DNA of 64,000 nt from assembly GCA_024280935.1 (NCBI GenBank), contig JAJRPE010000115.1, positions 12,256 to 76,255 of the forward strand. The letters run 5' to 3'. Below, piece after piece: positions 1 through 64,000 of the stretch. The position numbers and the translations under genes were made by a program. This DNA comes from Candidatus Hydrogenedentota bacterium (GTDB taxonomy: Bacteria; Hydrogenedentota; Hydrogenedentia; Hydrogenedentales; JAEUWI01). How positions within the stretch are numbered: the first letter of the stretch is position 1; each line of letters starts with the position of its first letter. A model generated the notes under the pieces. That model did no database searches and had not been told where the DNA came from. It saw only the letters and a list, made by a program, of their open reading frames with translations.

Positions 1-2151
1 TTTTCGGAGTCCGCCGATATAGATAGTCTGTCCACTGGCGAGATGGGGTGTTGTTTGAATTTCACGTTTTTCCTCTACGGGGACACCATTCACGACCTGG
101 GAAGAGGTGCTTTCCTTCGCAAGAATCTCTGCGATAATGTGATCATCGTGGGTCACCTTGGGGGTCACGGTGAGGGTTGTGCCAATCGGCTTGAACTTGG
201 TGGTCGTTTGGCTACCACCCGCTTGGCTGGTTATCAAATCGACATAGGGGACTTCCGACGCGATGGTAATGGTTGCAGGTTGATTCTCGACGGTAATAAG
301 CTTGGGATTGGAAAGGAGGGTGGAATTGTTGTTGCGAACTTCCGCCTGAATTACACCACGCCAATTGATGTCGCCAGAGAGTAAGCCAAAGCTCAACATA
401 CTGGCCACGTTGTTGCCAACGCTCAGGTTACCATCCAAGCCCAATTCCTGCAATGTGCCCGTAAAGATCCCTGTATTGCCCGCCGCATCACGCCGACTCT
501 GACTCTGTACCGCACTAATCAACCAATCTACCCCGGTGTCCGCCGCATCAGAAAGAGTAATATCCACGATCATGGCATCAATGGCCACCTGCTTGACGGG
601 AATATCCAATTGCTCAAGCAGATCCGTTATCTGCTCGACGATGATAGGTATATCCGTAACCACCAGAATACGGGCACGCTCATCCACCGTAACCTGGCCT
701 ATCTCCTTGGTGAGGATCCCTTGAATAATCTGCACCATATCCGCCGGATTCGCGTAGTTCAACTTGATCGGCATCGTCACCGTAGGAAGCACGCTCTGCT
801 CCACATCGAGGCGCCTGGCCATCGTAAGGAGGGGAAGTATATGGTCGGTCGGCCCCGATACGATGATAGTGTTTGCAGCCTTATTTGAAGAAATACTAAT
901 GTAGGATTCAAATTCCGAGCCGCCGATGACATCCTTCAATGTGCTGGCAATATCCTCCGCCTCGGCAAATTCAATATCAACCACTTCGGTGATTCTATCC
1001 GCAGCGATGGCATCGCGGTAATCCTTGATGTGATAGATGCCCTCTTCTTCCACCATCCCCAAACCGTTCAAACGAAGGGCGGTCTCAATGGCCTGTTCAA
1101 GAGGAACGTTTTTGAGGTTCAGCGACACCGTGCCGACGAGATCGGCACCGGCAACCACATTGATGCCCGCCATGCTGGCAAGAATCTGAACCGCATTCAC
1201 CAATTCCATGTCGCGAAAATCGATCGTGACAGGCTGACGAAGGGGATTGCCTTTCCACACCTTATGGGTCGCTGGTCCCGCCGAGCCTTCCAGTGAAGGT
1301 GCCGAAGCCTCGATCATTTGTTTGGTAAGTGCTTTATTCGCCTCCGTGCTTTTTGTCACCTTGAGTTCCCGCTTCGCGGGCGGCTCAGGTTCTTCTGCTG
1401 CTTCGGCCTCCTCCACAACAGGTGTCTCCGAATCAGCGGTGCCTTCGGCGCTCTCATCATCCTGTGCTGCCAATGCGATCGTTTCATACGTCGCTGTACG
1501 CACATCGGCATCCCGTACCGAGCGCAGCATTGCATTCATCGCATCCCGCGAAGAGTCTCCCCACCAAGCCGCACTCTCGGTCGTATCTGAGAGGTTGGAC
1601 AATGCCAAAAGTTCTGCTTTCAGATCACCCGAAGTGACATCGCTATCCTTCTGAAGTGGATAGGGCGTTTCCACAACGTTAATAGAAAAACTCTGGTCTC
1701 CCCGACGCAGGCGCAATTCCATCACACCGTCGCTCTCATGAGTCTCCACCGTTACACCTGGAGCCAGTGAGAGATTAATTCGGGCCTCAGCCTCGTGCCC
1801 CCAACTGGATTCGACAAGTTCCAGTGACTTGAGCAAAGGATGGTTCACGGCGATCTGCCCGGCAAGGTCTGCTGGAATGCGGCTGTTCATGAGAAGCACG
1901 CGGCAGCCCTGGTCGGCTTCGTTTTCCGCAACGAGAACACCCCGAAGTGCTTCCACGTGCAGCTCCAAATGATTCTCACCTACCCCTTGCGCATCGACAC
2001 GATGGAGCGTTGCGCATTGTGGCACATGAGTTGTCGTGGCAATCTCCGTATTAGCGGCCCCAAACGCGGTGCCGAAACGGAGCGTCGGTGTCATGATGAG
2101 AAGCATTGCCAGTACGACAATAACTCCAGCATTCCATCGCTTCCTGATCAT
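1..2151 (-). CDS. pilQ: Type IV pilus secretin PilQ; the gene runs past the window start, so its C-terminal part is missing here
   Basis: Reverse-strand translation from the ATG at 2151 (GGAG RBS 9 nt upstream) gives a signal-peptide-like N-terminus, a secretin N-domain (DFRDMELVNAVQILASMAGINVV) and the hallmark secretin motif LLSNPKLITVENQPATITIASEVPYV near window position 200-320. It lies immediately downstream of pilP. It is not in the ORF track because it runs off the window. Confidence 0.8.
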   Translation of the reverse strand, partial: MIRKRWNAGVIVVLAMLLIMTPTLRFGTAFGAANTEIATTTHVPQCATLHRVDAQGVGENHLELHVEALRGVLVAENEADQGCRVLLMNSRIPADLAGQIAVNHPLLKSLELVESSWGHEAEARINLSLAPGVTVETHESDGVMELRLRRGDQSFSINVVETPYPLQKDSDVTSGDLKAELLALSNLSDTTESAAWWGDSSRDAMNAMLRSVRDADVRTATYETIALAAQDDESAEGTADSETPVVEEAEAAEEPEPPAKRELKVTKSTEANKALTKQMIEASAPSLEGSAGPATHKVWKGNPLRQPVTIDFRDMELVNAVQILASMAGINVVAGADLVGTVSLNLKNVPLEQAIETALRLNGLGMVEEEGIYHIKDYRDAIAADRITEVVDIEFAEAEDIASTLKDVIGGSEFESYISISSNKAANTIIVSGPTDHILPLLTMARRLDVEQSVLPTVTMPIKLNYANPADMVQIIQGILTKEIGQVTVDERARILVVTDIPIIVEQITDLLEQLDIPVKQVAIDAMIVDITLSDAADTGVDWLISAVQSQSRRDAAGNTGIFTGTLQELGLDGNLSVGNNVASMLSFGLLSGDINWRGVIQAEVRNNNSTLLSNPKLITVENQPATITIASEVPYVDLITSQAGGSQTTTKFKPIGTTLTVTPKVTHDDHIIAEILAKESTSSQVVNGVPVEEKREIQTTPHLASGQTIYIGGLRK

Positions 2152-2154
2152 AAT

Positions 2155-2703
2155 TTATAGCTCCTTCAGCTCTACGGGAATTTCAGCATCGCCCCATTTG
2201 AACCAAACCCGTTTCGGTTCAATCTTGGTTAGGACGACACCGTCCGCATACTGATGTCCTTCTGATACAACTTCATCATCAACAATAGCAACCGGTGCAT
2301 ATTCACTGTATAGAATGCCCGTTACGTTCTTCTGAGCGACATCGTAGACCGTCGTTCCAATCGGCGCGCCGAGCAGACCCTCAGATGAAACTCGGATTCG
2401 GCCAACCAGCGGCGTCATGGGACTCCGACTGATTCTTTCCTCTTCATACCGAAAGGTGACCACCTCAATATTTCTAAGGAGCTTATCGAGATCCACATCC
2501 ACCTTCTTGAGGCGTGTCGGCCCCTTGGAGGGTGCGCTCGGAGCATGGGCCGTTGCGACCTTCTGGACTCCGCCTGAGCTACCACCGCCACCAGGCGGTG
2601 CGCCCGACCCCCCTGCGATGAAGATCTGATAGACGAGAACAAGGACCAGGACGGTGCCCAGAACCCCAGCGACTATGATTTCTTTTTTATTTTCCTGGTT
2701 CAT
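2155..2703 (-). CDS. pilP: PilP-like pilus assembly lipoprotein
   Basis: 182 aa with an N-terminal TM/lipoprotein-like segment, a Gly/Pro/Ser linker and a C-terminal beta domain. Its position between pilO and pilQ supports the call. It overlaps pilO by 17 bp. Confidence 0.5.
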   Translation of the reverse strand: MNQENKKEIIVAGVLGTVLVLVLVYQIFIAGGSGAPPGGGGSSGGVQKVATAHAPSAPSKGPTRLKKVDVDLDKLLRNIEVVTFRYEEERISRSPMTPLVGRIRVSSEGLLGAPIGTTVYDVAQKNVTGILYSEYAPVAIVDDEVVSEGHQYADGVVLTKIEPKRVWFKWGDAEIPVELKEL

Positions 2704-3277
2704 TGCTTGCTACGCTCGCAGTGGGTGCCTGAATGAATCGAAAAGTGCTGAGATGAAACTGCGCCTCGGAAATTCCGGCAATTTCCTCTCCAATATCCAA
2801 GTTTGAGACCTTTAAGTAGCGCTTGTCACGCTCCAAGAGATTGATAAACTGCACGATATCGTGAAAACCGCCCCGCGCTATAATCTCATAGGGGATAGTT
2901 TCCTTATTCGTGTCCGTCTTGGTGGGCAGCTGAATCAGTTCAACACCCAAGCCGAGGCTGTTGGCATCGGCCTCGAATTGCTCAAGCAGCTTGGGAATGT
3001 CCCGCTCTTCGGGCAAGCGCTCTTCGAAGAGTTCCACAAGACGCTGCGCCTTGACGGCCTCCTCCTTAAACTCTTTGAATTTTGCCTTGGTTTCCCGCGC
3101 CGCCTTCAACTCCTTAGTGGCCTCCTTGAGGTCGTTCTGAACAACGACAAGCCGCTCTTGCTGCTTTTTGGCGATCCCAAAATAGAAGCCTCCGCAAAGC
3201 AGCGCTGTAACCGCAAGAACCCCGGCCACGAACGCCCAGTCTTTGGGAGTGACCGTGCCTTTGAAGAAATCAAACAT
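2687..3277 (-). CDS. pilO: PilO-like type IV pilus inner-membrane assembly protein
   Basis: 196 aa with a single N-terminal TM helix followed by a long coiled coil, as in PilO. Gene order pilM-N-O-P-Q. Confidence 0.6.
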   Translation of the reverse strand: MFDFFKGTVTPKDWAFVAGVLAVTALLCGGFYFGIAKKQQERLVVVQNDLKEATKELKAARETKAKFKEFKEEAVKAQRLVELFEERLPEERDIPKLLEQFEADANSLGLGVELIQLPTKTDTNKETIPYEIIARGGFHDIVQFINLLERDKRYLKVSNLDIGEEIAGISEAQFHLSTFRFIQAPTASVASNEPGK

Positions 3278-3951
3278 CAGTTTCCGCCTCCCGCTTCAAT
3301 TTCGTACTCCAACACGAAACCGCGAACCGCGTAGCCGTTGTACTCCGCGTCAAGAATTTGCGGACGGTCCAAGGTAAATATGCTCGCAAACTCAGGATCC
3401 TCCGTTGTGTTGAAGGTAAGGGGGTTGATCTTGTTTGAACCCTCTTCGTTGTTGATGACGTAGCCCGATATCTCAAGCATGGGCCGCTTTACATTGACCG
3501 TCTTTACCTTCTCTTTCTTGGTCCGCTTGTCGATCTCGGGCTTGCCTGTTTTCTCATCAATGACCACATGTTCTTCTCGAACCGTCTTGTAAGTCACCCA
3601 TATACGCTTGTACCAGAAATTCTCGGGCGTAAGCGAGGCCAAACCGTGCAGCTGCTTTGACCAAATAATACGGTCACTCAGGATTTCCTGAATCACATTA
3701 ATCTTGTTTTCCAATTGCAGCTTTTTTTCGCTGAGCGCGTTGTACTCGTCGACGACATCCTTCAGCTCGTCCAAACCTTTTTTCGCCTGCACCAATTCTT
3801 GTGTCCTGTCGCTGATTTCCCCCAGCTTGCCGAAGAACATGAGGCCCATGCCCGCAACCGCGAACGCAAGAAGCATCAAACTCAAGAGATGGGGCAAAGG
3901 CGTCCGCTTAATGGGCCGCAGTTCCTCTGGGAGCAGATTTACAACAATCAT
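3277..3951 (-). CDS. pilN: PilN-like type IV pilus assembly protein
   Basis: Starts MIVVNLLPEELRP, the INLLP PilN signature. One TM helix and a coiled coil. It overlaps pilM by 4 bp (ATGA) and pilO by 1 bp. Confidence 0.7.
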   Translation of the reverse strand: MIVVNLLPEELRPIKRTPLPHLLSLMLLAFAVAGMGLMFFGKLGEISDRTQELVQAKKGLDELKDVVDEYNALSEKKLQLENKINVIQEILSDRIIWSKQLHGLASLTPENFWYKRIWVTYKTVREEHVVIDEKTGKPEIDKRTKKEKVKTVNVKRPMLEISGYVINNEEGSNKINPLTFNTTEDPEFASIFTLDRPQILDAEYNGYAVRGFVLEYEIEAGGGN

Positions 3952-5393
3952 AGGTCAGCCATCCCGCGTGCTGCGAGTCCGACGGCAACCATGAATTGCG
4001 CCGGCTGTTCGAGCATTCTGCCCATTGACATATCGTCGGCCACGAATAGCGCACTATTGGTTGGATCCGCCACGTCGACCGACTCAACCCCCAACTCATC
4101 AAGCAGGGTGGTACATACAAGGGAGGAATGGGCGATGCCTCCGCTTATCACCAGCCGATCCACAGGGCGCTCGTAAAGTTGGTGTTCATAATAATCGAAG
4201 GAACGACGAATTTCAGTAACCATCTTCGCAAGTGACACAAGGACCGTCTCCCTTATGTCCGGCTCAACTTCCTCCGCCATCCCCATTGGCGAAGCCGCTT
4301 GGAGACCGGAAAAGGAATCATCAAAGCCACCCCCGAGTTCATCGTCAAGAGGATCCAACAGGGAACTGCCTCCAGGCGCGCTGATAGGTGCTACCGGTGC
4401 CGCTTCTCCAAAAGGATCGTCACCAAAATCGGTAATAGAATCGGGTGTCTGTATACCTTCACCAGCATCGCTGAAGGTATCATCAAGATTCTCCACGATG
4501 GGAACCGCCGATGCCTCCACCTCTTCCATCTCTTCCATCAGGGCATTCGCACCGAGAGCCTCGGCACCAGCCTCCTCCTTGAACAAAAACTCTTGCAGAC
4601 GGCTTTCCGCCTCCTCGTACTCGCAACGAAGATCTTTCGCGATAGCGTGAATCAACTCACGGGAACCCCAGTTTACATCGCGAATGAAGTTTGATATACC
4701 ATCTTTCACAAAGTGTATGCTTGCCGAAGTCAAACCAATATTGACCAGGGCCACCGTTTCGCCGACACGCAAAAAGTCGCATGCCTCGGCAGCATCCGCC
4801 AAAGCAAGGGAGTCTATCCCGAGGATGGCATACTCAAGATCAGCCGCATCCATAATCTGAACGCGGGAATCGATAATCTCGTGTTTGGCCGCCACCAGCA
4901 GCACTTTCAACTGTCGCTGACCACCCTCTTCCACCTCATCAAGCAACGCCCAATCCAACGACACTTCAGCCAAGTCGTAGGGAATGTTCTGACCTGCCTC
5001 GCGACTCACAATTTCGCCGAGCTGATCACGGCTTGACTCGGCATAACGCGGGTAGCGAATTACTGCTGTCTGACCAGGCAAGGCCCCCACAATCTGGCTG
5101 GAATTCAGGTTCATATTGACCAACGCCTCGCTCACGGCAGCAGCGTGGGCGACAACCGGATCGGCGTTCACCTGATTTCGGTCCACCTCAGCATAGCCCA
5201 CCTCGTCAATACAGAGGCGACCACCCCGACGAGACATCTGAACCGCCTTGACAGCGTAGGTGCCGATATCGAGGCCTATCGATTTCTTTGCCTTAAAGAA
5301 CAGCAATAAACCCAAGCTCCTCTGTGAACCGCGCAAGACGATGCCAGGTCGGGCCACAATGCTCCAAGGCAAACGCTCTTCGCGAAACGCCAA
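3948..5393 (-). CDS. pilM: PilM-like actin-fold ATPase with a roughly 100-aa acidic low-complexity insertion. The annotated start is probably over-extended; the real start is likely nearer KKSIGLDIGTYAVKAV
   Basis: IGLDIGTYAVKAVQMS is the PilM/FtsA phosphate-1 motif. An acidic run (EEAGAEALGANALMEEMEEVEA...DPLDDELGGGFDDSF) is inserted in mid-protein. It is the first gene of the pil operon. Confidence 0.75.
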   Translation of the reverse strand: MAFREERLPWSIVARPGIVLRGSQRSLGLLLFFKAKKSIGLDIGTYAVKAVQMSRRGGRLCIDEVGYAEVDRNQVNADPVVAHAAAVSEALVNMNLNSSQIVGALPGQTAVIRYPRYAESSRDQLGEIVSREAGQNIPYDLAEVSLDWALLDEVEEGGQRQLKVLLVAAKHEIIDSRVQIMDAADLEYAILGIDSLALADAAEACDFLRVGETVALVNIGLTSASIHFVKDGISNFIRDVNWGSRELIHAIAKDLRCEYEEAESRLQEFLFKEEAGAEALGANALMEEMEEVEASAVPIVENLDDTFSDAGEGIQTPDSITDFGDDPFGEAAPVAPISAPGGSSLLDPLDDELGGGFDDSFSGLQAASPMGMAEEVEPDIRETVLVSLAKMVTEIRRSFDYYEHQLYERPVDRLVISGGIAHSSLVCTTLLDELGVESVDVADPTNSALFVADDMSMGRMLEQPAQFMVAVGLAARGMADL

Positions 5394-6180
5394 CGACGGG
5401 CCGAACCCTTGTTTTGCGCAGTATTACCACAACACCTGTTCCGAACGTTGCGACCACGCCATTTTGTGGTCATCACCAATTATTCACCAAACTTGGTCTG
5501 GTATTGACCAAGTCGGCCAGCGGCACGGGCTGTACCAAGCCATCTGCGTCATCTACTGTAGTAATCAGTTGACTAACGCGATCACCAGGACCAGCCTGCA
5601 TATTTAGTTTACGCACTCCTCGCTAGTTTGTCAAGTATTTACTTTATAAAAAAAATGGGCCGCCATCTCTGGCGACCCATCCACCATCTATATATTCAAT
5701 TCCCCGCTCATGCCGTCCGACAATGAGCGCATAATACCTTTCCCTCAAAAGGGGGGCGTCTTCACGGCAGCCTTTCGCCTTCCACTCAAAAACTGGAGGC
5801 TTGGCGTTGGCTACTCAAATATCAAACACCCAGTACATGCGAAAGGTGCGGCGCACAGTTGCCATAACGCACACAGCAGGGAAAAATGGTGTCAAATCTT
5901 GGTTTTTCAGCAAACACTGGAAATGATTGTCACGCTTCACGCCGTCTTGCTACACGTGGCGCAACGGGATCATTATAGCACGTGATCGCCCCGAAGCGGC
6001 AAGAGGGGTCGCTCTTTCTGGGATTGAAATGGGGAAAGCGGAATTAAATTTGCTCGTCGAGGTGTTTCCTACAACGTTGAGCGGTCTCTGTCGCACGCTC
6101 CACGGTTGGATTGGTGCGAGCAGCTCGACTACAATGAGGCACGAGTGCAAAAGCACCGTCATCCAGGAGTTTGATTCCCC

Positions 6181-6933
6181 GTGAATATCTCATCTAATCC
6201 AGCACCGGACGCATCCGATCCACTGGAGTATTTCGTGCTGCCTCGGACCGTCCGGCGCCAAGTTTTGGCCTGTTCCGCTCTATCCGACAAAAAATCGGCT
6301 GGTGACGTATTTTACCTGTGGATACAACTGGATCCCGATGGTGAATCCCCTGCTATCGCGCCCGACAACTGGCTGAACGTGATCGACGAGGCTGCCGCCA
6401 TTGGCGCAAACTGGCTGGTCATCACACTGGGCGATCAGGAAAGGCCGCCTGAACACGTGGATGCCATGTGTCATTGGGCGCAGGACACGCATAAGATGAC
6501 GGTGTGTCTGCATAGTCTGGAATCAAAACTCCACCCAATGGTCGAATCGCTGGTTGTGTCCTTGGCCCAGGAGCTTACCTATCTGCTCGTGGAACCGAAA
6601 CATACGCACGCATTTGAGTCACTACGCGAACGCGGCGTGCGCGTCGGTCTGGCCAATCCAGCCCCCCACGACAGCGACACGGCGTGTGAATTCCCCTACA
6701 AGATGGTGTTCGTCGATGCTGGCGGCAACCTGTACACCTGTGGATTGGTTGCAGGCGAACAGGAGTTCTTTCTTGGTTCCGTATTCAACGGCAGCCTCGA
6801 ACAAATCACGCACAACCCCCAACTCCCCCATTCCGTTGCCGCATCAAAAGAGCGCACCGAGGACGGGTGCAGCGGATGTCCACCTTTGGTAGCAAAATAC
6901 CTCTGTAAGGAACAGCACGGGGTCACTGATTAA
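6181..6933 (+). CDS. Radical-SAM/SPASM-like protein lacking the CxxxCxxC cluster motif (a degenerate maturase-like protein)
   Basis: GTG start at 6181 with an in-frame TGA at 6172, so no upstream extension is possible. LNVIDEAAAIGANWLVITLGDQERP resembles the rSAM TIM-barrel segment before GGEPLL. The C-terminal CEFPYKMVFVDAGGNLYTCGLVAGEQEFFLGSVFNGSLEQI...CSGCPPLVAKYLC resembles a SPASM/twitch domain. Only one Cys is present where CxxxCxxC should be. Confidence 0.4.
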   Translation: MNISSNPAPDASDPLEYFVLPRTVRRQVLACSALSDKKSAGDVFYLWIQLDPDGESPAIAPDNWLNVIDEAAAIGANWLVITLGDQERPPEHVDAMCHWAQDTHKMTVCLHSLESKLHPMVESLVVSLAQELTYLLVEPKHTHAFESLRERGVRVGLANPAPHDSDTACEFPYKMVFVDAGGNLYTCGLVAGEQEFFLGSVFNGSLEQITHNPQLPHSVAASKERTEDGCSGCPPLVAKYLCKEQHGVTD

Positions 6934-7162
6934 GCCCAACCTCGCGAAGCACCTCGTCCAGGGATTCATCCGACAGGGCACCATCGGCCAGCTCGACGAC
7001 GGCCGCCCGATAGTCTTCCTCGGTAAAATAGAAGCCACATTCGGCCCCCAGCTTAACCACATGGGCCAGCCCCCCCTTCCCTTGAAAACCGTTGACCGCT
7101 TCCTGCAATGCCGGGCTTTCACCGATTCGGCTTATAAATGCTGTGGCGTTGGATTGCGACAT
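6923..7162 (-). CDS. Nif11-domain small protein (Nif11/NHLP leader-like, 79 aa)
   Basis: AFISRIGESPALQEAV...AHVVKLGAECGFYFTEEDY matches the Nif11 domain pattern. The tail ALSDESLDEV resembles the LSDEELExV motif of Nif11-class leaders, but there is no GG and only 8 residues follow. The start ATG overlaps the stop of the upstream regulator (TGATG). Confidence 0.55.
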   Translation of the reverse strand: MSQSNATAFISRIGESPALQEAVNGFQGKGGLAHVVKLGAECGFYFTEEDYRAAVVELADGALSDESLDEVLREVGLNQ

Positions 7163-8655
7163 CAGTCCTTCTCCGAAGCGTCTGCCAGGGATGCGCGTGC
7201 GCCGTTAACGACGCGCATCGCGGTATTCGCATCCAGTTTCAGCGCTGCCAACGAACTTTTCTGGTCTGCAAACAGGGCCTTCCTGGCGTCGTCTCCCGTG
7301 TAAGACAGGGCAAGCGAAAGGTTCAAGAGGCGCGCCAGGGCTTCGGCCTCCTCTGCCTCCTCAGGCTCAATATAGTGTCGAAGCGCTTTGGACAGGGGCT
7401 TTGGAAAGCGCCACCTCTCCGCAATAACACCTGCCGCAACCGCATGGTCCATACTGAAAAGTTTCTGCTCCGCAGCCAATAGTTCGGCACCGTAGAGATG
7501 GGATTTCACACGCTTATATTTGGTCGGGGATATACTCAACAGCGCAAGGCGCCCCAGCTCTCCAAGCATGCCGAGACTACAGGCTGCATGCTCACCCACG
7601 ACCCCGCCCTCGCGGGCCAAGCCTTGGGCAACTGTGGCCGTAAGACGACTCCGCTGAAACAACGCCCCAAGCGGCTCCAGGACCTTGGGAGAAACGGGCT
7701 CAACAAGCTCTCCGAGCACCCCCAACACGCCTGCCTTTCCAAGGAGCACAACCGCCATGGGGATGCTCTCGATTTGACCTGGCACACCATAGATATCACT
7801 GTTGGCCACGCGCATGAGAAAGGCACCTAAGCTCGGCTCTTCGAGAACCAGGCGCGCAACCCCACTCAACGAGGACTCCGAAGCCACGGCCTCCCTCAAC
7901 ACGTTCAGGCGCTCCTTGCCCAAAAATACCCCGTCCCACGCCGCGACCTTCTCATTCACCCGCTCTTTGGAATCTTTGGTGGTGTCCAGCATGTTGTCAA
8001 AGCTGGACAATGTCAACTCAAATTGGCTTCGATCAGGATAGTACCTCTGCACCGCAGCATGGATATCTTCCAATTTACAGAGCATCGCCTTGACGCGGAG
8101 ACCGGTCGTCCGCTCCAGCAACGTAATGGTGGCGGTGTCCAGCGGACAAGCCATGGCCACCGTGAGCAACTTACCCAGGCGATCAATCGGCAGGACCAGA
8201 CTCTCCACAGCCAACTTCTTGGGCACAAGCTCGATCAGATCCGGCGCGATTTCGAAACGAGCCAAATCGATGGTCGCGATACCCGGCTGGCGCGACAGCA
8301 CATCGTGGAGTTTGTCTTTATCCAGATGCCCCAGGGCGATGAGCAGTTCAAAGGTCTTCCCCCCTTGGGTCCTCTGCTTGTTGAGCGCGTCCTGAAGTTG
8401 GACCTCCGTTATTATCCCGGCATCAATCAGCAATTGGCCGATAGGGGCGTGGGCGGGCGGCGTGTCGCTCTGCTCGGAAAAACCGGGCTGTCCTTCGGGC
8501 GGCTCTGACGGTAGTGGAACGGCGTTTTCTTCGCTGCTTTTAATGTGGGCGGCACATCGAACACACTTGAAGGTTCTCCCGGTGGCATCCACCGGGATCT
8601 TCATCTTTTGACCGCACGTACACGTAAGAACGAGCATTGATGGACTCTCAGACAT
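7162..8655 (-). CDS. Regulatory protein: MJ0042-type zinc ribbon + GspE/MshE N-terminal (MshEN-like) domain + HDOD domain
   Basis: ATG at 8655 is preceded by AGGAGG 7 nt upstream. The longer track ORF starting at 8781 is probably over-extended. Zinc ribbon: LTCTCGQKMKIP...KCVRC. T2SE_Nter-like: LIDAGIITEVQLQDALNKQ...LIALGHL...LVPKKLAVESLVLPIDRLGKLLTVAMACPLD. HDOD-like: LGKAGVLGVLGEL...HAACSLGMLGELGRLALL. Confidence 0.6.
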   Translation of the reverse strand: MSESPSMLVLTCTCGQKMKIPVDATGRTFKCVRCAAHIKSSEENAVPLPSEPPEGQPGFSEQSDTPPAHAPIGQLLIDAGIITEVQLQDALNKQRTQGGKTFELLIALGHLDKDKLHDVLSRQPGIATIDLARFEIAPDLIELVPKKLAVESLVLPIDRLGKLLTVAMACPLDTATITLLERTTGLRVKAMLCKLEDIHAAVQRYYPDRSQFELTLSSFDNMLDTTKDSKERVNEKVAAWDGVFLGKERLNVLREAVASESSLSGVARLVLEEPSLGAFLMRVANSDIYGVPGQIESIPMAVVLLGKAGVLGVLGELVEPVSPKVLEPLGALFQRSRLTATVAQGLAREGGVVGEHAACSLGMLGELGRLALLSISPTKYKRVKSHLYGAELLAAEQKLFSMDHAVAAGVIAERWRFPKPLSKALRHYIEPEEAEEAEALARLLNLSLALSYTGDDARKALFADQKSSLAALKLDANTAMRVVNGARASLADASEKD

Positions 8656-8939
8656 CAAACACCTCCTGGACCCCGTCGTAAAACCTGGCGTGCGATCCTG
8701 GCGGACCGGTCCGCCCATATTCCAGATCGAGTATTGCCGAACTGCTGCCACAAGAGTGTGAATAGCACACATGGTTGACAACAGTTTCCGCTCAGTATGT
8801 TACACTAGATGGCACGCAAAGCGAAACCAAGCACCTGCGCATCTGCGTTCACACAAGGCACGACAAACAAAATCTTCCATGGCACGAAGCAGTCGGATCC
8901 ACAGACACCGGCTGTGCCCCTGCCACCTTGGAGTCCGGT

Positions 8940-11900
8940 ATGCAATTCACCATCCTCGAAGAGAAACTCACCGCGTCAAACGAGCATTTTCGGGAGCGCA
9001 AGCACGACAAATCGCTCGATTTGCTTTCCGATACTTGTTCCATATTCTCTGAGAGTCCCGTGCTCTGCTACTTCCAGGCGCGTAATTTCGCTGCTCTAAA
9101 TCGTGTGGACGATGCTCAGGGACTGTGTGAGAATGCCCTCCGTTCAGTCGAAGCTCTTCGGGAGCGCGCCGATGAATTGGGCGCGCTGCTCGACCCGATA
9201 CAGCGGAAGCGACTGCTGGGTGCCTCCACAGTACAGCAAGAGGCCCTCGATTCACTGAAGTCCACCTTGGACAACCGCCTGGCAGATGCCTTAAACAAGT
9301 CGGAACTCCAAAAAACGGTGGCGGCGCTCCAGGCAGAACTGGGTCAACTAAAGTCTGAAGCCGGCAGCGTGTCTGAATCGGAACTCGCCCTGCGGGAAGA
9401 GGTGGAGGCGCTCCGTTCTGCGGAAGAGCGGAAAACCGCCGCGCTTCTTCAATCTCAGGATGCTATGGAAAACCTCAAGCTCTTACTTGAGGAGCGGGAA
9501 TCGGCGGTGCGCCAGGTTGTCGAGGACTCCGAGGAAAAAGAGAATCGCATGGTGGCCCTTCAGGGCCAGTTGGAAGCACTGAATCAAGAGGCCCAGGCCG
9601 CGACTGCCTCCGAAGAGGAATTACTGGCGGAAGTCGAACGGCTGCGAAGCGAAGAAACCGCGAAGGCGCAGGCCCTGAAGGATGCGCGAGGCACCATGAC
9701 TTTGCTGCAAGACAAGCTGGCCGAACGTGAGGCCGCTGTAGCCCAGGCGGAGAAAAACACGGCGGACCGCGAAGCGGCAATCGGGCAATTGCAGCACGAC
9801 ATGAAGAGCATCCAGCAAAACGCGGCGGCAAGCTCCGAATCCGAAAAAGCGCTCCAAGCCGAACTGGGCCAACTGCGCGCAAACGAGAAAAACAAGTCGG
9901 ATGCCCTCGCTATTGCCCGGGAAGAGTTGCTTTCCCTCCAGGGCAATCTGAAGGATCGGGAATCGGCCGTGGCAGCCGCTGAATCTCGAACCAAAGAAAG
10001 CGAAGCGGCCATGGCGGCGCTCCAACAGGAAATGGAGACAATTCAATCCCAGGCCGCCGAAGCTTCTTCCTCCGAACAGGCGCTCCAAACTGAACTCGAA
10101 CAACTGCGTGTCAATGAGCGGAAGAAAACGGAAGCCTTGGAAACTGCACGGGGCGAACTCTCGCAACTACGAGACACCTTGGACGAGCGGGAGGGCGCCG
10201 TTGCCGAGGCCGAGGCCCGGAGCCGGGACAGCGAAGCCGCCATCGCAGCACTGAACCAGGAACTGTCCAACATCCAGGAGCAAGCCACGCAGGCATCCTC
10301 TTCGGAAGAAGCCCTGCAACAGGAACTAGCCCAACTACGAAACAACGAAAAGGAAAAATCCGAGGCACTCGCAACGGCACGAGGCGCGCTTTCCCAATTG
10401 CAAGAGACCCTGGACGACCGAGAGAGCGCCATTGCCGAGGCCGAAGCCCGCAGTAAGGAAAAAGAGGACGCAATCGCGGCGCTCCACGGCGAATTGAAGC
10501 AGATTCAGCAGCAGGCGGAGACGGCTTCCAGCTCCGAGCAGGCCCTCGCGCAGGAATTGGAACAACTGCGCAAAAATGAGCTGGAAAAATCCGATTCGCT
10601 GAAAAAGACACGGGGCGACCTCGAAAAACTTCAAGAAGAACTCGCAAAGCGCGAGGCCACCATTCAGGAGGCGACGGCCAAGAGCAGCATGAGCGATGAT
10701 GCGCTCAACACGCTCCGGGAAGAACTGGTGGGCCTCCATGGGCAAGTTCAGGAGCGGGCCGAATCGGAACGTGTCCTGACGGAGGAAGTATCCCAACTAC
10801 GTACGGACAGTTCCTCAAAGTCCGAGTCCCTGGATGGTGCCAGAGGCGAACTCGAAAACCTTCGCAAACAGCTGGACCAGCGCGAGAGCGCCGTCGATGA
10901 AGCACGTCAGAGCAGCGCGGAACAAGAAGCCCAAGTGGCCACGATGCAAGAGGAACTGGCAAAGCTGCGGGCCCAGGCTCAATCAGCATCGAATTCAGAG
11001 TCGAAAATCGCAAACGAATTGGAAGCCCTCCGCAACAGCGAAGCGCAGAAATCACAGACCCTGGATGATGCCCGCGCTGAACTGGAATCATTAAAAGGGC
11101 AATTGGGCGCTCGGGAAGATGCCGTGGAGCAGGCCCGAAAAACCAGCAGCGAACAGGAAATACTCCTGGCAACCATGCAGGAAGAGCTGACCGGCCTTCG
11201 GGAGCACGCGAACAAGGCATCCTCGTCCGAAGCCAGCTTGGCAGCGGAGCTCGATTCCTTGCGCTCCAGCGAATCTGACAAATCAAAGTCGCTGGATGAG
11301 GCCCGTGCAGAACTGGAAGCGCTGCGGGGGGATCTCACCGCACGCGAAGAGGCCACCAAGGATGCCAAGGCCGCGAATGCGGAGCAGGAAGCGCTCATGC
11401 TGGCCATGCAGAAGGAATTGGAAGGACTCCGCGACGAAGCGGCCAGCGTCACTTCCTCGGAAGAGGCCCTGGCCCGGGAAGTGGAAGAACTCCGCGCAAA
11501 TGAATCCAAAAAATCGCAAGCGGTGGAAACCGCAAAAGTCGAGATGGAGGCGCTTCGCAAGGCGCTCGCAGATAGGGAGCAGGAAATTCAGCGGGCGGCG
11601 GAGAGTGATGATGCCAGTGAAGCGCAGATGGAGCAGCTCAACGAAGAACTGAAAGCGCTTCAGGCCAAAGCGCAGGAAGCCGCCTCTTCCGAACAGGAGC
11701 TGGAAAACGAGCTTTCCCAGCTTCGGGACAACGAGCAGGAGAAGAATGCGGCGCTGCAAGAGTCCCGTGCCGCGCTCGAAGAACTGCAACAAACGCTCGC
11801 CAGCCACGAAGAAGCCACGCAGCAAACTATCGAGGAAAAGGAAAGGAACGAAAAGGCCGTCAAACTGCTTCAGGAAGAGCTATCCCAACTCGAAGGGCAG

Positions 11901-13223
11901 AAAGCGGCGGCCAACGCCTCCCAAGCTTCACTGTCGAGTGAATTGGAGCTCCTGAAGCAAGAGGAAAAACAACAGCTTTCCAACCTCGAAAAAGCGCGGA
12001 CCGATGTGGAAGCCCTGCGTCAAACCGTGGACAAGCAAGACGATGTTCTTGCCCGCACCGAATTCATGCTCAACCGGGCGCGCAAGGGTGGCCCCTCAGG
12101 AAGCCTCCTCCCCGCATTCGTCGTATTCGGAGTCTTTCTGCTGGGCCTGGTCGGTGTAATGGCCTATAAAGCCCTGACCCCGGAACCGGACCCGGTCGAA
12201 ACTGCGCCCCAAGTCGTCTCTCTGGAGTTTCCAGCGGATCGATCTATCGGGACCCTGCTTGTTACGCCTCTGAAAAAACTTGCTCGCGACGATTGGCAAC
12301 CTTTTGCGGAAAAAGCACAGGGCACCTTTGAGGTATCGACAGACCAGGCCCTTCGCTTAGAACTTAACGAGGAGGCTGCCAGCGATCTATCTGCGCTCAG
12401 CGACTTGGACCCGCAATTCATTCGCTCGCTGGTCTTGCCCGCGCTGCCCCAGGACATCGCCAGTCTTGAACGCCTCAGCCACCTGACAGCGTTGGCCACG
12501 CTGACAACCAAGTTTCCCATCACCGAGAAAGAACGGGCCGCATTGGCCGAGCGCCTGCCTGCCTCCTGCGCCATCGTGGATCCTGGCAAGGCCGCCCCAA
12601 CCATATCCCTCGCCGAGCTGAACACGCCACCGACCGCACGCACGTTGGAATTCCCGGCCAACACATCACTTGGGAAGCTATTCGTGCGCCCGTGGCAGAC
12701 AGAAGATGAGGGGCCGTGGCAGGAACGCGGTGCCGCACAGGGTTCCATTTCTGTGGCCGAGGGGGTGGAGGCAAAACTCGAAGTCGCCTACGATTTAGGG
12801 GGTACCCTGAGCGCTCTATCTACCTTGGACAAGAATGACCTCCAGGCGATTGGACTCGTGGGGGAAAAGGTAAACAACGACAGCATGGAGCACGTGGGAC
12901 TGCTGACAGGCCTCCGGCACGTCACCCTGACGAGAACAGGCGTGACCGACGAAGGACTCCGCCACCTCTGGGAATTGTCCTTTCTCCATGATCTAAACAT
13001 TCACACGCCGAAAGAAATGACGGACACAGGTTTGGCGTATCTGACCGCTCACCGCTATCTCTCCCGCCTGTCGCTCACCAATACCAACTTAACTTTCGAG
13101 AGCGTCAATACACTGGGAACCTTTTCCTATCTTCGGGAACTTCATCTAAGCGATTCGGGCATCTCCGAGGAAGGCATCATTTCGCTCGAAGGCGACCTGC
13201 CCAACTGTAAGATAAGCTACTGA
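8940..13223 (+). CDS. Giant coiled-coil repeat protein: about 12 tandem 77-aa (11-heptad) repeats, one TM helix, and a C-terminal leucine-rich-repeat domain
   Basis: ATG at 8940 has a GGAG RBS. The track start at 8775 adds a non-coiled 55-aa extension that I discount. The repeat unit is SSSEQALQxELxQLRxNExxKSxALxxARGxLSQLxxTLDxRExAxAEAEARSxxxExAIAALxxELxxIQxQAxxA, 77 aa and 231 bp at the DNA level, spanning roughly 9330-12060. TM helix LLPAFVVFGVFLLGLVGVMAY. The LRR-like C-terminus is LxxLxxLxL repeats from about 12300 to 13220. Confidence 0.7.
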   Translation: MQFTILEEKLTASNEHFRERKHDKSLDLLSDTCSIFSESPVLCYFQARNFAALNRVDDAQGLCENALRSVEALRERADELGALLDPIQRKRLLGASTVQQEALDSLKSTLDNRLADALNKSELQKTVAALQAELGQLKSEAGSVSESELALREEVEALRSAEERKTAALLQSQDAMENLKLLLEERESAVRQVVEDSEEKENRMVALQGQLEALNQEAQAATASEEELLAEVERLRSEETAKAQALKDARGTMTLLQDKLAEREAAVAQAEKNTADREAAIGQLQHDMKSIQQNAAASSESEKALQAELGQLRANEKNKSDALAIAREELLSLQGNLKDRESAVAAAESRTKESEAAMAALQQEMETIQSQAAEASSSEQALQTELEQLRVNERKKTEALETARGELSQLRDTLDEREGAVAEAEARSRDSEAAIAALNQELSNIQEQATQASSSEEALQQELAQLRNNEKEKSEALATARGALSQLQETLDDRESAIAEAEARSKEKEDAIAALHGELKQIQQQAETASSSEQALAQELEQLRKNELEKSDSLKKTRGDLEKLQEELAKREATIQEATAKSSMSDDALNTLREELVGLHGQVQERAESERVLTEEVSQLRTDSSSKSESLDGARGELENLRKQLDQRESAVDEARQSSAEQEAQVATMQEELAKLRAQAQSASNSESKIANELEALRNSEAQKSQTLDDARAELESLKGQLGAREDAVEQARKTSSEQEILLATMQEELTGLREHANKASSSEASLAAELDSLRSSESDKSKSLDEARAELEALRGDLTAREEATKDAKAANAEQEALMLAMQKELEGLRDEAASVTSSEEALAREVEELRANESKKSQAVETAKVEMEALRKALADREQEIQRAAESDDASEAQMEQLNEELKALQAKAQEAASSEQELENELSQLRDNEQEKNAALQESRAALEELQQTLASHEEATQQTIEEKERNEKAVKLLQEELSQLEGQKAAANASQASLSSELELLKQEEKQQLSNLEKARTDVEALRQTVDKQDDVLARTEFMLNRARKGGPSGSLLPAFVVFGVFLLGLVGVMAYKALTPEPDPVETAPQVVSLEFPADRSIGTLLVTPLKKLARDDWQPFAEKAQGTFEVSTDQALRLELNEEAASDLSALSDLDPQFIRSLVLPALPQDIASLERLSHLTALATLTTKFPITEKERAALAERLPASCAIVDPGKAAPTISLAELNTPPTARTLEFPANTSLGKLFVRPWQTEDEGPWQERGAAQGSISVAEGVEAKLEVAYDLGGTLSALSTLDKNDLQAIGLVGEKVNNDSMEHVGLLTGLRHVTLTRTGVTDEGLRHLWELSFLHDLNIHTPKEMTDTGLAYLTAHRYLSRLSLTNTNLTFESVNTLGTFSYLRELHLSDSGISEEGIISLEGDLPNCKISY
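9330..12060 (+). repeat. Intragenic 231-bp tandem DNA repeat array, about 12 units, encoding the 77-aa coiled-coil repeat
   Basis: Direct reading shows near-periodic recurrence of gc(c/g)tcc(t/a)cttc(g/c)gaaga...gaactgg...caactgcg every 231 bp. The antisense ORFs in this span are artefacts. Confidence 0.8.
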
Positions 13224-13321
13224 AAAGTTGCCCATTTGAAAGACAAGTACCCTCCATCCACATAAGCCGTTCAGGAGGACTGTGGAACCCAAGGCAATCC
13301 GTAGATGCTTGCCTGCATCTT

Positions 13322-14152
13322 TTATGAACCCCCGCCAATCTGCTTGACGATAGCCTCGTAAACGGCGCGTGGTGTTCGCACGCGCCCCAACAGGGCTTTC
13401 CCCTTGATGGTGCCGTGGCAATCGCTGCCGCCACTCACGAGCAATCCGCGATCTCCAGCGAGGACGAGGAACTCGTCCACGCGCCCGGGCGTATGGCTGA
13501 TGTGGTAGGCCTCAATGCCATCGAAAGGCAGCAGCAACAATTCGGGGAGAAGCTTGCGCACCGTCTTACCCAACCCCGGATGGGCCACAAAGGCCAGTCC
13601 CCCCGCCCCATGAATGCAATCAACCGCTTCCGCAACAGGCAAGGTTTTCTTAGGCACAAAAGCGGCCTTGCCGCCATTGAGGTAGCGGTCAAAGGCCTCT
13701 TGGGGCTTCTTTACGTACCCGGCGTCGGTCATGGCCCGTGCAATGTGCATGCGGCCAAAGGCCTCGCCGCCGTCGGCCACCAGGGACTCAGGCAGATGGA
13801 TATCCAATTCCGCGAGCCGCTCCAGGATATCTCGTCCCCGTCGCTGCCTGGCATGACAAAGCGCACCCAACGCTGCGCAGAGCGCCTCGTTCTCAATGTC
13901 AATACCGAGGCCAAGCACATGAACCTCGCGCCCCTTGAACCCCGTGCTGATCTCCGTACCCGAAAGAAAGCCAAGACCCGCGTTGCGGGCAGCGACACGC
14001 CCCGCCGCCACGCCAGCGACCGTGTCATGGTCGGTCAGCGCAATGGCCGAGGCCCCCGCAGCCACCGCACGGGCCACCACCACCGCCGGCGAATCGGAGC
14101 CATCGGAGTGGCGGGTGTGCAGGTGCAAGTCAACGAAAGTATCAGTGTTCAC
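13322..14152 (-). CDS. PHP-domain phosphoesterase (TrpH/YciV-like)
   Basis: VDLHLHTRHSDGS...ALTDHDTVAGV is the PHP His-motif. A likely GTG start at 14152 gives VNTDTFVDLHLHT. The track ORF extends to 14380 with a non-homologous N-terminus. Confidence 0.7.
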   Translation of the reverse strand: MNTDTFVDLHLHTRHSDGSDSPAVVVARAVAAGASAIALTDHDTVAGVAAGRVAARNAGLGFLSGTEISTGFKGREVHVLGLGIDIENEALCAALGALCHARQRRGRDILERLAELDIHLPESLVADGGEAFGRMHIARAMTDAGYVKKPQEAFDRYLNGGKAAFVPKKTLPVAEAVDCIHGAGGLAFVAHPGLGKTVRKLLPELLLLPFDGIEAYHISHTPGRVDEFLVLAGDRGLLVSGGSDCHGTIKGKALLGRVRTPRAVYEAIVKQIGGGS

Positions 14153-14431
14153 AAAAAGCAACCCGCCTCCAGGGACTGACGCGGACCAATCATCTGGGGT
14201 ATGAGGAAAAAGCGTGGCTTCACAGGCTGTATCTCTTGAAACAAGGGCCACTTCAAGGTCCGTGGCTGTCCCGTCGTTGGCGAGAAGAGCGACGATTCTT
14301 TCGCAAACGACGGGACAGCTACGCCCGATAAGAGTGTCTGCCGTTGCACCAAGAGGACTCGCAAGATTCCAAGCAAACAAAAATAGACCACGCCGTTTTG
14401 GGCGCGTCAGTCCCTGAACTCCCTCCCAAAA

Positions 14432-14464
14432 CCGTCATCCTCGCAAACGCGGGGAGCCAGTGGT
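14432..14464 (+). repeat. REP-like palindromic repeat, family 1 unit (gtcatcc(t/c)cgcRaacgcgggga(g/t)ccagtg)
   Basis: The same palindrome recurs at 17656-17684, 30438-30462, 38921-38960 and 42806-42835. Confidence 0.7.
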
Positions 14465-14517
14465 GACTTAATGCAAAGCTGACGTATTCTGCACGCGGGA
14501 TACTGTCCACCGCCCGC

Positions 14518-14943
14518 TCAGGCGGAGTTCTTTTTCGCGTTGCTCTTGAGACGGTCCAAGACCCCGTTCACGAACTTGGGGGCATCGTCGGAGCCAAAGG
14601 TCTTCACCACTTCGATGGCCTCGTTTATTGCGACGGCCTCGGGGACATCCTTAAAATGACGCATCTCAAAGAGGGCAATACGTATTGCGGAGCGCTCAAC
14701 ATGACCAATGCGGTCCGGTGTCCAATTATCCAATGCGGATAGAATCTCTTCGTCCAGCTCCTCACGATGGTTGGATACCCCGTGAATGAGCTTTTCGGCA
14801 TATTGGCGGGCACCGGGCCGTGCGGGATTGATATTCCAGAAGTCCTCCAGCTTATCTTCCACCGTGTACTCGGTAAAATCCAAACTGAACAAGAACTGAA
14901 GTGCGCGTTCACGGCCACGCCGCCGTACTTTGGGGTTAACCAC
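14518..14943 (-). CDS. nusB: Transcription antitermination factor NusB
   Basis: 141 aa with a NusB-like helical fold ([12 protein letters not shown]...[29 protein letters not shown]). Canonical position downstream of ribH. Confidence 0.9.
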
Positions 14944-15409
14944 GGTCGATCTGCTCCATCAGGCTCATCATTTCGAGGGCGGCCATGGCGGCATCCGCGC
15001 CCTTGTTTCCCGCTTTGGTACCGGCGCGTTCGATGGCCTGCTCAATGCTGTCGGTGGTCAATACGCCAAAAAGCACGGGGATATCGGCCTGCAGCGCCAA
15101 TTGACCAATTCCCTTGGCGGCCTCACCGGCCACATAGTCGAAATGAGGCGTTGCGCCACGAATGACCGCACCAAGGGCGATGATGGCATCAAAGCCTCCC
15201 TTGTCGATCAATTTCTTGACCACCAGGGGAATCTCAAAGGCACCGGGTGCCCATACTTGCGTGATGGCGCTGTCTTCGATTCCGTGGCGCACGAGGGTAT
15301 CCACCGCGCCCTCGGCAAGGTTCTTGGTGATAAAGGCATTAAAACGCCCAACCACCAGGGCCACCTTCTTCCCCGACACCTGAAAATTTCCTTCTATTAT
15401 ATTAGGCAT
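14936..15409 (-). CDS. ribH: 6,7-dimethyl-8-ribityllumazine synthase
   Basis: [21 protein letters not shown]...[11 protein letters not shown]...[21 protein letters not shown] are classic RibH motifs. Confidence 0.95.
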
Positions 15410-15434
15410 GTACGACTCCTTGTCGCGCTATTCC

Positions 15435-15734
15435 CTACGCCTGGGCGTCGGTTGCGTCTTCACTTTTTTTCAGCTGATCCGCGATGAGCTTTCGCGCGGC
15501 ATCGGCGTCATCTTCGTGTACGTAGATTTCACAGTCGGAACTGACCGGTAATACGCTGTGGGGCAGGTCGGTCTCCAACCGTGCGGTAATTCCATTTTCC
15601 GAAAGGAACGCGATCACAACGTTGGCCTCCTCGTCATGTCCGCACGCGTGAATGGAAACGAGTCCGTGGTGTTCTTCTTGTTCACTCATCGTTGCTACCC
15701 TTTCTACCGGGGCCGAATTCTGCCTGGCCGCCAT
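15435..15734 (-). CDS. DUF2007-like small protein inserted between ribBA and ribH
   Basis: GLVSIHACGHDEEANVVIAFLSENGITARLE...EIYVHEDDADAARKLI fits the DUF2007 pattern (hypothetical signal-transducing protein). The start may be the internal MSEQEE near 15689. Confidence 0.45.
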   Translation of the reverse strand: MAARQNSAPVERVATMSEQEEHHGLVSIHACGHDEEANVVIAFLSENGITARLETDLPHSVLPVSSDCEIYVHEDDADAARKLIADQLKKSEDATDAQA

Positions 15735-15782
15735 CCGACCAGCTATGTATTCATTGTACGGGTATCCGAGGGCTGATGCGAG

Positions 15783-16976
15783 TCATTTCAGCAAATGTCC
15801 CATCTTTTCCTGCTTCGTCTTCAGATAACGGGCGTTCACCACATTGGGCGGTATCACAATGGGGACGAGTTCCGTCACTTCAAGCCCATAGCCCTCCAAG
15901 CCCGTCTGCTTCACCGGATTGTTGGTCAAGAGCCGCATTTTCGATATCCCCAAGTTATCCAGAATTTGCGCACCCAATCCATATTCACGCGGGTCGGGGT
16001 CGAATCCAAGATGGACATTCGCTTCGACGGTGTCCATTCCCTGATCCTGAAGTTCGTAGGCCTTAATCTTGTTCACCAAACCAATACCCCGCCCTTCCTG
16101 ACGCATGTAAACAAGGACACCACAGCCTGACTCGGCGATCTGGGCCATCGCCTGGTGCAACTGCTCGCCGCAATCGCAGCGAAGCGAATGAAGCACATCG
16201 CCCGTGAGGCATTCGGAATGCACCCGAACGAGGGGCGCATCCGCCTTCTCAACATCCCCCATTATCAGCGCAAGGTGTTCGTAGTCATCCACATCTGTTT
16301 CGTAGACAATAAGCTGAAAGGTCCCATGCTCCGTGGGCAAAATCGTCTCCGCAGCACGATGCACAAGGGTTTCGTTCAGCCTGCGGTATTCAATCAGCGC
16401 CTGTATGGAGCAAATCTTCAATTGGTGCTCTTCGGCAAATACTTCGAGTTCGGGCAGGCGGGCCATGGTGCCGTCGTCGTTCATGATTTCGCAGATCACC
16501 GACGCAGGGTGCAAGCCCGCGAGGCGCATCAAGTCCACCGAACCTTCGGTCTGGCCCGCACGGACAAGGACGCCGCCCTCCCGCGCCATGAGGGGAAACA
16601 TGTGGCCGGGCCGCACCAGATCTTCGGGCCGCGTATCGGGGTTGGCGGCGACCTGTACACTGCGCGAACGGTCGGCGGCGCTGATGCCCGTGGTGACACC
16701 GGCACTGGCCTCGAAAGAGAGGTGAAAGGCCGTGTTGAAGGGGGAGGTATTCCGCTGGGTCATGGGCGGCAGATCCAGCCGGTCCAACGCCGCTTCGGTC
16801 ATCGGCATGCAGATAAGGCCACGGCCAAATCGGGCCATGAAGTTAATAGCTTCGGGCGTCACCTTGTCGGCTGCGATAACGAGATCGCCTTCATTTTCCC
16901 GATCTTCATCGTCAATCAGGATAATCTGGCGCCCGGCGCGGAGTTCTTCGATTATTTCAGGTATGGGACTCAGCAC
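15783..16976 (-). CDS. ribBA: Bifunctional 3,4-dihydroxy-2-butanone-4-phosphate synthase / GTP cyclohydrolase II
   Basis: N-terminal DHBP synthase motifs ([37 protein letters not shown]) and C-terminal GTP cyclohydrolase II motifs ([36 protein letters not shown]). Confidence 0.95.
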
Positions 16977-17612
16977 TTACTTCTCCTGGGCAAAGCCATG
17001 CGCACGCAGGAAGTCCATGGATAAGGTCTCCTGCTTGTCATGGTGCATGAAATGATAGATATGTTTGCCGATCATGTCAGCTTCCATATTTACCTTGGCC
17101 CCAGTATTCCGCTGGGGCAACACGGTTTTTTCCAAGGTGGCGGGAATGATCGCCACACTGAAGGTATCTTCTATGGGGTTAACAACGGTGAGACTGATTC
17201 CGTCAATCGCGACAGAACCTTTCGGAATTAGATAACGGGCAACCTCGGCAGGCGCACGAAAATGCCAGAGTTGAAACTCGCCCTGCTCCTCCATGCCGAC
17301 CACTTCACCCATGCCATCCACATGGCCCTGAACAAAATGGCCGCCCAAACGCTGATTGGCCGCCATGGCGCGCTCCAGGTTCACGGTATCGCCCGGCGCG
17401 AGGCTGCCCAGCGTCGTCTTCTCGAAACTCTCGGGAGACACCTGCACCCGAAAGGTGGTGGCATCGAAAGCAATCGCTGTCATGCAGGCCCCGTTGATGG
17501 CGATACTGTCGCCCTCGGCCAGTCCCTCCAGCACGGTGGTAGCCTCGACACACAACTCGGGACCGCGCAGGGAAGCGATACGACCAATCTCTTCAATAAT
17601 TCCGGTAAACAA
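16977..17612 (-). CDS. ribE: Riboflavin synthase (alpha subunit); a TTG start is inferred
   Basis: [12 protein letters not shown]...INGACMTA...HFVQGHVDG...[11 protein letters not shown]. The ORF-track start at 17801 would read through a REP element, so the TTG at 17612 giving (M)FTGIIEE is preferred. Confidence 0.85.
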
Positions 17613-17640
17613 TTTCTTCTCCGCTAGCGTGGACGTTGCC

Positions 17641-17745
17641 CACAACCCAGAACCGTCATCCCCGCGAACGCGGGGATCCAGTGCTGTTACGATGTGCACC
17701 TGCCGCGTTCTGGATTCCCACGTTCGTGGGAATGACATCGGCTTA
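17641..17745 (+). repeat. Composite REP/MITE-like element, family 1, inserted between ribD and ribE
   Basis: gtcatccccgcgaacgcggggatccagtg ... ctgccgcgttctggattcccacgttcgtgggaatgacat. Inverse-orientation copies at 38876-38975 and 42748-42850 share the tail ttgggttgtgggcaa. Confidence 0.8.
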
Positions 17746-17787
17746 TTGTCTTTTTTGTTGCGGTTCTCCCAGAGTAATACACTAATC

Positions 17788-18870
17788 TCAGGGACGAACA
17801 TACGCCTCTATCAATAAATCCTGGCTGATGGGCGTGGCCGTCATATGTTCCAGTTGAATAGCCTCGTCAACGGTGTCAAAGCCCGACCCTTCGACCGGAG
17901 ACACGGCATCGCGCCCGCCAAGTATCTTGGGAGCCACGAAGAACATTACCTTGTCCACGATGCCCGCCTTAAAGGCCGCTGCGTGGGTCGTGCCGCCGCC
18001 CTCGATCAGGAGTGACGTGATGCCCCGCTCGCCCAACGCGTCCATCAACGCGGCCAGATCTACACCGCCATCATGTTGGGGCACCCGAATCACTTCATCG
18101 GCTTCGGGATAGTCCCGGTCCGTACACACCGCAATCCACGTTTCGGCCTCGCTGTTGAGGTGAAAAACACGACGATTACTGTCGAGGTAGTCGCCCGCGT
18201 CCAGAATGATACGAGTCGGGTCCTTGGAAAACCCGTTCGTGAGGCGGCAGGTCAAGCTGGGGTCATCCAGCATCACCGTCCGGCTGCCTACGAGGATGCC
18301 GTCCACGTGGGACCGAATCTCGTGAACCCTGGTGCGGGACGCTTCGCAGGTAATCCATTTCGAGTGGCCCGTATGGGATGCTATTTTTCCGTCCAACGTC
18401 ATGCCACACTTCGCGATAACAAAAGGGCGACCGGTGGTGATGAATTTTATAAATACTTCATTAAGTCGCCGGGCTTCTGCCTCGCAGCACCCCACATCCA
18501 CCTGAATACCGGCATCGCGAAGCTTGGCGACGCTCTTCCCCGCCGTCAAGGGGTTGGGATCTTCCATGGCCACCACAACGCGGGCAATGTCCTCCTGAAG
18601 AAGAAAATCGACGCAGGGCGGGGTCTTTCCGTGGTGCGCGCACGGCTCCAGCGTGACGTAGACGGTCAACTGTTTGCGCTGGGGCTGGGCAATATCCTGG
18701 AAGGCGTTGACCTCCGCGTGGGGTCCCCCAGCGTACTCGTGATAGCCCTCCCCCACCATCTGATTGTCGGACACCACCACACAACCGACCATGGGATTGG
18801 GCGAGGTACGGCCCAGTCCCTTCGCAGCCAGTGCGAGGGCCTGCTCCATATAGGTTGTGTCCGAGGGCAT
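17788..18870 (-). CDS. ribD: Bifunctional riboflavin biosynthesis deaminase/reductase
   Basis: CMP/dCMP deaminase motif PHAEVNAF...LEPCAHHGKTPPC, plus a C-terminal RibD reductase domain. The start is probably MPSDTTYMEQ; the track ORF extends to 18990. Confidence 0.9.
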   Translation of the reverse strand: MPSDTTYMEQALALAAKGLGRTSPNPMVGCVVVSDNQMVGEGYHEYAGGPHAEVNAFQDIAQPQRKQLTVYVTLEPCAHHGKTPPCVDFLLQEDIARVVVAMEDPNPLTAGKSVAKLRDAGIQVDVGCCEAEARRLNEVFIKFITTGRPFVIAKCGMTLDGKIASHTGHSKWITCEASRTRVHEIRSHVDGILVGSRTVMLDDPSLTCRLTNGFSKDPTRIILDAGDYLDSNRRVFHLNSEAETWIAVCTDRDYPEADEVIRVPQHDGGVDLAALMDALGERGITSLLIEGGGTTHAAAFKAGIVDKVMFFVAPKILGGRDAVSPVEGSGFDTVDEAIQLEHMTATPISQDLLIEAYVRP

Positions 18871-19211
18871 AAAAAAAACCTGCTGGTAGAGACCAACAGG
18901 GCGAACGCATCGGAAACGTGATGCACGGTAAGCGTACACGGGTTGCGCACGCACGGAGACCACCGGCCAACGCACACACACCTCCTGCAATACGTTTTCA
19001 CGTACTCGGACGTATCCCAGCCTTCTCCCATCCGGACTTTAACCGTCGGCCCCGGAATTACACCGGTGTCTGCGCCGAAGCGCTCGCGGGCTTTCACCGC
19101 CGGTCAGGAATTGCACCATGCCCTGAAGGTCAGGTATGTTTCAGTTCTGGTTGTATTCTACCAAGCGGTAGGTTGTTCGGTCAATAAATTGGGCTTTGGG
19201 TTGTTGAAAAG

Positions 19212-20082
19212 ATGGGCCATATGGGTCGTATGATTTTGCGAAACCAAGCCTCCATCGTTGCGCCGACACACCCTCTCTGAAACGCAGCCCTGAGTCCCCC
19301 CTTGTCGCACACAAGGGCATACGACTCATAAGCCCCATACGCCCCATCGCCCTCCTACCCCCACTGATTCCTGTTCCGTTGCTGTAATCGCGCCCTGGTC
19401 ATCCGCTCTCTGATTCCGCCCTCGTTCATGAAGTCACGCTCAAGCTGTCGTATCTGTTGGTCAAGGAGGTAGTTGGCCTGATGTATGAGACAGATCGCGA
19501 TATTGGCAATGACTTCGGACGAGCGGGTCTCTACAAATTCGCGGTAGGTTTCGTAATTTATCGGGGCGGTCTTGCCAAGCTTCCGAACATAAAGCGCTTC
19601 CTTCGATTCCTTAGGCCAAGTCCGCAACTCTCGGACACGCAAAAAGTCGCGGTAGTCAGCCAGCAACTCTTCTTGGCTGGCCCGTGCAACATTGCGTAAT
19701 TTCACCTCCATTTCCTTGGAGGTGCCGGAAGCCTTGGTGCCCTCAAGGATGTTCTGCTTACCGGACCCGCGCCGCCTGTACCATTTGATCAACGGTGCGA
19801 TCTCCGCGACGCAAAAACCTATCGCAGAACCGGAACGTGATGTCGTAGATTACCTCGGTCTTTTGATAGGAGAGAAGTTCTTCGTAGTTTCCGTGAGGTG
19901 GAATAAAACCAGCGTGATCGGCCATTGCAAGTTGACCTTATGGGTCGTATGGGGCTTATGAGTCGTATACAAAACAGAATCACCCGTTGCTATCGACAAT
20001 AACCCTACACAGCGGACTAACTCAAAATCAAAAGCATATTCCAAAAAAACATAAGACCCATTCGCCCCATATGACCCATCTT
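19212..20082. mobile_element. About 870-bp element with nested inverted repeats (family 7) enclosing a 145-aa ORF
   Basis: Outer IR is 19212-19236 against 20052-20082. Inner IR is 19316-19350 (gggcatacgactcataagccccatacgcccc) against 19937-19972 (cttatgggtcgtatggggcttatgagtcgtatac). A solo copy lies at 31554-31590. Confidence 0.55.
19355..19792 (-). CDS. Hypothetical 145-aa protein carried inside the IR-flanked element. It has a weak resemblance to four-helix-bundle (23S-IVS/Avd-like) proteins (SEVIANIAICLIHQANYLLDQQI)
   Basis: Intact ORF. Lys/Arg-rich N-terminus and a predicted helical C-terminus. No firm family assignment. Confidence 0.35.
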   Translation of the reverse strand: MIKWYRRRGSGKQNILEGTKASGTSKEMEVKLRNVARASQEELLADYRDFLRVRELRTWPKESKEALYVRKLGKTAPINYETYREFVETRSSEVIANIAICLIHQANYLLDQQIRQLERDFMNEGGIRERMTRARLQQRNRNQWG

Positions 20083-20084
20083 AC

Positions 20085-20819
20085 CTACACCGACACGTCA
20101 AGCCGCCCTACACCCGCAGCGCCACCATTTCCACTCCCCCCACCACGCTGAGGCGTGTATTCTGAAAAATCGCGTCGTGCAATCGGCGGGGACACTTGGA
20201 TACCCCCTGCCCCGCTCGCAGAGGTCGCCTCCACCGCGCCACCGTCCTCCTCGTCACCCGCAGCTTTTTCCTGCTGGGCCCCCTGGAGCTGACGACGCGC
20301 TTCCGACTCCAGTTTGCTCGCCTGGTTGGCGACGGAGCGGTCTTGTCCCGACGGTTCGGCAGGGGCCAAGGCAGCGCGGCGAATCACCTGCGCCTTCTGG
20401 ATGGTGGCCTCCGGGCTGGAAGCAGGACTTACGTCGATGCTGACCTCGCCGCCCGAAGCATACTGGCGCCCGTCGGGCCCGGTGGTGAACTCGAACTGGG
20501 GTCCGCCGTTGGCATAGCGCCCGGCGGCGGCCACGTGGGCCTGTTCGTGGCGACGCACTTCGGCATCGCGACGCTTGAGATCCACGACCTCTTTTTTAGC
20601 GTCTTCCGAGAGTTCTTCGGAAGCCCCTGCGATACCCGACGACCCTTCCGAGTCCTCGCTGCGCACCGGGTTTACAGAAGAAAACTCCCCCAAGCCCGAC
20701 TTCTTTCCCAATGCGCCCGCAAGACCGTCTCCCGAAGTCTCAGCAGCACGAGTCGGTGGCATCACCAGATAGGGTGAGAATCCACCGCCTATGGATCCTA
20801 TTCCGACCATTAAACTCAA
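20085..20819 (-). CDS. SprA-related family protein (HEQAH motif, putative metallo-peptidase-like)
   Basis: DLKRRDAEVRRHEQAHVAAAGRYANGGPQFEFTTGPDGRQYASGGEVSIDVSP, then TIQKAQVIRRAALAPAEPSGQD, which is the characteristic SprA-related core. Gly-rich N-terminus. Confidence 0.45.
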   Translation of the reverse strand: MSLMVGIGSIGGGFSPYLVMPPTRAAETSGDGLAGALGKKSGLGEFSSVNPVRSEDSEGSSGIAGASEELSEDAKKEVVDLKRRDAEVRRHEQAHVAAAGRYANGGPQFEFTTGPDGRQYASGGEVSIDVSPASSPEATIQKAQVIRRAALAPAEPSGQDRSVANQASKLESEARRQLQGAQQEKAAGDEEDGGAVEATSASGAGGIQVSPPIARRDFSEYTPQRGGGSGNGGAAGVGRLDVSV

Positions 20820-20953
20820 TCCTTTGAGTTCTGCTCATTGCGCCCAAGCGCAATTCTTCCTTGATTCGTCCTGCAGTGTACCACAAATCAGAACGATGGG
20901 CGGTCTATTTCTCCTCCATATTTCGGTTGCATAGGGCACGCTGCCCTCCTACA

Positions 20954-22024
20954 ATGGGTGCCTTGGTCAACCACAAGGAATCTCCCGTGCAATTTTCTAC
21001 TCACCCCCCTACAACCCACCGCTTGGTCTATCCCGTTGCGGCGCTGTTGCTCGTCCTTGCCTTCTCCTTTACCGCGACCGCAGCAGACCGGTACCCGAAA
21101 ATCAACCTCATTGCGGGCTATGCGGTGGACCCGGACTGGCCGAAGGTTCCCATCGACATTCACTTGGACCAAATTGCCGGGGTGACGGTGGACTCGAAAG
21201 GGCGCGTGTGGCTCTTCAACCGTGCGGATCCACCCGTGCAAGTGTACAGCCCTGCGGGCGACTTTCTGTTCTCCTGGGGCGACGGTTTGTTCAAAGGACC
21301 ACACTACCTCCGCATTGACCACGAGGGCAACGTCTGGACGACGGATTTTCGGCGACACCTGGTACGGAAGTTCACACAAGAAGGCAAACTACTGCTGACA
21401 CTGGGTACGCCGGACGAAGCAGGGGACGACGAAAGCCATCTCAGCGGCCCCACGGACGTGGCGGTGTCGCCCACGGGCGACGTGTTTGTCAGTGATGGCT
21501 ACGGCAACAACCGGGTCGTTCATTTTGACCGCGACGGCAACTTCGTAAAATCCTTTGGCGGCTTGGGCGTAGACGCGGGGCAACTAAGCCAGCCCCACAG
21601 TATCGCCATGGACTCGAAAGGGTTACTCTATGTTTGTGAGCGCAACAACGGGCGGATTCAGATATTCAACCAAGCGGGAAAATCCCTCGGACAATGGCGC
21701 AACCTGATCAATCCCTGGGGAATCCATATAACGCCGACCGATGACATTTTCGTCTGTGGATCCACACCGGCCCGCTGGACGGAGCGGGGCAACCTTGGCA
21801 ATCCGCCCCACGACCAGATTCTGATGCGCTTTGATGTCACCGGGCGTGCACTGGAACTGTGGGGATTCCCGCTGGCCAAAGACGGCGAACTGGAACCGGG
21901 CCATCTGGATTGGATGCATGGCATGGGCTTTGACAACGAGGGCAACCTGTATGTCGGAGACGTGGATGAAAACAGCCCGGTGCATCGGGTACAAAAGTTC
22001 GTTCGGCTCCCTGCGGAACGATAA
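20954..22024 (+). CDS. Secreted NHL-repeat beta-propeller protein
   Basis: Signal peptide after M at 20954. Repeated NHL blades (GPTDVAVSPTGDVFVSDGYGNNRVVHFDRDG; PHSIAMDSKGLLYVCERNNGRIQIF; GMGFDNEGNLYVGDVDENSPVHRV). Confidence 0.7.
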   Translation: MGALVNHKESPVQFSTHPPTTHRLVYPVAALLLVLAFSFTATAADRYPKINLIAGYAVDPDWPKVPIDIHLDQIAGVTVDSKGRVWLFNRADPPVQVYSPAGDFLFSWGDGLFKGPHYLRIDHEGNVWTTDFRRHLVRKFTQEGKLLLTLGTPDEAGDDESHLSGPTDVAVSPTGDVFVSDGYGNNRVVHFDRDGNFVKSFGGLGVDAGQLSQPHSIAMDSKGLLYVCERNNGRIQIFNQAGKSLGQWRNLINPWGIHITPTDDIFVCGSTPARWTERGNLGNPPHDQILMRFDVTGRALELWGFPLAKDGELEPGHLDWMHGMGFDNEGNLYVGDVDENSPVHRVQKFVRLPAER

Positions 22025-22314
22025 AATTATCCCGATGCTGGATGCCCTATCAGGCCTATTCGCAATACAGAAACGCCACATAAGTGACTTGGCATAAAAC
22101 ACGGATAAAACGCCCCGAAGGGCCGAAAATAATCCCCTCCTCAAAGGAGAATATAAATGCATTGGTGCCACCAACAACAACGTGCAGTGAACGATTCCGA
22201 AGCTACCTTGAGCAACCAGCCCCGCCCGTGCTACCGTGATTACGTCACGGGGGCACCCGCCATTCCGGGGCTGCCCGCCAAGCCTATTTTTGATGTTTCA
22301 GCAGCAGGACCAGA

Positions 22315-22605
22315 ATGCCCATGGATCCCAAGGAAAAACAGCTTCGCGCCTTGCGTGAGTCCCTGAACGTCTCTCCCGAGAACGTGCCCCTCCGGCGGAT
22401 GGTGGCGGAAAGTCTGCTCGAACTCAAGCAGTATGACGATGCCGAGCAGGATGCGAAGACGGCCCTCCAATACGACAATGACGACGCGGGCCGCAAGGCC
22501 GTGTTGGCCCGGGTTCTTTTCCGACGACCACGACTGACCTCAAAGAACGCAGAGAGCACAAAGAAAACAAAAAGAACGGTAGATAATAGTATCGAGAGGA
22601 ATTGA
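22315..22605 (+). CDS. Small hypothetical protein (TPR-like helical), uncertain
   Basis: 96-aa ORF directly upstream of the sialidase-like gene. No recognisable family. Confidence 0.25.
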   Translation: MPMDPKEKQLRALRESLNVSPENVPLRRMVAESLLELKQYDDAEQDAKTALQYDNDDAGRKAVLARVLFRRPRLTSKNAESTKKTKRTVDNSIERN

Positions 22606-22608
22606 ACC

Positions 22609-23832
22609 ATGCGCCCCATAATAAACGCACTTTTAATGTTCAGCCTACTGGTCATCATGGGCCTGAAAGCCAACGCCGCAGATGAATCACCCACCGTGAA
22701 CGTCGTTCCCTACGCGGTGGAACTCAGCACGATTATGGAGTACAAGGGCGGCGACTACCTGTGGTTTCATCCACGGGTATCTCCTCTTCCCGGCCAAGGC
22801 AAAGACGGCCAGTCCGCCGCTATTATGACCTTTCAAAAGCATCTCTTTCTCTCCGACTACTATTCTGGACTCAGCTACAAGACGACCTATGACGGCGGAA
22901 AGACGTGGTCAGCAATCAACACGCCCGCCGAATTGGCTTGGGTGGACGCTGGAAAGGGCATCAAGGTATCGCCAGCCGACATGACGCCCGGTTGGCATGC
23001 CGCAACGGAAACGGTGCTGAATGTTGGTGCGGAGGTGCGCTACTCCTCAGAGGGCAAACAACTGGCGGACATCAAACGTGCCCACCAGACCACCTATTCC
23101 GTATACGATCCCAAAACGGAAATGTGGTCAAAACTGAAGCGGGTGGAAATGCCCCTTGATGACAAGTTCGATGTCGCCCGTTCCGCCTGCGCACAGTGGG
23201 TCGCCCTGGACGATGGCACGGTGCTGTTGCCTTTTTACTACGCCACCTCGCAGGAAGTCCCCCACTCCGTTACGGTGGCCCAGTTTTCTTTCGATGGCAA
23301 GGATCTAACCTACCTGCGCCATGGCAACGAGATGGATCTCGATGTTGTGCGGGGGCTTGTCGAACCCTCCCTCATCAAGTTTCAAGACACCTTCTACCTC
23401 ACCATCCGCAACGATGAACGGGCCTACGTGACATCCAGTAAAGACGGGCTCAATTTTGCGCCCTTCAAGCCCTGGACCTTTGAGGATGGTGAGGATTTGG
23501 GCAGTTACAACACCCAGCAGCACTGGGCTGTTTCCCCGGCGGGCGGCCTTTTTCTTTGCTACACGCGGCGCGGTGCCAACAACGACCACCTGTTTCGGCA
23601 CCGGGCACCCCTGTTTATTGCCCAAGTGAATCCCCACACCCTTCAAGTCATTCGGAAGACCGAGAAGGTGCTCGTACCCGAACGGGGCGCCACCCTGGGC
23701 AACTTTGGCGTGGTCCGCGTGGGCGGCGAAACCTGGGTGACCGTGTCAGAAGGCATATTCACCGATGCCGCTCGGGCATCTCAAGCGACGGGTGCGACCT
23801 TCCTGGCACGCATCATCTGGGGCCAACTGTAG
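22609..23832 (+). CDS. Secreted sialidase/BNR_2-like beta-propeller protein (exo-alpha-sialidase-like)
   Basis: Signal peptide MRPIINALLMFSLLVIMGLKANA. The beta-rich sequence with YxTxDGGKTWS resembles Asp-box-poor sialidase-like proteins. It is adjacent to an SSS transporter. Confidence 0.4.
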   Translation: MRPIINALLMFSLLVIMGLKANAADESPTVNVVPYAVELSTIMEYKGGDYLWFHPRVSPLPGQGKDGQSAAIMTFQKHLFLSDYYSGLSYKTTYDGGKTWSAINTPAELAWVDAGKGIKVSPADMTPGWHAATETVLNVGAEVRYSSEGKQLADIKRAHQTTYSVYDPKTEMWSKLKRVEMPLDDKFDVARSACAQWVALDDGTVLLPFYYATSQEVPHSVTVAQFSFDGKDLTYLRHGNEMDLDVVRGLVEPSLIKFQDTFYLTIRNDERAYVTSSKDGLNFAPFKPWTFEDGEDLGSYNTQQHWAVSPAGGLFLCYTRRGANNDHLFRHRAPLFIAQVNPHTLQVIRKTEKVLVPERGATLGNFGVVRVGGETWVTVSEGIFTDAARASQATGATFLARIIWGQL

Positions 23833-23949
23833 CGCAGAACACGCCCAATGATTGTGCGCTGGCGTAACGCTCATATTTCGTGCTTGACTGCAATTCGGTA
23901 TCCTTGTTACTGTTCAATACTGCAAATTCAATAAAACTTGGAGAGAACC

Positions 23950-25644
23950 ATGGATCCAGCAGGCGCTGCTGAGGCAGCACAGGTAACCGTTCGCGGGTTG
24001 GACATATTCGTCATTCTGCTCTATTTTGGTGCCATCACGGCGGCAGGCATCTATTTTGCCATGAAGAAAAACAAGACCACGGAGGACTATTTCCTCGGTG
24101 GCCGGAATTTCCCCGCCTGGGCCATCGGCCTGTCCATGGTAGGCACCTCCATCAGTTCCGTGTCCTTCCTCGCCTATCCTGCGGATGCCTATAAGACCGC
24201 CTACCTCCGGCTCTTGCTGACCTTTACTCTGCCGGTGGGCGTGCTGGTCGCCTCTATATTCTTCCTGCCCTTTTTTCGCCGGGGCAGAGTCACCACGGCC
24301 TATGAATACCTGGAAGGCCGTTTTGGTTCTGGAACACGTCTTTATGCGGCCATCGCCTTCCTGATTACGCAGGTTATCCGTCTCGGCATGATTCTCTACC
24401 TTCTGTCGGTGCTGGTGAGCCACCTCACCGGTTTGAACACGTATACATGCATTGTGTTGGGTGGCCTCTTTGTGGCCCTTTACACCGTGCTGGGCGGAAT
24501 CGAGGCGGTGGTGTGGACCGATGTGGCCCAGACCTTTGTGCTGCTCTTCGGTGGCTTCGTCTGCCTCTATTTCATCGTGGATGCCTTGCCTGGGGGGTTC
24601 GGTGACATTATCCGCGTGGGCATGGCCGATAACAAGTTCAGTTTCTCTGAAGTCGAAATCGGGACCGGCGGCGCAATAACCGTGCTGCCGATGGACTGGG
24701 ATCTGAGCTTCTACAAAAAGACAGGCACGATGTTACTGTTGGTGGGCCTGACGAACTGGCTTTTTGAATACAGCACCAACCAGAATATCGTACAGCGCTA
24801 CTGTGCGTCTCGCTCGGCAAAAGACGCGCGCAAGGCCATGTGGATCTGCTGCGTTGCCAGTATTCCGATCTGGGGTTACTTTATGTTCCTCGGCACGGCC
24901 CTCTATGTTTTCTATCAGGCGTTTCCGACCCAGGAATCGCTCGACATGCTGGTCGGCGCAAATGGCAAAGCCGCCGAGGGCATCCTCCCCTATTTCATCT
25001 TAAACGTGCTGCCTCCAGGCATATCCGGGCTTGTGATCGCTGCTGTGATGGCTGCAGCCATGTCCTCCTTGGACTCCAGCATCAGTTCGGTATCCACTGT
25101 GGGGGTGGTGGACATTTATCGTCGCCATATTAAGACGGATGCCGATGATGCTCACTATCTGAAGGCGGCCCGTTACTTCGCTGCTGCTGCGGGCGTAACC
25201 ATGATTCTTTCGGCTATTCTATTCAAAATGTATGAGGGAAAAACCCTTCAGGACACCGCCACGACGCTGACCGCGCTGGCTGCGGGGGGCTTGTTGGGAC
25301 TCTACCTCCTTGGTTTCTTCACCAAACTTGGTGATGGCCGGGCCATCTTTTCGGGCATCGTATGCACGGTCGCTTTCAGCCTCTTTTGTTCCTTGATGAA
25401 GGTTGGTGTTATCTCCCCCGATACCGTGGCCGCTATCGAGAATCTTGAGTGGGGTTTTCTGACCCAGGCGCTAAAGTATCCCTTGGAGAAAATGCTAGAA
25501 TTTGAGCTTTACTACACGGGCATCATCGGTCACATCATTATGTTCTCCGTGGGCTTCATCGCCGCCTTGTTTATCCCCGCCGACAAAAAACGCGATCTGA
25601 CCAATCTGACCGTATGGACCCAAGACGGGTCGCCGTTGGACTGA
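23950..25644 (+). CDS. Sodium:solute symporter family transporter
   Basis: 13-14 predicted TM helices with SSS motifs (DYFLGGRNFPAWAIGLSMVGTSISSVSFLAYPA; GGIEAVVWTDVAQ). ATG at 23950 with a GGAGAG RBS. Confidence 0.85.
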   Translation: MDPAGAAEAAQVTVRGLDIFVILLYFGAITAAGIYFAMKKNKTTEDYFLGGRNFPAWAIGLSMVGTSISSVSFLAYPADAYKTAYLRLLLTFTLPVGVLVASIFFLPFFRRGRVTTAYEYLEGRFGSGTRLYAAIAFLITQVIRLGMILYLLSVLVSHLTGLNTYTCIVLGGLFVALYTVLGGIEAVVWTDVAQTFVLLFGGFVCLYFIVDALPGGFGDIIRVGMADNKFSFSEVEIGTGGAITVLPMDWDLSFYKKTGTMLLLVGLTNWLFEYSTNQNIVQRYCASRSAKDARKAMWICCVASIPIWGYFMFLGTALYVFYQAFPTQESLDMLVGANGKAAEGILPYFILNVLPPGISGLVIAAVMAAAMSSLDSSISSVSTVGVVDIYRRHIKTDADDAHYLKAARYFAAAAGVTMILSAILFKMYEGKTLQDTATTLTALAAGGLLGLYLLGFFTKLGDGRAIFSGIVCTVAFSLFCSLMKVGVISPDTVAAIENLEWGFLTQALKYPLEKMLEFELYYTGIIGHIIMFSVGFIAALFIPADKKRDLTNLTVWTQDGSPLD

Positions 25645-25717
25645 TAAAATCGCAAACACAGGCGAAAGACGATAGAATTACCCGAAAACAGCTTGCATCA
25701 CGACAGGGAAATTTTAT

Positions 25718-26065
25718 ATGATTACGCCTCTTCCCGAACGGCGCTTGCGCATCAGCGAGGTCAGTGAAATGACCGGCGTCGCCATCCACCTGCTCCGGCA
25801 GTGGGAAGAAAAAATACCACAGTTGAAACCCAGACGGAATCGGGCGAATCGACGCTACTATCTTGAAAAAGATGTAGCCATCGTACGCCGAATCAAACAC
25901 CTCGTGCGCCATGAGAAAATGGGGCTGGACGGTGTAAAGATTCGGATAGCTCAGGAGCTTCACGGCGAAGGTCGCCCCCGAACACAGCAAGAAGCAATTG
26001 ACTTGGTTGATCGCATCGAAAGCGAAGTTCGGAGCATGTTGACCCTCCTCGATTCCAACGAATAA
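25718..26065 (+). CDS. MerR-family HTH transcriptional regulator
   Basis: LRISEVSEMTGVAIHLLRQWEEK...RRYYLEKDVAIVRRIKHL is the MerR-type HTH signature. Confidence 0.65.
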   Translation: MITPLPERRLRISEVSEMTGVAIHLLRQWEEKIPQLKPRRNRANRRYYLEKDVAIVRRIKHLVRHEKMGLDGVKIRIAQELHGEGRPRTQQEAIDLVDRIESEVRSMLTLLDSNE

Positions 26066-26080
26066 CCGACCACTTTCGGT

Positions 26081-26160
<80 letters not shown>

Positions 26161-27027
26161 TTTTTGTATCACTTCCACCCGCTTCAGCATTGCGCTGTAG
26201 CGGGTGTTCTTGTTTTTGGGGGGCGCCTCATAGACTCGCTACGGTCCGGTTAGTCCTAACCAGATGCGGAAAAAAGATATGTCCGCTCGCCCCCTCCTGC
26301 ATCGTTTCATCGGGCAATAGCTGAGGCGCGGTTTTGGGGACCGCGTAGTCATCACTCCCCCCTCGCCGGAAAAGAGGAAAATAAAATTGCGCTGGGGCAA
26401 GCCATGGCATCAAGTCAAGAGCTGGGCGGAAACTTGCCAATATAAGTGACTGTCCCTATTTCCTTAGAAAAGTACGGGCAAAAAATCCCAGAAATTTTAT
26501 GAGGCAGGTGCTTTTTATGCCTGTGAGTGAAGCGAAGTCCCCCCTGGGGGGTACCTTGCCTTTAGTCCGCTTAGTTTTTGAAAATCCCCATGTATGTTTG
26601 TGCTGGTACTCGTGCTCTCTGTCTTGCTTATGCCTCGAAGGGCGAAAGGAGGGCGGGGCGGGAACCAGACATACCAACGGCCCTACGCCTCTGTTTCGTT
26701 GCATCATGGGAGGCTTCCGAAGCATTGACCATCGCTACACAGGCCATCACAAGGGTTCATCGCTTCAAATACCCCTCGTAACAGGCGCAAGAAGAGCCGG
26801 GAAGGCCAACCTACGCCCATAACACAGGCGCGATGATGTTGGTTTGTGTCGGCTAATGCGCCGTCCCATCCAGCATTAGGCACGGGGAGGACCGCATCCA
26901 ATGGGCTGATAGGGCTGGTCGGCCTGGATCGTCGCAACTACAGGGAAAATACTGCACGCGGGACCTGAAAACAGGGCTATTGTGCCATTTCTGGAAGCGG
27001 TGGCAATCGGATACGTACATCGCTCGC

Positions 27028-27056
27028 TTGACCTGCTATACCATATTTGGTATACT
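27028..27056 (+). promoter_or_regulatory. Sigma70-like promoter for higBA: TTGACC, 17-nt spacer, TATACT
   Basis: Near-consensus -35 and -10 elements sit 38 nt upstream of higB. The palindrome tatacca-tatt-tggtata (27037-27054) overlaps the -10, consistent with an antitoxin operator. Confidence 0.5.
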
Positions 27057-27093
27057 TCTCTCCGTAACAGCAAGACGCAGGGAAAGGCCCGTC

Positions 27094-27465
27094 ATGGTCA
27101 AGGAAAACGAAGGCAATCTTCCCATCAGGCGGCTTGTTTTTATGGGCGGTACGGCGAAGCAACTCCAGCGCTTTCCCGCAAGCGTCCGCGATGTCGTCGC
27201 CCAGGCGCTGTACAATGCCCGATACGGCACCAAGCACGAAAAGGCCAAGCCCCTGAAAGGCTTTGGCGGTGCAGGTGTCATTGAAATTGTGAGCCGGGCC
27301 GCCGATGGGACCTACCGCGTTGTCTATACCACCGTGATTGCCGGGCACGTGATCGTGCTCCATGCCTTTCAGAAGAAATCCACCAAGGGCATCGCAACTC
27401 CAAAAAAGGAAATTGACTTGGTTAAGTCCCGGCTGAAACAGGCACGGAAGGATTTCGGGAAATAG
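27094..27465 (+). CDS. higB: Type II toxin, RelE/ParE superfamily, HigB/Gp49-like (DUF891)
   Basis: Starts at the internal ATG 27094 (MVKENEGNLPIRRLVF...). HVIVLHAFQKKSTKGIATPKKEIDLVKSRLKQA matches the Gp49/HigB C-terminal motif. An XRE antitoxin gene follows. Confidence 0.7.
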   Translation: MVKENEGNLPIRRLVFMGGTAKQLQRFPASVRDVVAQALYNARYGTKHEKAKPLKGFGGAGVIEIVSRAADGTYRVVYTTVIAGHVIVLHAFQKKSTKGIATPKKEIDLVKSRLKQARKDFGK

Positions 27466-27506
27466 CCCCGAACGTGCCACCACGCGCAGAAAGGAGAACG
27501 TGTGCT

Positions 27507-27830
27507 ATGGATTCCCCCACGGAATACACCGAAAGTTGCGGCAACGTCTTTGCTGATCTTGGGCTGCCCAACCCAGAGCTGAGACAACTCAAGGCCGATG
27601 CCGCCCGCCAGATTCAGGAGGCCATCGAGCGCCATGGGATTACCCAGAAGGAAGCGGCGAAGCGCATGGGCATCGATAAGCAGAAGGTGTCCAACATCGT
27701 GTGCGGTCGTCTCAGCGGCTACACCCTGGACCGTCTCTTCCGCTGCCTGACCGCCATGGATGTGGACGTGGCCTTCAAGATGCGCCCCAAGCCCAAGAAA
27801 CGCGCCCACGCGGAACTACGGGCCGTGTAG
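27507..27830 (+). CDS. higA: HigA-like antitoxin, XRE-family HTH
   Basis: AAGGAG RBS 10 nt upstream of the ATG at 27507. ITQKEAAKRMGIDKQKVSNIVCGRLSGYTLDRLFRCLTAMDVDV is an XRE HTH. It lies downstream of the toxin, which is the HigBA gene order. Confidence 0.7.
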   Translation: MDSPTEYTESCGNVFADLGLPNPELRQLKADAARQIQEAIERHGITQKEAAKRMGIDKQKVSNIVCGRLSGYTLDRLFRCLTAMDVDVAFKMRPKPKKRAHAELRAV

Positions 27831-27996
27831 CCCCCTTCTACCTTCCGGTTAGACTAACCGAACTGGGCGATATGAGCGGCCCGCCACAAAGCACGCTTCG
27901 TGTCAGACGATGCATGTCGATCATGAAAAAACACGGGCAGCCTTTGCTCACATCACGCTGCCTTTGGTGCGGACTGGAAAGTCTGCACGTCTACCG

Positions 27997-29160
27997 CTAC
28001 AAATCGAGCTGCTGCTGGAAATACGCCTCCAGGGAATCGTCTGGCGGACACTTCAGGTATTTTCCTAACAGGAGTTGACCATACTCCCGGGTTTCGTCCT
28101 GGCCATTCCTGCAGAGCCAGACCAAGGTTTTCACGGCCTGCCCGTTGGACTGGGAATCTGCCAGGCTCTTCTCGAATTGTGCCCGAGCCTCATCGTCACC
28201 CAAGGCCACTAAGGCCCGTTGGGTATAGGATTTAACACGTTTATTACCCCCATTACCCTCGTAAAGCGCCAAGGACTTCCGTAGCGCGGGCACGGCGGAT
28301 CGCACATTTTGCCGCGCCAGGGTGTTCGCCAGGTAGCTCCCGACGTAAAAATAGTAACGACGCTCCAGTGCGGACAGCGAATCCGGTTTTTCCTGCGCAC
28401 CCGCCAACTGGCTTTGCAGGAGGGCCTCAAAGGCCTCGCGGTCGCCAAGGTGCTCGACCACCAACGGTCCCAGATTGGGATCCTCGCTCCAGCGGTCATA
28501 CAAAGGCCCCAGAATCAAGCAGGCATGGCTTGGGCCGTGGAAGGCCGTTCCCGGCTTGGGTTTGGCCGTGAAGAGACTCTTGAGAGCGGGCAGGACGAGC
28601 ATCATGGCCTCGCGGGTCCGCTGTTTATCGCCGACAGAACCCATGCTGAGGGGCTTGCACACGGCATCTATGACGTGAATATAGGTGGGATACCGGGGCG
28701 CCTTTTCCTTGTCGGACAGGGATGCCCATCGGGACAACACTTTTTCAATCGCTTCCGGGTCCACATCGCGGTTGAAAAAACCATAGGCATAAATGAGCGG
28801 CTCCCAGTGGGTATCCCGGTCGATATCCTCAAAATCAAACAGTCCTTCCAGTGCCGCGTCCACCCCTTCGATGGTTTCGGGGGCCAGGGTGGCGTAGATT
28901 TCTGGGTCGCACTGAAGCAGCAGGGCATATTGAAAATCCCCTTGCAGTTCATGAACACGCGCCTTCGGCAGGGTCTCCATCCCCTCCGAAAGTTGACGAA
29001 GAATGGCATCCCGATTGACCCCATCCAATCGCGCCTCCAACCCCAGCTTGCGAATCTGCGTGCCCGACCATTCCCGGTCCGCAGCGTGGACAGGCGCTGC
29101 AACGAGCCCCCCCGACGCAATCAGTGTCAGCATAGCGACAAAATTATGGCGTATCTTCAT
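27997..29160 (-). CDS. Secreted hypothetical protein (helical repeat-like)
   Basis: Signal peptide MKIRHNFVAMLTLIASGGLVAAPVHA. No recognised catalytic motifs. Confidence 0.5.
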   Translation of the reverse strand: MKIRHNFVAMLTLIASGGLVAAPVHAADREWSGTQIRKLGLEARLDGVNRDAILRQLSEGMETLPKARVHELQGDFQYALLLQCDPEIYATLAPETIEGVDAALEGLFDFEDIDRDTHWEPLIYAYGFFNRDVDPEAIEKVLSRWASLSDKEKAPRYPTYIHVIDAVCKPLSMGSVGDKQRTREAMMLVLPALKSLFTAKPKPGTAFHGPSHACLILGPLYDRWSEDPNLGPLVVEHLGDREAFEALLQSQLAGAQEKPDSLSALERRYYFYVGSYLANTLARQNVRSAVPALRKSLALYEGNGGNKRVKSYTQRALVALGDDEARAQFEKSLADSQSNGQAVKTLVWLCRNGQDETREYGQLLLGKYLKCPPDDSLEAYFQQQLDL

Positions 29161-29692
29161 GGTGAAGCTCCCGAGTTTGAAGGTCGTTCCTTATCCATTC
29201 ACAGGCCGCAACTTTCAGGGTCACTGGAACACTGCCATCAGAATAGCGATACGTTTTCATCGGACCGCTGCGTTGCAAAATGCACGTGTTTATGGTTGTA
29301 TATAAAAGATGTGAGATAATGCAAACGAGTACGATATGAGAAAAAAGGTTCTTCCGGTTCAAGGGTACGGTGTAGTTCAGAGCGACTTTCTTTGACTGTG
29401 TTTTTTCCTCGTCGTTGAGCGCCGAAGGTGCGTTTTATATCAGCCTGGGGCAACGCCCCAGGTCTCAAATCAGACAGAATTCAGGGCTGAAGGCCCGGCC
29501 CATAATCCAGCGGAAAATGGGCCTCTTGATTGGTATGAAACGGGCTTTCAGCCCTGTGGAATAGCTACATCCAGAAACCTGGGGCGTTGCCCCAGGCTGG
29601 TATGAACCCGGACCTTCGGCCCTGTAAAGCAACAAATACAAATAACATTGAACCGGATGAACCAAAAAAAAGCCGTCGGGTGCCACGGCCAA

Positions 29693-29800
29693 GGGGATTG
29701 GGCTTTCCAGCCCGACATAACGCGCACGGTGGGTGTCGAAAACGTACGTCGTGTTTGTGGTGATACATTGATTGTCCAAGACGGTGTATGGTGTGCAAGC
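29693..29800 (+). repeat. Family 2 MITE, left half only, abutting a family 3 MITE (nested or adjacent insertion)
   Basis: ggggattgggctttccagcccgacataacgcgc...gtcgaaaacg...acattgattgtccaag matches the left arms of the elements at 39672-39869, 61722-61920 and 63190-63392. Confidence 0.6.
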
Positions 29801-29810
29801 GTTCAGGGGC

Positions 29811-29950
29811 CGCTACGGGTGCCACGAACAAGGGGCGATAGCCCTTGTCCGTGCTTGGAAAGCATATCCACAGACAAGAAGCGAGTTTCCGGTCGAACTC
29901 TCATGGTCCGCACGGGCAAGCCCCACGGGGCTTGTCCGTGGCACCCGGAG
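29811..29950 (+). repeat. Family 3 MITE (about 140 bp; TIR gctacgggtgccacgRacaagggg / ccccttgtccgtggcacccgg)
   Basis: Other copies at 31748-31890 and 54931-55068. Confidence 0.75.
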
Positions 29951-30517
29951 ATTCCTTTTTAACCGGGAAGGATGTTGGAATTGGGTTGAGGCTGGGACTG
30001 CACCTCATCCAGGTAGCCTTGCCCAAACAAAGGCCACCGACGGGTGCCAAGCCCAATGCAGCACAACCCGTTGTCGGTGTGCGGGAGGGGTGTCAAATAG
30101 TTGTTACCCGTGACTATACGGTGCTAAAAAAGGGCGCTTGCCGACACCTTCCGCCCCTGCCCGCGCCGGGAGAAGCCGCTGTATAAGGGCTATCCTGTAG
30201 CGTGGCGACTCTGGCTCGATTCTTGTACCATAATGTCAGCAGACGAGCCTCAGACATTTTGGTGCGGCCGGACAAGGAACGCTGAGCCTTGGGAGCGCAC
30301 AGCCCTGTTTCTCCAAGCGCACGAACCCTCGTACCTCGTGATCGTGCGGCACGTCCGACAGGATTGAGGCTTAACCAGCGCCTGCCAATTTTCAACTATA
30401 CGTCATTCGCACAGATATGATAGGAGTCCCAAAAAACGACACTGGATCCCCGTGTTCGCGAGCCGCGCCAACGGAAGCTAAGCCCGCGCCAATCAGCGAG
30501 TTAAGCCTGCCTGGGGT

Positions 30518-30547
30518 TTGACATGTCGGCAACCAGTTTGCTAAAAT
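30518..30547 (+). promoter_or_regulatory. Sigma70-like promoter of rplM-rpsI: TTGACA, 18-nt spacer, TAAAAT
   Basis: Consensus -35 TTGACA at 30518-30523 and -10 TAAAAT at 30542-30547, about 75 nt upstream of the rplM GTG. GAGGAG RBS at 30609-30614. Confidence 0.5.
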
Positions 30548-30621
30548 CCTTGCTCCGTTACATTTCTGCGCGCTGTCCCCCCCACAACTGCGTGCAAACT
30601 AGACGCTAGAGGAGCAAGTCT

Positions 30622-31053
30622 GTGAAGACTTATGTGCCCACAGAGGGCGAAGTTAAGAAAGATTGGCATATTATTGATGCCGAAGGAAAAGTCCTTGGAC
30701 GGGTTGCCGTCGAGGCTGCCAAGCTGCTTCGTGGCAAACACAAGCCCCAATATACGCCTTCCATGGACTGCGGCGATCATGTCATCATCATCAACGCCCA
30801 AAAGGCCCGGGTCACCGGCAAGAAAATGACGGATAAGATGTACTACCGTCACTCCGGTTACCCCGGCGGTCTTACGGAAATCAGCTACGGCGAAATGCTG
30901 GAGCGTTTTCCCGAGCGTGCCATGTCCTTGGCGATCAAGGGCATGCTGCCCCACAATCGCCTGGGCCGCAAGCTGGCCACGAACTTCCGGGTCTATCCAG
31001 GCACGGAACACCCCCACGTAGCCCAGAACCCCAAACCTTACGACGTTAAGTAA
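30622..31053 (+). CDS. rplM: 50S ribosomal protein L13
   Basis: MKTYVPTEGEVKKDWHIIDAEGKVLGRVA...HVIIINA...YYRHSGYPGG is canonical L13. GTG start. Confidence 0.95.
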   Translation: MKTYVPTEGEVKKDWHIIDAEGKVLGRVAVEAAKLLRGKHKPQYTPSMDCGDHVIIINAQKARVTGKKMTDKMYYRHSGYPGGLTEISYGEMLERFPERAMSLAIKGMLPHNRLGRKLATNFRVYPGTEHPHVAQNPKPYDVK

Positions 31054-31070
31054 GCCGGAGACCGCGAATC

Positions 31071-31472
31071 GTGATTGATAAGAACACCAACGAAATTGTT
31101 GCCGTCGGTCGCCGGAAGCGGGCCACAGCCCGTGTCCGCATCAAGCCCGGCACCGGAAAGTTTGTCGTCAACGGCAAAGAAGTGCGGGACTACCTTGAGC
31201 GCGACGTGCTTGTAACCCTTGCCAACCTGCCCTTCGAAGCCACCGGCACGTCCGGCACCTTCGATGTTCGTGCGCTCTGCGCAGGCGGCGGTATCTCCGG
31301 CCAGGCCGGCGCCCTCCGTCTCGGCATTGCCCGTGCGTTGCTGGAAAATGACAAGAACGTTCAGGCCGCCCTGCGTTCCGCTGGCCTCCTTACCCGGGAT
31401 GCCCGCGAGGTGGAACGCAAGAAGTACGGACAGCCCGGTGCCCGCAAACGCTTCCAGTTCTCGAAGCGCTAG
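31071..31472 (+). CDS. rpsI: 30S ribosomal protein S9
   Basis: GRRKRATARVRIKPGTGKFVVNGKEVRDY...GGGISGQAGALRLGIARAL...KKYGQPGARKRFQFSKR is canonical S9. Confidence 0.95.
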   Translation: MIDKNTNEIVAVGRRKRATARVRIKPGTGKFVVNGKEVRDYLERDVLVTLANLPFEATGTSGTFDVRALCAGGGISGQAGALRLGIARALLENDKNVQAALRSAGLLTRDAREVERKKYGQPGARKRFQFSKR

Positions 31473-31502
31473 GCCAACGCCCATTCATTGTTTTACAATC
31501 AC

Positions 31503-31534
31503 CCCCCGGAGTTTTCTCCGGGGGATTTTTTTGT
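31503..31534 (+). terminator. Rho-independent terminator after rpsI
   Basis: Stem ccccccggag, loop tttt, stem ctccggggg, followed by attttttt. Confidence 0.8.
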
Positions 31535-31553
31535 GTGAACGTGGCTTATTACC

Positions 31554-31590
31554 CAATGAGTCGTATGGGGCTTATGGGTCGTATGAAAAC
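31554..31590 (+). repeat. Solo family 7 repeat (caatgagtcgtatggggcttatgggtcgtatg)
   Basis: Matches the inner inverted repeat of the 19212-20082 element. Confidence 0.6.
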
Positions 31591-31747
31591 TCTGACTTCC
31601 TGATCCCGCCAAGGTTTGGGGTGATTTTGAGGAAATGGATTCGGCACTTTTTGATTGGGGAAGGTTTTTCTGGCTGGTGCGTGTCCATCACAGGCGAGAC
31701 ACCTGTGCAGAACGAAAAACGAAAAATCTCCTCCATCAAATCCAGGC

Positions 31748-31890
31748 TCCTCTCATCATAAAACAACGCTACGGGTGCCACGGGTAGGCCCGCCAGGGCT
31801 TACCCGTGTAGAACCGCCGGGGAGGCCCCTGAAGCTGGATAGTTTGCTCTTGGAATTTACACGGGTAAGCCCTGAGAGGCCTACCCGTGG
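31748..31890 (+). repeat. Family 3 MITE copy (variant internal sequence)
   Basis: cgctacgggtgccacgggtaggcc...ggcctacccgtggcacccgacg forms terminal inverted repeats. Confidence 0.7.
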
Positions 31891-32000
31891 CACCCGACGT
31901 GGATCTCTACAAAAAAGTGCAAAACCCAATTCCACCGGGAACAGGGTGTCTGAAACTGAGGCAGCACGAGCAAAGCCACCCCGTACAGTCCCAGCATCCC

Positions 32001-33338
32001 CTACTCTTCCCCGCCCCCCGGCTTAAAGATACTGAGCTCATGTTTCTTCAGAAAGACCCGGCGTTCCAGCAACACCTCCGGTGCAGGCGGGTAGAGCGTG
32101 CGCAGACGGTCGAGGTTGTTGCCGATTAGAAGCTCGGTGCGGAGGGCGCTGTAGGCATTGTAGCGTTCGGTCCAGCGGTAAGCCCCCACGAGGGACGCGA
32201 AAAACAGGGCGATACAGATAAGCGTCACCTTCGCGGGAAGCAGTCGACGAATGAGCCGTCCCTCGCATATCTGGGCAACCCAGTAGAGCTGAATGACCAC
32301 GGGCAGCCAGAGCAGGTTTGCCATGGTGACGTAGCGCGAACTCAGGGCCTGTTCGAGTCCTTCGTCGACCCGACCCAAAGCCGTTATGGTGGCCGTGCCG
32401 AGCGCGTAGAGGGCCATGCCCACCCAGGGCAGCATGGCTGAAGTCGGTACGCGATAGGCCAGGAGCTGAAACAAGGTCACCGCCCAGACCAACAGGCCCA
32501 GGCCACCCATGCAAATGGCCAACACGACATCAATGTTGCCCAGAGGCTGCCCCAGGTACGCCAGCAGATAGAGCACGCAATGAAGGGGCTGGGCCAGGGC
32601 GTCGGACAAGGGAGCGTGATAGGACGGGGTCTGATAGCCGTTGAGGTAGGAGGCGATCACCATGACCCCCATCATCACCCAAGCCGCCATCTCGCGGAAC
32701 AAAAGGCCTGTCCGGTCTTTGCGCTGCAGGACCAGCAAAACAACGCCGATGGGCCACAGGAGGATTCCGTTCGCGAAGGAGTAGGTCGCCACGATAGCCG
32801 ACGCCATGGCCACGGCCACGCCGAAGGTCGTGTAGCGCTGCCACGTGAGGCAGCCCAGTGTGATGACCACAGCGAGCACGTTCATGAACTCCTGAAGCTG
32901 CCAGCCGAGGAACCAGTTCTGCCACTGGCTCAGGGAAAACACGAGCAACGTCATGACCATGTAGACGGGGCCGTTCTCCCCCTCGTGGACCCGTGCGCTA
33001 CTGCGCCGAATGAGCACACAAAGACACAGCCAGGTCGCCACGGCGAGGATGAAATTCGCAGCAAGCTCCCAATAGATGTTCCAATCACTGAGGTGTGCAA
33101 GGAATAGCATGAGGAGCCGTGGAAAAATCAGCCGGTGCTCATTGTGCTGCGCCCACAGGTCACTCAACCGCAATGAGCCGTCCGATAACTTCTCCAGAAG
33201 GGGCACCAACTCCCACTGGTCATAATAGGGCATATCCAGTGCGTAGCGCCCATACATGGCAAGGAGAAACAGGAAGGCAACCCATGCGGGAAGCATATAA
33301 ATCACGCGCCGGGCGCGGGGTGTGAGATCATCAAACAA
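32001..33338 (-). CDS. Polytopic integral membrane protein, possibly a GT-C-type glycosyltransferase
   Basis: About 12 predicted TM helices. No soluble catalytic domain. It overlaps the downstream CgeB-like glycosyltransferase gene by 8 bp. Confidence 0.4.
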   Translation of the reverse strand: MFDDLTPRARRVIYMLPAWVAFLFLLAMYGRYALDMPYYDQWELVPLLEKLSDGSLRLSDLWAQHNEHRLIFPRLLMLFLAHLSDWNIYWELAANFILAVATWLCLCVLIRRSSARVHEGENGPVYMVMTLLVFSLSQWQNWFLGWQLQEFMNVLAVVITLGCLTWQRYTTFGVAVAMASAIVATYSFANGILLWPIGVVLLVLQRKDRTGLLFREMAAWVMMGVMVIASYLNGYQTPSYHAPLSDALAQPLHCVLYLLAYLGQPLGNIDVVLAICMGGLGLLVWAVTLFQLLAYRVPTSAMLPWVGMALYALGTATITALGRVDEGLEQALSSRYVTMANLLWLPVVIQLYWVAQICEGRLIRRLLPAKVTLICIALFFASLVGAYRWTERYNAYSALRTELLIGNNLDRLRTLYPPAPEVLLERRVFLKKHELSIFKPGGGEE

Positions 33339-34593
33339 CGTGCAGGCCCTTAACGCCGAAGCGAGGTTTTAAGTAGGCCTCCAGGCCTTGAAGACGGTGC
33401 CGGTGGGTATGTTCGGAAAGCACACGCGCACGCGCGCGCTCAACGATGGCCGCCCGTTCTTCGGGCCGCTTGAGGTAGTACTGTATCTTCTCTCCAAGCT
33501 CGGGCAGGGAATCGTAGGTGACGACCTCCTTCTCCACATCGAACAAGTCATGAAGATCCGGCTGATTGTCCGTGATCAGGAAGCCCCCCGCTGCGGGACA
33601 GTCAAAAACCCGCTGATTCACGGCATCGCGCATTTGGAGGCTGGTGTTGTTCAAATTGATGGCTGTGGAACGATAAAAGGGCGCCAGGTCGTCAAAATAA
33701 CCCAGATTCGACTCATAACCGCTCAGTATCCTTTGCCAACTGCCATCCCCCCGTGCCTCAATGCCCATGGGGAGCAGATAGTTCACCAAATTCACGCGCT
33801 GCTGGGAGGTCGCTTCGTAATTCATCAGCAGTTCCGCGTTGCGCCGCTGCGACTCATTCAGGGAGTCGTACAGGGCCTCGCCGATTATGCTCGAAATACC
33901 CTCGGTGTAGGCCGCCTTGGTGACGCGACCCTCGTTTAAGGCGGCTTCCACGGCGGCCACCACCTGGGGAAGATCGCGGTGCGCTTCCAGGGCCTCTGCA
34001 AGCTGAACCAGCATGGAGTTACCGACAAAGGCCAGGTCCCTGTCAAAATCGCTGGGCGGCGATCCATCAAAAATCGCAGGGTCGGTGGCCAAGGGCATGT
34101 AATGCACATGAGAAAAACCGTAGGCCTCCAGATGGGGGGCGTAGGCCTTCTCCCACGTGGCCGCCACCGCATACTCCGAGACATACATGGTCCGATTAAA
34201 AAGGATCATCCGGGGCGTATCGGTAAACCAGCTTACATAGGGCATTTTCGCGTCGTTAAAGAAGCGGGCGAACAAGCCGACGGCATCCATCCCCGCGTAG
34301 TTGGAAGTCAACACGAAGTCGGGCTTGAACTCGGCCAGCGTGCGAAACAACGCGGCAACATCGTCCCGCGTCAAACTGCCCGCGATAACGGAGGGTACCG
34401 TAGCAACCTCCCAGCCCAGTTCCTCGGCGGCACGCCACCAGCTCTTGTCAAAAAAATAGCCCGTGTCCAAAATCAACATGCGCGTGGCATCAGTAAACTT
34501 GGGGTAGTCCAAGAATCGGCGCATGCCTTCGGTCAGATGGAGTCGGGGGGCAGTCATCGGCCCATGGTATCGCATTGTGGCGCGGAGGTTCAC
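33331..34593 (-). CDS. CgeB-family glycosyltransferase-like protein (DUF3880 + Glyco_trans_1_2-like)
   Basis: The C-terminal region DAVNQRVFDCPAAGGFLITDNQPDLHDLFDVEKEVVTYDSLPELGEKIQYYLKRPEERAAIVERARARVLSEHTHRHR matches the CgeB/GT1-like C-terminal domain. Confidence 0.55.
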   Translation of the reverse strand: MNLRATMRYHGPMTAPRLHLTEGMRRFLDYPKFTDATRMLILDTGYFFDKSWWRAAEELGWEVATVPSVIAGSLTRDDVAALFRTLAEFKPDFVLTSNYAGMDAVGLFARFFNDAKMPYVSWFTDTPRMILFNRTMYVSEYAVAATWEKAYAPHLEAYGFSHVHYMPLATDPAIFDGSPPSDFDRDLAFVGNSMLVQLAEALEAHRDLPQVVAAVEAALNEGRVTKAAYTEGISSIIGEALYDSLNESQRRNAELLMNYEATSQQRVNLVNYLLPMGIEARGDGSWQRILSGYESNLGYFDDLAPFYRSTAINLNNTSLQMRDAVNQRVFDCPAAGGFLITDNQPDLHDLFDVEKEVVTYDSLPELGEKIQYYLKRPEERAAIVERARARVLSEHTHRHRLQGLEAYLKPRFGVKGLHVV

Positions 34594-34644
34594 GTCCCAT
34601 GATGGTTTTTGCTGGAGTTAAGCATTCACAAGGGAAGCGGCGAG

Positions 34645-34843
34645 GGTGTCACCTGCACAGACGTGAGGAACGAGCGGCTTTGTGGGTGCGAATCCCCCAG
34701 AGAAACTTAGGGGTGCAAGGAACTTAGTGCGAGGAACTACTTCGAGGGTGTTGGCGATACGCGTTTCGGTACCGACGGTCAATTTTCGCAAACCCGCACC
34801 CACAAGCTTAGCCGGGAACCGGCTGCGCGTGTAGGTGGCACCC
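34645..34843 (+). repeat. Family 5 MITE (about 200 bp; TIR ggtgccacctacacRcgcagccggttcccggc)
   Basis: Second copy at 44484-44680. The arms are gtgtcacctgcacagacgtgaggaacgagcggctttgtgggtg and cacccacaagcttagccgggaaccggctgcgcgtgtaggtggcacc. Confidence 0.75.
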
Positions 34844-34980
34844 TTGGGGTGTTCTTTATGAAGTTTGGCGCCTTCCGAGGTAAGTGCATGCAACACGGCT
34901 CCACATACTCAACGGCTACCCCACGCCTTGAAGGAATGGAACGGGTGTCGTACACTGCCCGCACGAAGGAGGAAGTACCC

Positions 34981-36492
34981 ATGCCCACCCCCCAGTTTTC
35001 TGCCCAGACCGTCGCCACCCATCTGGAACCCGTTCTGGCCGATGCCGTGGAGCGCAATTCCACCACCCACCTCAAGGCGGCACGGGACTATGCAACCCTC
35101 TTCACCGATGCCGACCTCGAACTATACCACCCCGAAAATATCTTCCAGACTTTCGTCGCCCACTTTCCGCCAAGCAGTTTTACCATTCATGTCGAACATG
35201 TGCGGGATGAACGGGTGGGTGATCCCGCCCGCATGTCGGCCTGTGTCGCCGCGCTACTGAAGGCCATTGAGCGGGACCCAAAAACGACTCTCGTGGTGGA
35301 GATCTACGAGGCGGAAGAACACGGCGATATGATTCCCCGCATGAGCATTTCCTTTGCCGGGCCGGGCCAGGTACCCGAACATTTTCGCTATGCGGAGCGA
35401 TTCCCCATGTCCCTGGAAGAGCTGAGCGACTGCTGGACCCTGGCCACCTCTGGGGGCCGCATTGACCGCACGGAAAATGGCGTGGAGATGCGCCTCCATG
35501 GCATGCGCATGCCGCCAGAGCCCTTGGAACTGGCCGCCCAAGTCGCAGCCTGTATCGGCCGGGATACTTCCCTCGAAGGAGCGGAGGAGTCGTTGGCCCT
35601 GTTGGAAGACACCGCGCCATCGGCCATGATGGACTTGGAGCGCGTCTACACCGAGGGCCTTGGGGAGCACGAAAAGGCGTTGGGCCAGGGCGGCGTGGTC
35701 CACAGCTACAGTTTCGGCGAGGTTTTTCCCCAATTGCCGCTGAATCGTGTCCGAATGCAGGGATTTTTTTCCAACCTCTTCGCGTGGGCCATTGAAGCCA
35801 TGCCGGATGGTGGCACCTTGGAGGCCCTGGTGGAATACGACGGATCAACGCGGGAAGCCACAGGCATGGTCAGCCTGAGTTCCGCAGCGGGTTCTATTGT
35901 TGACTCCTTTCACACGTCGCTGCTGAAACGGGCCATCAAACACCATAAAGGCACCATCGAAATAGAAATCGCGGAGGCCGAGGCTTCCGTCACCTTTAGC
36001 CTGGCCGATACGGTCGGCCAGTGCCTCGACGACTGGCTCCCCGACTGGGAGGCCTTCGGCGCAGAATCCAAAAAATTCCTTCGCCTCCTCAAGAGCGGAA
36101 CCCAGGCCCCGCCAGAAGAATTTATCCTCGGCGGCATCCTGGAGCAGGAACTGGAAAGCTGGCTCCTCCCCCGGCTCAAGGACCCCGTGACCGTTCACAT
36201 GGCAAACGAAGGCACCTTCAGAAACGAGGGCCTCAAAGGCAGTATCAAGGAACGCCTGAAAAAAGCGCTGGACCAAGTCGGGCGCGGCAAGCCCAAAAAG
36301 GAAATATGCGAACCCCAGTACGCGGGGGAACTCTTGGGCGCATTTCGGCAGGACATGCGCCACCGCAGCGCCCTCGGAACCCAAGTGCTGACGGACGAGG
36401 AGTTGCAAGAACTCTGCGAGGGTTTGCTGGCGAAACCGGTGGATGGAAGAGCCTGTTTGCTACGCTTGGCGCAGATGCTGCGCAGAAGTTAG
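34981..36492 (+). CDS. Hypothetical cytoplasmic protein (503 aa)
   Basis: ATG at 34981 with a strong AAGGAGG RBS 8 nt upstream. The track start at 34849 lies inside the MITE. No recognisable family. Confidence 0.5.
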   Translation: MPTPQFSAQTVATHLEPVLADAVERNSTTHLKAARDYATLFTDADLELYHPENIFQTFVAHFPPSSFTIHVEHVRDERVGDPARMSACVAALLKAIERDPKTTLVVEIYEAEEHGDMIPRMSISFAGPGQVPEHFRYAERFPMSLEELSDCWTLATSGGRIDRTENGVEMRLHGMRMPPEPLELAAQVAACIGRDTSLEGAEESLALLEDTAPSAMMDLERVYTEGLGEHEKALGQGGVVHSYSFGEVFPQLPLNRVRMQGFFSNLFAWAIEAMPDGGTLEALVEYDGSTREATGMVSLSSAAGSIVDSFHTSLLKRAIKHHKGTIEIEIAEAEASVTFSLADTVGQCLDDWLPDWEAFGAESKKFLRLLKSGTQAPPEEFILGGILEQELESWLLPRLKDPVTVHMANEGTFRNEGLKGSIKERLKKALDQVGRGKPKKEICEPQYAGELLGAFRQDMRHRSALGTQVLTDEELQELCEGLLAKPVDGRACLLRLAQMLRRS

Positions 36493-36493
36493 A

Positions 36494-36995
36494 AATCAGT
36501 AACCACCGGCAGAGCCGGGGGTATGAGGAGGGCCCCTAAAAGGGGCCGATTCGTCAAACTCAGGTACGAAGCCAAAGCAGTTAGTCCCGTAGGGACGACA
36601 TATCGTAGCCCAGCGGTGAAGCGAGGTACGAGCGGAACCCTGGGTAGACCGGTGCGCAAAGGGCTGAACTCCGAAGGAGTGGCATAAAAAATCAGGACAC
36701 ATTCCCAACACCTCTATGCCACCCCTTCGGGGTTAAACATCTATTGCATTCGAGCTATCCCAGGGTTCGCTTCACTCACGCCTAGGCTACGATATGTCGT
36801 CCCTACGGGACTAAAAGAACATGGCACACACCGCCCAGTGTATGAATGCCAACAACTATCGCCGGAACGGCAGAGCCTGATGAATTCTCACCGGCAGAGC
36901 CGGTGGATTAACTATGATTTAGAATGATGAATGTAGAATTGGAACCTCTTGCCGCAATTCACTATTCGCCATTCTAAATTCACTATTCACTATTC
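36494..36995 (+). repeat. Family 6 composite repeat region (begins atcagtaaccaccggcagagccggKgg; contains a long internal inverted repeat at 36575-36640 against 36750-36815 and a gaatagtgaatt microrepeat)
   Basis: Paralogous copy at 38517-38870. The gaatagtgaatt microrepeat recurs at 51420-51470. Confidence 0.65.
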
Positions 36996-37544
36996 TCAAT
37001 TCTCCTCCCCCTCCAGCTCTTCGATTAAATCCGAGGCATCGGCCTTGGACTTCGTGCGGGCGATTTGGGCACCCGTGGCGCCGAGCTTCTGGAGCAACTC
37101 AATTTGCATCCGAGTTGGGTTGAGGTGCATGGTCTCAATCAGCGCTGAGGCATCTGCTTGGCTGATGACCTTTTCGATACGGGCGGGCGGCGCACCGAGG
37201 CGCGCCAGGTGAGCCAGTTGTTTCTCCGTAGGCGGCGCTTGCTTGCGGTGCTCTGCCTTGAGGACATCGATACGGTCCGAGGCGGTGTCTTTGTCCAAGC
37301 CGAGGAGCTGGGACTCTTTGGCCCCCAAACGGCGCAAATACTCCAATTGGGCTTCGGAAGCGGGTTCGTCGGATTTTGCGGCGGGCATGTCTTCGACCAG
37401 ACTCGCGGCCTGGGGCGCGGGGTCATTGGGCGAACCGATAAGGGCAATCTTGGTGCCACATTTATTACAGCTTCCCCGTTGACCCAGATATTTTGGGGCA
37501 ATAGGGAGCACCTGTTTGCACGTTGGACATATAAATTGGAGCAT
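36996..37544 (-). CDS. MJ0042-type zinc-ribbon protein with three roughly 35-aa helical repeats (paralog A)
   Basis: The internal ATG at 37544 gives MLQFICPTCKQVLPI...CNKCGTKIALIG. Repeats: SEAQLEYLRRLGAKESQLLGL..., TEKQLAHLARLGAPPARIEKV..., TRMQIELLQKLGATGAQIART.... Confidence 0.5.
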   Translation of the reverse strand: MLQFICPTCKQVLPIAPKYLGQRGSCNKCGTKIALIGSPNDPAPQAASLVEDMPAAKSDEPASEAQLEYLRRLGAKESQLLGLDKDTASDRIDVLKAEHRKQAPPTEKQLAHLARLGAPPARIEKVISQADASALIETMHLNPTRMQIELLQKLGATGAQIARTKSKADASDLIEELEGEEN

Positions 37545-37590
37545 GTTGTTTTGTTGTCTCCGAGGGGGTTGCCCCACCCGAGCCTCTTTG

Positions 37591-38451
37591 CTAACTATAG
37601 TACTTCGGCTCAAGGGATTTCAGATAGGCCAATCCATCACGCAGGAGTTGGTCGCTCGATTCCGCGAGAGAGCGCCACATGCACGTGGCCGCGGCCATGG
37701 CCGGTGAAACGCTCTCGAAGGATTCCATCCCAACGATGCCCTGATAATTCGCCTCGCCAAGGGCCTTGTAGATGCCATCCCAATCCACGACACCGGTCCC
37801 AGGCGTTCCTCGGTGGCTTTCGCTCAGGTGAAAATGGCAAAGATGGGGAATGGCCTTCTTCGTCGGCGCGTAGAAATCACATTCCTCAATATTCATGTGG
37901 TAGGCGTCGAGGTGTACCCGCACATTGGGTTCGTCGATGCGCTCCATCAGGGCTAAGGCCTGGTCCGTCGTGTTGACGAGAAAGGTCTCGTAACGATTGA
38001 TGGCCTCGATCCCCAGCGTGACGCCATGATCCTGGGCATAGCGGGCCGCTTCCTTCATCACCGACGCGGCGCGTTCCCAATACGCCTCGCCGGGCCTTCC
38101 CGTAATCTTTCGTCCGATGGCGGAATAGGTCACGCCCGTAAAGACCGAGCCGCCCATATCGACCGTCGCCTTGATACACTGCTTGAGATAGTCCAAGCCC
38201 GCCGCACGCACGGCCTCGTCTTCTCCGGTGGGATCGGTGGTCTCGGAACAAGCCGTGGAGGTGCATAGCCCGATGCCCACCGCCCCGGCACGTTCCTTGA
38301 TGGCGGCAGCGTCCACCTTCTCGATCTCCATCAAGGGCACTTCGACAAGATCAAAGCCCAGGGCCTTCGCCTTGTCAATAATGTCGAGCGTGTCGTTGCT
38401 CCAACTGTTGGTCCACGCATAGGCATGCACCGCGTATTTCAATCCTGCCAT
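37591..38451 (-). CDS. Sugar phosphate isomerase/epimerase (xylose-isomerase-like TIM barrel)
   Basis: GFDLVEV...GIGLCTS...VDMGGSVFTG...LGIEAINRYETFLVNT...VHLDAYHMNIEE...VGMESF are AP_endonuc_2 / TIM-barrel signatures. Confidence 0.75.
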   Translation of the reverse strand: MAGLKYAVHAYAWTNSWSNDTLDIIDKAKALGFDLVEVPLMEIEKVDAAAIKERAGAVGIGLCTSTACSETTDPTGEDEAVRAAGLDYLKQCIKATVDMGGSVFTGVTYSAIGRKITGRPGEAYWERAASVMKEAARYAQDHGVTLGIEAINRYETFLVNTTDQALALMERIDEPNVRVHLDAYHMNIEECDFYAPTKKAIPHLCHFHLSESHRGTPGTGVVDWDGIYKALGEANYQGIVGMESFESVSPAMAAATCMWRSLAESSDQLLRDGLAYLKSLEPKYYS

Positions 38452-38516
38452 GTTTTTCTCCCTTTGGGTTCAGGCGCACGGTTTCAACGGGCGCGTTCTG
38501 AGATTACCAACGTTAA

Positions 38517-38870
38517 TCAGTAACCACCGGCAGAGCCGGTGGTATGAGGAAGGCCCCTGAAAGGGGCCGATGTCACCGGTAAAACAAAAAAGCACAAGTG
38601 CGCTTTTAGTCCACGAAGTGGACGACGGAACTTAGCCCAGTGTGGAGCGAGGTACGAGCGCAACGCTGGGTACCTGTATCATACACGGCCCAAACCCGCG
38701 TAGCGGGTGACGGAAGTTGTTCCGTTATTTCCGTCGACCGCTTCGCGGGCTTTTTCATCGTTCGTCCTTTATTCCCAGGGTTCCGCTGCGCTCCACCCTG
38801 GGCTAAGTTCCTGTGCCCCGCTGGGGCACCTTCGTAAACTCATAGGCTGATACATGTCGAAAAAACAAGG
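38517..38870 (+). repeat. Family 6 composite repeat copy
   Basis: atcagtaaccaccggcagagccggtggtatgaggaaggcccctgaaaggggccg..., parallel to the copy at 36494. Confidence 0.65.
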
Positions 38871-38875
38871 CGCAC

Positions 38876-38975
38876 CCACGTCATTCCCACGCACGTGGGA
38901 ATCCAGAACGCGGCAGATACATATCGTAACACCACTGGATCCCTGCGTTCGCGGGGATGACAATCTTGGGTTGTG
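38876..38975 (-). repeat. Family 1 composite REP/MITE (inverse orientation)
   Basis: cacgtcattcccacgcacgtgggaatccagaacgcggcag...caccactggatccctgcgttcgcggggatgac...ttgggttgtgggcaa. Confidence 0.8.
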
Positions 38976-38996
38976 GGCAAAACTCACCTTGGGGCA

Positions 38997-39563
38997 CTAA
39001 TACTCGCTTTCGTATTCTGTACAACCGCTATCGGACTCGTATTCTTCAATCATCGCCTGGGCTACCCCCTCGGTCGTGAGAAAGGACAGTTCCTCTTCGG
39101 TCACACCGTAGGTGCGCAGGAGCGAAAACTGTTCCTCGGTCGGGGGAGGCTGCAATACCTCAATGAGTCGAATCGCATCGCTCCTGGTCTTGAGGTGACT
39201 CAACTGCCCCTCAGTCGCACCCAGTTCTTTCAAGCGGGTGATTTGTTCCGGCGTGGGCGGTGCTCCATCATGAAGGGGCATGCCGATTTCTTCGGCAATC
39301 TCATCATCCCACGCGCCAATATCGTCCAGCGCCTCGTCCAGCCGCGACTCGAAGCCCTTCGCCCGCGCCACGGGAACAACCGAATTTGACGAAGGTGCGG
39401 GCAATTTCCTCGGGGGAAGGACCTGCGCGCGCTGGGCATTGAGCATGTTTCGCTCCCCGATTAGGGCGATACGCCCCCCACATTTCTTGCAATAACCCCG
39501 AAACCCCATAAATTGGGGGCGTATCTGGAGATTCTCTTCACAATGGGGACATATGAAAATCAT
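38997..39563 (-). CDS. MJ0042-type zinc-ribbon protein with roughly 35-aa helical repeats (paralog B)
   Basis: MIFICPHCEENLQIRP...CKKCGGRIALIG. Repeats: TPEQITRLKELGATEGQLSHL..., TEEQFSLLRTYGVTEEELSFL.... It has the same architecture as the gene at 36996-37544. Confidence 0.5.
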   Translation of the reverse strand: MIFICPHCEENLQIRPQFMGFRGYCKKCGGRIALIGERNMLNAQRAQVLPPRKLPAPSSNSVVPVARAKGFESRLDEALDDIGAWDDEIAEEIGMPLHDGAPPTPEQITRLKELGATEGQLSHLKTRSDAIRLIEVLQPPPTEEQFSLLRTYGVTEEELSFLTTEGVAQAMIEEYESDSGCTEYESEY

Positions 39564-39671
39564 GAAAATGCTCGCTTGGTTTATCTTAGGTTATAGCGTA
39601 CTGTACCGCAGGACGGGGCGTAAAATAAAAATACCCAAAGCGCTCACGGCCCGCGCAGGGAGCCGCAGGCA

Positions 39672-39869
39672 AGGAGGTTGGGCACCCCTGCCCGACACAA
39701 GGTGCATGGCGAGTATCGAAAACGGATGTAGTATTCGAGGTGGCACGTTGATTGCTCAAGACAGTCTATCGTGCTATGCCATTCGAATCCGACGCGCCTA
39801 CTGGTGCCGATGGTCGACTTTATGCCCGACGCGCCCTTTGTGTCGGGCAGGGATGCCCAACCTCCTCGC
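39672..39869 (+). repeat. Family 2 MITE (about 200 bp; TIR gg(a/g)ggttgggcaYYcctgcccgacaYaa)
   Basis: caaggaggttgggcacccctgcccgacacaa ... tttgtgtcgggcagggatgcccaacctcctcg. Copies at 61722-61920 and 63190-63392, plus a half-copy at 29693. Confidence 0.75.
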
Positions 39870-39931
39870 TTGACGTGACCGCGATAGTCCCTATAGAGTG
39901 GTGGCACTTATTGTCCCAATCTTTGGCAGGT

Positions 39932-42706
39932 ATGCGCAGCTCCAATGGGAAACCTATGAATCTCTTGACGACCGCACTTCGTGGCAATTCGCCCTATATC
40001 CCGTGCATCCTCATTGCGCTGACGGCGCTTCTCTTTCCCGCCCTGTCCCACTGCGATCAAGAGCAACCGCCCCACGTTTATTCGTCCGTCGCGTTGGATG
40101 ACGGGCAGTTCCTGAACACATGGGTTGTCTGCGGGCCTTTTCCCAATGCCAAGGTCACGGACAACCCGGCGGGAGGGTGGATTCATGACGCACGCTGCAC
40201 GGGGTTCTACACGGACTACCTCGGCAGCGTCGGCGGCGAAGGGCAGGTTGTCCCGCTGCCGGGCGACAAGGTGGAAGGCCCCGATGGTGAATCCCGCCGC
40301 TGGACTGCCGTGTCAACGCGAACAGGCCGCCTCTTTCTGGGCGACTTCATGTCTCCCACGACCAACCAAGTCGCCTATGCGGTGTGCTGGATTGACTGCG
40401 ATGCACCCAAGGACCGCTTGGTTGGTCTCGGCAGCAGCGATGGGGTACGGGTCTGGGTCAATGGCGCGGAAGTTTTTCGCGTCCACAAAGACCGCGCCCT
40501 CCAAGTCGATGAGAACTACTTTCGACTGCCCCTGACGACCGGACGGAACCAGGTTCTGCTGAAGGTGGAAAACGGCGAAGGGCGCTGGGGCTTTTCGTTG
40601 CGGCCGGTGGACAACCGTGATGCCCTCAAGTCCCTCATCCCCCGCCTCAAGGAAGCGCTGCGCTTCGACTATCAGACAGCCGACGATGGCTACACCGTGA
40701 CCTGGGGCGATCCAACCATTGTCGGCAACCTGGAAGGGCTGCCGGATGGGCGCATTACGCTCCAGACCCAGGACGGCGAAACAGCAGGCCACCTGGAAGT
40801 ACCCTTGGGCCGTCCCTTCTTCATTCCCTTCTCGGAATACACCGAGAAGACCTACCGCCTGAGCGGCGAAGTGCTCTGGCCCTATCGAGGAAAGGTGCGT
40901 GGGACGGGGCTGCTCTATCGCGGCGACCTCCAGCAAGAACTTCGGGGGCTGCTTGCCGCAAGCCGACCGGCCATGGCCTCGTCTCGTGCCGCCGATGCCT
41001 ACACCAGCGTACTCGATACCGTCGCCAGGGCAGTGCGCCTCCATTTCTTCGACAACGAGCCCCGCGCCTACCTTCGCCTGAAGGAGGGCATCACACGCGC
41101 CTTGGAAGGTGCCCTTGTGCTCCAGAACAGCCAGAGTCCCTACGAGCACCTCTTTCCGAAGCCAAAGCACGTCGGCACAAGTTCCAATGAGATGGCCGTC
41201 CTGACAGGAAACTGGATACTCTCCACTGCCGATTCTATCTTTGACGATTCGCTGGACGATGCCCTCTTCACACGGTGGAGCAAGCACACGGCGGCCATTA
41301 CGGGGACGAATACCGGCCATGTCTATGTTCTGGCCCTGGAAACGGATCTCCTCGCGACCCCTATCCCCGAACTGCGGGGCGATGATTCCGAATTCAAAGA
41401 AGCTGCCGAGTCTATTCGGGACCGGGTGCCCGAGGATCCGGAGGGCTACGCCATTCAAATCACAGCGGAACAGATCGTGGTTGCGGGCCGAACAGCGGAG
41501 GGTGCCCATTATGGGATGGATACGCTGCTCCAGTTGATCGCGCAGAATACAACGCTGGCAACGGCCACCATCATCGACGCCCCGGAACACCCGACCCGGG
41601 CCGCCATCCTGCCCCTGGAGAGCTTTGACGCGGATTTTCGCGACACCATCGACGAACTCGCCCATCTGCGCTTCAACACGGTGTTTCTGCCCTCGTCACT
41701 TTATCCAGACTTGGAAGACGAGGAAATACAACCCCTCCTCAAAGGGGCCTTCGCGTACTGCCGCGCCCGATTTGTGGAACCCATACCCCTTGTCGAGACC
41801 TTTGGCGCGCACACCCTTGCTGCGGAAATCGATCCCAACCTCCTGGAAGGCGTCTACATTGAGGAGGTGCCTATTGTCGTGGATGACCTTCGACGCCTCC
41901 ATTTGCCCTATGACCGCATACTCGTCAACGAAAGCACAACACCGGGATTGCGGACGAGCAAGGGCTACAAGATACTGCGAAAGGACCGGGACTTCGTCTT
42001 TGAATCCCTCGCGCCGCCCATCATCCAACTGAAAGGCAAAGCACCGGTTCAGACGGGCGCGACCCTGCTGGTGACGGCGGATGTCGTGGACCGCTCCCTG
42101 GCCTCAACGGGAGCGAGTTGCCCGTCAGACACCGAAGCCTGGATTCTCACGGAGCAGGTGCTGGACAGGATCTATGCCCACCTCTCCCCTGTGGGCATAC
42201 ACATCGGCCAGACGGGCGCAGGTTACCTCAATCGCGACAGCCGGTGCCTGGCGCGGGAGATGCCCAATGCCCTGCTGCTCGCCGACGCGGTCCAGAAAAG
42301 CTACGACATCGTTCGGAATTTTGACAAGAAAGCGCGCATCTATATGTGGGGCGACCACTTCAGTCCCCTCCAGCAAGCCCGATCCCTGGATGCCATGCGT
42401 GCGGCGGAATACCTTCCCAAGGATATTACCGTACTTGACGGGTGGCACCATGGCGCTTCCGACTACGACACCTGGCGCGTAGAACAAGGGATTCGTTTTT
42501 TCGACCAGTACGGATTAAAGACCTTGGGTGTCGTCCAGGATGATCCCCTGAATACCCAACAGGTTGCCACGTTGAAGCGCCGCTTCCCCCGACGATTCCG
42601 GGGCATTGTCCATCGCTTCGGAAACGCGCCTGATGATGGCCGCTATCTGGCCGCCGAAGCGGGTTGGCAAGGGGTAACGGCCTTGGGCACACCGTCGGCA
42701 GATTAA
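39932..42706 (+). CDS. Large secreted glycoside-hydrolase-like protein (GH20b-like N-domain then a TIM-barrel-like region)
   Basis: Signal peptide after the ATG at 39932 or 39956. QIVVAGRTAEGAHYGMDTLLQLIA resembles the GH20b domain. TIIDAPEHPTRAAILPLESFD...LRFNTVFL resembles the start of a GH20-type catalytic barrel. The track start at 39752 lies in the MITE. Confidence 0.35.
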   Translation: MRSSNGKPMNLLTTALRGNSPYIPCILIALTALLFPALSHCDQEQPPHVYSSVALDDGQFLNTWVVCGPFPNAKVTDNPAGGWIHDARCTGFYTDYLGSVGGEGQVVPLPGDKVEGPDGESRRWTAVSTRTGRLFLGDFMSPTTNQVAYAVCWIDCDAPKDRLVGLGSSDGVRVWVNGAEVFRVHKDRALQVDENYFRLPLTTGRNQVLLKVENGEGRWGFSLRPVDNRDALKSLIPRLKEALRFDYQTADDGYTVTWGDPTIVGNLEGLPDGRITLQTQDGETAGHLEVPLGRPFFIPFSEYTEKTYRLSGEVLWPYRGKVRGTGLLYRGDLQQELRGLLAASRPAMASSRAADAYTSVLDTVARAVRLHFFDNEPRAYLRLKEGITRALEGALVLQNSQSPYEHLFPKPKHVGTSSNEMAVLTGNWILSTADSIFDDSLDDALFTRWSKHTAAITGTNTGHVYVLALETDLLATPIPELRGDDSEFKEAAESIRDRVPEDPEGYAIQITAEQIVVAGRTAEGAHYGMDTLLQLIAQNTTLATATIIDAPEHPTRAAILPLESFDADFRDTIDELAHLRFNTVFLPSSLYPDLEDEEIQPLLKGAFAYCRARFVEPIPLVETFGAHTLAAEIDPNLLEGVYIEEVPIVVDDLRRLHLPYDRILVNESTTPGLRTSKGYKILRKDRDFVFESLAPPIIQLKGKAPVQTGATLLVTADVVDRSLASTGASCPSDTEAWILTEQVLDRIYAHLSPVGIHIGQTGAGYLNRDSRCLAREMPNALLLADAVQKSYDIVRNFDKKARIYMWGDHFSPLQQARSLDAMRAAEYLPKDITVLDGWHHGASDYDTWRVEQGIRFFDQYGLKTLGVVQDDPLNTQQVATLKRRFPRRFRGIVHRFGNAPDDGRYLAAEAGWQGVTALGTPSAD

Positions 42707-42747
42707 TGCTTCAATCTGGAAAAGCCGCTACAAAAGCAAGATAGGCC

Positions 42748-42850
42748 TACGTCATTCCCACGAAAGTGGGAATCCAGAACGCGGCAGGAGCACATCGAAA
42801 CACCACTGGATCCCCGCATTCGCGAGGATGACGGTCTTGTTGCGACCAGC
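42748..42850 (-). repeat. Family 1 composite REP/MITE (inverse orientation)
   Basis: acgtcattcccacgaaagtgggaatccagaacgcggcag...caccactggatccccgcattcgcgaggatgac. Confidence 0.8.
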
Positions 42851-42999
42851 CACTTTGGAAGGTAGCTGCCAACTCACAGATGTCACGTCCCGGAGAAACG
42901 CCTCCGATTCGTAGTTTCTCCTCGGCAGGTGGTACCATGGAATCCTGCGGGCTGCCTGTATTCAGGCTCCATCCCTATTGAAAGAGACGTTTTGCATCC

Positions 43000-44463
43000 A
43001 TGACCGATCATGAACATCCGAACAACTCCGAAGGCAAGGCTGCACCCAATCGTCTGGCCGTCATGCTGGTCCAGCACGGGCTGCTAAGCACCGCCCAGAT
43101 TCAGGCGGCACAAGCCCTTGAGGAAGACCTTGCCACAACGCTCGTCGACTTGGGCTTCCTCACGGAAGATCAACTTACCGCCTTTTTCGTCAAGGCGATG
43201 AAGATTCCCCGCCTGGGTCTGCAGGATTATCAAATCGACCTCGAAACCCTGAAAATAGTACCCCAGGAATTGTGCCTCCAGCACCGCCTCCTCCCCATCG
43301 ATCTTCTGGGCAAGAATTTGACCTTGGCCATGGTAAATCCGCTGGATGACGAGGCGCTGGATCGAGTCCGCACGGTCTGTTCGAACTATCGCATCAAGGC
43401 CTTCCATTGCACGCGCACCGATTTCGAGTTGGTCTCGGGGCGGCTGTTCCAGGAGAAAAAAAACTCCGAAAACGGAGCCGGAGACATGAGCCTGGGCAGT
43501 CTCGGTCTCAAGCCGAGCACCGCCCCCAAAAAGCAGGCGGCAGAGTCGATTTCACCGCCAGGGAATGGCGGCGATGCACAAGCGACTATGCTCTTTGACA
43601 GTAAGATTCCCGCTCCTAAACGCCCCGCCGCCCCCATGCGCTCCTGCCTGATCTGCCTGGACGGCTGGGAGCTTGGCAAGGAAGTAGAGATCACGGCAGA
43701 CACGCACATCATCGGGCGTTCGCCGAAGGCGGACACAACCATCAATTCGCCCTTAATTTCTCGGGAACACGCACGCATAACCCGGGACACCGGTCACGGG
43801 CAAGAGACCTTTGTGATCAACGACATGAAGTCGAGCAATGGGACTTTTGTTAACAACGTCCCCCTCACGACAACCATTCTGCGCCACGGGGATCGCATCC
43901 TCGTTGGCGATGTCCTGTTCAAGTTTGTCCTCCTGGACGAAATCGAAGCGCGTTTTCACCAGGATGTTCATCGCCTCTATAGCATCCACAAAGATACCGG
44001 CCTGTTGCCAGCCGATGCATGGCGCAAGGAACTGGCCCGCGCACTGGCCGCCGCGCCGACGACACCGCTGACCACCTGCCTTATCGAGATCGACGGCTTG
44101 GAACGCATCAGACAGGCCCATGGTCACATTGCGGGTGTCATCGTCCTGAATGACATCAGCGACATGCTCGGCATGCATCTGGAGAAGACGGATCTCCCCG
44201 GGGACTACGGCCCGGGTCGAATTGCGGTTCTCCTGGAAGGAAAACCCATCGAGGCGGCTTTCCCGATACTGGAAGATCTGCGGCGGACCGTAGAAGCCCA
44301 CGCCTTCCATCACAAGGACACGCAGTTTCAATGCACCATCAGCATTGGCATCGGCGTGGTTACGGTGGCTGGAACACAGCCCGAAGCGATTATCACCCAG
44401 TTGGAAGCAGCCTTGGCATCGGCCATCGAAGGCGGACACAACCAGACCTGCGTCGCCCAGTAG
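43000..44463 (+). CDS. Regulatory protein: GspE/MshE N-terminal-like domain + FHA domain + degenerate GGDEF domain
   Basis: T2SE_Nter-like: LLSTAQIQAAQALEEDLATTLVDLGFLTEDQL...LLPIDLLGKNLTLAMVNPLD. FHA: HIIGRSPKADTTINSPLISREHARI...NGTFVNNVPL...GDRILVGDVLFKF. GGDEF-like: LIEIDGLERIRQAHGH...LPGDYGPGRIAVLLEG. The signature reads DYGPGR rather than GGDEF, so the domain is probably non-catalytic. Confidence 0.6.
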   Translation: MTDHEHPNNSEGKAAPNRLAVMLVQHGLLSTAQIQAAQALEEDLATTLVDLGFLTEDQLTAFFVKAMKIPRLGLQDYQIDLETLKIVPQELCLQHRLLPIDLLGKNLTLAMVNPLDDEALDRVRTVCSNYRIKAFHCTRTDFELVSGRLFQEKKNSENGAGDMSLGSLGLKPSTAPKKQAAESISPPGNGGDAQATMLFDSKIPAPKRPAAPMRSCLICLDGWELGKEVEITADTHIIGRSPKADTTINSPLISREHARITRDTGHGQETFVINDMKSSNGTFVNNVPLTTTILRHGDRILVGDVLFKFVLLDEIEARFHQDVHRLYSIHKDTGLLPADAWRKELARALAAAPTTPLTTCLIEIDGLERIRQAHGHIAGVIVLNDISDMLGMHLEKTDLPGDYGPGRIAVLLEGKPIEAAFPILEDLRRTVEAHAFHHKDTQFQCTISIGIGVVTVAGTQPEAIITQLEAALASAIEGGHNQTCVAQ

Positions 44464-44483
44464 GCGGGCGACGGATACGCGAC

Positions 44484-44680
44484 GGGTGCCACCTACACAG
44501 ACGCGAGGGACGAGCGGCTTTGTGGGTGCGGTCTTGCCGGAAAAACCAGATTTCCGACGAAGACATCTTGGGACACTGAGGGTTTAGGTTCACTGCCCCA
44601 ATAATCGTACTGGTCACTTTCCATAACCCCACACCCACAAACTTCGCCGGGAACCGGCTGCGTGTGTAGGTGGCACCCTC
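44484..44680 (+). repeat. Family 5 MITE copy
   Basis: gggtgccacctacacagacgcgagggacgagcggctttgtgggtg ... cacccacaaacttcgccgggaaccggctgcgtgtgtaggtggcaccc. Confidence 0.75.
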
Positions 44681-44720
44681 GTAGCAGCCTGTGAATGCTT
44701 TCTGTATTCGCCCTATTCGG

Positions 44721-46061
44721 TTACCTTGCGGCGATGTAATCCAACAACCGCCCGATATTCGCATTAAAATCCCGGAGCAATACCATGGGCACTTCGGGGT
44801 CTACGCCCTTTTTCTCATAAAAACCGAGCTGCTTGCTGTCGGGCTTCCGGGTCCAGTGTCCGGCCTCGCTAAGCTGGTCGCAGATCCCCGCAACCGTCTC
44901 CTTCGACGGCCTGTTCTCCTTCGGCTCCTTTGGCGCAGCGTGGGCCGTGCGATAGGCGTCCCCACCCTCGGACTGTATGGCATCGTAGGCTTTCTTCGCA
45001 CCCTGCGGATACCACGCCCCCTGCCAGGCATAACCGCTGCAGGCGTTGGCGAAGTCATAGACCTTTTCCGCTTTGTCCCGCCGACCATAGACCGGACGCT
45101 GGGTGCCGGGTTCGTAAAGGCGAGCATACTTCCCGTTTTCGAGCTTGTGGGCCTCGTACCATTCCAGCGCACGCCCCAGCGACGTGATATAGCGCTCATC
45201 GCCCGTCTCAACGAACAACGTCACGAGGGTGTCGCAGACCGCCGCCGATTCTGCCGGGGTATAGCCGGGCGGCTCAAACTTCCGCGCCCAGGCCGGTTCC
45301 AGGCTGTCGGGATCATATTGTTGCGCCCAGATGGACTCGCCGACTCCCCCCTGCAACTTCAGGATGCATTCGCCGCCGCGAAGGGCCGCCGCACGATACC
45401 GGTGGTCGCCTGTTTCGCGTTCCAGCTTGAAGAGGGCCGAAACGATATTGCTGAAGTTCCCGTCATTGAACGTAATATAGCGGCTGTAGCCTTTCCCTAA
45501 TGGATAGGCCTGGGGCCAGCCCCCGGAATCGGCGTACTGGGACGTGAGAATAAACGCGCCAATCCGATCAACGGCGGCCCGGTCCGCCGCCGCACCCGTA
45601 TGATGCCACCAGTCGATAAAAAAATTGAGGGTGTTGGTCGTTACGCCGTCATCGAAGGAAGCCCGTTTTGAAGGACCCGCAGCGGGCGAACCTTCGTGAT
45701 AAAATCCCCCTTCGGCCGATTGAAGACGGCACAGGGCCGCGTGGGCCTCCCCCGCCACGGCGATCCAGCGCGCATCATTCAGCACCCGCCCGGCGCGAAG
45801 ATAGATCCCGCCAGTTGTCGGTGTCGCCGGTGCCTGCACCGTAATCCAATCGTCGGGTATCGGGCGCCATTCTCCCCAGACGACTTTCTCATCCCGACTC
45901 CACGCCGTGCCCCAGCCACCCTGTCGCTGAAACTGCGCCATGCCGGTCAGCGCCTTGTCGAGGGTATCCAGCACACGCGCACGCAGGTCTTGTCCCTGAG
46001 CGGATGCCGTCGAAAGGCCAAGGAGCAATAAGACAAAGAATCGAAGACAATAGCGGGACAT
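44721..46061 (-). CDS. Secreted pectate lyase, PL10 (PelA/pectic-acid-lyase family)-like
   Basis: Signal peptide MSRYCLRFFVLLLLGLSTASA. ITFNDGNFSNIVSALF and GESIWAQQYD fit the PL10 pectic-acid-lyase pattern. Confidence 0.5.
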   Translation of the reverse strand: MSRYCLRFFVLLLLGLSTASAQGQDLRARVLDTLDKALTGMAQFQRQGGWGTAWSRDEKVVWGEWRPIPDDWITVQAPATPTTGGIYLRAGRVLNDARWIAVAGEAHAALCRLQSAEGGFYHEGSPAAGPSKRASFDDGVTTNTLNFFIDWWHHTGAAADRAAVDRIGAFILTSQYADSGGWPQAYPLGKGYSRYITFNDGNFSNIVSALFKLERETGDHRYRAAALRGGECILKLQGGVGESIWAQQYDPDSLEPAWARKFEPPGYTPAESAAVCDTLVTLFVETGDERYITSLGRALEWYEAHKLENGKYARLYEPGTQRPVYGRRDKAEKVYDFANACSGYAWQGAWYPQGAKKAYDAIQSEGGDAYRTAHAAPKEPKENRPSKETVAGICDQLSEAGHWTRKPDSKQLGFYEKKGVDPEVPMVLLRDFNANIGRLLDYIAAR

Positions 46062-46164
46062 AGCAGGTTTCCTGACGACAAATTCGAGGCCAGCCGAAAA
46101 TCGGCGATTGCCATGGAAGAACCCTAGCACGTAGCCGCAGGAACGGGCAACGGGGACTCCAAGC

Positions 46165-46549
46165 GGGGACTGCCTCGCCCAAGGTCGCGTTACTTGGTGA
46201 AGTGATCTTCGTGGCGAACACGTTCACTGAGGTATGGGATTACCCCTTCAGCAGGCGGGGCTGTCCCCAGACAAATAGCGCCCACGTCTCTCGTTTTGAG
46301 ACAGCACGCCGGGGACTGCCTCGCCCAAGGTCGCAGCACGCAGGGGTAGTAAACTTCGGGGCCAGCAAATCCACCAAGGTATGCAACGCCCACTTCAAAA
46401 GGCGGGGCTGTCCCCAGACAAATAGCGCCCTCGTCTCTCGTTTGGGGACAGCACGCCTCCTGAAGAGCTATTTCCTACTTGAAAAATTACATGCTGGACC
46501 ACAACGCTCGCTTCACTACACAACGTGGGCGTGGGCGAGGCAGTCCCCT
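46165..46549. repeat. REP/BIME-like array on the 3' side of the RAYT (ggggactgcctcgcccaaggtcgc units alternating with ggcggggctgtccccaga...tggggacag hairpins)
   Basis: Two forward REPs at 46165 and 46311 and an inverted REP at 46535-46549 (gggcgaggcagtcccc). Confidence 0.8.
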
Positions 46550-47177
46550 ATTTCATCTTCCGCCGCACCATTTCCTGAAACGCGAGACTGCCCAGTGGAC
46601 GCCCCCGATTCGTGTGGGACCGTATCTTCTTCACCATACCGACATCTTCAATCGCCACCAACAGGGTCTCTCGCCATTCATCGATACTGAACTGGCTCTT
46701 CCAGCGCGTCAGATTGAGCAACGCGTCGTCCACGCCATCGATGCAGTGGGCACGGGCGCTCGACCACGGGTGGTCCCAAGCGAATTCTTCCATGCCCGCC
46801 CGGACGGGATTCAATTCAACATACGCGAGCGCATTCAACATATGCGGCTCATCCATGGGACAGGAGAAGAAACGGCTTTGCCACAGATGGCCCACATGCT
46901 CGTACCGCTTGCCCAGATAGGCCGTATAACTTTGATGCGTCCCACCGACGGCTTTCGCAAGGGATTCTTCCCGTGCGGGCACACCAACCAGATGAACGTG
47001 GTTCGTCATCAGGCAATAGCCAAGAATCCGCAAACCGTGCTCTCGCGTGTGTTCTTTCAACAGCGTAAGATACTTGCGCCGGTCTTGCTCGTCGAAGAAA
47101 ACCTGCTGCTTCTGATTGCCCCGTTGGGTGACATGATGCGCAACCCCCGGAAGCACTATGCGTGCTGTTCTAGGCAT
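46548..47177 (-). CDS. REP-associated tyrosine transposase (RAYT / TnpA_REP, IS200-like Y1 HUH)
   Basis: ATG at 47177. IVLPGVAHHVTQRGNQKQQVFFDEQDRRKYLTLLKEHTREHGLRILGYCLMTNHVHLVGVP...YVELNPVRAGM carries the HUH motif (HVH) and a catalytic Tyr. REP arrays flank it on both sides. Confidence 0.8.
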   Translation of the reverse strand: MPRTARIVLPGVAHHVTQRGNQKQQVFFDEQDRRKYLTLLKEHTREHGLRILGYCLMTNHVHLVGVPAREESLAKAVGGTHQSYTAYLGKRYEHVGHLWQSRFFSCPMDEPHMLNALAYVELNPVRAGMEEFAWDHPWSSARAHCIDGVDDALLNLTRWKSQFSIDEWRETLLVAIEDVGMVKKIRSHTNRGRPLGSLAFQEMVRRKMK

Positions 47178-47196
47178 GATGTCATGGTAGCATAAC

Positions 47197-47733
47197 GGGG
47201 ACTGCCTCGCCCAAGGTCGCGACGCGCAGGAAAATCCACTTCGTGACGGACAGATCTGCTGCGGTATACAATGAAAACCCCAAGCAAGGCGGGGCTGTCC
47301 CCAGATCAAATAGCACCCGCGTCTCTTGTTTGGGGACAGTACGCCGGGGACTGCCTCACCCAAAGCCGCGACGTGCAGGGTATCCACTTCCTAACGGACA
47401 GGTCTGCTATGGTATGGAACGGAACCCCAAACAGGCGGGCTGTCCCCAGATCAAATAGCACCCGCGTCTCTTGTTTGGGGACAGTACGCCGGGGACTGCC
47501 TCGCCCAAAGCCGCGACGTGCAGGGTATCCACTTCCTAACGGACAGGTCTGCTATGGTATGGAACGGAACCCCAAACAGGCGGGGCTGTCCCCAGATCAA
47601 ATAGCACCCGCGTCTCTTGTTTGGGGACAGCCCCGCCTTCTGAAAGACCATTTTCTACTCAAGGATATACATGCTGGCCACAACGCGCACGACACTTGGG
47701 CAACGTGGGCCTGGGCGAGGCAGTCCCCAGAAT
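47197..47733. repeat. REP array on the 5' side of the RAYT, including three tandem units of about 146 bp (47197-47640) and a terminal inverted REP
   Basis: The unit is ggggactgcctcRcccaaRgYcgcgacgtgcagggtatccacttcctaacggacaggtctgctatggtatggaacggaaccccaaacaggcggggctgtccccagatcaaatagcacccgcgtctcttgtttggggacagtacgcc, repeated three times. Confidence 0.85.
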
Positions 47734-47823
47734 CCCCACAAATCAAACACATCCCCGTCTCAGGCGTTATAGGGGTAGCTACCTGCGGTGAAAACGGCAG
47801 AAAACGGAATCCCGGAGCAATAG

Positions 47824-48357
47824 ATGACCACTGAACATGAACGTCGCGCAGACCGGGTGCGGGAGGCCTTAAACCGGTACGAGGCCCCCCTCATTCGCTA
47901 TGCAACACGTCTAACGGGCAACAGCGAATTGGCACGGGATATCGTGCAGGACACCTTCGTGAAGCTATGCACGGCGGATTGGGCAAAAATTGAGGCCCAC
48001 CTCGCCCCCTGGCTTTACCGGGTCTGTCGAAACCGCGCCTTCGATGTCCTGAAAAAGGAAAAGCGTATGCAACCCCTGGCAGAAGGACAAGCGGAGGCCC
48101 GACCGGACAACAAACCGGCTCCGGCCGCCGTGGCAGAAGGGCACGAGGCCGAGGACATGGTCCACGCAGTCCTCGCGGAGCTCCCGGAAAAGAACCAAGA
48201 GATATTCCGCCTAAAATTCCAACATGAACTTTCCTACAAAGAAATCAGCGAGGTCACGGGCCACGAAGTGAACAACATTCGCTACGTCATCCATACGACG
48301 CTCAAAACCCTCCGACAACAACTCCAGGGCCGCCTCGATCCGGCCCTCGGACAGTAA
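47824..48357 (+). CDS. ECF (RpoE-like) sigma-70 family sigma factor
   Basis: Sigma region 2 (LARDIVQDTFVKL, WLYRVCRNRAFDVLKK) and region 4 (ELSYKEISEVTGHEVNNIRYVIHTTLKTLRQQL). Confidence 0.8.
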   Translation: MTTEHERRADRVREALNRYEAPLIRYATRLTGNSELARDIVQDTFVKLCTADWAKIEAHLAPWLYRVCRNRAFDVLKKEKRMQPLAEGQAEARPDNKPAPAAVAEGHEAEDMVHAVLAELPEKNQEIFRLKFQHELSYKEISEVTGHEVNNIRYVIHTTLKTLRQQLQGRLDPALGQ

Positions 48358-48368
48358 GGAGTCCCACC

Positions 48369-51077
48369 ATGCGACTCGATAAAGCCGACCCCAAATTGAT
48401 GGATTATGTCCTGGGTGAACTGGATACCGAGGAAGCCGAAGCCCTCGCCACCGCCCTGCAAAAAGAAGAAAACAAGGATGCCAAAGCCTTGGTGGAAGAG
48501 CTACGCGGTGTCGCGGAAACGACACGACGAATTCTCCATGAGGATGATGGCGAGCCCGCCCTGAGCGACCTACAGCGTGCCACGATATTCGGGCAGGTGG
48601 AGGAAACACTGGAGAATGTGGTGGCTGGGCCTGCGCGGTGGGGCCGAGTGTCCACATGGCTGACTGTCGCCGCAGCGATTTCCGTTGTCGCGGCATTAGG
48701 TTTTTCCAATGTGGTATACAATTATGCACCATTGGGCATGAAGATGGCCGCCGACTCCCCTCCCCCTCGATTGCCGGGTGATGAGGTCGGGCAGCGCCTA
48801 CGACGCCGCTACATTCAGTCTGAGCACAAGTTACCGCGACTTTCAAACGAGTCGGCCGTACCTGGTGGCAGCGTATTGGTGTCACCTTCGCCCGAACCGG
48901 CTCCCGCAGAAACACCCGCGAAGCCCATTCGGAGCGGCTTCGAAATTCACGATTTGACGATGACCTATGGCACCGACAACCTTTACGCGAAGGAAACGGA
49001 GGTCGCTACTAAAACATCGCCGCCAGCAGCGGCAGATGCACTCTTGGAGTTTGGAATAGAATCGGGTGAGCCGCAAAGTATCGAATTAGGTTCACGGTAC
49101 CTACTTCAAGAACGGACTGACATAGCAGGCCAAAACGGGCCTACACTCGACGGCGTGGGCGTACCCAATGTTGAGCAGCGCACACGGCTGGGCACCAAGG
49201 CAGATTTCACCGATGATGTCTCGGTGTATATCGAGTTTGACGGTTACAACAACTGGGGCGAAACATTCAATGTTGACGTACCAGCCAATCTCCCTATGCG
49301 CACTCCAGCCCTCGAGGAGGAAGACGGGGACGGCTTGGACGTGGGCAACATGTCGAGGAAAGCCAAGCTCTCCAAGCGCATCATCCCAAAGGACGTTGTC
49401 ATCGATGCAGAAACCGCGAGGCAGCTCGAATCCTTGGGATATCTAGACGATAGCCGCTCCCTCGGGGATAAGGTCGCCTCCAAACTGCCCACCGACTGGA
49501 CCCCTCTCGTCGACGTGACCATACCGTTTAACAACGGCCAGTGGCAATGGAACACCCCCGACACAAAAAACACCCAAATCGTGGGCGGACCCGGCTCGGA
49601 GACCTACGTGAAGGTCACGGGTGTGAAGCCCTTCAGCGAGGTGAAGGCGGAGCCCCTCTCCACCTTCAGCATTGATGTGGGCACGGCGGCCTACAGCAAC
49701 GTGCGGCGTTTCCTGACGAACGGCCATATGCCGCCCGCGGATGCGGTCCGTATTGAGGAAATGTTGAACTACTTCGACTACGACTACCCCCAGCCGACGG
49801 ACCACCATCCCTTCGCGGTAGTGGTCCATGGCGCCCCCGCGCCGTGGGACCAAAATCACCGGCTGGTGCGCATCGGCGTGAAGGGCAAGGAAGTGGCCCG
49901 GGAGGAACGTCCCCCGGCGAACCTGGTCTTTCTCCTCGATGTTTCCGGCTCCATGGGCGATGCGAACAAGCTGCCCCTCGTGAAGGAATCCATGAAGACC
50001 CTCCTCATCAACCTCACGCCTCGTGACCGGGTGGGCATCGTCACCTACGCGGGCAATGCGCGGAAGGTCCTCGACCTCACCCCGTGCAGCGAGCGTAGCG
50101 TGATCGCCCAGGCCATTGAGGGCCTCCGTTCCGGCGGCAGCACCAATGGCGGCGGCGGCATCCAGATGGCCTACGACATGGCCCAGTCGGCCTACAATCC
50201 CGAAGGCATTAACCGGGTCATCCTGGCGACGGACGGCGACTTCAACGTGGGCAACACCTCCCACGGTGGACTCATGGGCATGATTGAGGCACGGGCGAAG
50301 TCCGGGGTCTTCCTCACGGCCCTCGGCTTTGGCATGGGCAATCTGAAGGACTCCACCCTGGAGCAACTGGCGGACCGGGGCAATGGAAACTATGCCTACA
50401 TCGACACCCACGCGGAGGCGCGGAAGGCTCTGGGCAGGCAGCTTTCGGGCACGCTTTACACCATCGCGAAGGACGTGAAGATTCAGGTGGAGTTCAATCC
50501 CAACCGGATCTCCCACTACCGTCTGCTGGGCTATGAAAACCGTGCCCTCGCCGCACGAGATTTCAACGACGACACGAAGGATGCGGGCGAGATCGGCGCG
50601 GGCCACACAGTCACGGCGCTGTATGAAATCATTCCCCGTGGCACGGGGCCCATGCCGCTCGGTGTGGACCCGCTGAAATATTCGGAGACGGGCACGCCGG
50701 GAGATACGCTTCAGTCGGGGCCAGAGGTAGCCCTCCCAGCAGGACCCTACCTCGTGGGTGAAGACGGAGTCGCCATCCCCGACCCGGCCTACGAATGGCT
50801 CACGGTGAAGATGCGCTACAAGCAGCCGACCGGCAGCAAAAGCACCAAGCTGGAAGTGCCCCTGCTCCACATCAGCGGCGACCTCCGCGAGACAGACGCG
50901 GATTTCCGCTTCGCCGCCGCCGTGGCCGCCTTTGGACAGGTGCTGCGGAATCCGGGCTACCGCCATCCTGGCAACTTCGACCGCATCCTCGACCTGGCCC
51001 GCCCGGCGACCAAGGGCGACGCCGACCGCGAGGCCTTCCTGGATCTGGTAATTACGGCAAAGACACTCTCGAACTAA
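48369..51077 (+). CDS. Anti-sigma factor N-domain + TM + periplasmic YfbK-like von Willebrand A domain protein
   Basis: N-terminus MRLDKADPKLMDYVLGELDTEEAEALATAL is anti-sigma-like. TM helix TWLTVAAAISVVAALGF. vWA MIDAS motif NLVFLLDVSGSMGD...GGSTNGGGGI...VILATDGDFNVG. YfbK-like C-terminus. Confidence 0.75.
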   Translation: MRLDKADPKLMDYVLGELDTEEAEALATALQKEENKDAKALVEELRGVAETTRRILHEDDGEPALSDLQRATIFGQVEETLENVVAGPARWGRVSTWLTVAAAISVVAALGFSNVVYNYAPLGMKMAADSPPPRLPGDEVGQRLRRRYIQSEHKLPRLSNESAVPGGSVLVSPSPEPAPAETPAKPIRSGFEIHDLTMTYGTDNLYAKETEVATKTSPPAAADALLEFGIESGEPQSIELGSRYLLQERTDIAGQNGPTLDGVGVPNVEQRTRLGTKADFTDDVSVYIEFDGYNNWGETFNVDVPANLPMRTPALEEEDGDGLDVGNMSRKAKLSKRIIPKDVVIDAETARQLESLGYLDDSRSLGDKVASKLPTDWTPLVDVTIPFNNGQWQWNTPDTKNTQIVGGPGSETYVKVTGVKPFSEVKAEPLSTFSIDVGTAAYSNVRRFLTNGHMPPADAVRIEEMLNYFDYDYPQPTDHHPFAVVVHGAPAPWDQNHRLVRIGVKGKEVAREERPPANLVFLLDVSGSMGDANKLPLVKESMKTLLINLTPRDRVGIVTYAGNARKVLDLTPCSERSVIAQAIEGLRSGGSTNGGGGIQMAYDMAQSAYNPEGINRVILATDGDFNVGNTSHGGLMGMIEARAKSGVFLTALGFGMGNLKDSTLEQLADRGNGNYAYIDTHAEARKALGRQLSGTLYTIAKDVKIQVEFNPNRISHYRLLGYENRALAARDFNDDTKDAGEIGAGHTVTALYEIIPRGTGPMPLGVDPLKYSETGTPGDTLQSGPEVALPAGPYLVGEDGVAIPDPAYEWLTVKMRYKQPTGSKSTKLEVPLLHISGDLRETDADFRFAAAVAAFGQVLRNPGYRHPGNFDRILDLARPATKGDADREAFLDLVITAKTLSN

Positions 51078-51078
51078 G

Positions 51079-51420
51079 GGGACTGCCTCGCCCAAGGCCA
51101 CGTAGCTCAGGGGTATGGGCTACGTGGCCAGCAACACAGTTTCAGGTTGGGGGCTGCTCGGTCAACAGGCGGGGCTGTCCCCAGAACAAAAGGCGGCGGA
51201 AGGAATTGGGACAGCCCCGCCTATTGAAGTCCTCTCCATAGTTTTAGCGAGCTTGCTCGCCAAAACGCACACCTCCCTTCCACAACACAGGCTTGGGCGA
51301 GGCAGTCCCCGGGACTGCCTCGCCCAAGGCCACGTAGTTCAACAAGATAAGCTACGTGGCCAACGGCACCGTTTCAGGTTGGGGGCTGCTCGGTCAACAG
51401 GCGGGGCTGTCCCCAGAACA
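51079..51420. repeat. Third REP/BIME cluster of the RAYT-associated family, with a head-to-head REP pair at 51296-51330 and a gaatagtgaatt microrepeat at 51420-51470
   Basis: ggggactgcctcgcccaaggccacg appears twice. gggcgaggcagtccccgggactgcctcgccc is an inverted dimer. Confidence 0.8.
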
Positions 51421-51980
51421 CACGCAAATTGAATTGAGAATAGTGAATTTTGAATAGTGAATTGAATCAGCAGACTCGTGACCCCAAGCGCGCTGCTTCA
51501 GCAAGATAGGCTGCAAGGGAAAGTAGGACAGCCGTCTGTCACGACAGGCGAGATGCCTGTCCTACATTCTTGTACAAGCGCGCACCAATACAACAAGGCC
51601 AACTCCGCAACAGTGTGCTGTCTCCAGACGGTGTCCCAGAACACACCAGCAGGTGGCGCATGGGACGGACTCGCGCCCATGACATTGGGTCTCGAAACGG
51701 ATACGTCTTGGCTAGCCGGACACCGCAATCTGGGCAAAAACCGTAGATGCGCGTGCCCGTCCCGGTGGAGTTTTGGGAAGAGTCCTTTGTCAGACCGATG
51801 CCACACACCCTGTCCCATCGGGACATGCCCCCGCGTTATGGCGCGACCATAGTACACCCGGCACTGAATTCAATCCGCGCCACACATATTCGCCATCGCG
51901 TCGTCCTGCGGGGGTACGTCCCTGAGCGCTGTATTTCCATAAATGGCGGTCGATAAAGGAGGGAGACCTCTTCCCAGCTC

Positions 51981-53282
51981 TCACTCGCCTTCCACCAATT
52001 CGCCCAACAACATAATCGCGCCCGCGTACCAGCGTGTGCCGTCAAAGCGGGCTGGGTTGTCCATAGTGTTTCCGTTCTTGCTCAGGATAGCCACCTTGTC
52101 GGGCTGTTCGGGATGAATCTCTACCGTCACCCTGTGAACGTCATCAGGCAGATCGGCGGCGAGTTTCAGGGTCGCGAGTCGGTGGTAGGTGCAATAGGCG
52201 TCGAAGCGAGGTTTTATCACGGGCGCTTCATCGTCCACGCGCACGATCATCTGGCCGCAATCGGGACCGAGGATATCGTAAATCGCGGCATAGATTCCCT
52301 TGAAGGAAAAGCTCATGGTTTCGCCGGGGGTGCTGGCCTGCCACATTCGGGGCATCCGGTTTTGGAAACGCTTGGCGATATCGTTCTCTTCTGGTTTCAA
52401 TTCCTCCCAGCCCGCGCTCAGCATAGCCCGGTCCAAGGGAATCATGATGGCATTCTCCCAATTATCCGCAACATAAGGAGCGGGCAATTCGTGGGGACCA
52501 GGCTCCCCCGCCTTCTTGATAGATTTCATCGAGCGCGCTACGGCATCAAGATAGAGCACGTGCCCACCCTCGGGATAGGGATGGACGCCATCGCCGGAAA
52601 ACAGCACCTTTCCTGCGAGGGCTTCCCTCTCTGCCTCGGTCTTCGGCTTTGGCCCCTTGAATACCACCGTACCCGCTTCCTCCATGCACGCCACCTCCAG
52701 GCCCATGTGAATCGAGGGAATCCCATAGTGATCCGCGATGACCTCCATGGCGCTCGCCGCACGGGGGTACTTTCCGCCCTGCAAGTCCTTTAACATGCCC
52801 TGGGTCAGGGTGTAGACAAAGCAAATATCGGTGGAGGGGTTCGCTTGGAAGGTCTTTCGGACGATGCCTTCCATGGACCGATAGATGCTTTCCGGCGGGG
52901 TGCCGCCATCGTTCACCGCGAACTCCACGAAGAGCAAGTCCGGCTTGTGCTGCAACACGTCCTGTTCCAGCCGAAACACGCCAAGGCCCGAACCGGTGCC
53001 ACCAATCGCAGCGTTGATTTGGGAGACTTTCGCCTTGGGGTACTGATCTTGAAACCAAGCCAGCGTCTTGGGCCGCCAACCGGGCTGGGCGGTGATGCTT
53101 CCGCCAAGATAGCCGATGCGGACTGTCTCCCCCGCTTCGAGCTTGGCGAAGAAATTTGGCAGGCCGTCGCGGACGGTAGACTCGACCGCATCGCGAAGTC
53201 GATAGGCGGTCTTCTCTTCCGCGCCCTGCGCGACCAAAGTGAGCAACATCATCAACACGAACAAGAAACAGCGATTTGTCAT
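51981..53282 (-). CDS. Secreted SGNH/GDSL hydrolase family protein (carbohydrate esterase-like)
   Basis: Signal peptide. IGYLGGSITAQPGW is a GDSL block I motif, with a downstream DGVHP-like block V. Confidence 0.65.
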   Translation of the reverse strand: MTNRCFLFVLMMLLTLVAQGAEEKTAYRLRDAVESTVRDGLPNFFAKLEAGETVRIGYLGGSITAQPGWRPKTLAWFQDQYPKAKVSQINAAIGGTGSGLGVFRLEQDVLQHKPDLLFVEFAVNDGGTPPESIYRSMEGIVRKTFQANPSTDICFVYTLTQGMLKDLQGGKYPRAASAMEVIADHYGIPSIHMGLEVACMEEAGTVVFKGPKPKTEAEREALAGKVLFSGDGVHPYPEGGHVLYLDAVARSMKSIKKAGEPGPHELPAPYVADNWENAIMIPLDRAMLSAGWEELKPEENDIAKRFQNRMPRMWQASTPGETMSFSFKGIYAAIYDILGPDCGQMIVRVDDEAPVIKPRFDAYCTYHRLATLKLAADLPDDVHRVTVEIHPEQPDKVAILSKNGNTMDNPARFDGTRWYAGAIMLLGELVEGE

Positions 53283-53922
53283 GGATTTCCTTTAGCTTAT
53301 GTATTTGTAAGCGTTTACGGACAAGGAGATTGGGCATCCCGCACGGCGTTGGACCTCAGGCCCGACATCGGCACGCACAATCACTTGAAACTTGATCGAC
53401 AAAACATCATGCGCTGTGCGTGGCGTTCAACGTCTTCAGCAGAAAGCCGAAATGCACTTTCCAGACCCATCGTGCGCCCTATGTCGGCCAAGATGGTCAA
53501 CCTCCTTGTCGGCGGTGCTCAGCGTAGGCCGTGAACGCTTACATGTGACTATTACAACTGGCGCGCAAGCAATGTGCTTACGCCCAACACGCTATTACGA
53601 GATCCACGTGTGATTCCCAAGCACCGCACGTTAAAACGTCAGGCTGGAACCCTAAGCTACGTGCGCACGCACGCAAGTGATCCTGGCCCTTTCGACCAAA
53701 GGGTATTCACCGCCTCATGGACAAATAGAATTGTGGTGATTGCCGCGTTCGCGCCGATGACGATCTTGGATTGTGGGCAACAGTAGCCTTGGGCCTCTCA
53801 GGGCTTTACCCGTGAAGTGACCTGCCGGCAGAGAAGGGAACTGGAGACACCGGTCTTACACGGGTGACTCTCGCTGGCATCACGCGGCCCTTGTTGCGGA
53901 CTGGAAAGTCCGCACGCCTGTC

Positions 53923-54876
53923 TTACATATGAATGAGCACCTTCATCACACCAGGTTCCCCGGCCCGAGCTAGGGCCTGATCGGCATCGCTCAAGGAAAA
54001 GGTATCTGTGACCATAGGGCGTACGCCCACATTCCCCAAGCTCAGGGCCTCCAGGGCAGGACGAAAAGGGCCGCATCGTGAACCGATAATCTTGATCTCG
54101 TTGATAACCGGACCGCTAAGCTCCAGGGCCGTGGGATGGGCCACCGTTGTCTTGAGTACCACGGTCCCCTCGGGCCGCACCAATTCCAGAGCCCGCTCAA
54201 AGCCCTGGTGGGATCCGGTGGCCTCCACCACCACATCCGCCCCGCGCATGAGGGGTTCGTCCGCGAAGGCGGTCTTAATGCCCAGATCACTGAGGAGCTT
54301 CAATTTCCAGGCATGTTTGCCCACGCACACCAAGTTCTTGGTATGAAGCCAAAGCACCTGGGCGCAGAGCTGCCCCAGCTTTCCATCCCCCAGGATGACG
54401 ACACGATCATCGTCGTTTATCTTGACCTGCTCGGTTATTCGGAAGGCGGCCGCCGTTGGTTCGGTAAAAACAGCCACGTCATCCCGCGCCGATGCGGGTG
54501 CCAGGTGCAGGTTTTCCTCGGGCAGGGTCAGATAGTCCGCGAAAGCACCGTTTCGATTGAGGATGCCCAAGACAGAGCGATCCAGGCAGTGATGGGGCAT
54601 TTCCATCCGGCAGTAGTGGCATTGGTGGCAAACGCAGTTAATTTCGCCAACTACCCGTTTGCCAATGAGATGGGGATTGGCGGCGTGCTCCACGATGCCC
54701 ACAAATTCGTGGCCCAGGGTTCCCGAGAAATTCATGTAGCCCCGGGCCAGTTCCAGATCCGTATTGCAAACACCCGCAACCAGTACTTTCACCAGCGCTT
54801 CGCCCTTGCCCGGCTCGGGTTCGGGAACTTCGCGTACCTGCACCTCTCCCCCGTCTGACAACACCAACGCCCGCAT
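53923..54876 (-). CDS. Zinc-dependent alcohol dehydrogenase (MDR family)
   Basis: MRALVLSDGG...VKVLVAGVCNTDLE...GHEFVGIV...CHQCHYCR (structural Zn) ...VVILGDGKLG (Rossmann). Confidence 0.85.
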   Translation of the reverse strand: MRALVLSDGGEVQVREVPEPEPGKGEALVKVLVAGVCNTDLELARGYMNFSGTLGHEFVGIVEHAANPHLIGKRVVGEINCVCHQCHYCRMEMPHHCLDRSVLGILNRNGAFADYLTLPEENLHLAPASARDDVAVFTEPTAAAFRITEQVKINDDDRVVILGDGKLGQLCAQVLWLHTKNLVCVGKHAWKLKLLSDLGIKTAFADEPLMRGADVVVEATGSHQGFERALELVRPEGTVVLKTTVAHPTALELSGPVINEIKIIGSRCGPFRPALEALSLGNVGVRPMVTDTFSLSDADQALARAGEPGVMKVLIHM

Positions 54877-54930
54877 TAAACAGTCTCCTTCGTGACATCC
54901 TGCATTCAAACCCTGTACGCGTTCACGATT

Positions 54931-55068
54931 CGCTACGGGTGCCACGGACAAGGGGCGACAGCCCTTGCCCGTGTTTGGAAAACATATTCAACAGACAAGA
55001 AGCAAGTTTTCGGTCGATCCCATGTTCCGCATGGGCAAGCCCCACAGGGCTTGTCCGTGGCACCCAGA
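54931..55068 (+). repeat. Family 3 MITE copy
   Basis: cgctacgggtgccacggacaaggggcgacagcccttgtccgtg...gggcttgtccgtggcacccagagg. Confidence 0.75.
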
Positions 55069-55262
55069 GGTTATTTCTTGTAACTGAGGCTAATCTATGT
55101 CGTGAACGCTTACAAAACCCTATGGCAGCTATTCAACCCTATTGGGGAGCTATAATCAAGTCAGTGAAGAATGATATTTACCCCGGAAAGAATAGAAAAC
55201 GAATGGATGACGGAGGAACATGGTCACTTCGTTCCCATCACAGGCGAGACGCCTGTGCCACC

Positions 55263-56612
55263 CTATTTTTTAATCGCATAGACACGGGTCGATGTCCGCA
55301 GCAGGAGTGTGCCATCGACGATGGCGGGGGTCGCCATGCCCATATTCCCTTCGCCGAGCTCGTTGCTTGCGAGTAACTCAAAAGTATCCCCTGCCTTCAG
55401 CACGAAGGTCGTTCCGTCTTCGTTCAGGCAGAATATGCGGTCGTCACTGGCCCAGGGAGAAGCGGTAAAACCCGCGCCTTTCGGCAGGCGTTCCTTTTCG
55501 TAAATCACGGAACCATCGGCAGCGTTGAAACAACTCACCTGTCCCCGGTCATAGAGCACGTAAAGCCGTTCCTTGTAGAGAAGGGTCGAGGGGTTGTAGG
55601 GGGAGGCCATGGGCCTACACCACGCAACACTGTCGTTGCTGAGTTCGCCTTCGGCCAGGGAAATATCTCCCTCGGCCCCAGCACGGATGGCGTAAATGGG
55701 ACGGGCCTTGCGGTCCCCCACATAGCCGGAACTGAAATAGAGGGTATCGCCTTCGGCAAAAGGTGTGGCTATGGTGATGCTGGACATGCCCCGGAGCTGC
55801 CAGAGCAGCTTGCCATCCAAGTCGTAGGACCGCACCGCATCCGTGCCGAGCGTAACGATTTCTTCGCGATGCGAGTTTTTCCAGACATAAGGCGTAGACC
55901 AATTGCTATCCTCTTCGCGGGCAACGCGCCAGACTTCCTTGCCGGTCATCTTATCCAGGGCAAGAAGCCAGGAGTCCTCATCGTTGTCATTCAGCAGGTA
56001 GAGACGGTCTCCATGAAGTATGGGCGAAGCGGCCGTCCCCCAGCCAAAGCGCATCTTCCGGTCATCAAAACGTTTCTCCCAGATGGTTTTTCCCTCAAAA
56101 TCAAGGCAGAACACACCCACACCGCCAAAGTACACGTAGAGGTGTTCCCCATCGGTCACGGGCGTTTCCGAAGCGTAGCTGTTCTTCAGGTGAATGGGAG
56201 CCACGGGCGCTCCAGCATGAACCTCCCGTTCCCAGCGCACTGCGCCAGTTTCCAAGTCCAGCGCATAGACCTTCCACTGGTGGACAGACTCCGAGACTTT
56301 TAGCCGATTGCCTCCGAAGTAAAGTCCTTTCTTCGGGGCTTCGGATTCGCCTTGATTGACCACGGTCGTAATGAAAACGTACTTATTCCACACCACGGGC
56401 GATGACCAGCCCCGTCCTGGGATTGGGGCCTTCCATGCCACATGCTCCGTGGCCGACCAGGTCGTGGGAATGTCCGCGCCATCGGCCACGCCCCGTGCGC
56501 CCGGCCCCCGAAATTGCGCCCAATTATCCGCATAGGAAGCGCTAGTAAAGACCGCTGTGGCGGCCAGCAACACGAGTGCTGCTGCTTGTCCAAAAAACAC
56601 CGATTTGATCAT
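55263..56612 (-). CDS. Secreted PQQ-like beta-propeller repeat protein
   Basis: ATG at 56612 with an AAGGAG RBS. Signal peptide. Repeated W-x-motif blades (NWAQFRGPGARG, VAWKAPIPGRGWSSPVV, and others). Confidence 0.6.
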   Translation of the reverse strand: MIKSVFFGQAAALVLLAATAVFTSASYADNWAQFRGPGARGVADGADIPTTWSATEHVAWKAPIPGRGWSSPVVWNKYVFITTVVNQGESEAPKKGLYFGGNRLKVSESVHQWKVYALDLETGAVRWEREVHAGAPVAPIHLKNSYASETPVTDGEHLYVYFGGVGVFCLDFEGKTIWEKRFDDRKMRFGWGTAASPILHGDRLYLLNDNDEDSWLLALDKMTGKEVWRVAREEDSNWSTPYVWKNSHREEIVTLGTDAVRSYDLDGKLLWQLRGMSSITIATPFAEGDTLYFSSGYVGDRKARPIYAIRAGAEGDISLAEGELSNDSVAWCRPMASPYNPSTLLYKERLYVLYDRGQVSCFNAADGSVIYEKERLPKGAGFTASPWASDDRIFCLNEDGTTFVLKAGDTFELLASNELGEGNMGMATPAIVDGTLLLRTSTRVYAIKK

Positions 56613-56640
56613 AATTTCTCCTTGGGCCAGACGGCGCACC

Positions 56641-57450
56641 TCAGCCTTCTGCGTCTTTGGTCTCTACATTCCGGTAGTCCTGCCAGATGCGTCCATATTC
56701 CACAGTGGGAACGGGACCCACGGGATTGTGCTTGTACTGATCGACACCCCGGCAATGATAGGTCTTGAAATTGGGATTCACCGACAAGTCGCACTTCACG
56801 TTGGTCTTGGAATAACGAATGGTAAACCCAACGCGGGGCCGATCCGAGTTGTTCCCGAGGGAACCGTGGATTATCTTGTCGTCATGAATTGAAATCTGAC
56901 CCGCCTTGAGCTTCATGAACACCGCCGTATCTTCCGTGTACGCTGCCGTCTCACAGCGCAAGGTAAGCACGGAGTTCGCGTCCGCATCTTGCGTATGTTG
57001 GATGATCCCCCCCTTATGCGACTTGGGAATCACGCGCATGGCACCGTTTTCTTCGTCGCTGTCGCTAAAGGCCAGCCAGACGGTGCAGGAATCGGGCGGT
57101 GTCAGGGGCCAGTAGTAGGAATCCTGGTGCCAATCCACCGTATCGGGGCTGTTCGGATCTTTGATGAAAAAGCTGCTGGCCCACATGAAAAAATCGGGGC
57201 CGATAAGATCCTCCACGTAATCAAGAATCTGGGGGTGCATACAAATATCGAAAAGGAAAGTGCTGTTCTGATGCCACTCGCGGATTTCCAGGGGACGTTC
57301 GTCGCCTTCGAGGAGTGCAAGGATTTCCTTGATGCCCGTGTTGAGACGTGTGACACCCGACGCATCGTAGACGGGTGGCAACCCCGTCAGGTAACCATTC
57401 TCGTGATAGGACTGCTGCTGCTCTTTGGTGAGACGTTTGTTGGACACACG
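56641..57450 (-). CDS. Phytanoyl-CoA dioxygenase (PhyH) family Fe(II)/2-oxoglutarate oxygenase
   Basis: LTKEQQQSYHENGYL...HQDSYYWPL...VWLAFSDSDEENGAMRVIPKSHK. The start is probably a GTG near 57450; the track ORF extends to 57561. Confidence 0.6.
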   Translation of the reverse strand, partial: RVSNKRLTKEQQQSYHENGYLTGLPPVYDASGVTRLNTGIKEILALLEGDERPLEIREWHQNSTFLFDICMHPQILDYVEDLIGPDFFMWASSFFIKDPNSPDTVDWHQDSYYWPLTPPDSCTVWLAFSDSDEENGAMRVIPKSHKGGIIQHTQDADANSVLTLRCETAAYTEDTAVFMKLKAGQISIHDDKIIHGSLGNNSDRPRVGFTIRYSKTNVKCDLSVNPNFKTYHCRGVDQYKHNPVGPVPTVEYGRIWQDYRNVETKDAEG

Positions 57451-57773
57451 GCTTCTCCTGTTGCTGCCAAGGCCATGTACACAGCATAGCCCAGCACCGC
57501 CTCCACCGCAAGTTTGACCGATTCTCGCGCCGCACTGAGGGACGTACCCCCGCAAAGGCACGTCACAGTAACAGCATGTGCCACGCGGCCCGTGTCGAAT
57601 GCCAAAAGCAAGGCGGCCTTCGAGAACGCGGGGGCATGTCCCGGCAGAACAGGGTGTGATTTGGCGGTCTAACTAGACGAAGTCTTCGAGGGGTCCACGG
57701 GACAGGCACGCGCATCAACGGCTTCCACACCGATCACGGCTTCCCGCTCGACGACACGCACCCCGCCCAATGA

Positions 57774-59342
57774 CTATTGCCGGGAGCGCGAGTCCGTCCC
57801 CTTCCTCCCCGAAGCCTCACCCAAGCGGCGTTGCAACTGGGCCTCGTGGATATTCAACGGTTCCACGGTGCCTACACCGTTGTGCTCGTACCAGCGCGCC
57901 TTCGGATCGGTCGCTTCCGGCACGTCCATCACCACACCGACAAAGTTCATAGACCACGGTCCGAAATTCTTGCCTGGCGGTTTGATGGGCTGCGCCGCAC
58001 GGATATTCCAGAAGGTCCCCCGTGCGCCACAGTGGGCACCGAGGGCCTTGCCCCCACCGGACTGCCACGTGGCGCCGCCCGCGCCAGTGTCGATGTTGGT
58101 GTAAAGATTCTCGTAGGGCGCACGGCAGTGATGATCAAAGGACAGGTTACGTCCCCGTCCGTTGGAATAGACATTTCCCGCACTGCCGCTCACGGCGATA
58201 TCGTGGATGAATTTCCCTTGGAAATTAAAGCGTGTACACACATTATCGTTCCCCAAGATAATTCCATGGTGCCCTTGAGCCTGACGAGCCATCTTTGGCT
58301 CCGGTGCACGATCAGATGTAAATGTGATCCCGTCGATTGTATTGAACGAACCCGAGACGAAGCCGCCGCTGTCCCCGTTGTGGATGTGGACATTCCGAAC
58401 CCAACAGTTCGACACCTGCCCCAGCGCGAAGGCGTTGAAACCCAGCTCCGTAAAGTGGCCGCCGTAGGGCGTATTCGGAAATTCAAAACGAAGGTTTTCG
58501 ATGCCACTCTCCGTCACCGTGGGCGCGAAGCGGTGTACAGCAGGCTTCCACCCCAGGCGAATGTCAAAACGCAGGGTGCGATCCAACGTAATGTTCTTGC
58601 CGTCGATGGCTGTAATCCGGGCAACCAGCGATGCCCGTGTCCGCCCCTTCAAATTTACGATGCTCGTTCGGGGATCCTCGGCGTAGAGGTGCATCGCAAG
58701 GGTATTCTCTTCATCGTCTTGAAGGCGCAGATCGACCTCTTGCCCGATGCTGAAACCTGTGGTATTGTCCACGGTGACAACACGCCCGCCGCGTTGGGCC
58801 GGGGCCGCAATCGCGGCAAGCTGCTTCCCTTGGTAGCTCCCGCGAATCGCGATGAATCCGCCGGACCAGGAGTAGTTCGATGTGCGGCGGCCACCGGTGG
58901 TTGCGCCCCAATTCGGTTTGATCTCGTTCAGCGGCGTGGGAAAGTAGAGTACGGTCTTTTCCGGCCCATCACCCCGGAGTACCAGGTTCGGCTTGTCGAT
59001 GATCAGCATTTTCGTGATGACGTAGCGTCCTTCTGGAATCAGAATCACGCCCGACTCCACAGCCGCTATCGCACGAATAAAGGCATCGCTATCGTCGTGT
59101 TCCCCATCGCCGACCGCGCCAAAGTCCCGGACATTGTGGGTGACGAGGGGCGTGGGAATGGGTGCCTCACCGCGCTGGTAGCCAGCGAAAGAAAAATCCG
59201 GCAAACGGCCCTCGGGCGACCAAAGTTCTCCCTGCGCGCCCCAGAGCTTGGATTGGGTCTTCTCGGCCGCGTCGATTGGTGCCGCTACGGCCCCCTGTAT
59301 GAAAAACACCACAAATATTAGCATTAAAAACTTCTTCAACAC
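57774..59342 (-). CDS. Secreted right-handed beta-helix protein, Pectate_lyase_3 / GH28-related
   Basis: Signal peptide. NVRDFGAVGDGEHDDSDAFIRAI is the N-terminal signature of the PF12708 family. The 514-aa plus-strand ORF here is antisense. Confidence 0.6.
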   Translation of the reverse strand: MLKKFLMLIFVVFFIQGAVAAPIDAAEKTQSKLWGAQGELWSPEGRLPDFSFAGYQRGEAPIPTPLVTHNVRDFGAVGDGEHDDSDAFIRAIAAVESGVILIPEGRYVITKMLIIDKPNLVLRGDGPEKTVLYFPTPLNEIKPNWGATTGGRRTSNYSWSGGFIAIRGSYQGKQLAAIAAPAQRGGRVVTVDNTTGFSIGQEVDLRLQDDEENTLAMHLYAEDPRTSIVNLKGRTRASLVARITAIDGKNITLDRTLRFDIRLGWKPAVHRFAPTVTESGIENLRFEFPNTPYGGHFTELGFNAFALGQVSNCWVRNVHIHNGDSGGFVSGSFNTIDGITFTSDRAPEPKMARQAQGHHGIILGNDNVCTRFNFQGKFIHDIAVSGSAGNVYSNGRGRNLSFDHHCRAPYENLYTNIDTGAGGATWQSGGGKALGAHCGARGTFWNIRAAQPIKPPGKNFGPWSMNFVGVVMDVPEATDPKARWYEHNGVGTVEPLNIHEAQLQRRLGEASGRKGTDSRSRQ

Positions 59343-59505
59343 AGCAATTTCCCGTCATCAGTATGTGTAAATTTTCAAGTCAGGCAAAGGCACCTTGTTA
59401 TGGTACCAAGATGAAATCAAGAAAAGAAGCTCTGGCGAATTCCTGAACACGTCTGCTATGCTGTGAAAGCCTTATTTTACCACCCTCTGAAGGAGGAGCG
59501 ACCTC

Positions 59506-61707
59506 ATGCACAAAGGGCAATCCTGTAAAATCGCCGCCCTGTTTCTGCTTGCCCTGCTCTTTCCCGCCCTCGCGACGGGGGCGCCAACAGTGCGTACCAG
59601 CCTGGACCGTACCAAGATTGGCATGGGCGACAGCGTCATCCTCACAACACAGGTAAGGACGGGATACCTCGCCACACGCTCTGGGCACCGGGTGATCCCT
59701 TTCGTCAATGGGAAGCGCTGGGGTGCCATAGAAATAACCGATGCCAACGGGGTTGCCACCCACCTTCTCCCCCTGCCGAATGTTGGCCCCATGGAGATTC
59801 AGGTGCTGGTGGAAGAACCCCGCACACGGGCTGCGCGGGCCACGTGGATTTGGGGTTCAACCATTCCCGAAAAATCCACACAGCATTTTCAGCGGGTTTT
59901 CCAATTCGACGGCAACCCGGAAGCCGCACGACTCCATGTCGCGGTTGACGATCACGCTACCGTCTATCTGAATGGCGAGGAAATAGCGGTCGTCCAGGGT
60001 TGGAAAGACACCCCGCCCCTCGCGGGTCTTGCGGAGCACCTGATTGCCGGGGAAAATGTGCTGTCGATTGCGGCGACGACGACCGGCGGCCTGGCGGGCC
60101 TGTTGGTACGGATGGATAATGGACCAGGCCTGGATGCCCCGGTTTTGCTCTCCGGCGCGGATTGGACCTACTTCCCCACCGCCCCCTATGGATGGCCTTT
60201 TCGTGCGGAAGTGGACGGAGAAAGGCCCACCGTGCTCGGGGGTGTCGAATGGAGTCCCTATCGCCGGGTGATGACGAGCTGGCCTGCCCTTCCCGAGCAG
60301 GCGCTGAATATCGCGGGCACGTCCATACCGGAGGAGGGCCTCTTCTCCACGCCCCTCCTCGTCAAGGTGAAAGAACGGCACCTGGTACGACCGATGGTCA
60401 ACCCGGCACAACGGGTGGGCATCCAGTTTGAACCCTGGTTCACGCCCCGCAACTCCAATTGGGCCTCCAGTCATGCGGTTCCTCTCACGGGTCGCTATTG
60501 GTCGTGGAACACCGACGTAGTCCGGCAGCAAATGATTTGGCTCATTGAAAGCGGCATCGATTTCCTCGTCGTGGATTGGACCAACCATCTCTGGGGAAAG
60601 AAGCATTGGGACGAACGTGATGACAGCACCAATGAAATCATCCATGCCACCACCATGTTGTTAGAAACCTTGGCAACCCTGCGGGACGAGGGAAATCCGG
60701 TGCCCACGGTGGTGCTTTACGTGGGCCTGAACAACGGCCCCAGCACGACGATCACCGCCGTCGACGAAGAATTGCGCTGGATATACAACACCTATGTGCG
60801 CAATCCGCGTTTCAATGGCCTTTTCGAGGACTATCTTGGCAAGCCATTGGCGCTGGTCCACAGTGGCGGCGGTCCCGCCTGGAAGGACGAAAACGGGGAA
60901 TCCAAGCTGGATGAGACACTCTTCACCCTCCGTTATCAGTCTTTCCAGCATGAATTCAATGACCACGCGGCCCATGGATTCTGGTCGTGGATGGATGCCT
61001 CGCTGGAGCCGGTGCCCACCATGCGCGATGGCGTTGTCGAGGCGTTGACGGTGTCGACGGCATTCTTTGCTCAGGGGGGCTGGAAGCAAGAGGGCACGTA
61101 TGGCCGTCGGGGCGGCTGGACCTTCCTGGAGAGTTTCCGCGCCGCCTTGAAACATCGGCCCCGTTTCCTGGAGATCCATCAGTTTCAAGAGTTCGCCGGA
61201 CAGTGGGAAGGCTATGGCTACGGCCCTTCGCGTACTATCTACGTGGATTCCTACAATGTAGAATTCAGCGATGATATAGAACCCGTATCGCGCACGGCGG
61301 CCGCCTATCGCGGGAGCGGCGGCTGGGGTTTTTACTATCTCAACCTCATGCGCGCCCTGGTGGACTGCTACCACCAGGCAGAACCGGAGACGACCGTGGT
61401 GGTGCTTTCAAACCCCACCGATGGCAGCACCCTGTCAGGCGATCAATTGGAGATCGCGTGGGATTGGCTGGGCAAAAAGCCGAGCGGCATGGAGTTGCGG
61501 GTCAACAATAAGCGCATCGAAATTGACCCACTGGTCCCGCACCATAGCCTCGATCTCAGTCCCTACCCCGCCGGCCCGTTGACGATCAGCGTCACAGCGA
61601 CGGCTACCGTAGCACGCTATCCGCTGTCCTACACCCAGGCCTCGCCGCCAAGTGAGGCCATGCGGCCCGCAACGACCCAAGTGGTCTGCACTGTGGTGAA
61701 AGAGTAG
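59506..61707 (+). CDS. Large secreted hypothetical protein (733 aa), possibly a glycosidase-like TIM barrel in the C-terminal half
   Basis: Signal peptide MHKGQSCKIAALFLLALLFPALATGA. No firm family. Confidence 0.45.
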   Translation: MHKGQSCKIAALFLLALLFPALATGAPTVRTSLDRTKIGMGDSVILTTQVRTGYLATRSGHRVIPFVNGKRWGAIEITDANGVATHLLPLPNVGPMEIQVLVEEPRTRAARATWIWGSTIPEKSTQHFQRVFQFDGNPEAARLHVAVDDHATVYLNGEEIAVVQGWKDTPPLAGLAEHLIAGENVLSIAATTTGGLAGLLVRMDNGPGLDAPVLLSGADWTYFPTAPYGWPFRAEVDGERPTVLGGVEWSPYRRVMTSWPALPEQALNIAGTSIPEEGLFSTPLLVKVKERHLVRPMVNPAQRVGIQFEPWFTPRNSNWASSHAVPLTGRYWSWNTDVVRQQMIWLIESGIDFLVVDWTNHLWGKKHWDERDDSTNEIIHATTMLLETLATLRDEGNPVPTVVLYVGLNNGPSTTITAVDEELRWIYNTYVRNPRFNGLFEDYLGKPLALVHSGGGPAWKDENGESKLDETLFTLRYQSFQHEFNDHAAHGFWSWMDASLEPVPTMRDGVVEALTVSTAFFAQGGWKQEGTYGRRGGWTFLESFRAALKHRPRFLEIHQFQEFAGQWEGYGYGPSRTIYVDSYNVEFSDDIEPVSRTAAAYRGSGGWGFYYLNLMRALVDCYHQAEPETTVVVLSNPTDGSTLSGDQLEIAWDWLGKKPSGMELRVNNKRIEIDPLVPHHSLDLSPYPAGPLTISVTATATVARYPLSYTQASPPSEAMRPATTQVVCTVVKE

Positions 61708-61721
61708 ACGACTTCGCTAAC

Positions 61722-61920
61722 AGGGGGTTGGGCATTCCTGCCCGACATAAAGCGCACGTCGAGTGTCGAAAACGCACGTATAGATCGTGGTAACACATTG
61801 GACATCCAGGCCAGGGCATCGTGCCTTCTTAATCAAGTCTTGGTTGATTGCATCTGCCGGTGTCGGGTTTTATGTCCGACGCGCCCTTTATGTCGGGCTG
61901 GAAAGCCCAACCCCCTTTCC
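61722..61920 (+). repeat. Family 2 MITE copy immediately 3' of the DUF1559 gene
   Basis: agggggttgggcattcctgcccgacataaagcgc ... gcgccctttatgtcgggctggaaagcccaaccccct. Confidence 0.8.
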
Positions 61921-61934
61921 ACCAAAAGCTCCCA

Positions 61935-62990
61935 TCAATTCAGTGCGCTTGATTGAGGCGGTCGCTGTGTATCGCCAATTGGCGCTTCCAGTGTACCCTC
62001 CACCGCATCGCGGAGGATCTGCCCTGCCTCGTTAAAGGGAAACGGTGTTCTCCCTCCCAAATATATCCCCTCCACATGTCCGTCCATGTAGAGTACGTTG
62101 GCCCGCCGCATGTGGGGAAAGATGGTCGATACATGGGGCACGGCTTCGTGGAGTACGACAATACTTTTCTCGGCAGTATACATTGCCGCCGGATTACAAA
62201 TTTCGCGCATAAGAAAACGTCCTACACCTTCACGAAGAGATGGAATCTCCGAGCCAAACGGAATCTTCAGGGCCTTTCCGCTGGGGTATTCCAAGTCCCA
62301 AGTCTGCATGGAGCGGTTGAAATCGCCGGATTTCATCTTCTCCGCCAAAGAGAGGGTGGCGAGTCTGAACCGCATGTTGTGAATGTGCGGCGTATACTCG
62401 TCGGTTACCCTTAGCGACCGCCCCCAACCGCGTTTCCGCATGTTCTCTGTCAGAACATCTTCCGGATCAGCATCTTCCGTCCGAGGGAACGGCCCAAATG
62501 TCAATTCAGACAGCGCCCAACCGTAGTAATAGTAGGGCTTGCCAAGCATCTCACACGGCTCAACGGTGCCATTATTGCTGTAGCCCTCGACCGCCTCCCA
62601 ACGAGGATTGGTCGTCTTCCCCTCATCCCAGACTTCGATAGCGGTCTTGCCGGGACCGTAGGATGGGCAGACAAAGAGGTCCAGATCCGTCAGGTATTCA
62701 GGGTAGACCTCCGCGAGGTCCATGGCCCCGCTCCAGGGCTGGATGTTGCCGTTGCAATCATCGAGTTTCGGCTTGGGAAAGCGCTGCCCCTTGGACTCCT
62801 CTGTGTACATGGACATGGCCTGCCCGATTTGCTTGAGTTTCGCCTGGCAGGGTAGCAGGTCTCTTGTCAACAACACACGGGGAATCTGGCTGACAGCAAT
62901 TAGCCCGAGCACCGCAAGCAATATCATTGCCACGATAAATTCTATTCGTGTAAGCGGTTTCCGAAGCGTTCTACCTTTTGGATTTGCCAT
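61935..62990 (-). CDS. Prepilin-type N-terminal domain + DUF1559 (H-X9-DG) protein, typical of Planctomycetota
   Basis: N-terminus KGRTLRKPLTRIEFIVAMILLAVLGLIAVS is pseudopilin-like. C-terminal NVLYMDGHVE is the H-X9-DG-type motif. Confidence 0.6.
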   Translation of the reverse strand: MANPKGRTLRKPLTRIEFIVAMILLAVLGLIAVSQIPRVLLTRDLLPCQAKLKQIGQAMSMYTEESKGQRFPKPKLDDCNGNIQPWSGAMDLAEVYPEYLTDLDLFVCPSYGPGKTAIEVWDEGKTTNPRWEAVEGYSNNGTVEPCEMLGKPYYYYGWALSELTFGPFPRTEDADPEDVLTENMRKRGWGRSLRVTDEYTPHIHNMRFRLATLSLAEKMKSGDFNRSMQTWDLEYPSGKALKIPFGSEIPSLREGVGRFLMREICNPAAMYTAEKSIVVLHEAVPHVSTIFPHMRRANVLYMDGHVEGIYLGGRTPFPFNEAGQILRDAVEGTLEAPIGDTQRPPQSSALN

Positions 62991-63189
62991 GTGGCTCCCT
63001 TCCAAATTGTCGCCTTCGCTACCGTTATCGACAGTATCACGTAAGCCTGAAAAGAAACCACTGCCAAGTTCGTGATGGCTTTCAGCGCCAAAAACTCAAG
63101 ACATTCGCCTACGGCAAGATCTGCGACCCAATGTGAAGCTACCGGAGCTGGTGGCGCCCTTCACGGCCCATGCTGGGCACTACGCACAA

Positions 63190-63392
63190 GGGGGTTGGGC
63201 ATTCCTGCCCGACATAGACGGCGCGGTGGGTGCCGGAAGCCCACGTAGTGTTCGTGTTAACACATTGGATGTCCAGGACAGGGCATAGCACTTTGTCGTT
63301 TGAATCCTACGTGACTACACGTGCCGGTGTCGGGTTCTATGTCCGACGCGCCCTTTATGTCGGGCTGGAAAGCCCAACCCCCTTTTCACCAA
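63190..63392 (+). repeat. Family 2 MITE copy immediately 5' of the DUF1559 gene, in the same orientation as the 61722 copy
   Basis: gggggttgggcattcctgcccgacatagacggcgc ... gcgccctttatgtcgggctggaaagcccaaccccc. Confidence 0.8.
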
Positions 63393-63401
63393 AAGCTCCC
63401 A

Positions 63402-63989
63402 TCAATTCAGCGAGCCGGATGGCGTCAATCGTTGGGAATCCTCTATTGGTGTCTTCGCAAACTGTTCCGAATCGTAGGGGAGTTGAACGCCCTGCCAAGT
63501 AGAGACGGGAATGCGCCACAGGGTGTATTCGGCGTGGTAGCGCATAGGCAGCCGACGGGGTATGGTCGCCACCAACGCCACGAGGGCCTCTTCCCCTTCC
63601 CAGGCAAAATCCACAATCTCTCCAGGGAGCGAGATGTAGACCGCTTCTCCCTTTCCCGGGTCAACGCCGCGAAGCAGCCCTGCTGGGTCCACCCAAGCAA
63701 CATAGCGGCCCGCCGGGCTGATCCGGGAGCGTGTCACGCGATAGTTTCGGTGCAGGAGCACTGTTCGTGTTTCCCCCTCCGTGGAAAGGGCTACCAAATC
63801 CCCGGCTTGCTCGAAATAAATCAATTCCCTGCGTCCGGCACGCCAGGCGAGCGCCCCTGCGGGAAACACCCGTTCTCGAATCAGCGATGTGCGTCGGCCA
63901 CCGTCCGCGCTAAGCACCAGACGACCACTGGAATTTGCGAAGGCCACATCGCCGCTGGCCGCGTCGATGGCCACGCAGGTTTCGTCCAC
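63402..63989 (-). CDS. Beta-propeller (TolB/PD40-like) protein; the gene may continue beyond the window end
   Basis: Repetitive beta-strand blades with RISPAGRYVAWVD-type PD40 motifs. Confidence 0.35.
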   Translation of the reverse strand: MDETCVAIDAASGDVAFANSSGRLVLSADGGRRTSLIRERVFPAGALAWRAGRRELIYFEQAGDLVALSTEGETRTVLLHRNYRVTRSRISPAGRYVAWVDPAGLLRGVDPGKGEAVYISLPGEIVDFAWEGEEALVALVATIPRRLPMRYHAEYTLWRIPVSTWQGVQLPYDSEQFAKTPIEDSQRLTPSGSLN

Positions 63990-64000
63990 CAGCGCCCGCC

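Follow-up and report, generated by a model that had tools for sequence, protein, structure and literature searches.

Nif11-type RiPP leaders (N11P, TIGR03798), which include the MppE leader (9ZN4) and those of the prochlorosin precursors, combine a helical nucleus with a downstream acidic segment that bears an L(X)4L motif. The consensus leader motif is ELSDEELEAVAGG (PMC2887384), and L(X)4L is a known enzyme-docking hotspot of Nif11 and NHLP leaders (PMC12715784). TIGR03798-type precursors have a cleavage site (Gly-Gly or GA) and a core of about 20 or more residues, some of them modifiable and typically about 23 aa in all, and genuine Nif11-specific radical SAM (rSAM)/SPASM maturase families are known (TIGR04064 and TIGR04103). 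Other rSAM enzymes with a SPASM or twitch domain are PqqE, SuiB, CteB, and BtrN. Two families, TIGR04347 (Halobacteria) and TIGR04193 (grasp-with-spasm), are named in NCBIfam as pseudo-SAM/SPASM proteins; these are rSAM/SPASM-derived and, judging by their names, presumably have no working radical SAM site. Among signalling proteins, MshEN c-di-GMP receptor domains form the N-termini of MshE and PilB, and there is precedent for HDOD as a non-enzymatic adaptor in SadB (PMC12075610).

The locus described here, from a Candidatus Hydrogenedentota bacterium, resembles each of these systems in part. It lies within a 64,000-nucleotide stretch of DNA, referred to below as the window. It is neither an active nor a decayed RiPP gene cluster; we read it as a neighbourhood of signalling genes that the phylum Hydrogenedentota has conserved.

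The regulator and the Nif11 protein

On the minus strand, an open reading frame spanning 7162–8781 encodes, from its real ATG at 8655, a regulator of 497 aa (7162..8655) with Pfam and NCBIfam matches. Its HDOD domain (PF08668) occupies residues 252–428 (E 6.2e-27), its MshEN domain (PF05157) scores 59.7 bits (E 2.8e-16), and the c-di-GMP motif model NF053729 scores 48.1 bits against a cut-off of 38. The protein carries the 24-residue MshEN motif as PIGQLLIDAGIITEVQLQDALNKQ plus a second copy, in agreement with the pattern RLGxxLLxxGxLxxxxLxxxLxxQ; in the first copy Pro replaces the consensus Arg, in the window and in 41 of 80 motif-bearing homologues. The Zn ribbon is assigned from a four-Cys pattern, CxC...CxxC, that is kept in 68 of 96 homologues and is sub-threshold in Pfam (E 0.15). 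While the MshEN domains of MshE and PilB sit on a secretion ATPase, the one in the window is fused to HDOD and the Zn ribbon. An identical protein is publicly named 'HDOD domain-containing protein [Candidatus Hydrogenedentes bacterium]'. Searches of a full-text library turned up nothing specific on MshEN-HDOD fusions, on HDOD and type IV pili, on pili of Hydrogenedentes, or on pseudo-rSAM proteins.

The TGA of the regulator gene (7164–7162) and the ATG of the next gene (7162–7160) share one base on the minus strand, as TGATG. The regulator gene is translationally coupled to this second gene (6923..7162, minus strand), which encodes a Nif11 protein of 79 aa, and the two form one operon. The spacing between them is -1 nt in the window, and all but one of 17 loci (16) fall between -8 and +68 nt. 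The 79-aa protein matches Nif11 (PF07862) over residues 1–50 (E 5e-9; 36.7 bits against a gathering score of 23.8) and TIGR03798 over residues 1–71 (36.2 bits against a cut-off of 32.3), and the profile of its subfamily aligns over its full length with the MppE leader 9ZN4 (E 9.3e-10). A helical nucleus (residues 1–58) precedes a conserved docking motif, G61-x-L63-x4-L68, in which G61 and L63 never vary across the subfamily alignment and L68 reaches at least 90% conservation. The AF2 prediction has five helices; compared with PDB structures, this model gave nothing significant, the best being again 9ZN4 (E 4.1, TM 0.30).

The difference from described leaders lies at the C-terminus. The window counterpart of the consensus leader motif is ALSDESLDEVLRE, in which Gly-Gly is replaced by R-E, and just five residues follow, so that the protein has neither the cleavage site nor the core peptide of a TIGR03798-type precursor. 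Gly-Gly is missing from 17 of 18 subfamily sequences, and the exception (L043) has just QGL after it. In the 18 species-level sequences, the tails past this position run to about 4–18 residues, differ in length and sequence, and lack Cys. Also unlike described leader genes, the window gene occurs once, lacks a neighbouring maturase, peptidase, or transporter gene, and is co-transcribed with a signalling protein; the subfamily HMM found no further Nif11 copies within the fetched loci. By its sequence, the protein is a complete leader homologue that keeps the nucleus and L(X)4L, in a subfamily without cleavage site or core. A Nif11 domain fused into the regulator where the separate gene is absent was considered and rejected: in L002 and L004, the 521-aa regulator has a C-terminus like that of the window protein, with no Nif11 domain. 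In a public source, a protein near-identical to the 79-aa one is named 'natural product precursor'.

A radical-SAM fold without its catalytic motif

Convergent with this operon is the gene for a 250-aa pseudo-rSAM, twitch-like protein (6181..6933, plus strand, GTG start), whose 3' end overlaps that of the Nif11 gene by 11 nt (6923–6933); across loci, these convergent ends are mostly 3–30 nt apart (-11 nt in the window). An in-frame TGA at 6172–6174 rules out an N-terminal extension. A frameshifted or upstream rSAM N-terminus was sought by reading 5600–6200 in three frames; nothing rSAM-like appeared, and a 6S RNA gene fills the gap. The protein has a partial (beta/alpha)6 TIM-barrel fold. Residues 169–234 match Pfam SPASM (PF13186; E 5.8e-5, 23.7 bits against a cut-off of 21.5), while the SPASM model TIGR04085 gives 22.6 bits against a cut-off of 27 and PF04055 gives no match at E ≤ 1. 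The protein differs in several features from rSAM enzymes such as PqqE, SuiB, CteB, and BtrN. There is no CX3CX2C, the GGE SAM-binding position after beta-2 reads LGDQ and is not conserved in the family, and there is no RRE, because the part before beta-1 amounts to just about 43 residues with a single helix. Towards the C-terminus lies the motif C169-x12-G182-x4-C187 ... C230-x2-C233, and these four are the only invariant cysteines of the family (C240 is lineage-specific). In place of the seven-Cys SPASM motif, CX9-15GX4C...CX2CX5CX3C...C, the protein has a four-ligand, twitch-like pattern, which aligns with the auxiliary-cluster region of BtrN and CteB; the AF2 model of this region is of low confidence (pLDDT 31–56).

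The family comprises about 100 clusters, is sharply bounded (members of about 225–276 aa), and is apparently confined to Hydrogenedentota. CX3CX2C is missing from 135 of its 136 members, the exception being P0225, which has CGEGCACC in the loop expected to carry the rSAM motif. C31 and C97 are 72–80% conserved, and the N-terminal part has no further conserved Cys. No full-length homologue retaining CX3CX2C came out of an exhaustive profile search; canonical rSAM proteins align over the SPASM part only, at E ≥ 1e-10. Descent from a Nif11-specific maturase was likewise rejected. The nearest canonical matches are generic (NirJ2, mycofactocin, StsB-like) and TIGR04064 ranks low, so that there is no signal for such an origin. 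The 250-aa protein thus has a radical-SAM fold, and its family lacks the motif for the SAM-cleaving cluster and keeps a four-Cys twitch-like site. Some homologues of the 250-aa protein are publicly labelled "radical SAM protein".

A sequence-only reading of the window had described much of this: the regulator's three parts, the TGATG overlap, the Nif11 domain with no Gly-Gly and few residues after its leader motif, the rSAM-like barrel with a SPASM-like C-terminus and no CX3CX2C, and the stop that bars an extension. All of these stand after the profile searches, the Zn ribbon by its cysteine pattern. Its thought that CX3CX2C might survive in homologues elsewhere came to nothing beyond P0225. 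It had also held that the arrangement was undescribed. A pseudo-maturase, though, has some precedent: the concept of an rSAM/SPASM-derived protein of this kind is shared with TIGR04347 and TIGR04193. The 250-aa protein itself matches neither of those two families at E ≤ 1, is shorter (they have 340–390 aa), and is apparently confined to one phylum.

Conservation and gene order across Hydrogenedentota

Both small genes are under purifying selection, with dN/dS mostly 0.07–0.14 (for Nif11, 0.07–0.13 plus one pair at 0.33), and the open reading frames are intact in 51 species. Gene order was counted in 41 species loci with enough sequence. The pseudo-rSAM gene is convergent with the MshEN-HDOD gene in 25 of these, with Nif11 between them in 15 of the 25, and the sequence-only reading's question of whether the genes co-occur in related genomes is answered by this three-gene module in 15 of 41. 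In the other 16 species, the pseudo-rSAM gene lies elsewhere in the genome, away from the regulator. Nif11 is absent from these 16 pseudo-rSAM-only loci and from three HDOD-only loci; it was found in 15 of 27 loci in which both neighbours are adjacent and in 0 of 19 otherwise (Fisher p = 5e-5, a value that ignores phylogeny). Metagenome loci found through Nif11 first had both neighbours adjacent in six of six cases. Ten species, plus L002, L004, L066, and L067, have pseudo-rSAM and HDOD genes together with no Nif11. The tree indicates at least 4–5 independent separations of the pseudo-rSAM and HDOD genes, and in none was Nif11 left behind. The invariant residues of the pseudo-rSAM are identical in loci with Nif11 and HDOD, with HDOD only, and with neither; residues conserved only alongside Nif11 (F18, H104, F177) are few and weak, a signal that phylogeny confounds and that is given no weight here.

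Divergent from the regulator gene is a gene for a giant coiled-coil membrane protein of up to 1482 aa (8775..13223, plus strand; the true start is probably a later ATG). It has coiled-coil repeats of about 65 aa, one TM helix, and an LRR-like C-terminus, with all Pfam matches sub-threshold (ATG16 coiled coil, LRR_6). Of the 25 HDOD-adjacent species loci, 21 have the giant gene next to that for MshEN-HDOD, and among the remaining four, several contigs stop before it could be seen; it is also found in L001–L006, L066–L068, and L070. On the other side, the context includes the type IV pilus alignment genes pilO, pilN-like, and pilM (2687..5393, minus strand; PilM_2 5.5e-40, PilO 1.9e-13), joined in homologous loci by a secretin. 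Between pilM and the pseudo-rSAM gene, outside the module, is a 6S RNA gene (5697..5885, minus strand; Rfam RF00013, 50.2 bits where the gathering score is 46.4). A terminator scan placed a terminator-like hairpin just after it (5682–5653, minus strand). The block of convergent pseudo-rSAM and Nif11-HDOD genes with the divergent giant gene recurs with three upstream flanks, namely pilM/6S, flagellar genes, and carA, so that in some lineages the module lies away from pilus genes; the pseudo-rSAM-HDOD-giant part is retained across these flanks at 30–37% protein identity. In split loci L026, L031, and L038, the pseudo-rSAM gene remains with pilM. The annotated flanks (pilMNOPQ, an ABC-F protein, a hydrolase, PHP, nusB, and rib genes) contain no peptidase, transporter, or tailoring gene of RiPP machinery, and the combination that defines a RiPP biosynthetic gene cluster, an active maturase with an RRE plus a nearby peptidase or exporter, is absent from the locus.

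A proposed signalling operon and a pseudo-enzyme: competing explanations

The explanation that we prefer, at a probability of about one half, is a regulatory operon of the c-di-GMP/HDOD type whose accessory protein is a leader-only Nif11, adjoining an autonomous, catalytically dead rSAM/twitch protein. The regulator is predicted to bind c-di-GMP via its MshEN domain and would signal by protein-protein contact via a non-catalytic HDOD domain, as an output or adaptor domain of the kind seen in SadB (PMC12075610). Its likely targets would be the giant coiled-coil protein and, as gene adjacency suggests, the type IV pilus machinery encoded nearby. The Nif11 protein would be made in step with the regulator and may be a small, dispensable adaptor whose L(X)4L helix docks on a partner, like a leader on its maturase. 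The pseudo-rSAM would be incapable of radical chemistry, would most likely hold one [4Fe-4S] cluster (or Zn) at its twitch-like site, and may serve as a binding or redox-sensing protein. We infer that its core function is independent of the Nif11 and HDOD genes; synteny suggests a possible link to the regulator operon.

The restriction of Nif11 to loci with both neighbours fits another explanation at least as well as the preferred one. An ancestral Nif11 precursor that lost its core and its rSAM/SPASM maturase that lost the catalytic cluster may have kept their leader-enzyme binding, as a complex that modulates the MshEN-HDOD regulator, perhaps in a redox- or Fe-S-dependent manner. The Nif11-free outcome of every separation, the retained docking motif, the extremely tight convergent 3' ends, and the existence of genuine Nif11-specific maturases speak for such an exapted pair, which nevertheless we consider doubtful. 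The pseudo-rSAM has no RRE-sized N-terminal domain, its invariant residues are the same in lineages without Nif11, it occurs with HDOD or by itself in many loci that have no Nif11, the canonical proteins closest to it are SPASM enzymes of generic rather than Nif11 type, which align over the SPASM part alone, and the genes are convergent rather than co-transcribed. The fuller scenario, in which leader and maturase were domesticated together and L(X)4L docking survives as a protein-protein switch, possibly Fe-S- or redox-sensitive, within a c-di-GMP/HDOD pathway controlling pili, is equally tentative. Recruitment into a c-di-GMP/pilus module, as the sequence-only reading had offered, is plausible and finds support in part. 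Nif11 is clearly in the regulator's operon; the pseudo-rSAM gene is monocistronic and separately transcribed, adjacent to the regulator in 25 of 41 loci, and context-independent in its conserved residues. Those same observations suit the view that the pseudo-rSAM is functionally unrelated to the operon and that an ancestral order of pilM/6S, pseudo-rSAM, and HDOD operon is simply decaying. Consistent with this, the separated gene sometimes stays by pilM, and two assemblies that are 99.5% identical diverge exactly at the pseudo-rSAM stop codon. Retention of the block with three different flanks at such low protein identity, and the constant lack of Nif11 where the pair is split, count against synteny as the whole account, which is possible at rather long odds.

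Two further explanations keep the locus within RiPP biology. That precursor and maturase are relics being lost, the other proposal of the sequence-only reading, draws on the lack of Gly-Gly, core, and CX3CX2C in the window. It is refuted, with very little doubt, because both genes are conserved phylum-wide at dN/dS of about 0.1 and the missing motifs are missing family-wide; the frames are intact, residues are invariant across the family, and identity levels of 30% exclude very recent common ancestry as the source of this conservation. Very improbable, too, is a cryptic active pathway in which enzymes from other loci modify the Nif11 tail, or the tail is extended as on a scaffold peptide, or in which the pseudo-rSAM uses a non-canonical cluster. 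The above-cut-off TIGR03798 match, the public precursor name, the CGEGCACC of P0225, and the partial conservation of C31 and C97 favour it, against short, variable, Cys-free tails, no peptidase, transporter, or tailoring genes nearby, no third conserved N-terminal Cys, and no conserved GGE motif.

Should the exapted leader-maturase binding module prove true, it would be a bridge between RiPP enzymology and signalling, and with a domesticated pair, signal transduction would for the first time be seen to reuse RiPP biosynthetic recognition. The analysis delimits a family of catalytically dead rSAM/twitch proteins, so far uncharacterised and with sharp bounds, and a leader-only Nif11 subfamily under purifying selection, both of them a tractable test of roles for the Nif11 fold outside leader function. 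With the MshEN-HDOD fusion, a candidate phylum that lacks cultured genetics gains a candidate c-di-GMP effector. The public annotation of the 79-aa and 250-aa proteins is also corrected: neither can function as its label of "natural product precursor" or "radical SAM protein" says, and with these labels genome-mining tools would therefore tally a false RiPP cluster phylum-wide.

Gene order and selection

The window carries three genes where the sequence-only reading had placed them: the pseudo-rSAM gene (6181-6933, plus strand, GTG start), encoding a 250-aa protein of radical-SAM fold without CX3CX2C; a gene for a 79-aa Nif11 protein (6923-7162, minus strand); and an MshEN-HDOD regulator gene (7162-8655, minus strand), whose 497-aa product is identical in length to a deposited 'HDOD domain-containing protein'. 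As that reading held, the regulator TGA and the Nif11 ATG share one base (TGATG). The Nif11 and pseudo-rSAM genes are convergent, with an 11-nt overlap. An N-terminal extension of the 250-aa protein had been ruled out, correctly: the start at 6181 has a TGA in its own frame at 6172-6174, and nothing rSAM-like is encoded upstream in the other frames either. The ~790-bp gap between the type IV pilus gene pilM and the pseudo-rSAM gene contains a 6S RNA gene (5697-5885, minus strand; RF00013, 50.2 bits; gathering score 46.4) with a strong terminator-like hairpin at its 3' side (5682-5653, minus strand); comparable gaps of 650-780 bp occur at homologous loci L004 and L006.

Both small genes are under purifying selection, with pairwise dN/dS of 0.08-0.14 for pseudo-rSAM and 0.07-0.13 for Nif11 (one pair 0.33), and their ORFs are intact across lineages sharing only 30-40% identity. 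The proposal of a decayed RiPP cassette is therefore refuted.

The pseudo-rSAM and Nif11 proteins

The SPASM-like C-terminus ascribed to the 250-aa protein was recovered by profile search (PF13186, 23.7 bits; cut-off 21.5), while a search with PF04055 gave no match. An AF2 model based on 35 homologues showed a confident barrel at residues 45-160 and a poorly modelled Cys-rich C-terminus. When 1.84 billion representatives were searched exhaustively by profile, about 100 family clusters came out at E ≤ 1e-10, with full-length members of ~225-276 aa; beyond this there was a sharp drop to canonical rSAM/SPASM enzymes, aligning over the SPASM part only. The lack of CX3CX2C extends to 135 of 136 family members and, judged from sequence, the catalytic apparatus is missing family-wide, beyond the window copy. 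The single homologue with the string, P0225, has it as CLCGEGCACC (residues ~47-57) in the loop after beta-1, the place of the rSAM cluster motif; the string could be a remnant or have been regained.

The model has just ~43 residues and a single helix ahead of beta-1, too few for an RRE leader-recognition domain, so the protein lacks one. Across 64-109 sequences, W47, W64, L65, D69, E70, G75, W99, C169, G182, C187, C230, C233 and P234 are (near-)invariant. With its four invariant cysteines the protein departs from the seven-Cys SPASM motif; they would fit one twitch-type auxiliary cluster or zinc site. The protein matches neither TIGR04347 nor TIGR04193, the pseudo-SAM/SPASM families already named in NCBIfam. 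Its invariant residues are identical with or without adjoining Nif11 and HDOD genes; therefore its core function appears autonomous. The JGI label on some homologues, 'radical SAM protein with 4Fe4S-binding SPASM domain', overstates what their sequences allow. The protein would be an Fe-S or Zn binder without radical chemistry, possibly a redox-sensitive partner.

The Nif11 domain of the 79-aa protein was supported by PF07862 (E 5e-9) and TIGR03798 (36.2 bits against a cut-off of 32.3). Orthologues from 18 different species align end to end, and the subfamily profile covers the whole of 9ZN4, the solved Nif11 leader structure of lanthipeptide precursor MppE (E 9.3e-10). The canonical N11P motif is ELSDEELEAVAGG (PMC2887384); the window protein reads ALSDESLDEVLRE, so Gly-Gly is replaced by R-E, in agreement with the earlier observation that a GG cleavage site is absent. 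Loss of the cleavage motif is likewise family-wide. The tail after this position has about 4-18 variable, Cys-free residues (5 in the window), whereas N11P precursors typically have a core of ~23. From its full-length leader homology, the R-E replacement and the short tail, the protein thus appears to be a complete leader without anything to lead. The label 'Nif11-like leader peptide family natural product precursor' on a near-identical 79-aa protein (99% identity) likewise claims too much. Conserved subfamily residues include G61, L63 and L68, the latter two forming L(X)4L, a docking hotspot of Nif11/NHLP leaders on modifying enzymes (PMC12715784). AF2 returned a nucleus of four helices, with a C-terminal helix at low confidence. 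Seven tandem Nif11-leader ORFs on a metagenome contig (L064:193-5203) look like a paralogous array of precursors unrelated to the core-less subfamily.

The regulator and its neighbors

Profiles for MshEN, the NF053729 c-di-GMP motif and HDOD all match the regulator, upholding its predicted MshEN and HDOD domains. Both MshEN motifs are present; the first residue is P for consensus R, a substitution shared with 41 of the 80 homologues that bear the motifs. These motifs would bind c-di-GMP, and the non-catalytic HDOD domain would work via protein contact, like the HDOD adaptor SadB (PMC12075610). Divergent from the regulator lies a giant gene (8775-13223, plus strand) encoding a coiled-coil membrane protein of at most 1482 aa. 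Its repeats are ~65 aa long, it has a single TM helix, and its C-terminus resembles an LRR below threshold; a Pfam search gave no family above threshold. The gene was detected beside the regulator in 21 of 25 HDOD-adjacent species loci, and HDOD may relay the signal to the giant protein and to the adjacent pilMNOPQ machinery. Searches from the regulator side also turned up two MshEN-HDOD paralogues, at L065:4262-7329 and L069:3260-6326. They lie in other signalling neighborhoods, divergent beside PAS/response-regulator genes and a gene for an MshEN + cNMP-binding protein, and the phylum may thus have a second signalling node of c-di-GMP/cNMP type.

Co-occurrence and a possible three-way link

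Scanning one genome per species yielded 51 pseudo-rSAM loci, nearly all labelled Hydrogenedentota; the few labelled Nitrospirales have the same gene context. Three-gene synteny held in part: among the 41 loci that extend 2 kb or more downstream, 15 have pseudo-rSAM convergent with Nif11 and then MshEN-HDOD, 10 have pseudo-rSAM convergent with MshEN-HDOD and no space for Nif11, and 16 have neither neighbor. Six metagenome loci were recovered by starting from Nif11; each has convergent pseudo-rSAM, and each has HDOD upstream wherever the contig permits. From the regulator side, L066 and L067 have a truncated regulator and pseudo-rSAM without Nif11, and L068, L070 and L071 have a regulator without either. 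The shortened regulators (L066:6001-6972, L067:6001-7845) are only 323-335 aa, with HDOD lost or split, and L067 has an extra, uncharacterized 255-aa ORF between its regulator and pseudo-rSAM. In a rough NJ tree, pseudo-rSAM and regulator seem to have separated independently at least 4-5 times, and Nif11 to have been lost independently several times. In 16 of 17 loci HDOD and Nif11 are spaced by -8 to +68 nt, as expected of an operon, and the convergent 3' ends mostly lie 3-30 nt apart.

Three observations favor a functional module of all three proteins. The block is mobile, its order constant while the upstream flank varies between pilM/6S (window clade), flagellar genes (L001) and carA (Ca. 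Hydrogenedens clade), and Nif11 is absent whenever the pseudo-rSAM/regulator pair is split (Nif11 present in 15 of 27 loci with both neighbors adjacent vs 0 of 19 with only one; Fisher test, p = 5e-5, kinship of loci ignored). The retained docking motif also favors a three-way link. The leader-only Nif11 protein would be an accessory adaptor docking via L(X)4L. However, pseudo-rSAM is transcribed separately and convergently, sits elsewhere in 16 species, lacks an RRE, and keeps its invariant residues regardless of Nif11/HDOD neighbors. The suggested recruitment into a c-di-GMP/pilus regulatory module is a plausible reading of the Nif11-regulator pair; for pseudo-rSAM it is unproven. The families are new and their kinds known (pseudo-rSAM/SPASM protein, Nif11-domain protein, MshEN effector); as supposed from the sequence, no description of the arrangement was found in the searchable literature. 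The arrangement would gain substantially in interest if leader-maturase docking had been reused for signalling.

Two assemblies, L001:2998-10773 and L012:1-7776, are 99.5% identical over 7.8 kb, ending exactly at the pseudo-rSAM stop codon, and then unrelated: L001 continues into Nif11 and HDOD, L012 into an epimerase-like ORF (by eye, from its N-terminus). Either the strains differ by a rearrangement here, or the convergent junction has been mis-assembled. Elsewhere, the window carries an FMN riboswitch (19016-19134, minus strand, 102.6 bits) beside ribBA, ribH and nusB, and an Acido-Lenti-1 sRNA match (29418-29462, minus strand, 40.5 bits).

Follow-up and report, generated by a model that had tools for sequence, protein, structure and literature searches.

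A predicted bitopic protein of Candidatus Hydrogenedentota with a register-locked 77-residue coiled-coil array and an LRR ectodomain: a candidate tether encoded beside an MshEN gene

Tropomyosin, the axonemal proteins CCDC39/CCDC40 and the periplasmic spacer Lpp are long two-stranded coiled coils whose overall length, or whose supra-heptad period, matters for function. The polar landmark proteins FimV, HubP and TspA are envelope proteins that span the membrane once. Their cytoplasmic region is large, very acidic and contains repeats, and they have ties to type IV pili and to second-messenger signalling. PodJ, the polar organelle development scaffold of Caulobacter crescentus, combines coiled coils and, optionally, an IDR on the cytoplasmic side with a TM anchor and a repeat domain in the periplasm (PMC8980812).

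The protein described here is encoded in a window of 64,000 nt (the whole stretch of DNA that was analysed) and has the same predicted topology as PodJ (PMC8980812); in some genomes the gene neighbourhood is pilus-related. However, PodJ has six separate coiled-coil segments instead of a register-locked 77-residue array, and its periplasmic part consists of TPRs and a peptidoglycan-binding domain, whereas ours has cap modules and leucine-rich repeats (LRRs); no TPR or peptidoglycan-binding family was found in this ectodomain. The FimV/HubP/TspA group resembles our protein in its single membrane span and in the size, strong acidity and repeats of its cytoplasmic part, but FimV and HubP are oriented in the opposite way (N-terminal periplasmic LysM, C-terminal cytoplasmic part) and their repeats are short acidic units rather than heptad coiled coils. 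Searches with the Pfam and NCBIfam family models gave no PodJ-like match and no match to the FimV or LysM models. Our protein is best read as analogous, not homologous, to the PodJ/FimV-type scaffolds. It invites comparison with tropomyosin, CCDC39/CCDC40 and Lpp through its own strict 77-residue period, its length changes by whole units and its conservation confined to the helix interface; there is no homology to these proteins, and ours differs in being membrane-anchored and in carrying an ectodomain.

The gene occupies positions 8940–13223 of the plus strand, stop codon included (all features of this gene given below are on the same strand), and lies in a single uninterrupted open frame called at 8775–13223. 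We took the ATG at 8940 as the start, because a GGAG precedes it (8930–8933) and the orthologs in loci L007 and L009 start at the matching residue. The coding sequence is real and intact, it has full-length homologs, and the product has the 1427 aa that the initial annotation had given. The first 144 aa (8940–9371) are non-repetitive and have exactly this length in most family members. In the AF2 model this part (pLDDT 89.6) would form a TPR-like four-helix head at aa 2–82 (helices 2–18, 22–33, 40–52 and 56–82), followed by a long helix from aa 86. The top matches of the head in a PDB fold search were all TPR domains, though weak (E of at least 1.6e-3). The final ∼25 aa of the N-terminal part already resemble the end of a repeat unit.

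Self-identity of the protein peaked at lag 77 and its multiples (0.43 at lag 77) and that of the DNA at lag 231 (0.51), in agreement with the proposed period of 77 aa or 231 bp, equal to 11 heptads. We observed 11 full units at 9372–11912 (aa 145–991; unit k starts at 9372+231k), which scored 71–92 bits each against a unit HMM in steps of exactly 77 aa. A terminal partial unit, the twelfth, covers 11913–12074 (HMM envelope, aa 992–1045). The 11 full and two flanking partial units align without any indel and in perfect register. The terminal partial unit was closest, by a margin of 13 points, to unit 8 of the relatives with eight units, and is assigned by sequence as the ortholog of their terminal partial unit.

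Strong hydrophobic residues were confined to two of the seven heptad phases, three and four residues apart, and the heptad phase was continuous through the array. The array thus has the hydrophobic a/d positions and the helix-compatible sequence of a heptad coiled coil, and proline occurs only twice among 6314 unit residues. In the AF2 monomer model a single continuous helix, residues 86–297, crosses two unit junctions with pLDDT above 90. An SSSE motif had been taken for a linker between units; the motif is present (S3 in 100% and E4 in 94% of 82 units), but the modelled helix passes unbroken through it.

Opposite charges outnumbered like charges in the g-to-e′(+5) pairs by 24:5 in the window protein and by 17–18:2 in three relatives, and no opposite-charge bias was seen in other phases. 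Parallel in-register pairing would give such a pattern, and the rod may be a parallel in-register dimer. Conservation by heptad position was 2.4–2.6 bits at a/d, 1.4–1.6 bits at e/g and 0.6 bits at b/c/f, and orthologs were 95% identical at d as against 31% at f. The conserved residues thus lie on the helix–helix interface (a/d/e/g) and not on the exposed face, which fits a spacer or ruler. The strong conservation at e/g would also fit a bundle of at least three strands. Conserved polar or charged residues take 6 of the 22 core positions of each unit (E4, E18, K21, R42, S53 and S/R/H56) and alanine another four of the 22; given these core positions, the coiled coil may be weak, flexible, higher-order or partner-dependent.

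A single transmembrane helix was found after the array, as had been proposed (aa ∼1054–1076; 12099–12167), preceded by RARKGG. The 351-aa ectodomain behind it (12168–13220) carries cap module 1 (aa ∼1092–1142; 12213–12365), cap module 2 (aa ∼1234–1283; 12639–12788), about five RNI/FBXL-type LRRs (aa ∼1287–1414; 12798–13181) and a C-terminal LPNCKI motif. They fit the RNI/FBXL/GALA type of LRR, defined by ∼24–29-residue LxxLxLxxN/CxL units in tandem that build a curved beta/alpha solenoid, and the LRR fold was confirmed. LRRs were thus correctly recognized earlier, but the ∼300 aa attributed to them were too many: they are detectable by sequence only over ∼aa 1287–1414, and the rest of the ectodomain consists of the two beta-rich caps and a few irregular beta/alpha turns. 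Planctomycetota and related bacteria secrete proteins with RNI/FBXL/GALA-type LRRs (among them P0002–P0006 and P0016) that have the same cap module, hFPxDRSxGxL...W...G.V.V, likewise followed by ∼25-residue LRRs and a C-terminal LPxC motif. However, these are proteins of 330–650 aa with a signal peptide, one cap and many LRRs, whereas the window ectodomain has a duplicated module (two caps) and few LRRs and follows a cytoplasmic rod of 1050 aa and the TM helix.

The architecture is common to about 25 relatives, which form a small, hitherto undescribed family. The syntenic relatives are all Candidatus Hydrogenedentota MAGs, and not Planctomycetota as first assumed. Across ∼25 proteins the unit is almost always of 77 aa, and the exceptions of 74, 81 and 70 aa (−3, +4, −7) are, by length, compatible with a stutter or a heptad. 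The family falls into copy-number classes of 8, 12, 14 or 16 units, and the earlier suggestion of a variable length holds in this sense, as a change by whole units across the family. Between species, rod units were 66–83% conserved, the head 59–62% and the ectodomain 56–60%.

The divergent neighbour (7162–8655, minus strand) encodes a zinc ribbon (CxC..CxxC), an MshEN domain and an HDOD domain, just as the initial annotation had read it. Pfam matched MshEN at 3.5e-16 (59 bits; cutoff 23) and HDOD at 7.4e-27, the NCBIfam model NF053729 of the c-di-GMP motif scored 47.9 bits (cutoff 38), and the c-di-GMP-binding motif PIGQLLIDAGIITEVQLQDALNKQ is readable in the MshEN domain. The product is therefore a predicted MshEN-type c-di-GMP receptor. 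Of 15 loci, 13 have this gene divergently adjacent to the rod gene, and in four of them (L003, L010, L013, L014) the pil and PHP/rib flanks have both been lost; the MshEN gene is missing from L015, where an ankyrin-repeat gene is the neighbour, and from the distant P0041. Since all the loci come from one phylum, the synteny partly reflects shared ancestry. On the far side, the minus strand carries pilQ (cut by the window end), a PilP-sized ORF, pilO, a PilN-sized ORF and pilM (1–5393); the pilM end is 3.5 kb from the rod gene, at the distance first reported. Neither the pil nor the rib neighbours are constant across the family loci: pil genes adjoin the family gene only in the window and in L001, L004, L007 and L009. 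Compared with the 13 of 15 for the MshEN gene, these five loci leave the suggested pilus association weak.

From these observations we tentatively propose that the protein serves as a tether or spacer of defined length that spans the inner membrane, contains a parallel coiled coil and acts together with the MshEN receptor. It would be a bitopic inner-membrane protein with a cytoplasmic N-terminus, in which aa ∼86–1045 (∼960 residues) form one uninterrupted alpha-helix. With a second copy, this helix would make a parallel in-register coiled coil, a very acidic rod of ∼140 nm (taking 0.1485 nm per residue) built of twelve 77-residue modules of 11 heptads, each ∼11.4 nm long; rigidity and such a length in vivo are what we infer from the sequence. 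The TPR-like head would sit at the membrane-distal tip, and the TM helix would tie the rod to the periplasmic domain of two caps and the LRR. The LRR, a protein-binding module, would anchor the protein to an envelope component. The rod could thereby hold the head and its binding partner a defined distance into the cell, a distance that evolution may have tuned by gain or loss of whole modules (8, 12, 14, 16). The genomic linkage suggests that the protein most likely acts with the zinc-ribbon/MshEN receptor, c-di-GMP setting what is tethered and when.

A different role, unlikely in our view but deserving attention, is that of a multivalent polar or positional hub like PodJ or FimV/HubP, where the acidic rod gathers many clients at a single site of the envelope, for example components of the type IV pilus and proteins of c-di-GMP signalling, and valency counts rather than length. 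The PodJ-like layout (PMC8980812), the very acidic array, the adjoining pilMNOPQ and MshEN genes and the long P/Q-rich, disordered linkers of P0040, P0042, P0044, L016 and L010 all speak for a hub. Yet a docking site repeated in each unit should be conserved, and the exposed b/c/f face is the least conserved part; moreover, the pil linkage is inconstant and the family models give no relation to PodJ, FimV or HubP.

It is rather improbable that the protein is a membrane-anchored cytoskeletal element, in which rods join side by side to form filaments or a lattice at the cell cortex, in the manner of crescentin, FilP or Scy, and influence cell shape or envelope mechanics, the 77-residue period setting the assembly stagger. 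The sequence is compatible with intermediate filament (IF)-like proteins, as it forms a long heptad rod whose discontinuities are of the stutter type only; a lateral or staggered mode of packing could be encoded in its conserved e/g positions and in the charged core layers that recur along it, and the weak database matches are all long structural coiled coils. Nevertheless, each chain carries a net charge of −88, which makes lateral self-packing unfavourable unless counter-ions or partners are present, and the g–e′ pattern is already accounted for by simple in-register pairing. To our knowledge, the known IF-like bacterial proteins have neither a TM anchor nor an ectodomain.

The placement of the rod and the LRRs on opposite sides of the membrane, as in the tether model, agrees with the original proposal, and the direction is supported by three observations. 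In 24 family members, K/R outnumber D/E by 113 to 36 in the 15-residue stretch that leads into the TM helix, and the counts are 48 K/R and 52 D/E in the 15-residue stretch that follows it, a strong positive-inside bias that is consistent across the proteins. No signal sequence or hydrophobic segment precedes aa 1050 in the window protein. The nearest stand-alone relatives of the ectodomain carry N-terminal signal peptides and are thus exported. These signals support a cytoplasmic rod, one TM helix and a periplasmic LRR module as the predicted arrangement. The reverse, a periplasmic or surface coiled coil (fibrous adhesin or strut) with a cytoplasmic LRR domain, could appeal to the mostly intracellular RNI/FBXL-type LRR domains of eukaryotes and to the coiled-coil struts that do occur in the periplasm, e.g. 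Lpp and TolA domain II; against the three observations above it is hardly credible.

The DNA units had been described as near-identical and the locus as prone to expansion and contraction, and we found neither. Units of the window gene share 42–66% identity in DNA and 29–68% in protein, their longest common exact run is 13 nt, and TRF reported no tandem array in the gene. Identity at codon positions 1, 2 and 3 was 54, 63 and 34%, position 3 being saturated between units; by this measure substitutions follow purifying selection, and the units are anciently diverged. Three species only 68% identical, represented by independent MAGs, each keep 12 units and 1427 aa, with 1:1 orthology of units. 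Because of this ancient divergence and constant copy number the window gene is not expansion-prone, and it lacks the near-identical units able to mispair that mark contingency repeats. Copy number can change elsewhere in the family: the near-conspecific L011 and L016 (98.9% DNA identity over 2 kb) are set apart by a block of 455 aa. The copies of this block share 89% DNA identity, and recombination could act on so young a duplicate. That block aside, an assembly artefact or a hypervariable array arising by slippage or recombination is very improbable and is largely refuted at this locus, where such divergent units would confuse neither assemblers nor recombination, the ORF is intact under a purifying pattern, and the same product recurs in the three species.

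The best-scoring curated models were SMC, Rad50, JetC and LmuB, which matched through their long coiled-coil arms. An SMC/Rad50 identity was rejected: the score of 94 bits fell far short of the 567-bit cutoff and covered coiled-coil stretches only, no ABC ATPase head or hinge was found, and a TPR-like head and LRRs occupy the termini in place of ABC head halves. SMC arms also run antiparallel within one molecule, whereas the ion pairs seen here point towards parallel pairing. Pfam matches to ATG16 and CCDC39 were sub-threshold and reflected coiled-coil composition. In PADLOC the rod protein gave only partial JetC/LmuB/DruC coiled-coil matches, and none of three neighbours matched a defence model; beyond coiled-coil composition there was no match to a defence protein.

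Upstream of the gene, a conserved intergenic block, TTGACAACAGTTTCC..TATGTTACACTAGA (8775–8809, plus strand), faces the coding sequence and recurs in identical pattern in L007 and L009, 38 nt 5′ of their ATG. In a sigma-70 scan the block did not satisfy the spacing rule; it is possibly a promoter or an operator. Beyond the MshEN gene, a gene of 250 aa (6181–6933, plus strand) encodes a weakly SPASM-like, Cys-rich C-terminus (Pfam SPASM, 5.8e-5). It lies in the same place in L001, L003, L004, L005, L007, L009, L011 and L016, and so often accompanies the rod/MshEN pair.

The open frame extends from 8775 to 13223 on the forward strand. We took the ATG at 8940 as the start, because a GGAG precedes it at 8930–8933 and because the two closest orthologs, L007 and L009, begin at the equivalent methionine and have a conserved non-coding block upstream. 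The product is 1427 aa long, and a scan for a terminator 3' of the gene found none. Self-comparison of the protein gave sharp peaks at a lag of 77 aa (43% identity) and its multiples, and the DNA peaked at 231, 462 and 693 nt. When the protein was cut every 77 residues from residue 145, eleven full units aligned without gaps, with a partial unit on either flank of the array, one made of roughly the final 25 residues of the N-terminal part and the other of aa 992–1045. The 77-aa period proposed in the initial annotation is thus genuine, far beyond chance. The same annotation had described the 231-bp units as near-identical and expansion-prone, which is wrong for this gene: Tandem Repeats Finder detected no tandem repeat in its DNA with either the default or the minimum score, the units are 42–66% identical in DNA and 29–68% in protein, and the longest exact run common to any two of them is 13 nt. 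With no tandem repeat detected, the idea of slippage was dropped. Identity between units at codon positions 1, 2 and 3 was 54%, 63% and 34%, respectively, and we infer that the units are ancient and have been maintained by purifying selection.

Strong hydrophobic residues are confined to two of the seven phases, with spacings of 3 and 4 residues, and this pattern is unbroken through all units. AlphaFold2, run on residues 1–298 with a six-sequence alignment (mean pLDDT 89.6), modelled four short helices (2–82), followed by a single helix (86–297) that crosses two "SSSE" junctions with pLDDT >90. Since the modelled helix runs through these junctions, SSSE, previously read as a linker between units, is predicted to be a conserved in-helix motif and not a linker. 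A helical hairpin or three-helix bundle with loops at SSSE, NExxKS and SxExE was likewise ruled out, as the helix is continuous and there is almost no proline or conserved glycine. For the four-helix head, the best PDB fold matches were TPR domains only, and these were weak (E >= 1.6e-3). In a pool of 82 units from 10 proteins (6314 residues), S3 and L14 are invariant, L25, L39, E10, E4, K21, L35, A49 and R15 are 93–99% conserved, and only 2 residues are proline. Conserved polar or charged residues occupy 6 of the 22 core positions per unit (E4, E18 and S53 at a; K21, R42 and S/R/H56 at d), and the net charge of the window's array is −88.

Opposite-charge pairs outnumber like-charge pairs between g and e'(+5) by 24:5 in the window's protein and by 17–18:2 in three relatives, and no other phase shows such a bias. 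This pattern is the classic sequence signature of parallel, in-register pairing, which is therefore the arrangement we predict. We also sought by hand an antiparallel or staggered register in which the core charges (E4 and E18 with K21 and R42) would be matched, and no offset fitted all layers. Information content was 2.4–2.6 bits at a/d, 1.4–1.6 at e/g and ∼0.6 at b/c/f, and among the three 12-unit orthologs identity reached 95% at d and only 31% at f. By both measures, the constraint on these sequences falls on the helix–helix interface and not on the outward surface. With the established coiled-coil rise of 0.1485 nm per residue, the predicted helix from aa 86 to 1045 would span ∼143 nm.

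The array is followed by RARKGG and then by one hydrophobic helix at aa ∼1054–1076. Over 24 family members, the 15 residues preceding this helix contain 113 K/R and 36 D/E, and the 15 following it contain 48 K/R and 52 D/E. This charge bias, together with the lack of an N-terminal signal sequence in the window's protein, points to a topology with the N-terminus in and the C-terminus out. In sequence, the ectodomain is related to bacterial proteins that combine a signal peptide and a single "hFPxDRSxGxL" cap with many LRRs; as these stand-alone relatives carry signal peptides, the ectodomain is predicted to lie outside the cytoplasm. An AlphaFold2 model of the ectodomain from eight family sequences was confident (pLDDT 86.1, pTM 0.70) and contained a pair of beta-rich cap modules, with strand/helix turns after each. 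Pfam, at its thresholds, called no LRR in this region. The LRRs that had been reported over ∼300 aa are present, but canonical LRR accounts for only ∼130 aa of the 351-aa ectodomain. The ectodomain is shorter (211–253 aa) in four relatives, L013, L015, P0048 and L010, and has one recognisable cap module or none; hence duplication of the cap is not universal.

Queries with the full protein, a family profile run over 1.84 billion representatives, and searches of genome and metagenome contigs together recovered ∼25 proteins of the same architecture; at 50% clustering only about six clusters are full-length. An exhaustive search with the full-length profile returned 82,588 hits, a count that is uninformative on family size because, past approximately the first 6 full-length proteins and fragments, the hits are generic LRR or coiled-coil proteins. 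No model in Pfam, NCBIfam or PADLOC covers the family; membership in ATG16, SMC, Rad50, JetC or LmuB was rejected, the whole protein giving only sub-threshold coiled-coil matches to them. JGI labels the homolog P0036 a "nucleic acid-binding Zn-ribbon protein", but its sequence has no zinc ribbon and the label is unsupported. In the literature on Hydrogenedentes coiled coils, 77-residue repeats, MshEN with HDOD, and coiled coil with LRR, c-di-GMP and pili, we found no description of the family.

All named family records come from Candidatus Hydrogenedentota MAGs, and a few TPA bins labelled Nitrospirales carry the same locus. Three of the latter (L005, L008 and L010) are TPA MAGs titled "uncultured Nitrospirales/Nitrospiraceae" with a Hydrogenedentota-type locus, L005 also sharing the rib/nusB/PHP synteny, and their labels look like misclassifications. 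The window and L009 have ten syntenic genes with 56–85% protein identity. From the named relatives and this synteny we conclude that the host is a Hydrogenedentota bacterium (a phylum of the FCB group) and not a planctomycete; the assignment to Planctomycetota in the initial annotation does not hold.

The N-terminal part is exactly 144 aa in most members, with 77-aa steps thereafter; in a few, the array starts 1–6 residues earlier (residue 143 in L011, 144 in L015, and 139 in L014 and L016). The sole unit lengths that deviate in the family are 74 aa (unit 6 of P0043 and six units of the divergent P0048), 81 aa (P0048) and 70 aa (L011 and L013), that is, −3, +4 and −7 residues, which are stutter-type or whole-heptad changes tolerated by a coiled coil. 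Counting the terminal partial unit, at least 14 proteins have 8 units (1111–1117 aa, longer where a P/Q-rich linker precedes the TM helix), the window's protein, L007, L009 and L015 have 12, L010 has ∼11, L014 and L011 have 14, and L013 has 16.

The window's protein and its L007 and L009 orthologs are only 68% identical, and each is exactly 1427 aa long. Their units are orthologous one to one and, at 66–83% identity, are better conserved than the head (59–62%) or the ectodomain (56–60%). In the 12-unit class, units 3, 4 and 5 each trace back to unit 3 of the 8-unit arrays, with margins of 10–15 points. Orthologous unit pairs are 69–80% identical and paralogous pairs at most 67%; as every ortholog pair is closer than any paralog pair, the expansion to 12 units is, on these comparisons, older than the split of the three species. 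One recent change distinguishes two near-conspecific MAG contigs, L011 and L016, whose genes (L011:10001-13783 and L016:5001-8924) match at 98.9% DNA identity in their first 2031 nt. L011 has an extra block of 455 aa (65 heptads), in frame and in heptad phase. It consists of a 70-aa hybrid unit, in which 17 aa of unit 8 meet the final 53 aa of unit 2 at a GGAGGAG microhomology, and of a second copy of units 3–7 at 89% DNA identity, the differences being mostly synonymous. Since the junction has no homology of k-mer length, we think that the block, seen in a single MAG contig, is genuine rather than a misassembly. The copies are more diverged than the L011 and L016 genomes are from each other, so either the block was lost in L016 or it was acquired from a diverged allele.

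The divergent upstream gene (7162-8655, reverse strand) does encode, as had been described, a CxC...CxxC zinc ribbon, MshEN and HDOD; its MshEN domain passes the NCBI curated c-di-GMP-motif cutoff and is thus predicted to bind the nucleotide. An MshEN gene in the same position and orientation was found in 13 of the 15 loci with upstream sequence, and it is kept in L003, L010, L013 and L014 though other flanking genes differ. The exceptions are the distant member P0041 and L015, where an ankyrin-repeat gene takes its place (L015 3929-4618, reverse strand, 229 aa), with a MacB-type ABC exporter beyond. In the P0036/P0037 clade (L001 8837-9808; L004 and L008) the partner is ∼320–340 aa and has MshEN without HDOD; therefore the constant part of the partnership is the zinc-ribbon/MshEN portion. 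The pilMNOPQ operon, noted earlier as a neighbour, is confirmed here but is adjacent in only five loci, and the downstream PHP–nusB–rib genes are housekeeping neighbours that are likewise not constant.

What the analysis shows is a bitopic protein with a very long, acidic, continuous predicted cytoplasmic helix, an exact 11-heptad super-period and interface-restricted conservation. The far end of the helix bears a small TPR-like head, the periplasmic part is a binding module of LRR type, and the neighbouring c-di-GMP-receptor gene is conserved. We describe the family as an envelope-spanning coiled-coil scaffold whose novelty is the strictly modular construction of its rod. Long bacterial coiled-coil proteins are mostly irregular. 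Here, the period is fixed at exactly 11 heptads in more than 90 units of ∼25 proteins and copy number shifts by whole modules, as would be expected of a rod whose length and register are themselves selected. The most economical interpretation, which we favour at somewhat below even confidence, is a parallel coiled-coil tether or spacer with length as the selected variable: the periplasmic LRR would anchor the rod to the envelope, and the rod would hold or position cargo in the cytoplasm under c-di-GMP control.

The main rival, a multivalent hub of the PodJ/FimV type, has a real though minority claim. By architecture, the closest known protein to this family is PodJ, which combines coiled coils in the cytoplasm with an IDR, a TM anchor and a repeat domain in the periplasm (PMC8980812). 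Five relatives (P0040, P0042, P0044, L016 and L010) carry an inserted P/Q/A-rich low-complexity linker of 150–250 aa, probably disordered, that separates the array from the TM helix or, in L010, comes just after the helix; these members have the PodJ-like layout of coiled coil, IDR and TM, and the window's protein has no linker. Architecture and linkers favour a hub, whereas the lack of conservation on the exposed face of the units speaks against one. Searches of the window's protein for the domains that define PodJ, FimV/HubP and SMC were negative, so it belongs to none of these groups. A stricter version of the spacer reading, a tunable ruler, we regard as improbable: rods of 8, 12, 14 or 16 modules of 11.4 nm (∼100–190 nm) would determine how far a cytoplasmic structure, held at the TPR-like head, lies from the envelope site that the LRR recognises, and the divergently encoded MshEN receptor would turn attachment on and off with c-di-GMP. 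By logic, the closest known systems are tropomyosin and CCDC39/40, which act as coiled-coil rulers. A membrane-anchored filament former is possible, at low probability. An artefact or contingency locus, with the units so diverged, and a reversed topology, against the flanking charges, are essentially excluded for this locus.

Under the spacer reading, the 8/12/14/16-module series is a natural test of bacterial coiled coils as intracellular spacers, and the conserved gene pair ties a modular rod to c-di-GMP signalling. If true, the ruler would be a bacterial membrane-anchored counterpart of the coiled-coil rulers and tethers of eukaryotes, and would give the first cell-biological access to the uncultured Hydrogenedentota, to our knowledge a phylum without described cell biology. 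The practical limit is that the hosts are uncultured and function is read from sequence only; as the family is confined to this phylum, even a modest functional result would be new.

Other features of the region are recorded here. A 733-aa ORF at 59506-61707 (forward strand) had no Pfam match at E <= 0.001. The convergent downstream gene (13322-14380, reverse strand) encodes a PHP-family phosphoesterase whose top NCBIfam models, 3',5'-nucleoside bisphosphate phosphatase and RNase RNM, both score well below their cutoffs; in most relatives the gene has nusB and the riboflavin operon as neighbours. In the three closest species, the intergenic region contains a conserved block of 35 nt, TTGACAACAGTTTYC..TATGKTACACTAGA, which faces the coiled-coil gene (8775-8809, forward strand, in the window; 9929-9963 in L007 and L009), 131 nt upstream of the ATG in the window and 38 nt in L007/L009. 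As the block at 8775-8809 does not satisfy the sigma-70 spacing rule in a promoter scan, it is a candidate non-canonical promoter or operator. A gene at 6181-6933 (forward strand) encodes a 250-aa protein that lacks a radical-SAM core and has only a weakly SPASM-like, Cys-rich C-terminus; the gene is conserved beside the MshEN gene in eight related loci and may belong to the same module.

Follow-up and report, generated by a model that had tools for sequence, protein, structure and literature searches.

Intergenic DNA of a Candidatus Hydrogenedentota MAG is probably colonised by several hairpin repeat systems of the REP/REPIN/BIME kind

REPIN–RAYT systems have been described by Bertels & Rainey 2011 (PMC3116915), and the consulted portion of Di Nocera et al. 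2013 (PMC3733652) describes a 'TIRtron/TIRYT' variant of the REP/BIME–RAYT systems that carries a GGGGWSAS motif. The CGTC-1 REPs, the Neisseria dRS3/NTS repeats and Ssn-related motifs are treated in the consulted portions of PMC3733652 and PMC11893778, the latter of which gives the GIY-YIG nuclease SsnA as the partner of the CGTC-1/dRS3/NTS hairpin. The Acido-Lenti-1 RNA motif (RF01687) was reported by Weinberg et al. 2010 (PMC2864571).

Here we compared with these systems the repeats of a 64-kb window (the whole stretch of DNA that was analysed) from a Hydrogenedentota MAG. From the repeat structures described below we consider it quite probable that the intergenic DNA of this MAG has been colonised by several co-resident, small, non-autonomous hairpin repeat systems of the REP/REPIN/BIME kind, which would be recognised as folded single-stranded DNA and not as double-stranded terminal inverted repeats (TIRs) with target duplications. 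As most of the repeats belong to types already described in other bacteria, the window is a rich example and not a new kind of element; only one tagged superfamily (F2, F3, F5 and the 31768 element) is plausibly new.

Repeat density and comparison with related genomes

Self-BLASTN of the window gave 35 repeat segments (~5.9 kb), which occupy ~9.1% of the window and 41–45% of its intergenic DNA. We obtained 172 intergenic HSPs in the real window as against 0–2 in ten shuffles, so that the copies are significantly similar to each other and the extreme intergenic repeat density claimed by an earlier, sequence-only reading of this DNA is borne out. When the gene map was compared with the repeat coordinates, repeats were observed in 21 of the 29 intergenic regions that lie beyond 14 kb and measure 60 bp or more. 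Minimum-free-energy folding, which that reading had proposed as a check, gave strong folds, with z-scores of −4 to −13 across the elements.

All-vs-all BLASTN of the window placed the families that had been listed at, or within ~20 nt of, the positions given for them. Beyond that list we found a fifth F2 copy (53324–53540), an F1 fragment (53738–53798), a 270-bp family, F8, and extra palindromes at 29418–29623, 51519–51569 and the following two positions.

14233–14355, unstranded: single-copy 123-bp palindrome (self-BLASTN and fold, z −7.2)
36917–36979, unstranded: 63-bp A+T-rich palindrome (fold), with a flank similar to 51430–51464

Next, we compared the window with syntenic loci from four related genomes (L122, L123/L124, L248 and L249), in which the gene order is conserved. 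Junctions of 503, 554, 257 and 293 bp in the window measured 31–38, 41–50, 2 and 125–217 bp, respectively, in the relatives. The repeats are thus real, strongly self-complementary insertions relative to four syntenic relatives, which supports the earlier description of them as non-autonomous, hairpin- or TIR-bounded interspersed elements inserted into intergenic DNA. Outside the window we encountered F6 as well as the F1 and F4 repeat types.

Such density might also be produced by metagenome assembly or binning, for example by chimeric joins or mis-collapsed reads. The source is indeed a MAG, and the number of tandem units differs between two assemblies of the same species, F4 cluster 2 being one unit shorter in the other. 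However, the independent assembly GCA_021647925.1, whose contigs break in or near repeats, agrees with the window at 99.4–99.7% identity through two F4 clusters and into one F1 arm, the repeat copies have diverged (62–92%) and are not identical, and at every repeat-bearing junction examined the genes on either side are syntenic with those of the relatives. We give an artefact next to no credence.

Repeats with described counterparts: F4, F8, F1 and F6

F4 is the only family with a transposase partner inside the window, as had been proposed.

46548–47177 (−): RAYT/TIRYT-like Y1 (HUH) transposase gene, 209 aa (Pfam and PDB profile)
46152–46548, unstranded: F4 cluster 1, two tandem 146-nt units and an inverted terminal GGGGACTGCCTCGCCC touching the transposase stop codon; fold z −8.4
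47189–47728, unstranded: F4 cluster 2, three tandem 146-nt units and an inverted terminal repeat, directly upstream of the transposase gene
51078–51420, unstranded: F4 cluster 3, with GGGGWSAS-type copies, beginning one base past the stop of an anti-sigma/vWA gene; fold z −10.5
51660–51930 (+): F8 copy 1, a pair of long hairpins whose arms carry GGGACGGACTCGCGC and GGGACATGCCCCCGC (self-BLASTN)
57530–57800 (−): F8 copy 2, in the opposite orientation to copy 1, 77% column identity

The transposase scored 48.1 bits against Pfam PF01797 (Y1_Tnp; cut-off 23), and the best PDB match of its homologue profile was E. coli TnpA_REP (4ER8, E 5e-4), in an alignment that spans the HUH motif and the Tyr. 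It is 100% identical to a protein of a 'Candidatus Hydrogenedentes' MAG. Unlike the RAYT equivalogs, it falls below the NCBIfam REP_Tyr_transpos cut-off (59.6 bits vs 80).

The F4 repeats, GGGGACTGCCTCGCC and GGGGACAGCCCCGCC, are inverted around this gene, and GGGGACTGCCTCGCCC abuts it on both sides in inverted orientation, at 46533 (−) and 47197 (+). The F4 16-mer occurs eight times in the window and is confined to the three clusters. Beyond the flanks of the transposase gene, only one to two further loci of the window are occupied, namely 51078–51420 and the related F8. The same arrangement recurs around orthologous transposases, those of the metagenomic loci L245, L247, L251 and L253 being bracketed by GGGGAC(T/A)G-type repeats.

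As in the TIRYT/RAYT systems of the consulted part of PMC3733652, inverted F4 copies bracket a Y1 HUH gene, and further copies form tandem clusters elsewhere and alternate in orientation; the units contain the GGGGWSAS motif given there, and the linkage of gene and repeat is kept in the orthologues. Unlike classical REPs, the F4 units lack the GTAG tag and are not simple 20–40-bp palindromes, their hairpin pairing neighbouring inverted 15-mers ~75 nt apart. Judging from their arms, F4 and F8 are best classed together as GGGGAC-type repeats in BIME-like clusters. At the replication fork, where the DNA is single-stranded, the transposase may nick such hairpins and rejoin them, which would spread F4, and perhaps F8 too, while the tandem 146-nt units would grow and shrink by slippage or recombination.

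F1 consists of dimers of CGTC-tagged hairpins.

17636–17788 (+): F1 full copy in the ribD–ribE gap, two CGTC-tagged hairpins head to head, extended both 5' and 3'; fold z −5.2
38860–38980 (−): F1 full copy, within a ~500-bp insertion missing from the four relatives
42700–42839 (−): F1 full copy, missing from the relatives; the other assembly's contig L250 stops within it
14425–14491 (+): F1 partial copy, left arm and spacer
53738–53798 (−): F1 fragment, 5' extension and degenerate arm
30434–30462 (−): F1 arm fragment

The full copies are 82–86% identical by self-BLASTN. In all three, the tags are outermost and a 28-nt spacer separates two 28-nt arms. Each arm is made of a CGTC or TGTC tag, an 8-bp stem beginning with AT, a 4-nt loop and a CCA(G) tail, as in CGTC-ATCCCCGC-GAAC-GCGGGGAT-CCAG. 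Four arms, including both arms of 17636–17788, match the published NTS consensus CGTCATTCCCGCGMAVGCGGGAATCYRG with 2–3 mismatches, where no such match is expected by chance, and the mismatches are mostly compensatory, so that the stem stays paired. At the level of sequence, this identifies the F1 arms as the CGTC-1/dRS3/NTS hairpin.

Relative to NTS/dRS3 as given in the consulted portions of the two papers, the tag, stem, loop, tail and head-to-head dimer all match. Unlike NTS, the two arms of F1 bear different compensatory stem variants (CCCCGCG and TCCCACG), and the copies hold conserved extra sequence on both sides, which makes a composite element of ~150 bp. Hydrogenedentota is not among the hosts named for the CGTC-1/NTS motifs in those portions of PMC3733652 and PMC11893778. 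Metagenomes yielded at least 120 loci with the F1 motif, which is often arranged there in inverted doublets, and GIY-YIG genes adjoin it in 8 of the 120 loci listed, in agreement with the consulted part of PMC11893778. Also unlike the NTS systems described there, the window has no ssnA gene, and a tblastn search that covered it and the loci of the relatives detected no homologue of this GIY-YIG gene. By analogy with the literature, the F1 arms would be recognised by an ssDNA nuclease of the GIY-YIG SsnA type whose gene lies in another part of the genome.

F6 and one further palindrome are bounded by inverted Acido-Lenti-1 motifs.

36494–36910 (+): F6 copy, beginning 2 nt past a stop codon, with hairpin CACCGGCAGAGCCGGTGG at its head, a 234-bp palindrome whose arms match Acido-Lenti-1, and a tail hairpin that is repeated; z −12.8
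38515–38828 (+): F6 copy (self-BLASTN, fold and Rfam arms)
29418–29623, unstranded: 206-bp palindrome with an Acido-Lenti-1 arm; z −11.6

The two F6 copies are 77% identical, and the junction occupied by the 36494 copy is 31–38 bp in the relatives. Against the RF01687 gathering score of 37 bits, the 29418 palindrome scored 40.5 bits, the arms of F6 36494 scored 38.4 and 36.5 bits, and another arm 27.1 bits; two matches thus lie above the gathering score and one 0.5 bit under it. The arms form two hairpins with the same consensus as Acido-Lenti-1. Unlike in that family, the motif here makes up the inverted terminal arms of 200–230-bp palindromic insertions missing from the relatives, and Hydrogenedentota lies outside the two phyla for which the family is named. 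Since the motif occurs as the inverted arms of insertions that have no counterpart in the relatives, it would act here as a repeat end and not as a stand-alone sRNA gene. The sequence-only reading had called the families other than F4 possibly undescribed and all of them unrelated. The first claim is wrong for F1 and for the arms of F6, as 'undescribed' would also be for F4, and the second fails both for F4 and F8, which have GGGGAC-type arms, and for F6 and the 29418 palindrome.

The tagged elements F2, F3, F5 and 31768

The unrelatedness of 'seven or more' families fails also for F2, F3, F5 and the 31768 element (hereafter class II), which have the GGGTGCCAC tag in common.

39644–39868 (+): F2 copy, an exact 225-bp insertion directly next to the conserved TTGACG box that precedes the GH20b gene; fold z −9.3
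61711–61988 (+): F2 copy, whose right-hand extension gives the last ~17 codons and the stop of gene 61935–62927 (−)
63161–63456 (+): F2 copy, sharing the right-hand extension of the 61711 copy and ending gene 63402–63998 (−)
53324–53540 (−): divergent F2 copy
29678–29793 (+): left half copy of F2, GGGTGCCAC tag intact, abutting F3
29794–29960 (+): F3 copy, a hairpin dimer with the GGGTGCCAC tag, preceded by the leader GCGTTCA..CGCTAC
54914–55079 (+): F3 copy, fold z −7.1
31761–31905 (+): 31768 element, with the CGCTAC-GGGTGCCAC ... GTGGCACCC termini of F3 and different stems; fold z −9.5
34640–34848 (+): F5 copy (self-BLASTN and fold)
44479–44683 (+): F5 copy, between convergent genes

The F2 copies at 39644–39868, 61711–61988 and 63161–63456 are 68–79% identical, the two F3 copies 84.5% and the F5 copies 71%. 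The element at 31761–31905 had been counted as a third F3 copy; the other two members stand, and this one has only the termini in common with them. GGGTGCCAC occurs ten times in the window, always at an element terminus. Throughout class II the outer tag is C(G/T)NC-GGGTGCCAC, while each family has stems of its own. Class II fold z-scores are −4 to −9.5, two inverted REP hairpins and a spacer folding as one long hairpin, and compensatory changes were seen in 9 of 60 pairs of the F2 stems. These features argue that class II forms one REPIN-like superfamily.

Like GTAG REPs and REPINs, class II elements are intergenic and multi-copy, and consist of two inverted hairpin units with an unpaired, conserved outer tag and family-specific stems. 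Unlike GTAG REPs, their tag is GGGTGC preceded by C(G/T)NC, F2 and F3 bear an asymmetric leader of 25–30 nt, and no cognate transposase was found in the window, where the sole Y1 gene is flanked by F4. Their polarity is the reverse of that of canonical REPs: CTAC, which occurs at the left end only, is 5' of the hairpin on the very strand that in those REPs has GTAG 5'. The window encodes no partner enzyme for class II, nor for F1 or F6.

Look-alike tagged dimers were found in a Planctomycetia MAG (L056) and in an IMG/VR contig (L261). In L251 and L253, all units that flank the RAYT contain GCGA-GGGTGCC, a likeness to class II of only 11–12 nt. The exact two-sided F3/31768 pattern had no match in JGI metagenomes, and the translated class II repeats had none in the protein database. 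One hairpin-specific enzyme may service all class II elements, and could be a paralogous RAYT or an Ssn-like nuclease. Tentatively, and with less than even confidence in the whole, class II and its look-alikes in L056 and L261 could be read as a third 'tagged REP' superfamily beside GTAG and CGTC, with the tag C(G/T)NC-GGGTGC and interchangeable stems, served by an ssDNA enzyme specific for hairpins that has so far escaped recognition, either a paralogue of RAYT or a diverged nuclease of the Ssn type, the Rfam 'sRNA' Acido-Lenti-1 being in the same reading the terminal arm of a mobile palindromic element.

The F2 copy at 39644 allowed the insertion to be mapped exactly: the two anchors are separated by 256 nt in the window and by 31 nt in L122, L124 and L248. 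Compared with these three empty sites, its junctions lack a target-site duplication, and none is present at the class II flanks within the window. This bears on whether the repeats, which the sequence-only reading had called MITE/REP families, are classical MITEs, that is, deletion derivatives of DDE-transposase insertion sequences which are moved in trans as double-stranded DNA via their TIRs. Several elements do have long inverted termini, and the elements are insertions relative to the relatives, as such an origin would have it. Apart from the missing duplications, however, no DDE transposase is encoded in the window, the termini are hairpins with unpaired tags as in REPs, and F1 and F4 match types whose partners, in the consulted portions of PMC3733652 and PMC11893778, are ssDNA enzymes. 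Classical MITE behaviour is therefore not supported, and we hold this origin to be very unlikely.

Positions relative to genes, and the F7 cassette

Many of the elements begin 1–16 nt past a stop codon (F4 51078, F6 36494, F5 44479, F2 61711), and so do two double hairpins that are 79% alike.

27931–27992 (−): 62-nt double hairpin copy 1, directly 3' of the stop of gene 27997–29133 (−)
53858–53919 (−): 62-nt double hairpin copy 2, directly 3' of the stop of gene 53923–54876 (−)

These positions, together with the two arms that pass the Rfam gathering score for Acido-Lenti-1 and the compensatory changes that hold the F2 stem paired, would suit host-functional structured elements (terminators, 3' hairpins that stabilise mRNA, or small RNAs of the Acido-Lenti-1 kind) that were selected and spread by duplication with no dedicated mobility enzyme. 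However, the orthologous junctions in the four relatives are entirely free of the elements, which are therefore not conserved regulatory parts of the adjacent genes. The same junction also holds different families in different genomes: that of F5 44479 is 2 nt in L122 and L249, and an F6-like element lies there in L124. Moreover, four or five of the occupied regions are between divergent genes, one copy is inside the rib operon, and the Acido-Lenti-1 matches are inverted palindrome arms and not free-standing genes. As an account of the repeats, host function appears unlikely to us. It is compatible with mobility, and exaptation of some copies is possible.

Returning to mobile hairpin repeats as the preferred reading, the location of many elements directly after stop codons or against promoter boxes would make it likely that termination, the ends of mRNAs and the termini of ORFs are affected as a side effect. 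Four ORF starts had been proposed to be N-terminal extensions made by repeats; this stood for two, 39752 and 47387, and the GH20b orthologues begin at the equivalent of 39956.

One listed family, F7, is not a MITE family and was rejected as such, as it consists of inverted repeats around a four-helix-bundle pseudogene.

19202–20089 (−): F7 cassette, a frameshifted gene for a four-helix-bundle suffix domain (19355–19927) enclosed by nested inverted repeats of 9-nt periodicity
31551–31589 (+): F7 solo copy, downstream of the rpsI terminator

The repeat is a 29–39-nt motif found near 19202, 19318, 19940, 20050 and 31551, with 19202–19232 inverted relative to 20059–20089, and 19319–19347 relative to 19940–19968. 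Once repaired, the F7 gene scored 85.4 bits against TIGR04258 (cut-off 40).

Repeat density and the genes around the repeats

We compared the window with itself by BLASTN and its intergenic regions with one another by a more sensitive search, and recovered every family of the sequence-only reading (F1 to F7) in its place. The same search gave 172 HSPs in the real intergenic DNA versus 0–2 in ten shuffled versions. The repeats form 35 segments with a total length of 5.85 kb (9.1% of the window), so that the extreme density claimed by that reading is borne out. Densities of about 9% are high against the figures for classical REP hosts. All of the elements also folded far better than shuffled controls, with z mostly between −4 and −13. 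Several elements had been overlooked:

53324–53540, a fifth copy of F2
53738–53798, a fragment of F1
51660–51930 and 57530–57800, a new family of 270 bp, named F8
29418–29623, a palindrome of 206 bp
14233, 36917 and 51519, smaller palindromes

A simple codon-usage gene map of the window (G+C, 57%) has 48 genes and leaves 13.7 kb of DNA intergenic. Repeats take up 41% of this DNA, and 45% beyond 14 kb, where a tally of the gene map against the repeat coordinates placed them in 21 of the 29 intergenic regions of ≥60 bp; none of those in the first 14 kb has any. Almost every gene was scanned against Pfam and NCBIfam; the functions were ordinary chromosomal ones, including pilMOQ, a rib operon behind an FMN riboswitch, rplM–rpsI, glycoside hydrolases and an ECF sigma/anti-sigma pair, with a single transposase, which is 100% identical to 'MAG: transposase [Candidatus Hydrogenedentes bacterium]'. 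Rfam matches were to 6S RNA (5697–5885, minus strand, 50.2 bits), tRNA-Pro and Acido-Lenti-1; the FMN riboswitch (19016–19134, minus strand, 102.6 bits) lies upstream of ribD. GCA_021647925.1, a second assembly from this species, covers parts of the region with short contigs that are 99.4–99.7% identical.

The repeats had been taken for seven unrelated, undescribed MITE families. They are real, but several of the families are interrelated, three of the systems are of published kinds and F7 is no MITE. The best explanation is that several REP/REPIN-type systems depending on ssDNA hairpins reside together here; one of them, class II (F2, F3, F5 and an element at 31768), is plausibly a new tagged family. 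No new biological principle is involved. The uncultured phylum Hydrogenedentota thus carries at least four co-resident hairpin-repeat systems that make up about 9% of the sequence.

Insertions at the junctions of syntenic relatives

We found orthologues of the GH20b-like protein (39956–42706), 64–72% identical, on long contigs of four other genomes (L122, L123/L124, L248 and L249). The gene order 518aa–DUF3072–AP_endonuclease–188aa–GH20b–GGDEF–pectate lyase is kept in all of them, and their junctions are compact. Relative to these loci, the repeats of the window are insertions.

Junction lengths in the syntenic relatives and in the window
F6 junction: relatives, 31–38 bp; window, 503 bp
F6 and F1 junction: relatives, 41–50 bp; window, 554 bp
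F1 junction: relatives, 125–217 bp; window, 293 bp
F5 junction: relatives, 2 bp; window, 257 bp

Upstream of GH20b, the distance from TACCGCAGG to CTTGACG is exactly 31 nt in three relatives versus 256 nt in the window; therefore, F2 together with its asymmetric leader is a 225-bp insertion (39644–39868). Comparison with the empty sites of the three relatives revealed no target-site duplication. The insertion directly abuts a conserved promoter-like sequence, TTGACG-N17-TATAGA (39869–39900), and since F2 ends exactly there, it replaces the DNA immediately upstream of the probable −35 box. Besides the window, the relatives checked for this sequence, L122, L124 and L248, all conserve it.

The junction between the GGDEF and pectate lyase genes is empty in L122 and L249, has an F6-like element in the Tara relative L124 and F5 in the window. 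Therefore, different families struck the same site independently, and the presence of F6 in the window and of an F6-like element in L124 means that F6 crosses species. No class II, F1 or F4 motifs were found in about 70 kb of the relatives, and Rfam gave no Acido-Lenti-1 match in their loci, including the F6-like element of L124. In two of these loci (L122, 1100–2110; L123, 780–2260), a different Y1 transposase of 197 aa adjoins leuS, bracketed by REPs in inverted orientation, whose core, ATTGGGAGCGCAGGCGG(C/G)(T/C)CGCCTGC, is absent from the window.

The repeats affect genes of the window by creating false start codons, furnishing two genes with their last 17 codons and landing against a promoter box. 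Clean empty sites in the relatives make this a convenient natural system for the invasion by REPIN-like elements, suited to the study of competition for intergenic junctions and of the reshaping of gene ends. In practical terms, short-read assemblies of the lineage fragment because of the repeats, which also mislead gene prediction.

Hairpin classes I, III and IV

Class I consists of F4 and F8. The three F4 clusters and the transposase gene are as follows:

46152–46548, F4 cluster 1
46548–47177, minus strand, transposase gene
47189–47728, F4 cluster 2
51078–51420, F4 cluster 3

The transposase (209 aa) has a Y1_Tnp domain. A phmmer search of PDB with this single sequence gave no relevant match, and a family profile was needed: with a profile of 30 homologues, the best match was E. 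coli TnpA_REP (4ER8), spanning the HUH motif and the catalytic tyrosine, and IS200-type transposases scored below it. Inverted copies of the 16-mer GGGGACTGCCTCGCCC directly adjoin the gene at either end; all eight occurrences of this 16-mer in the window fall in the three clusters. In the 146-nt F4 unit, which is tandemly repeated in a BIME-like manner, GGGGACTGCCTCGCCC pairs with GGCGGGGCTGTCCCC about 75 nt away. At 47197–47630, the array of these units numbers three in the window versus two in the second assembly, either a copy-number polymorphism or an assembly collapse.

The F4 variant GGGGACAGCCCCGCC fits the motif GGGGWSAS, which is reported by Di Nocera et al. (PMC3733652) for the TIRs flanking RAYT-like 'TIRYT' genes. 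Repeats of the GGGGAC(T/A)G type flank four transposase orthologues from other assemblies (73%, 63%, 62% and 56% identity), and in two loci (L251 and L253) they form large clusters on both sides of the gene. Unlike canonical GTAG REPs, the F4 units have no GTAG tag; because of this, and because the transposase falls below the NCBIfam RAYT cut-off, we classified the system as RAYT/TIRYT-like and not as canonical RAYT. The arms of F8, which adjoins F4 cluster 3, begin with GGGAC..., and F8 is probably a sister family of F4.

Short contigs with the RAYT homologues P0002 and P0007 were considered and rejected, since they do not belong to the same genome. The RAYT homologues of L251 (9520–11020) and L253 (9000–11090), from two other Hydrogenedentota genomes, lie between clusters of 170–190-nt units, each holding GGGGAC(T/A)GGCTCCCGAGCC and GCGAGGGTGCCTGTACCC, the latter resembling the class II tag of the window. 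Between the F4 clusters and after the ECF sigma gene lies a gene for a 902-aa anti-sigma/vWA protein (48369–51077, plus strand). In its segment 48450–49550 (codons ~30–395), the two assemblies are only 37–88% identical, with indels, and on either side they are 99–100% identical; this looks like a strain-level hypervariable segment.

Class III is F1, whose arm reads CGTC-ATCCCCGC-GAAC-GCGGGGAT-CCAG, with the compensatory variant CGTC-ATTCCCAC-GNNC-GTGGGAAT-CCAG. It shares the architecture of CGTC-1: a CGTC/TGTC tag, an 8-bp stem starting with AT, a 4-nt loop, a CCA tail and head-to-head dimers. CGTC-1 is equated with Neisseria dRS3 in PMC3733652. Four F1 arms lie within 2–3 mismatches of the published NTS consensus CGTCATTCCCGCGMAVGCGGGAATCYRG, where no such match is expected by chance. 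Within the rib operon, ribD and ribE are separated by an F1 element.

A degenerate 27-nt F1 pattern was found in at least 120 JGI metagenome loci, many as inverted doublets. Among the matches listed (686 kb), we observed no Y1 genes, and a GIY-YIG gene (~95 aa) adjoins the hairpin in eight loci (L132, L155, L157, L168, L180, L182, L201 and L233), at a gap of about 15–60 nt; several of these genes have CGTC/NTS hairpins on both sides. The association is not new, as it was published in 2025 (PMC11893778), where SsnA is described as a site-specific ssDNA nuclease with flanking NTS/SRM hairpins; the eight loci independently reproduce this SsnA–SRM association. Since ssnA is absent from the window, a partner of F1 would have to be encoded by another part of the genome.

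Class IV comprises F6 and the 29418 palindrome. In a search with permissive thresholds, arms of these elements matched Acido-Lenti-1, for which the Rfam gathering score is 37:

F6 palindrome, both arms: 38.4 and 36.5 bits
Second F6 copy, one arm: 27.1 bits
29418 palindrome, one arm: 40.5 bits

Thus, the motif here is the inverted end of palindromic insertions of 200–230 bp, and the Rfam family should probably be re-annotated as a repeat arm. F6 also carries a head hairpin, CACCGGCAGAGCCGGTGG, repeated at its tail. The 29418 palindrome had no BLASTN match in plasmids.

Class II tagged dimers and other loci

In the window, the 9-mer GGGTGCCAC has ten occurrences versus about 0.5 expected, all of them at the outer ends of F2, F3, F5 or the 31768 element (31761–31905). 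Inside this tag, the stems differ among the families and agree within each element, between its two arms. F2 and F3 also have in common (G)ACAAGG(G/A)G...C(C/T)CCTTGTC and a 25–30-nt left leader, GCGTTCACGG..CGCTAC. The common tag, the arm-matched stems and the F2/F3 leader therefore unite these elements in one modular superfamily of REPIN-like hairpin dimers. Compensatory changes at 9 of 60 stem pairs of F2, counted over only four sequences, weakly suggest a paired stem.

In contrast to canonical GTAG REPs, class II has CTAC 5′ of the hairpin, a reversed polarity, and at the left end only. For F2 and F3, the reading of CTAC as an IS200/IS605-like target site was rejected, since the leader holding it falls inside the element in the mapped insertion. 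Eight of nine copies lie on the plus strand (two-sided p about 0.04), which is C-rich across the window; the bias would fit a strand-biased, replication-linked ssDNA insertion.

We found no partner enzyme for class II. Concatenated class II translations (1,102 aa) gave nothing at E ≤ 0.001 against a protein database, F3 had no BLASTN match in plasmids, the two-sided F3/31768 pattern had 0 matches in metagenomes, and a literature search with class II and F4 sequences gave only unrelated primer matches. The 15-mer CGCKACGGGTGCCAC, which is too short for such a search, gave 120 listed matches across 596 Gb of genome contigs, put down to chance; multi-match loci among them (L059, L060 and L069) were rejected as collagen-like coding repeats, and the only real look-alike listed was a Planctomycetia MAG (L056). 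Two leads emerged: tagged dimers resembling class II occur in this MAG and in an IMG/VR contig (L261), and every RAYT-flanking unit of L251 and L253 has GCGA-GGGTGCC-TGTACCC, resembling CGAC-GGGTGCC-AC. In another IMG/VR contig (L259, near 12750–12875), the tag lies inside the 22-nt unit ACGGGTGCCACACAGACACCCC of a tandem array.

Two otherwise unrelated minus-strand genes end within right-hand extensions of F2 (61935–61988 and 63402–63456), which supply their last ~17 codons and stop (...IGDTQRPPQSSALN and ...IEDSQRLTPSGSLN). Tandem gene duplication as the source of the F2 copies at 61.7 and 63.2 kb was rejected, because the flanking proteins are unrelated save for the repeat-encoded tail.

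F7, proposed as a MITE, is instead a 9-nt-periodic motif (TATGGGTCG TATGGGGCT TATGAGTCG); two inverted pairs of it, one nested in the other, enclose a frameshifted gene, and a solo copy lies at 31551. A single extra G (GCGCGGGTCCGG) inactivates this gene (19355–19927, minus strand), which lies between the ribD FMN riboswitch and an SprA-related gene; with the G removed, it matches TIGR04258 (four-helix-bundle suffix domain) at 85.4 bits.

Two other loci were recorded. At 26081–27830, tRNA-Pro comes first, then about 930 bp where no gene is predicted, then a Gp49-like/HTH pair similar to a HigB/HigA toxin-antitoxin module; the stretch may be what is left of an integrated element. The gene at 8775–13223 (plus strand) encodes an SMC/Rad50-like coiled-coil protein of 1,482 aa and contains long internal DNA repeats (9473–11804), with 56–59% self-similarity at offsets of 231, 462 and 924 nt.
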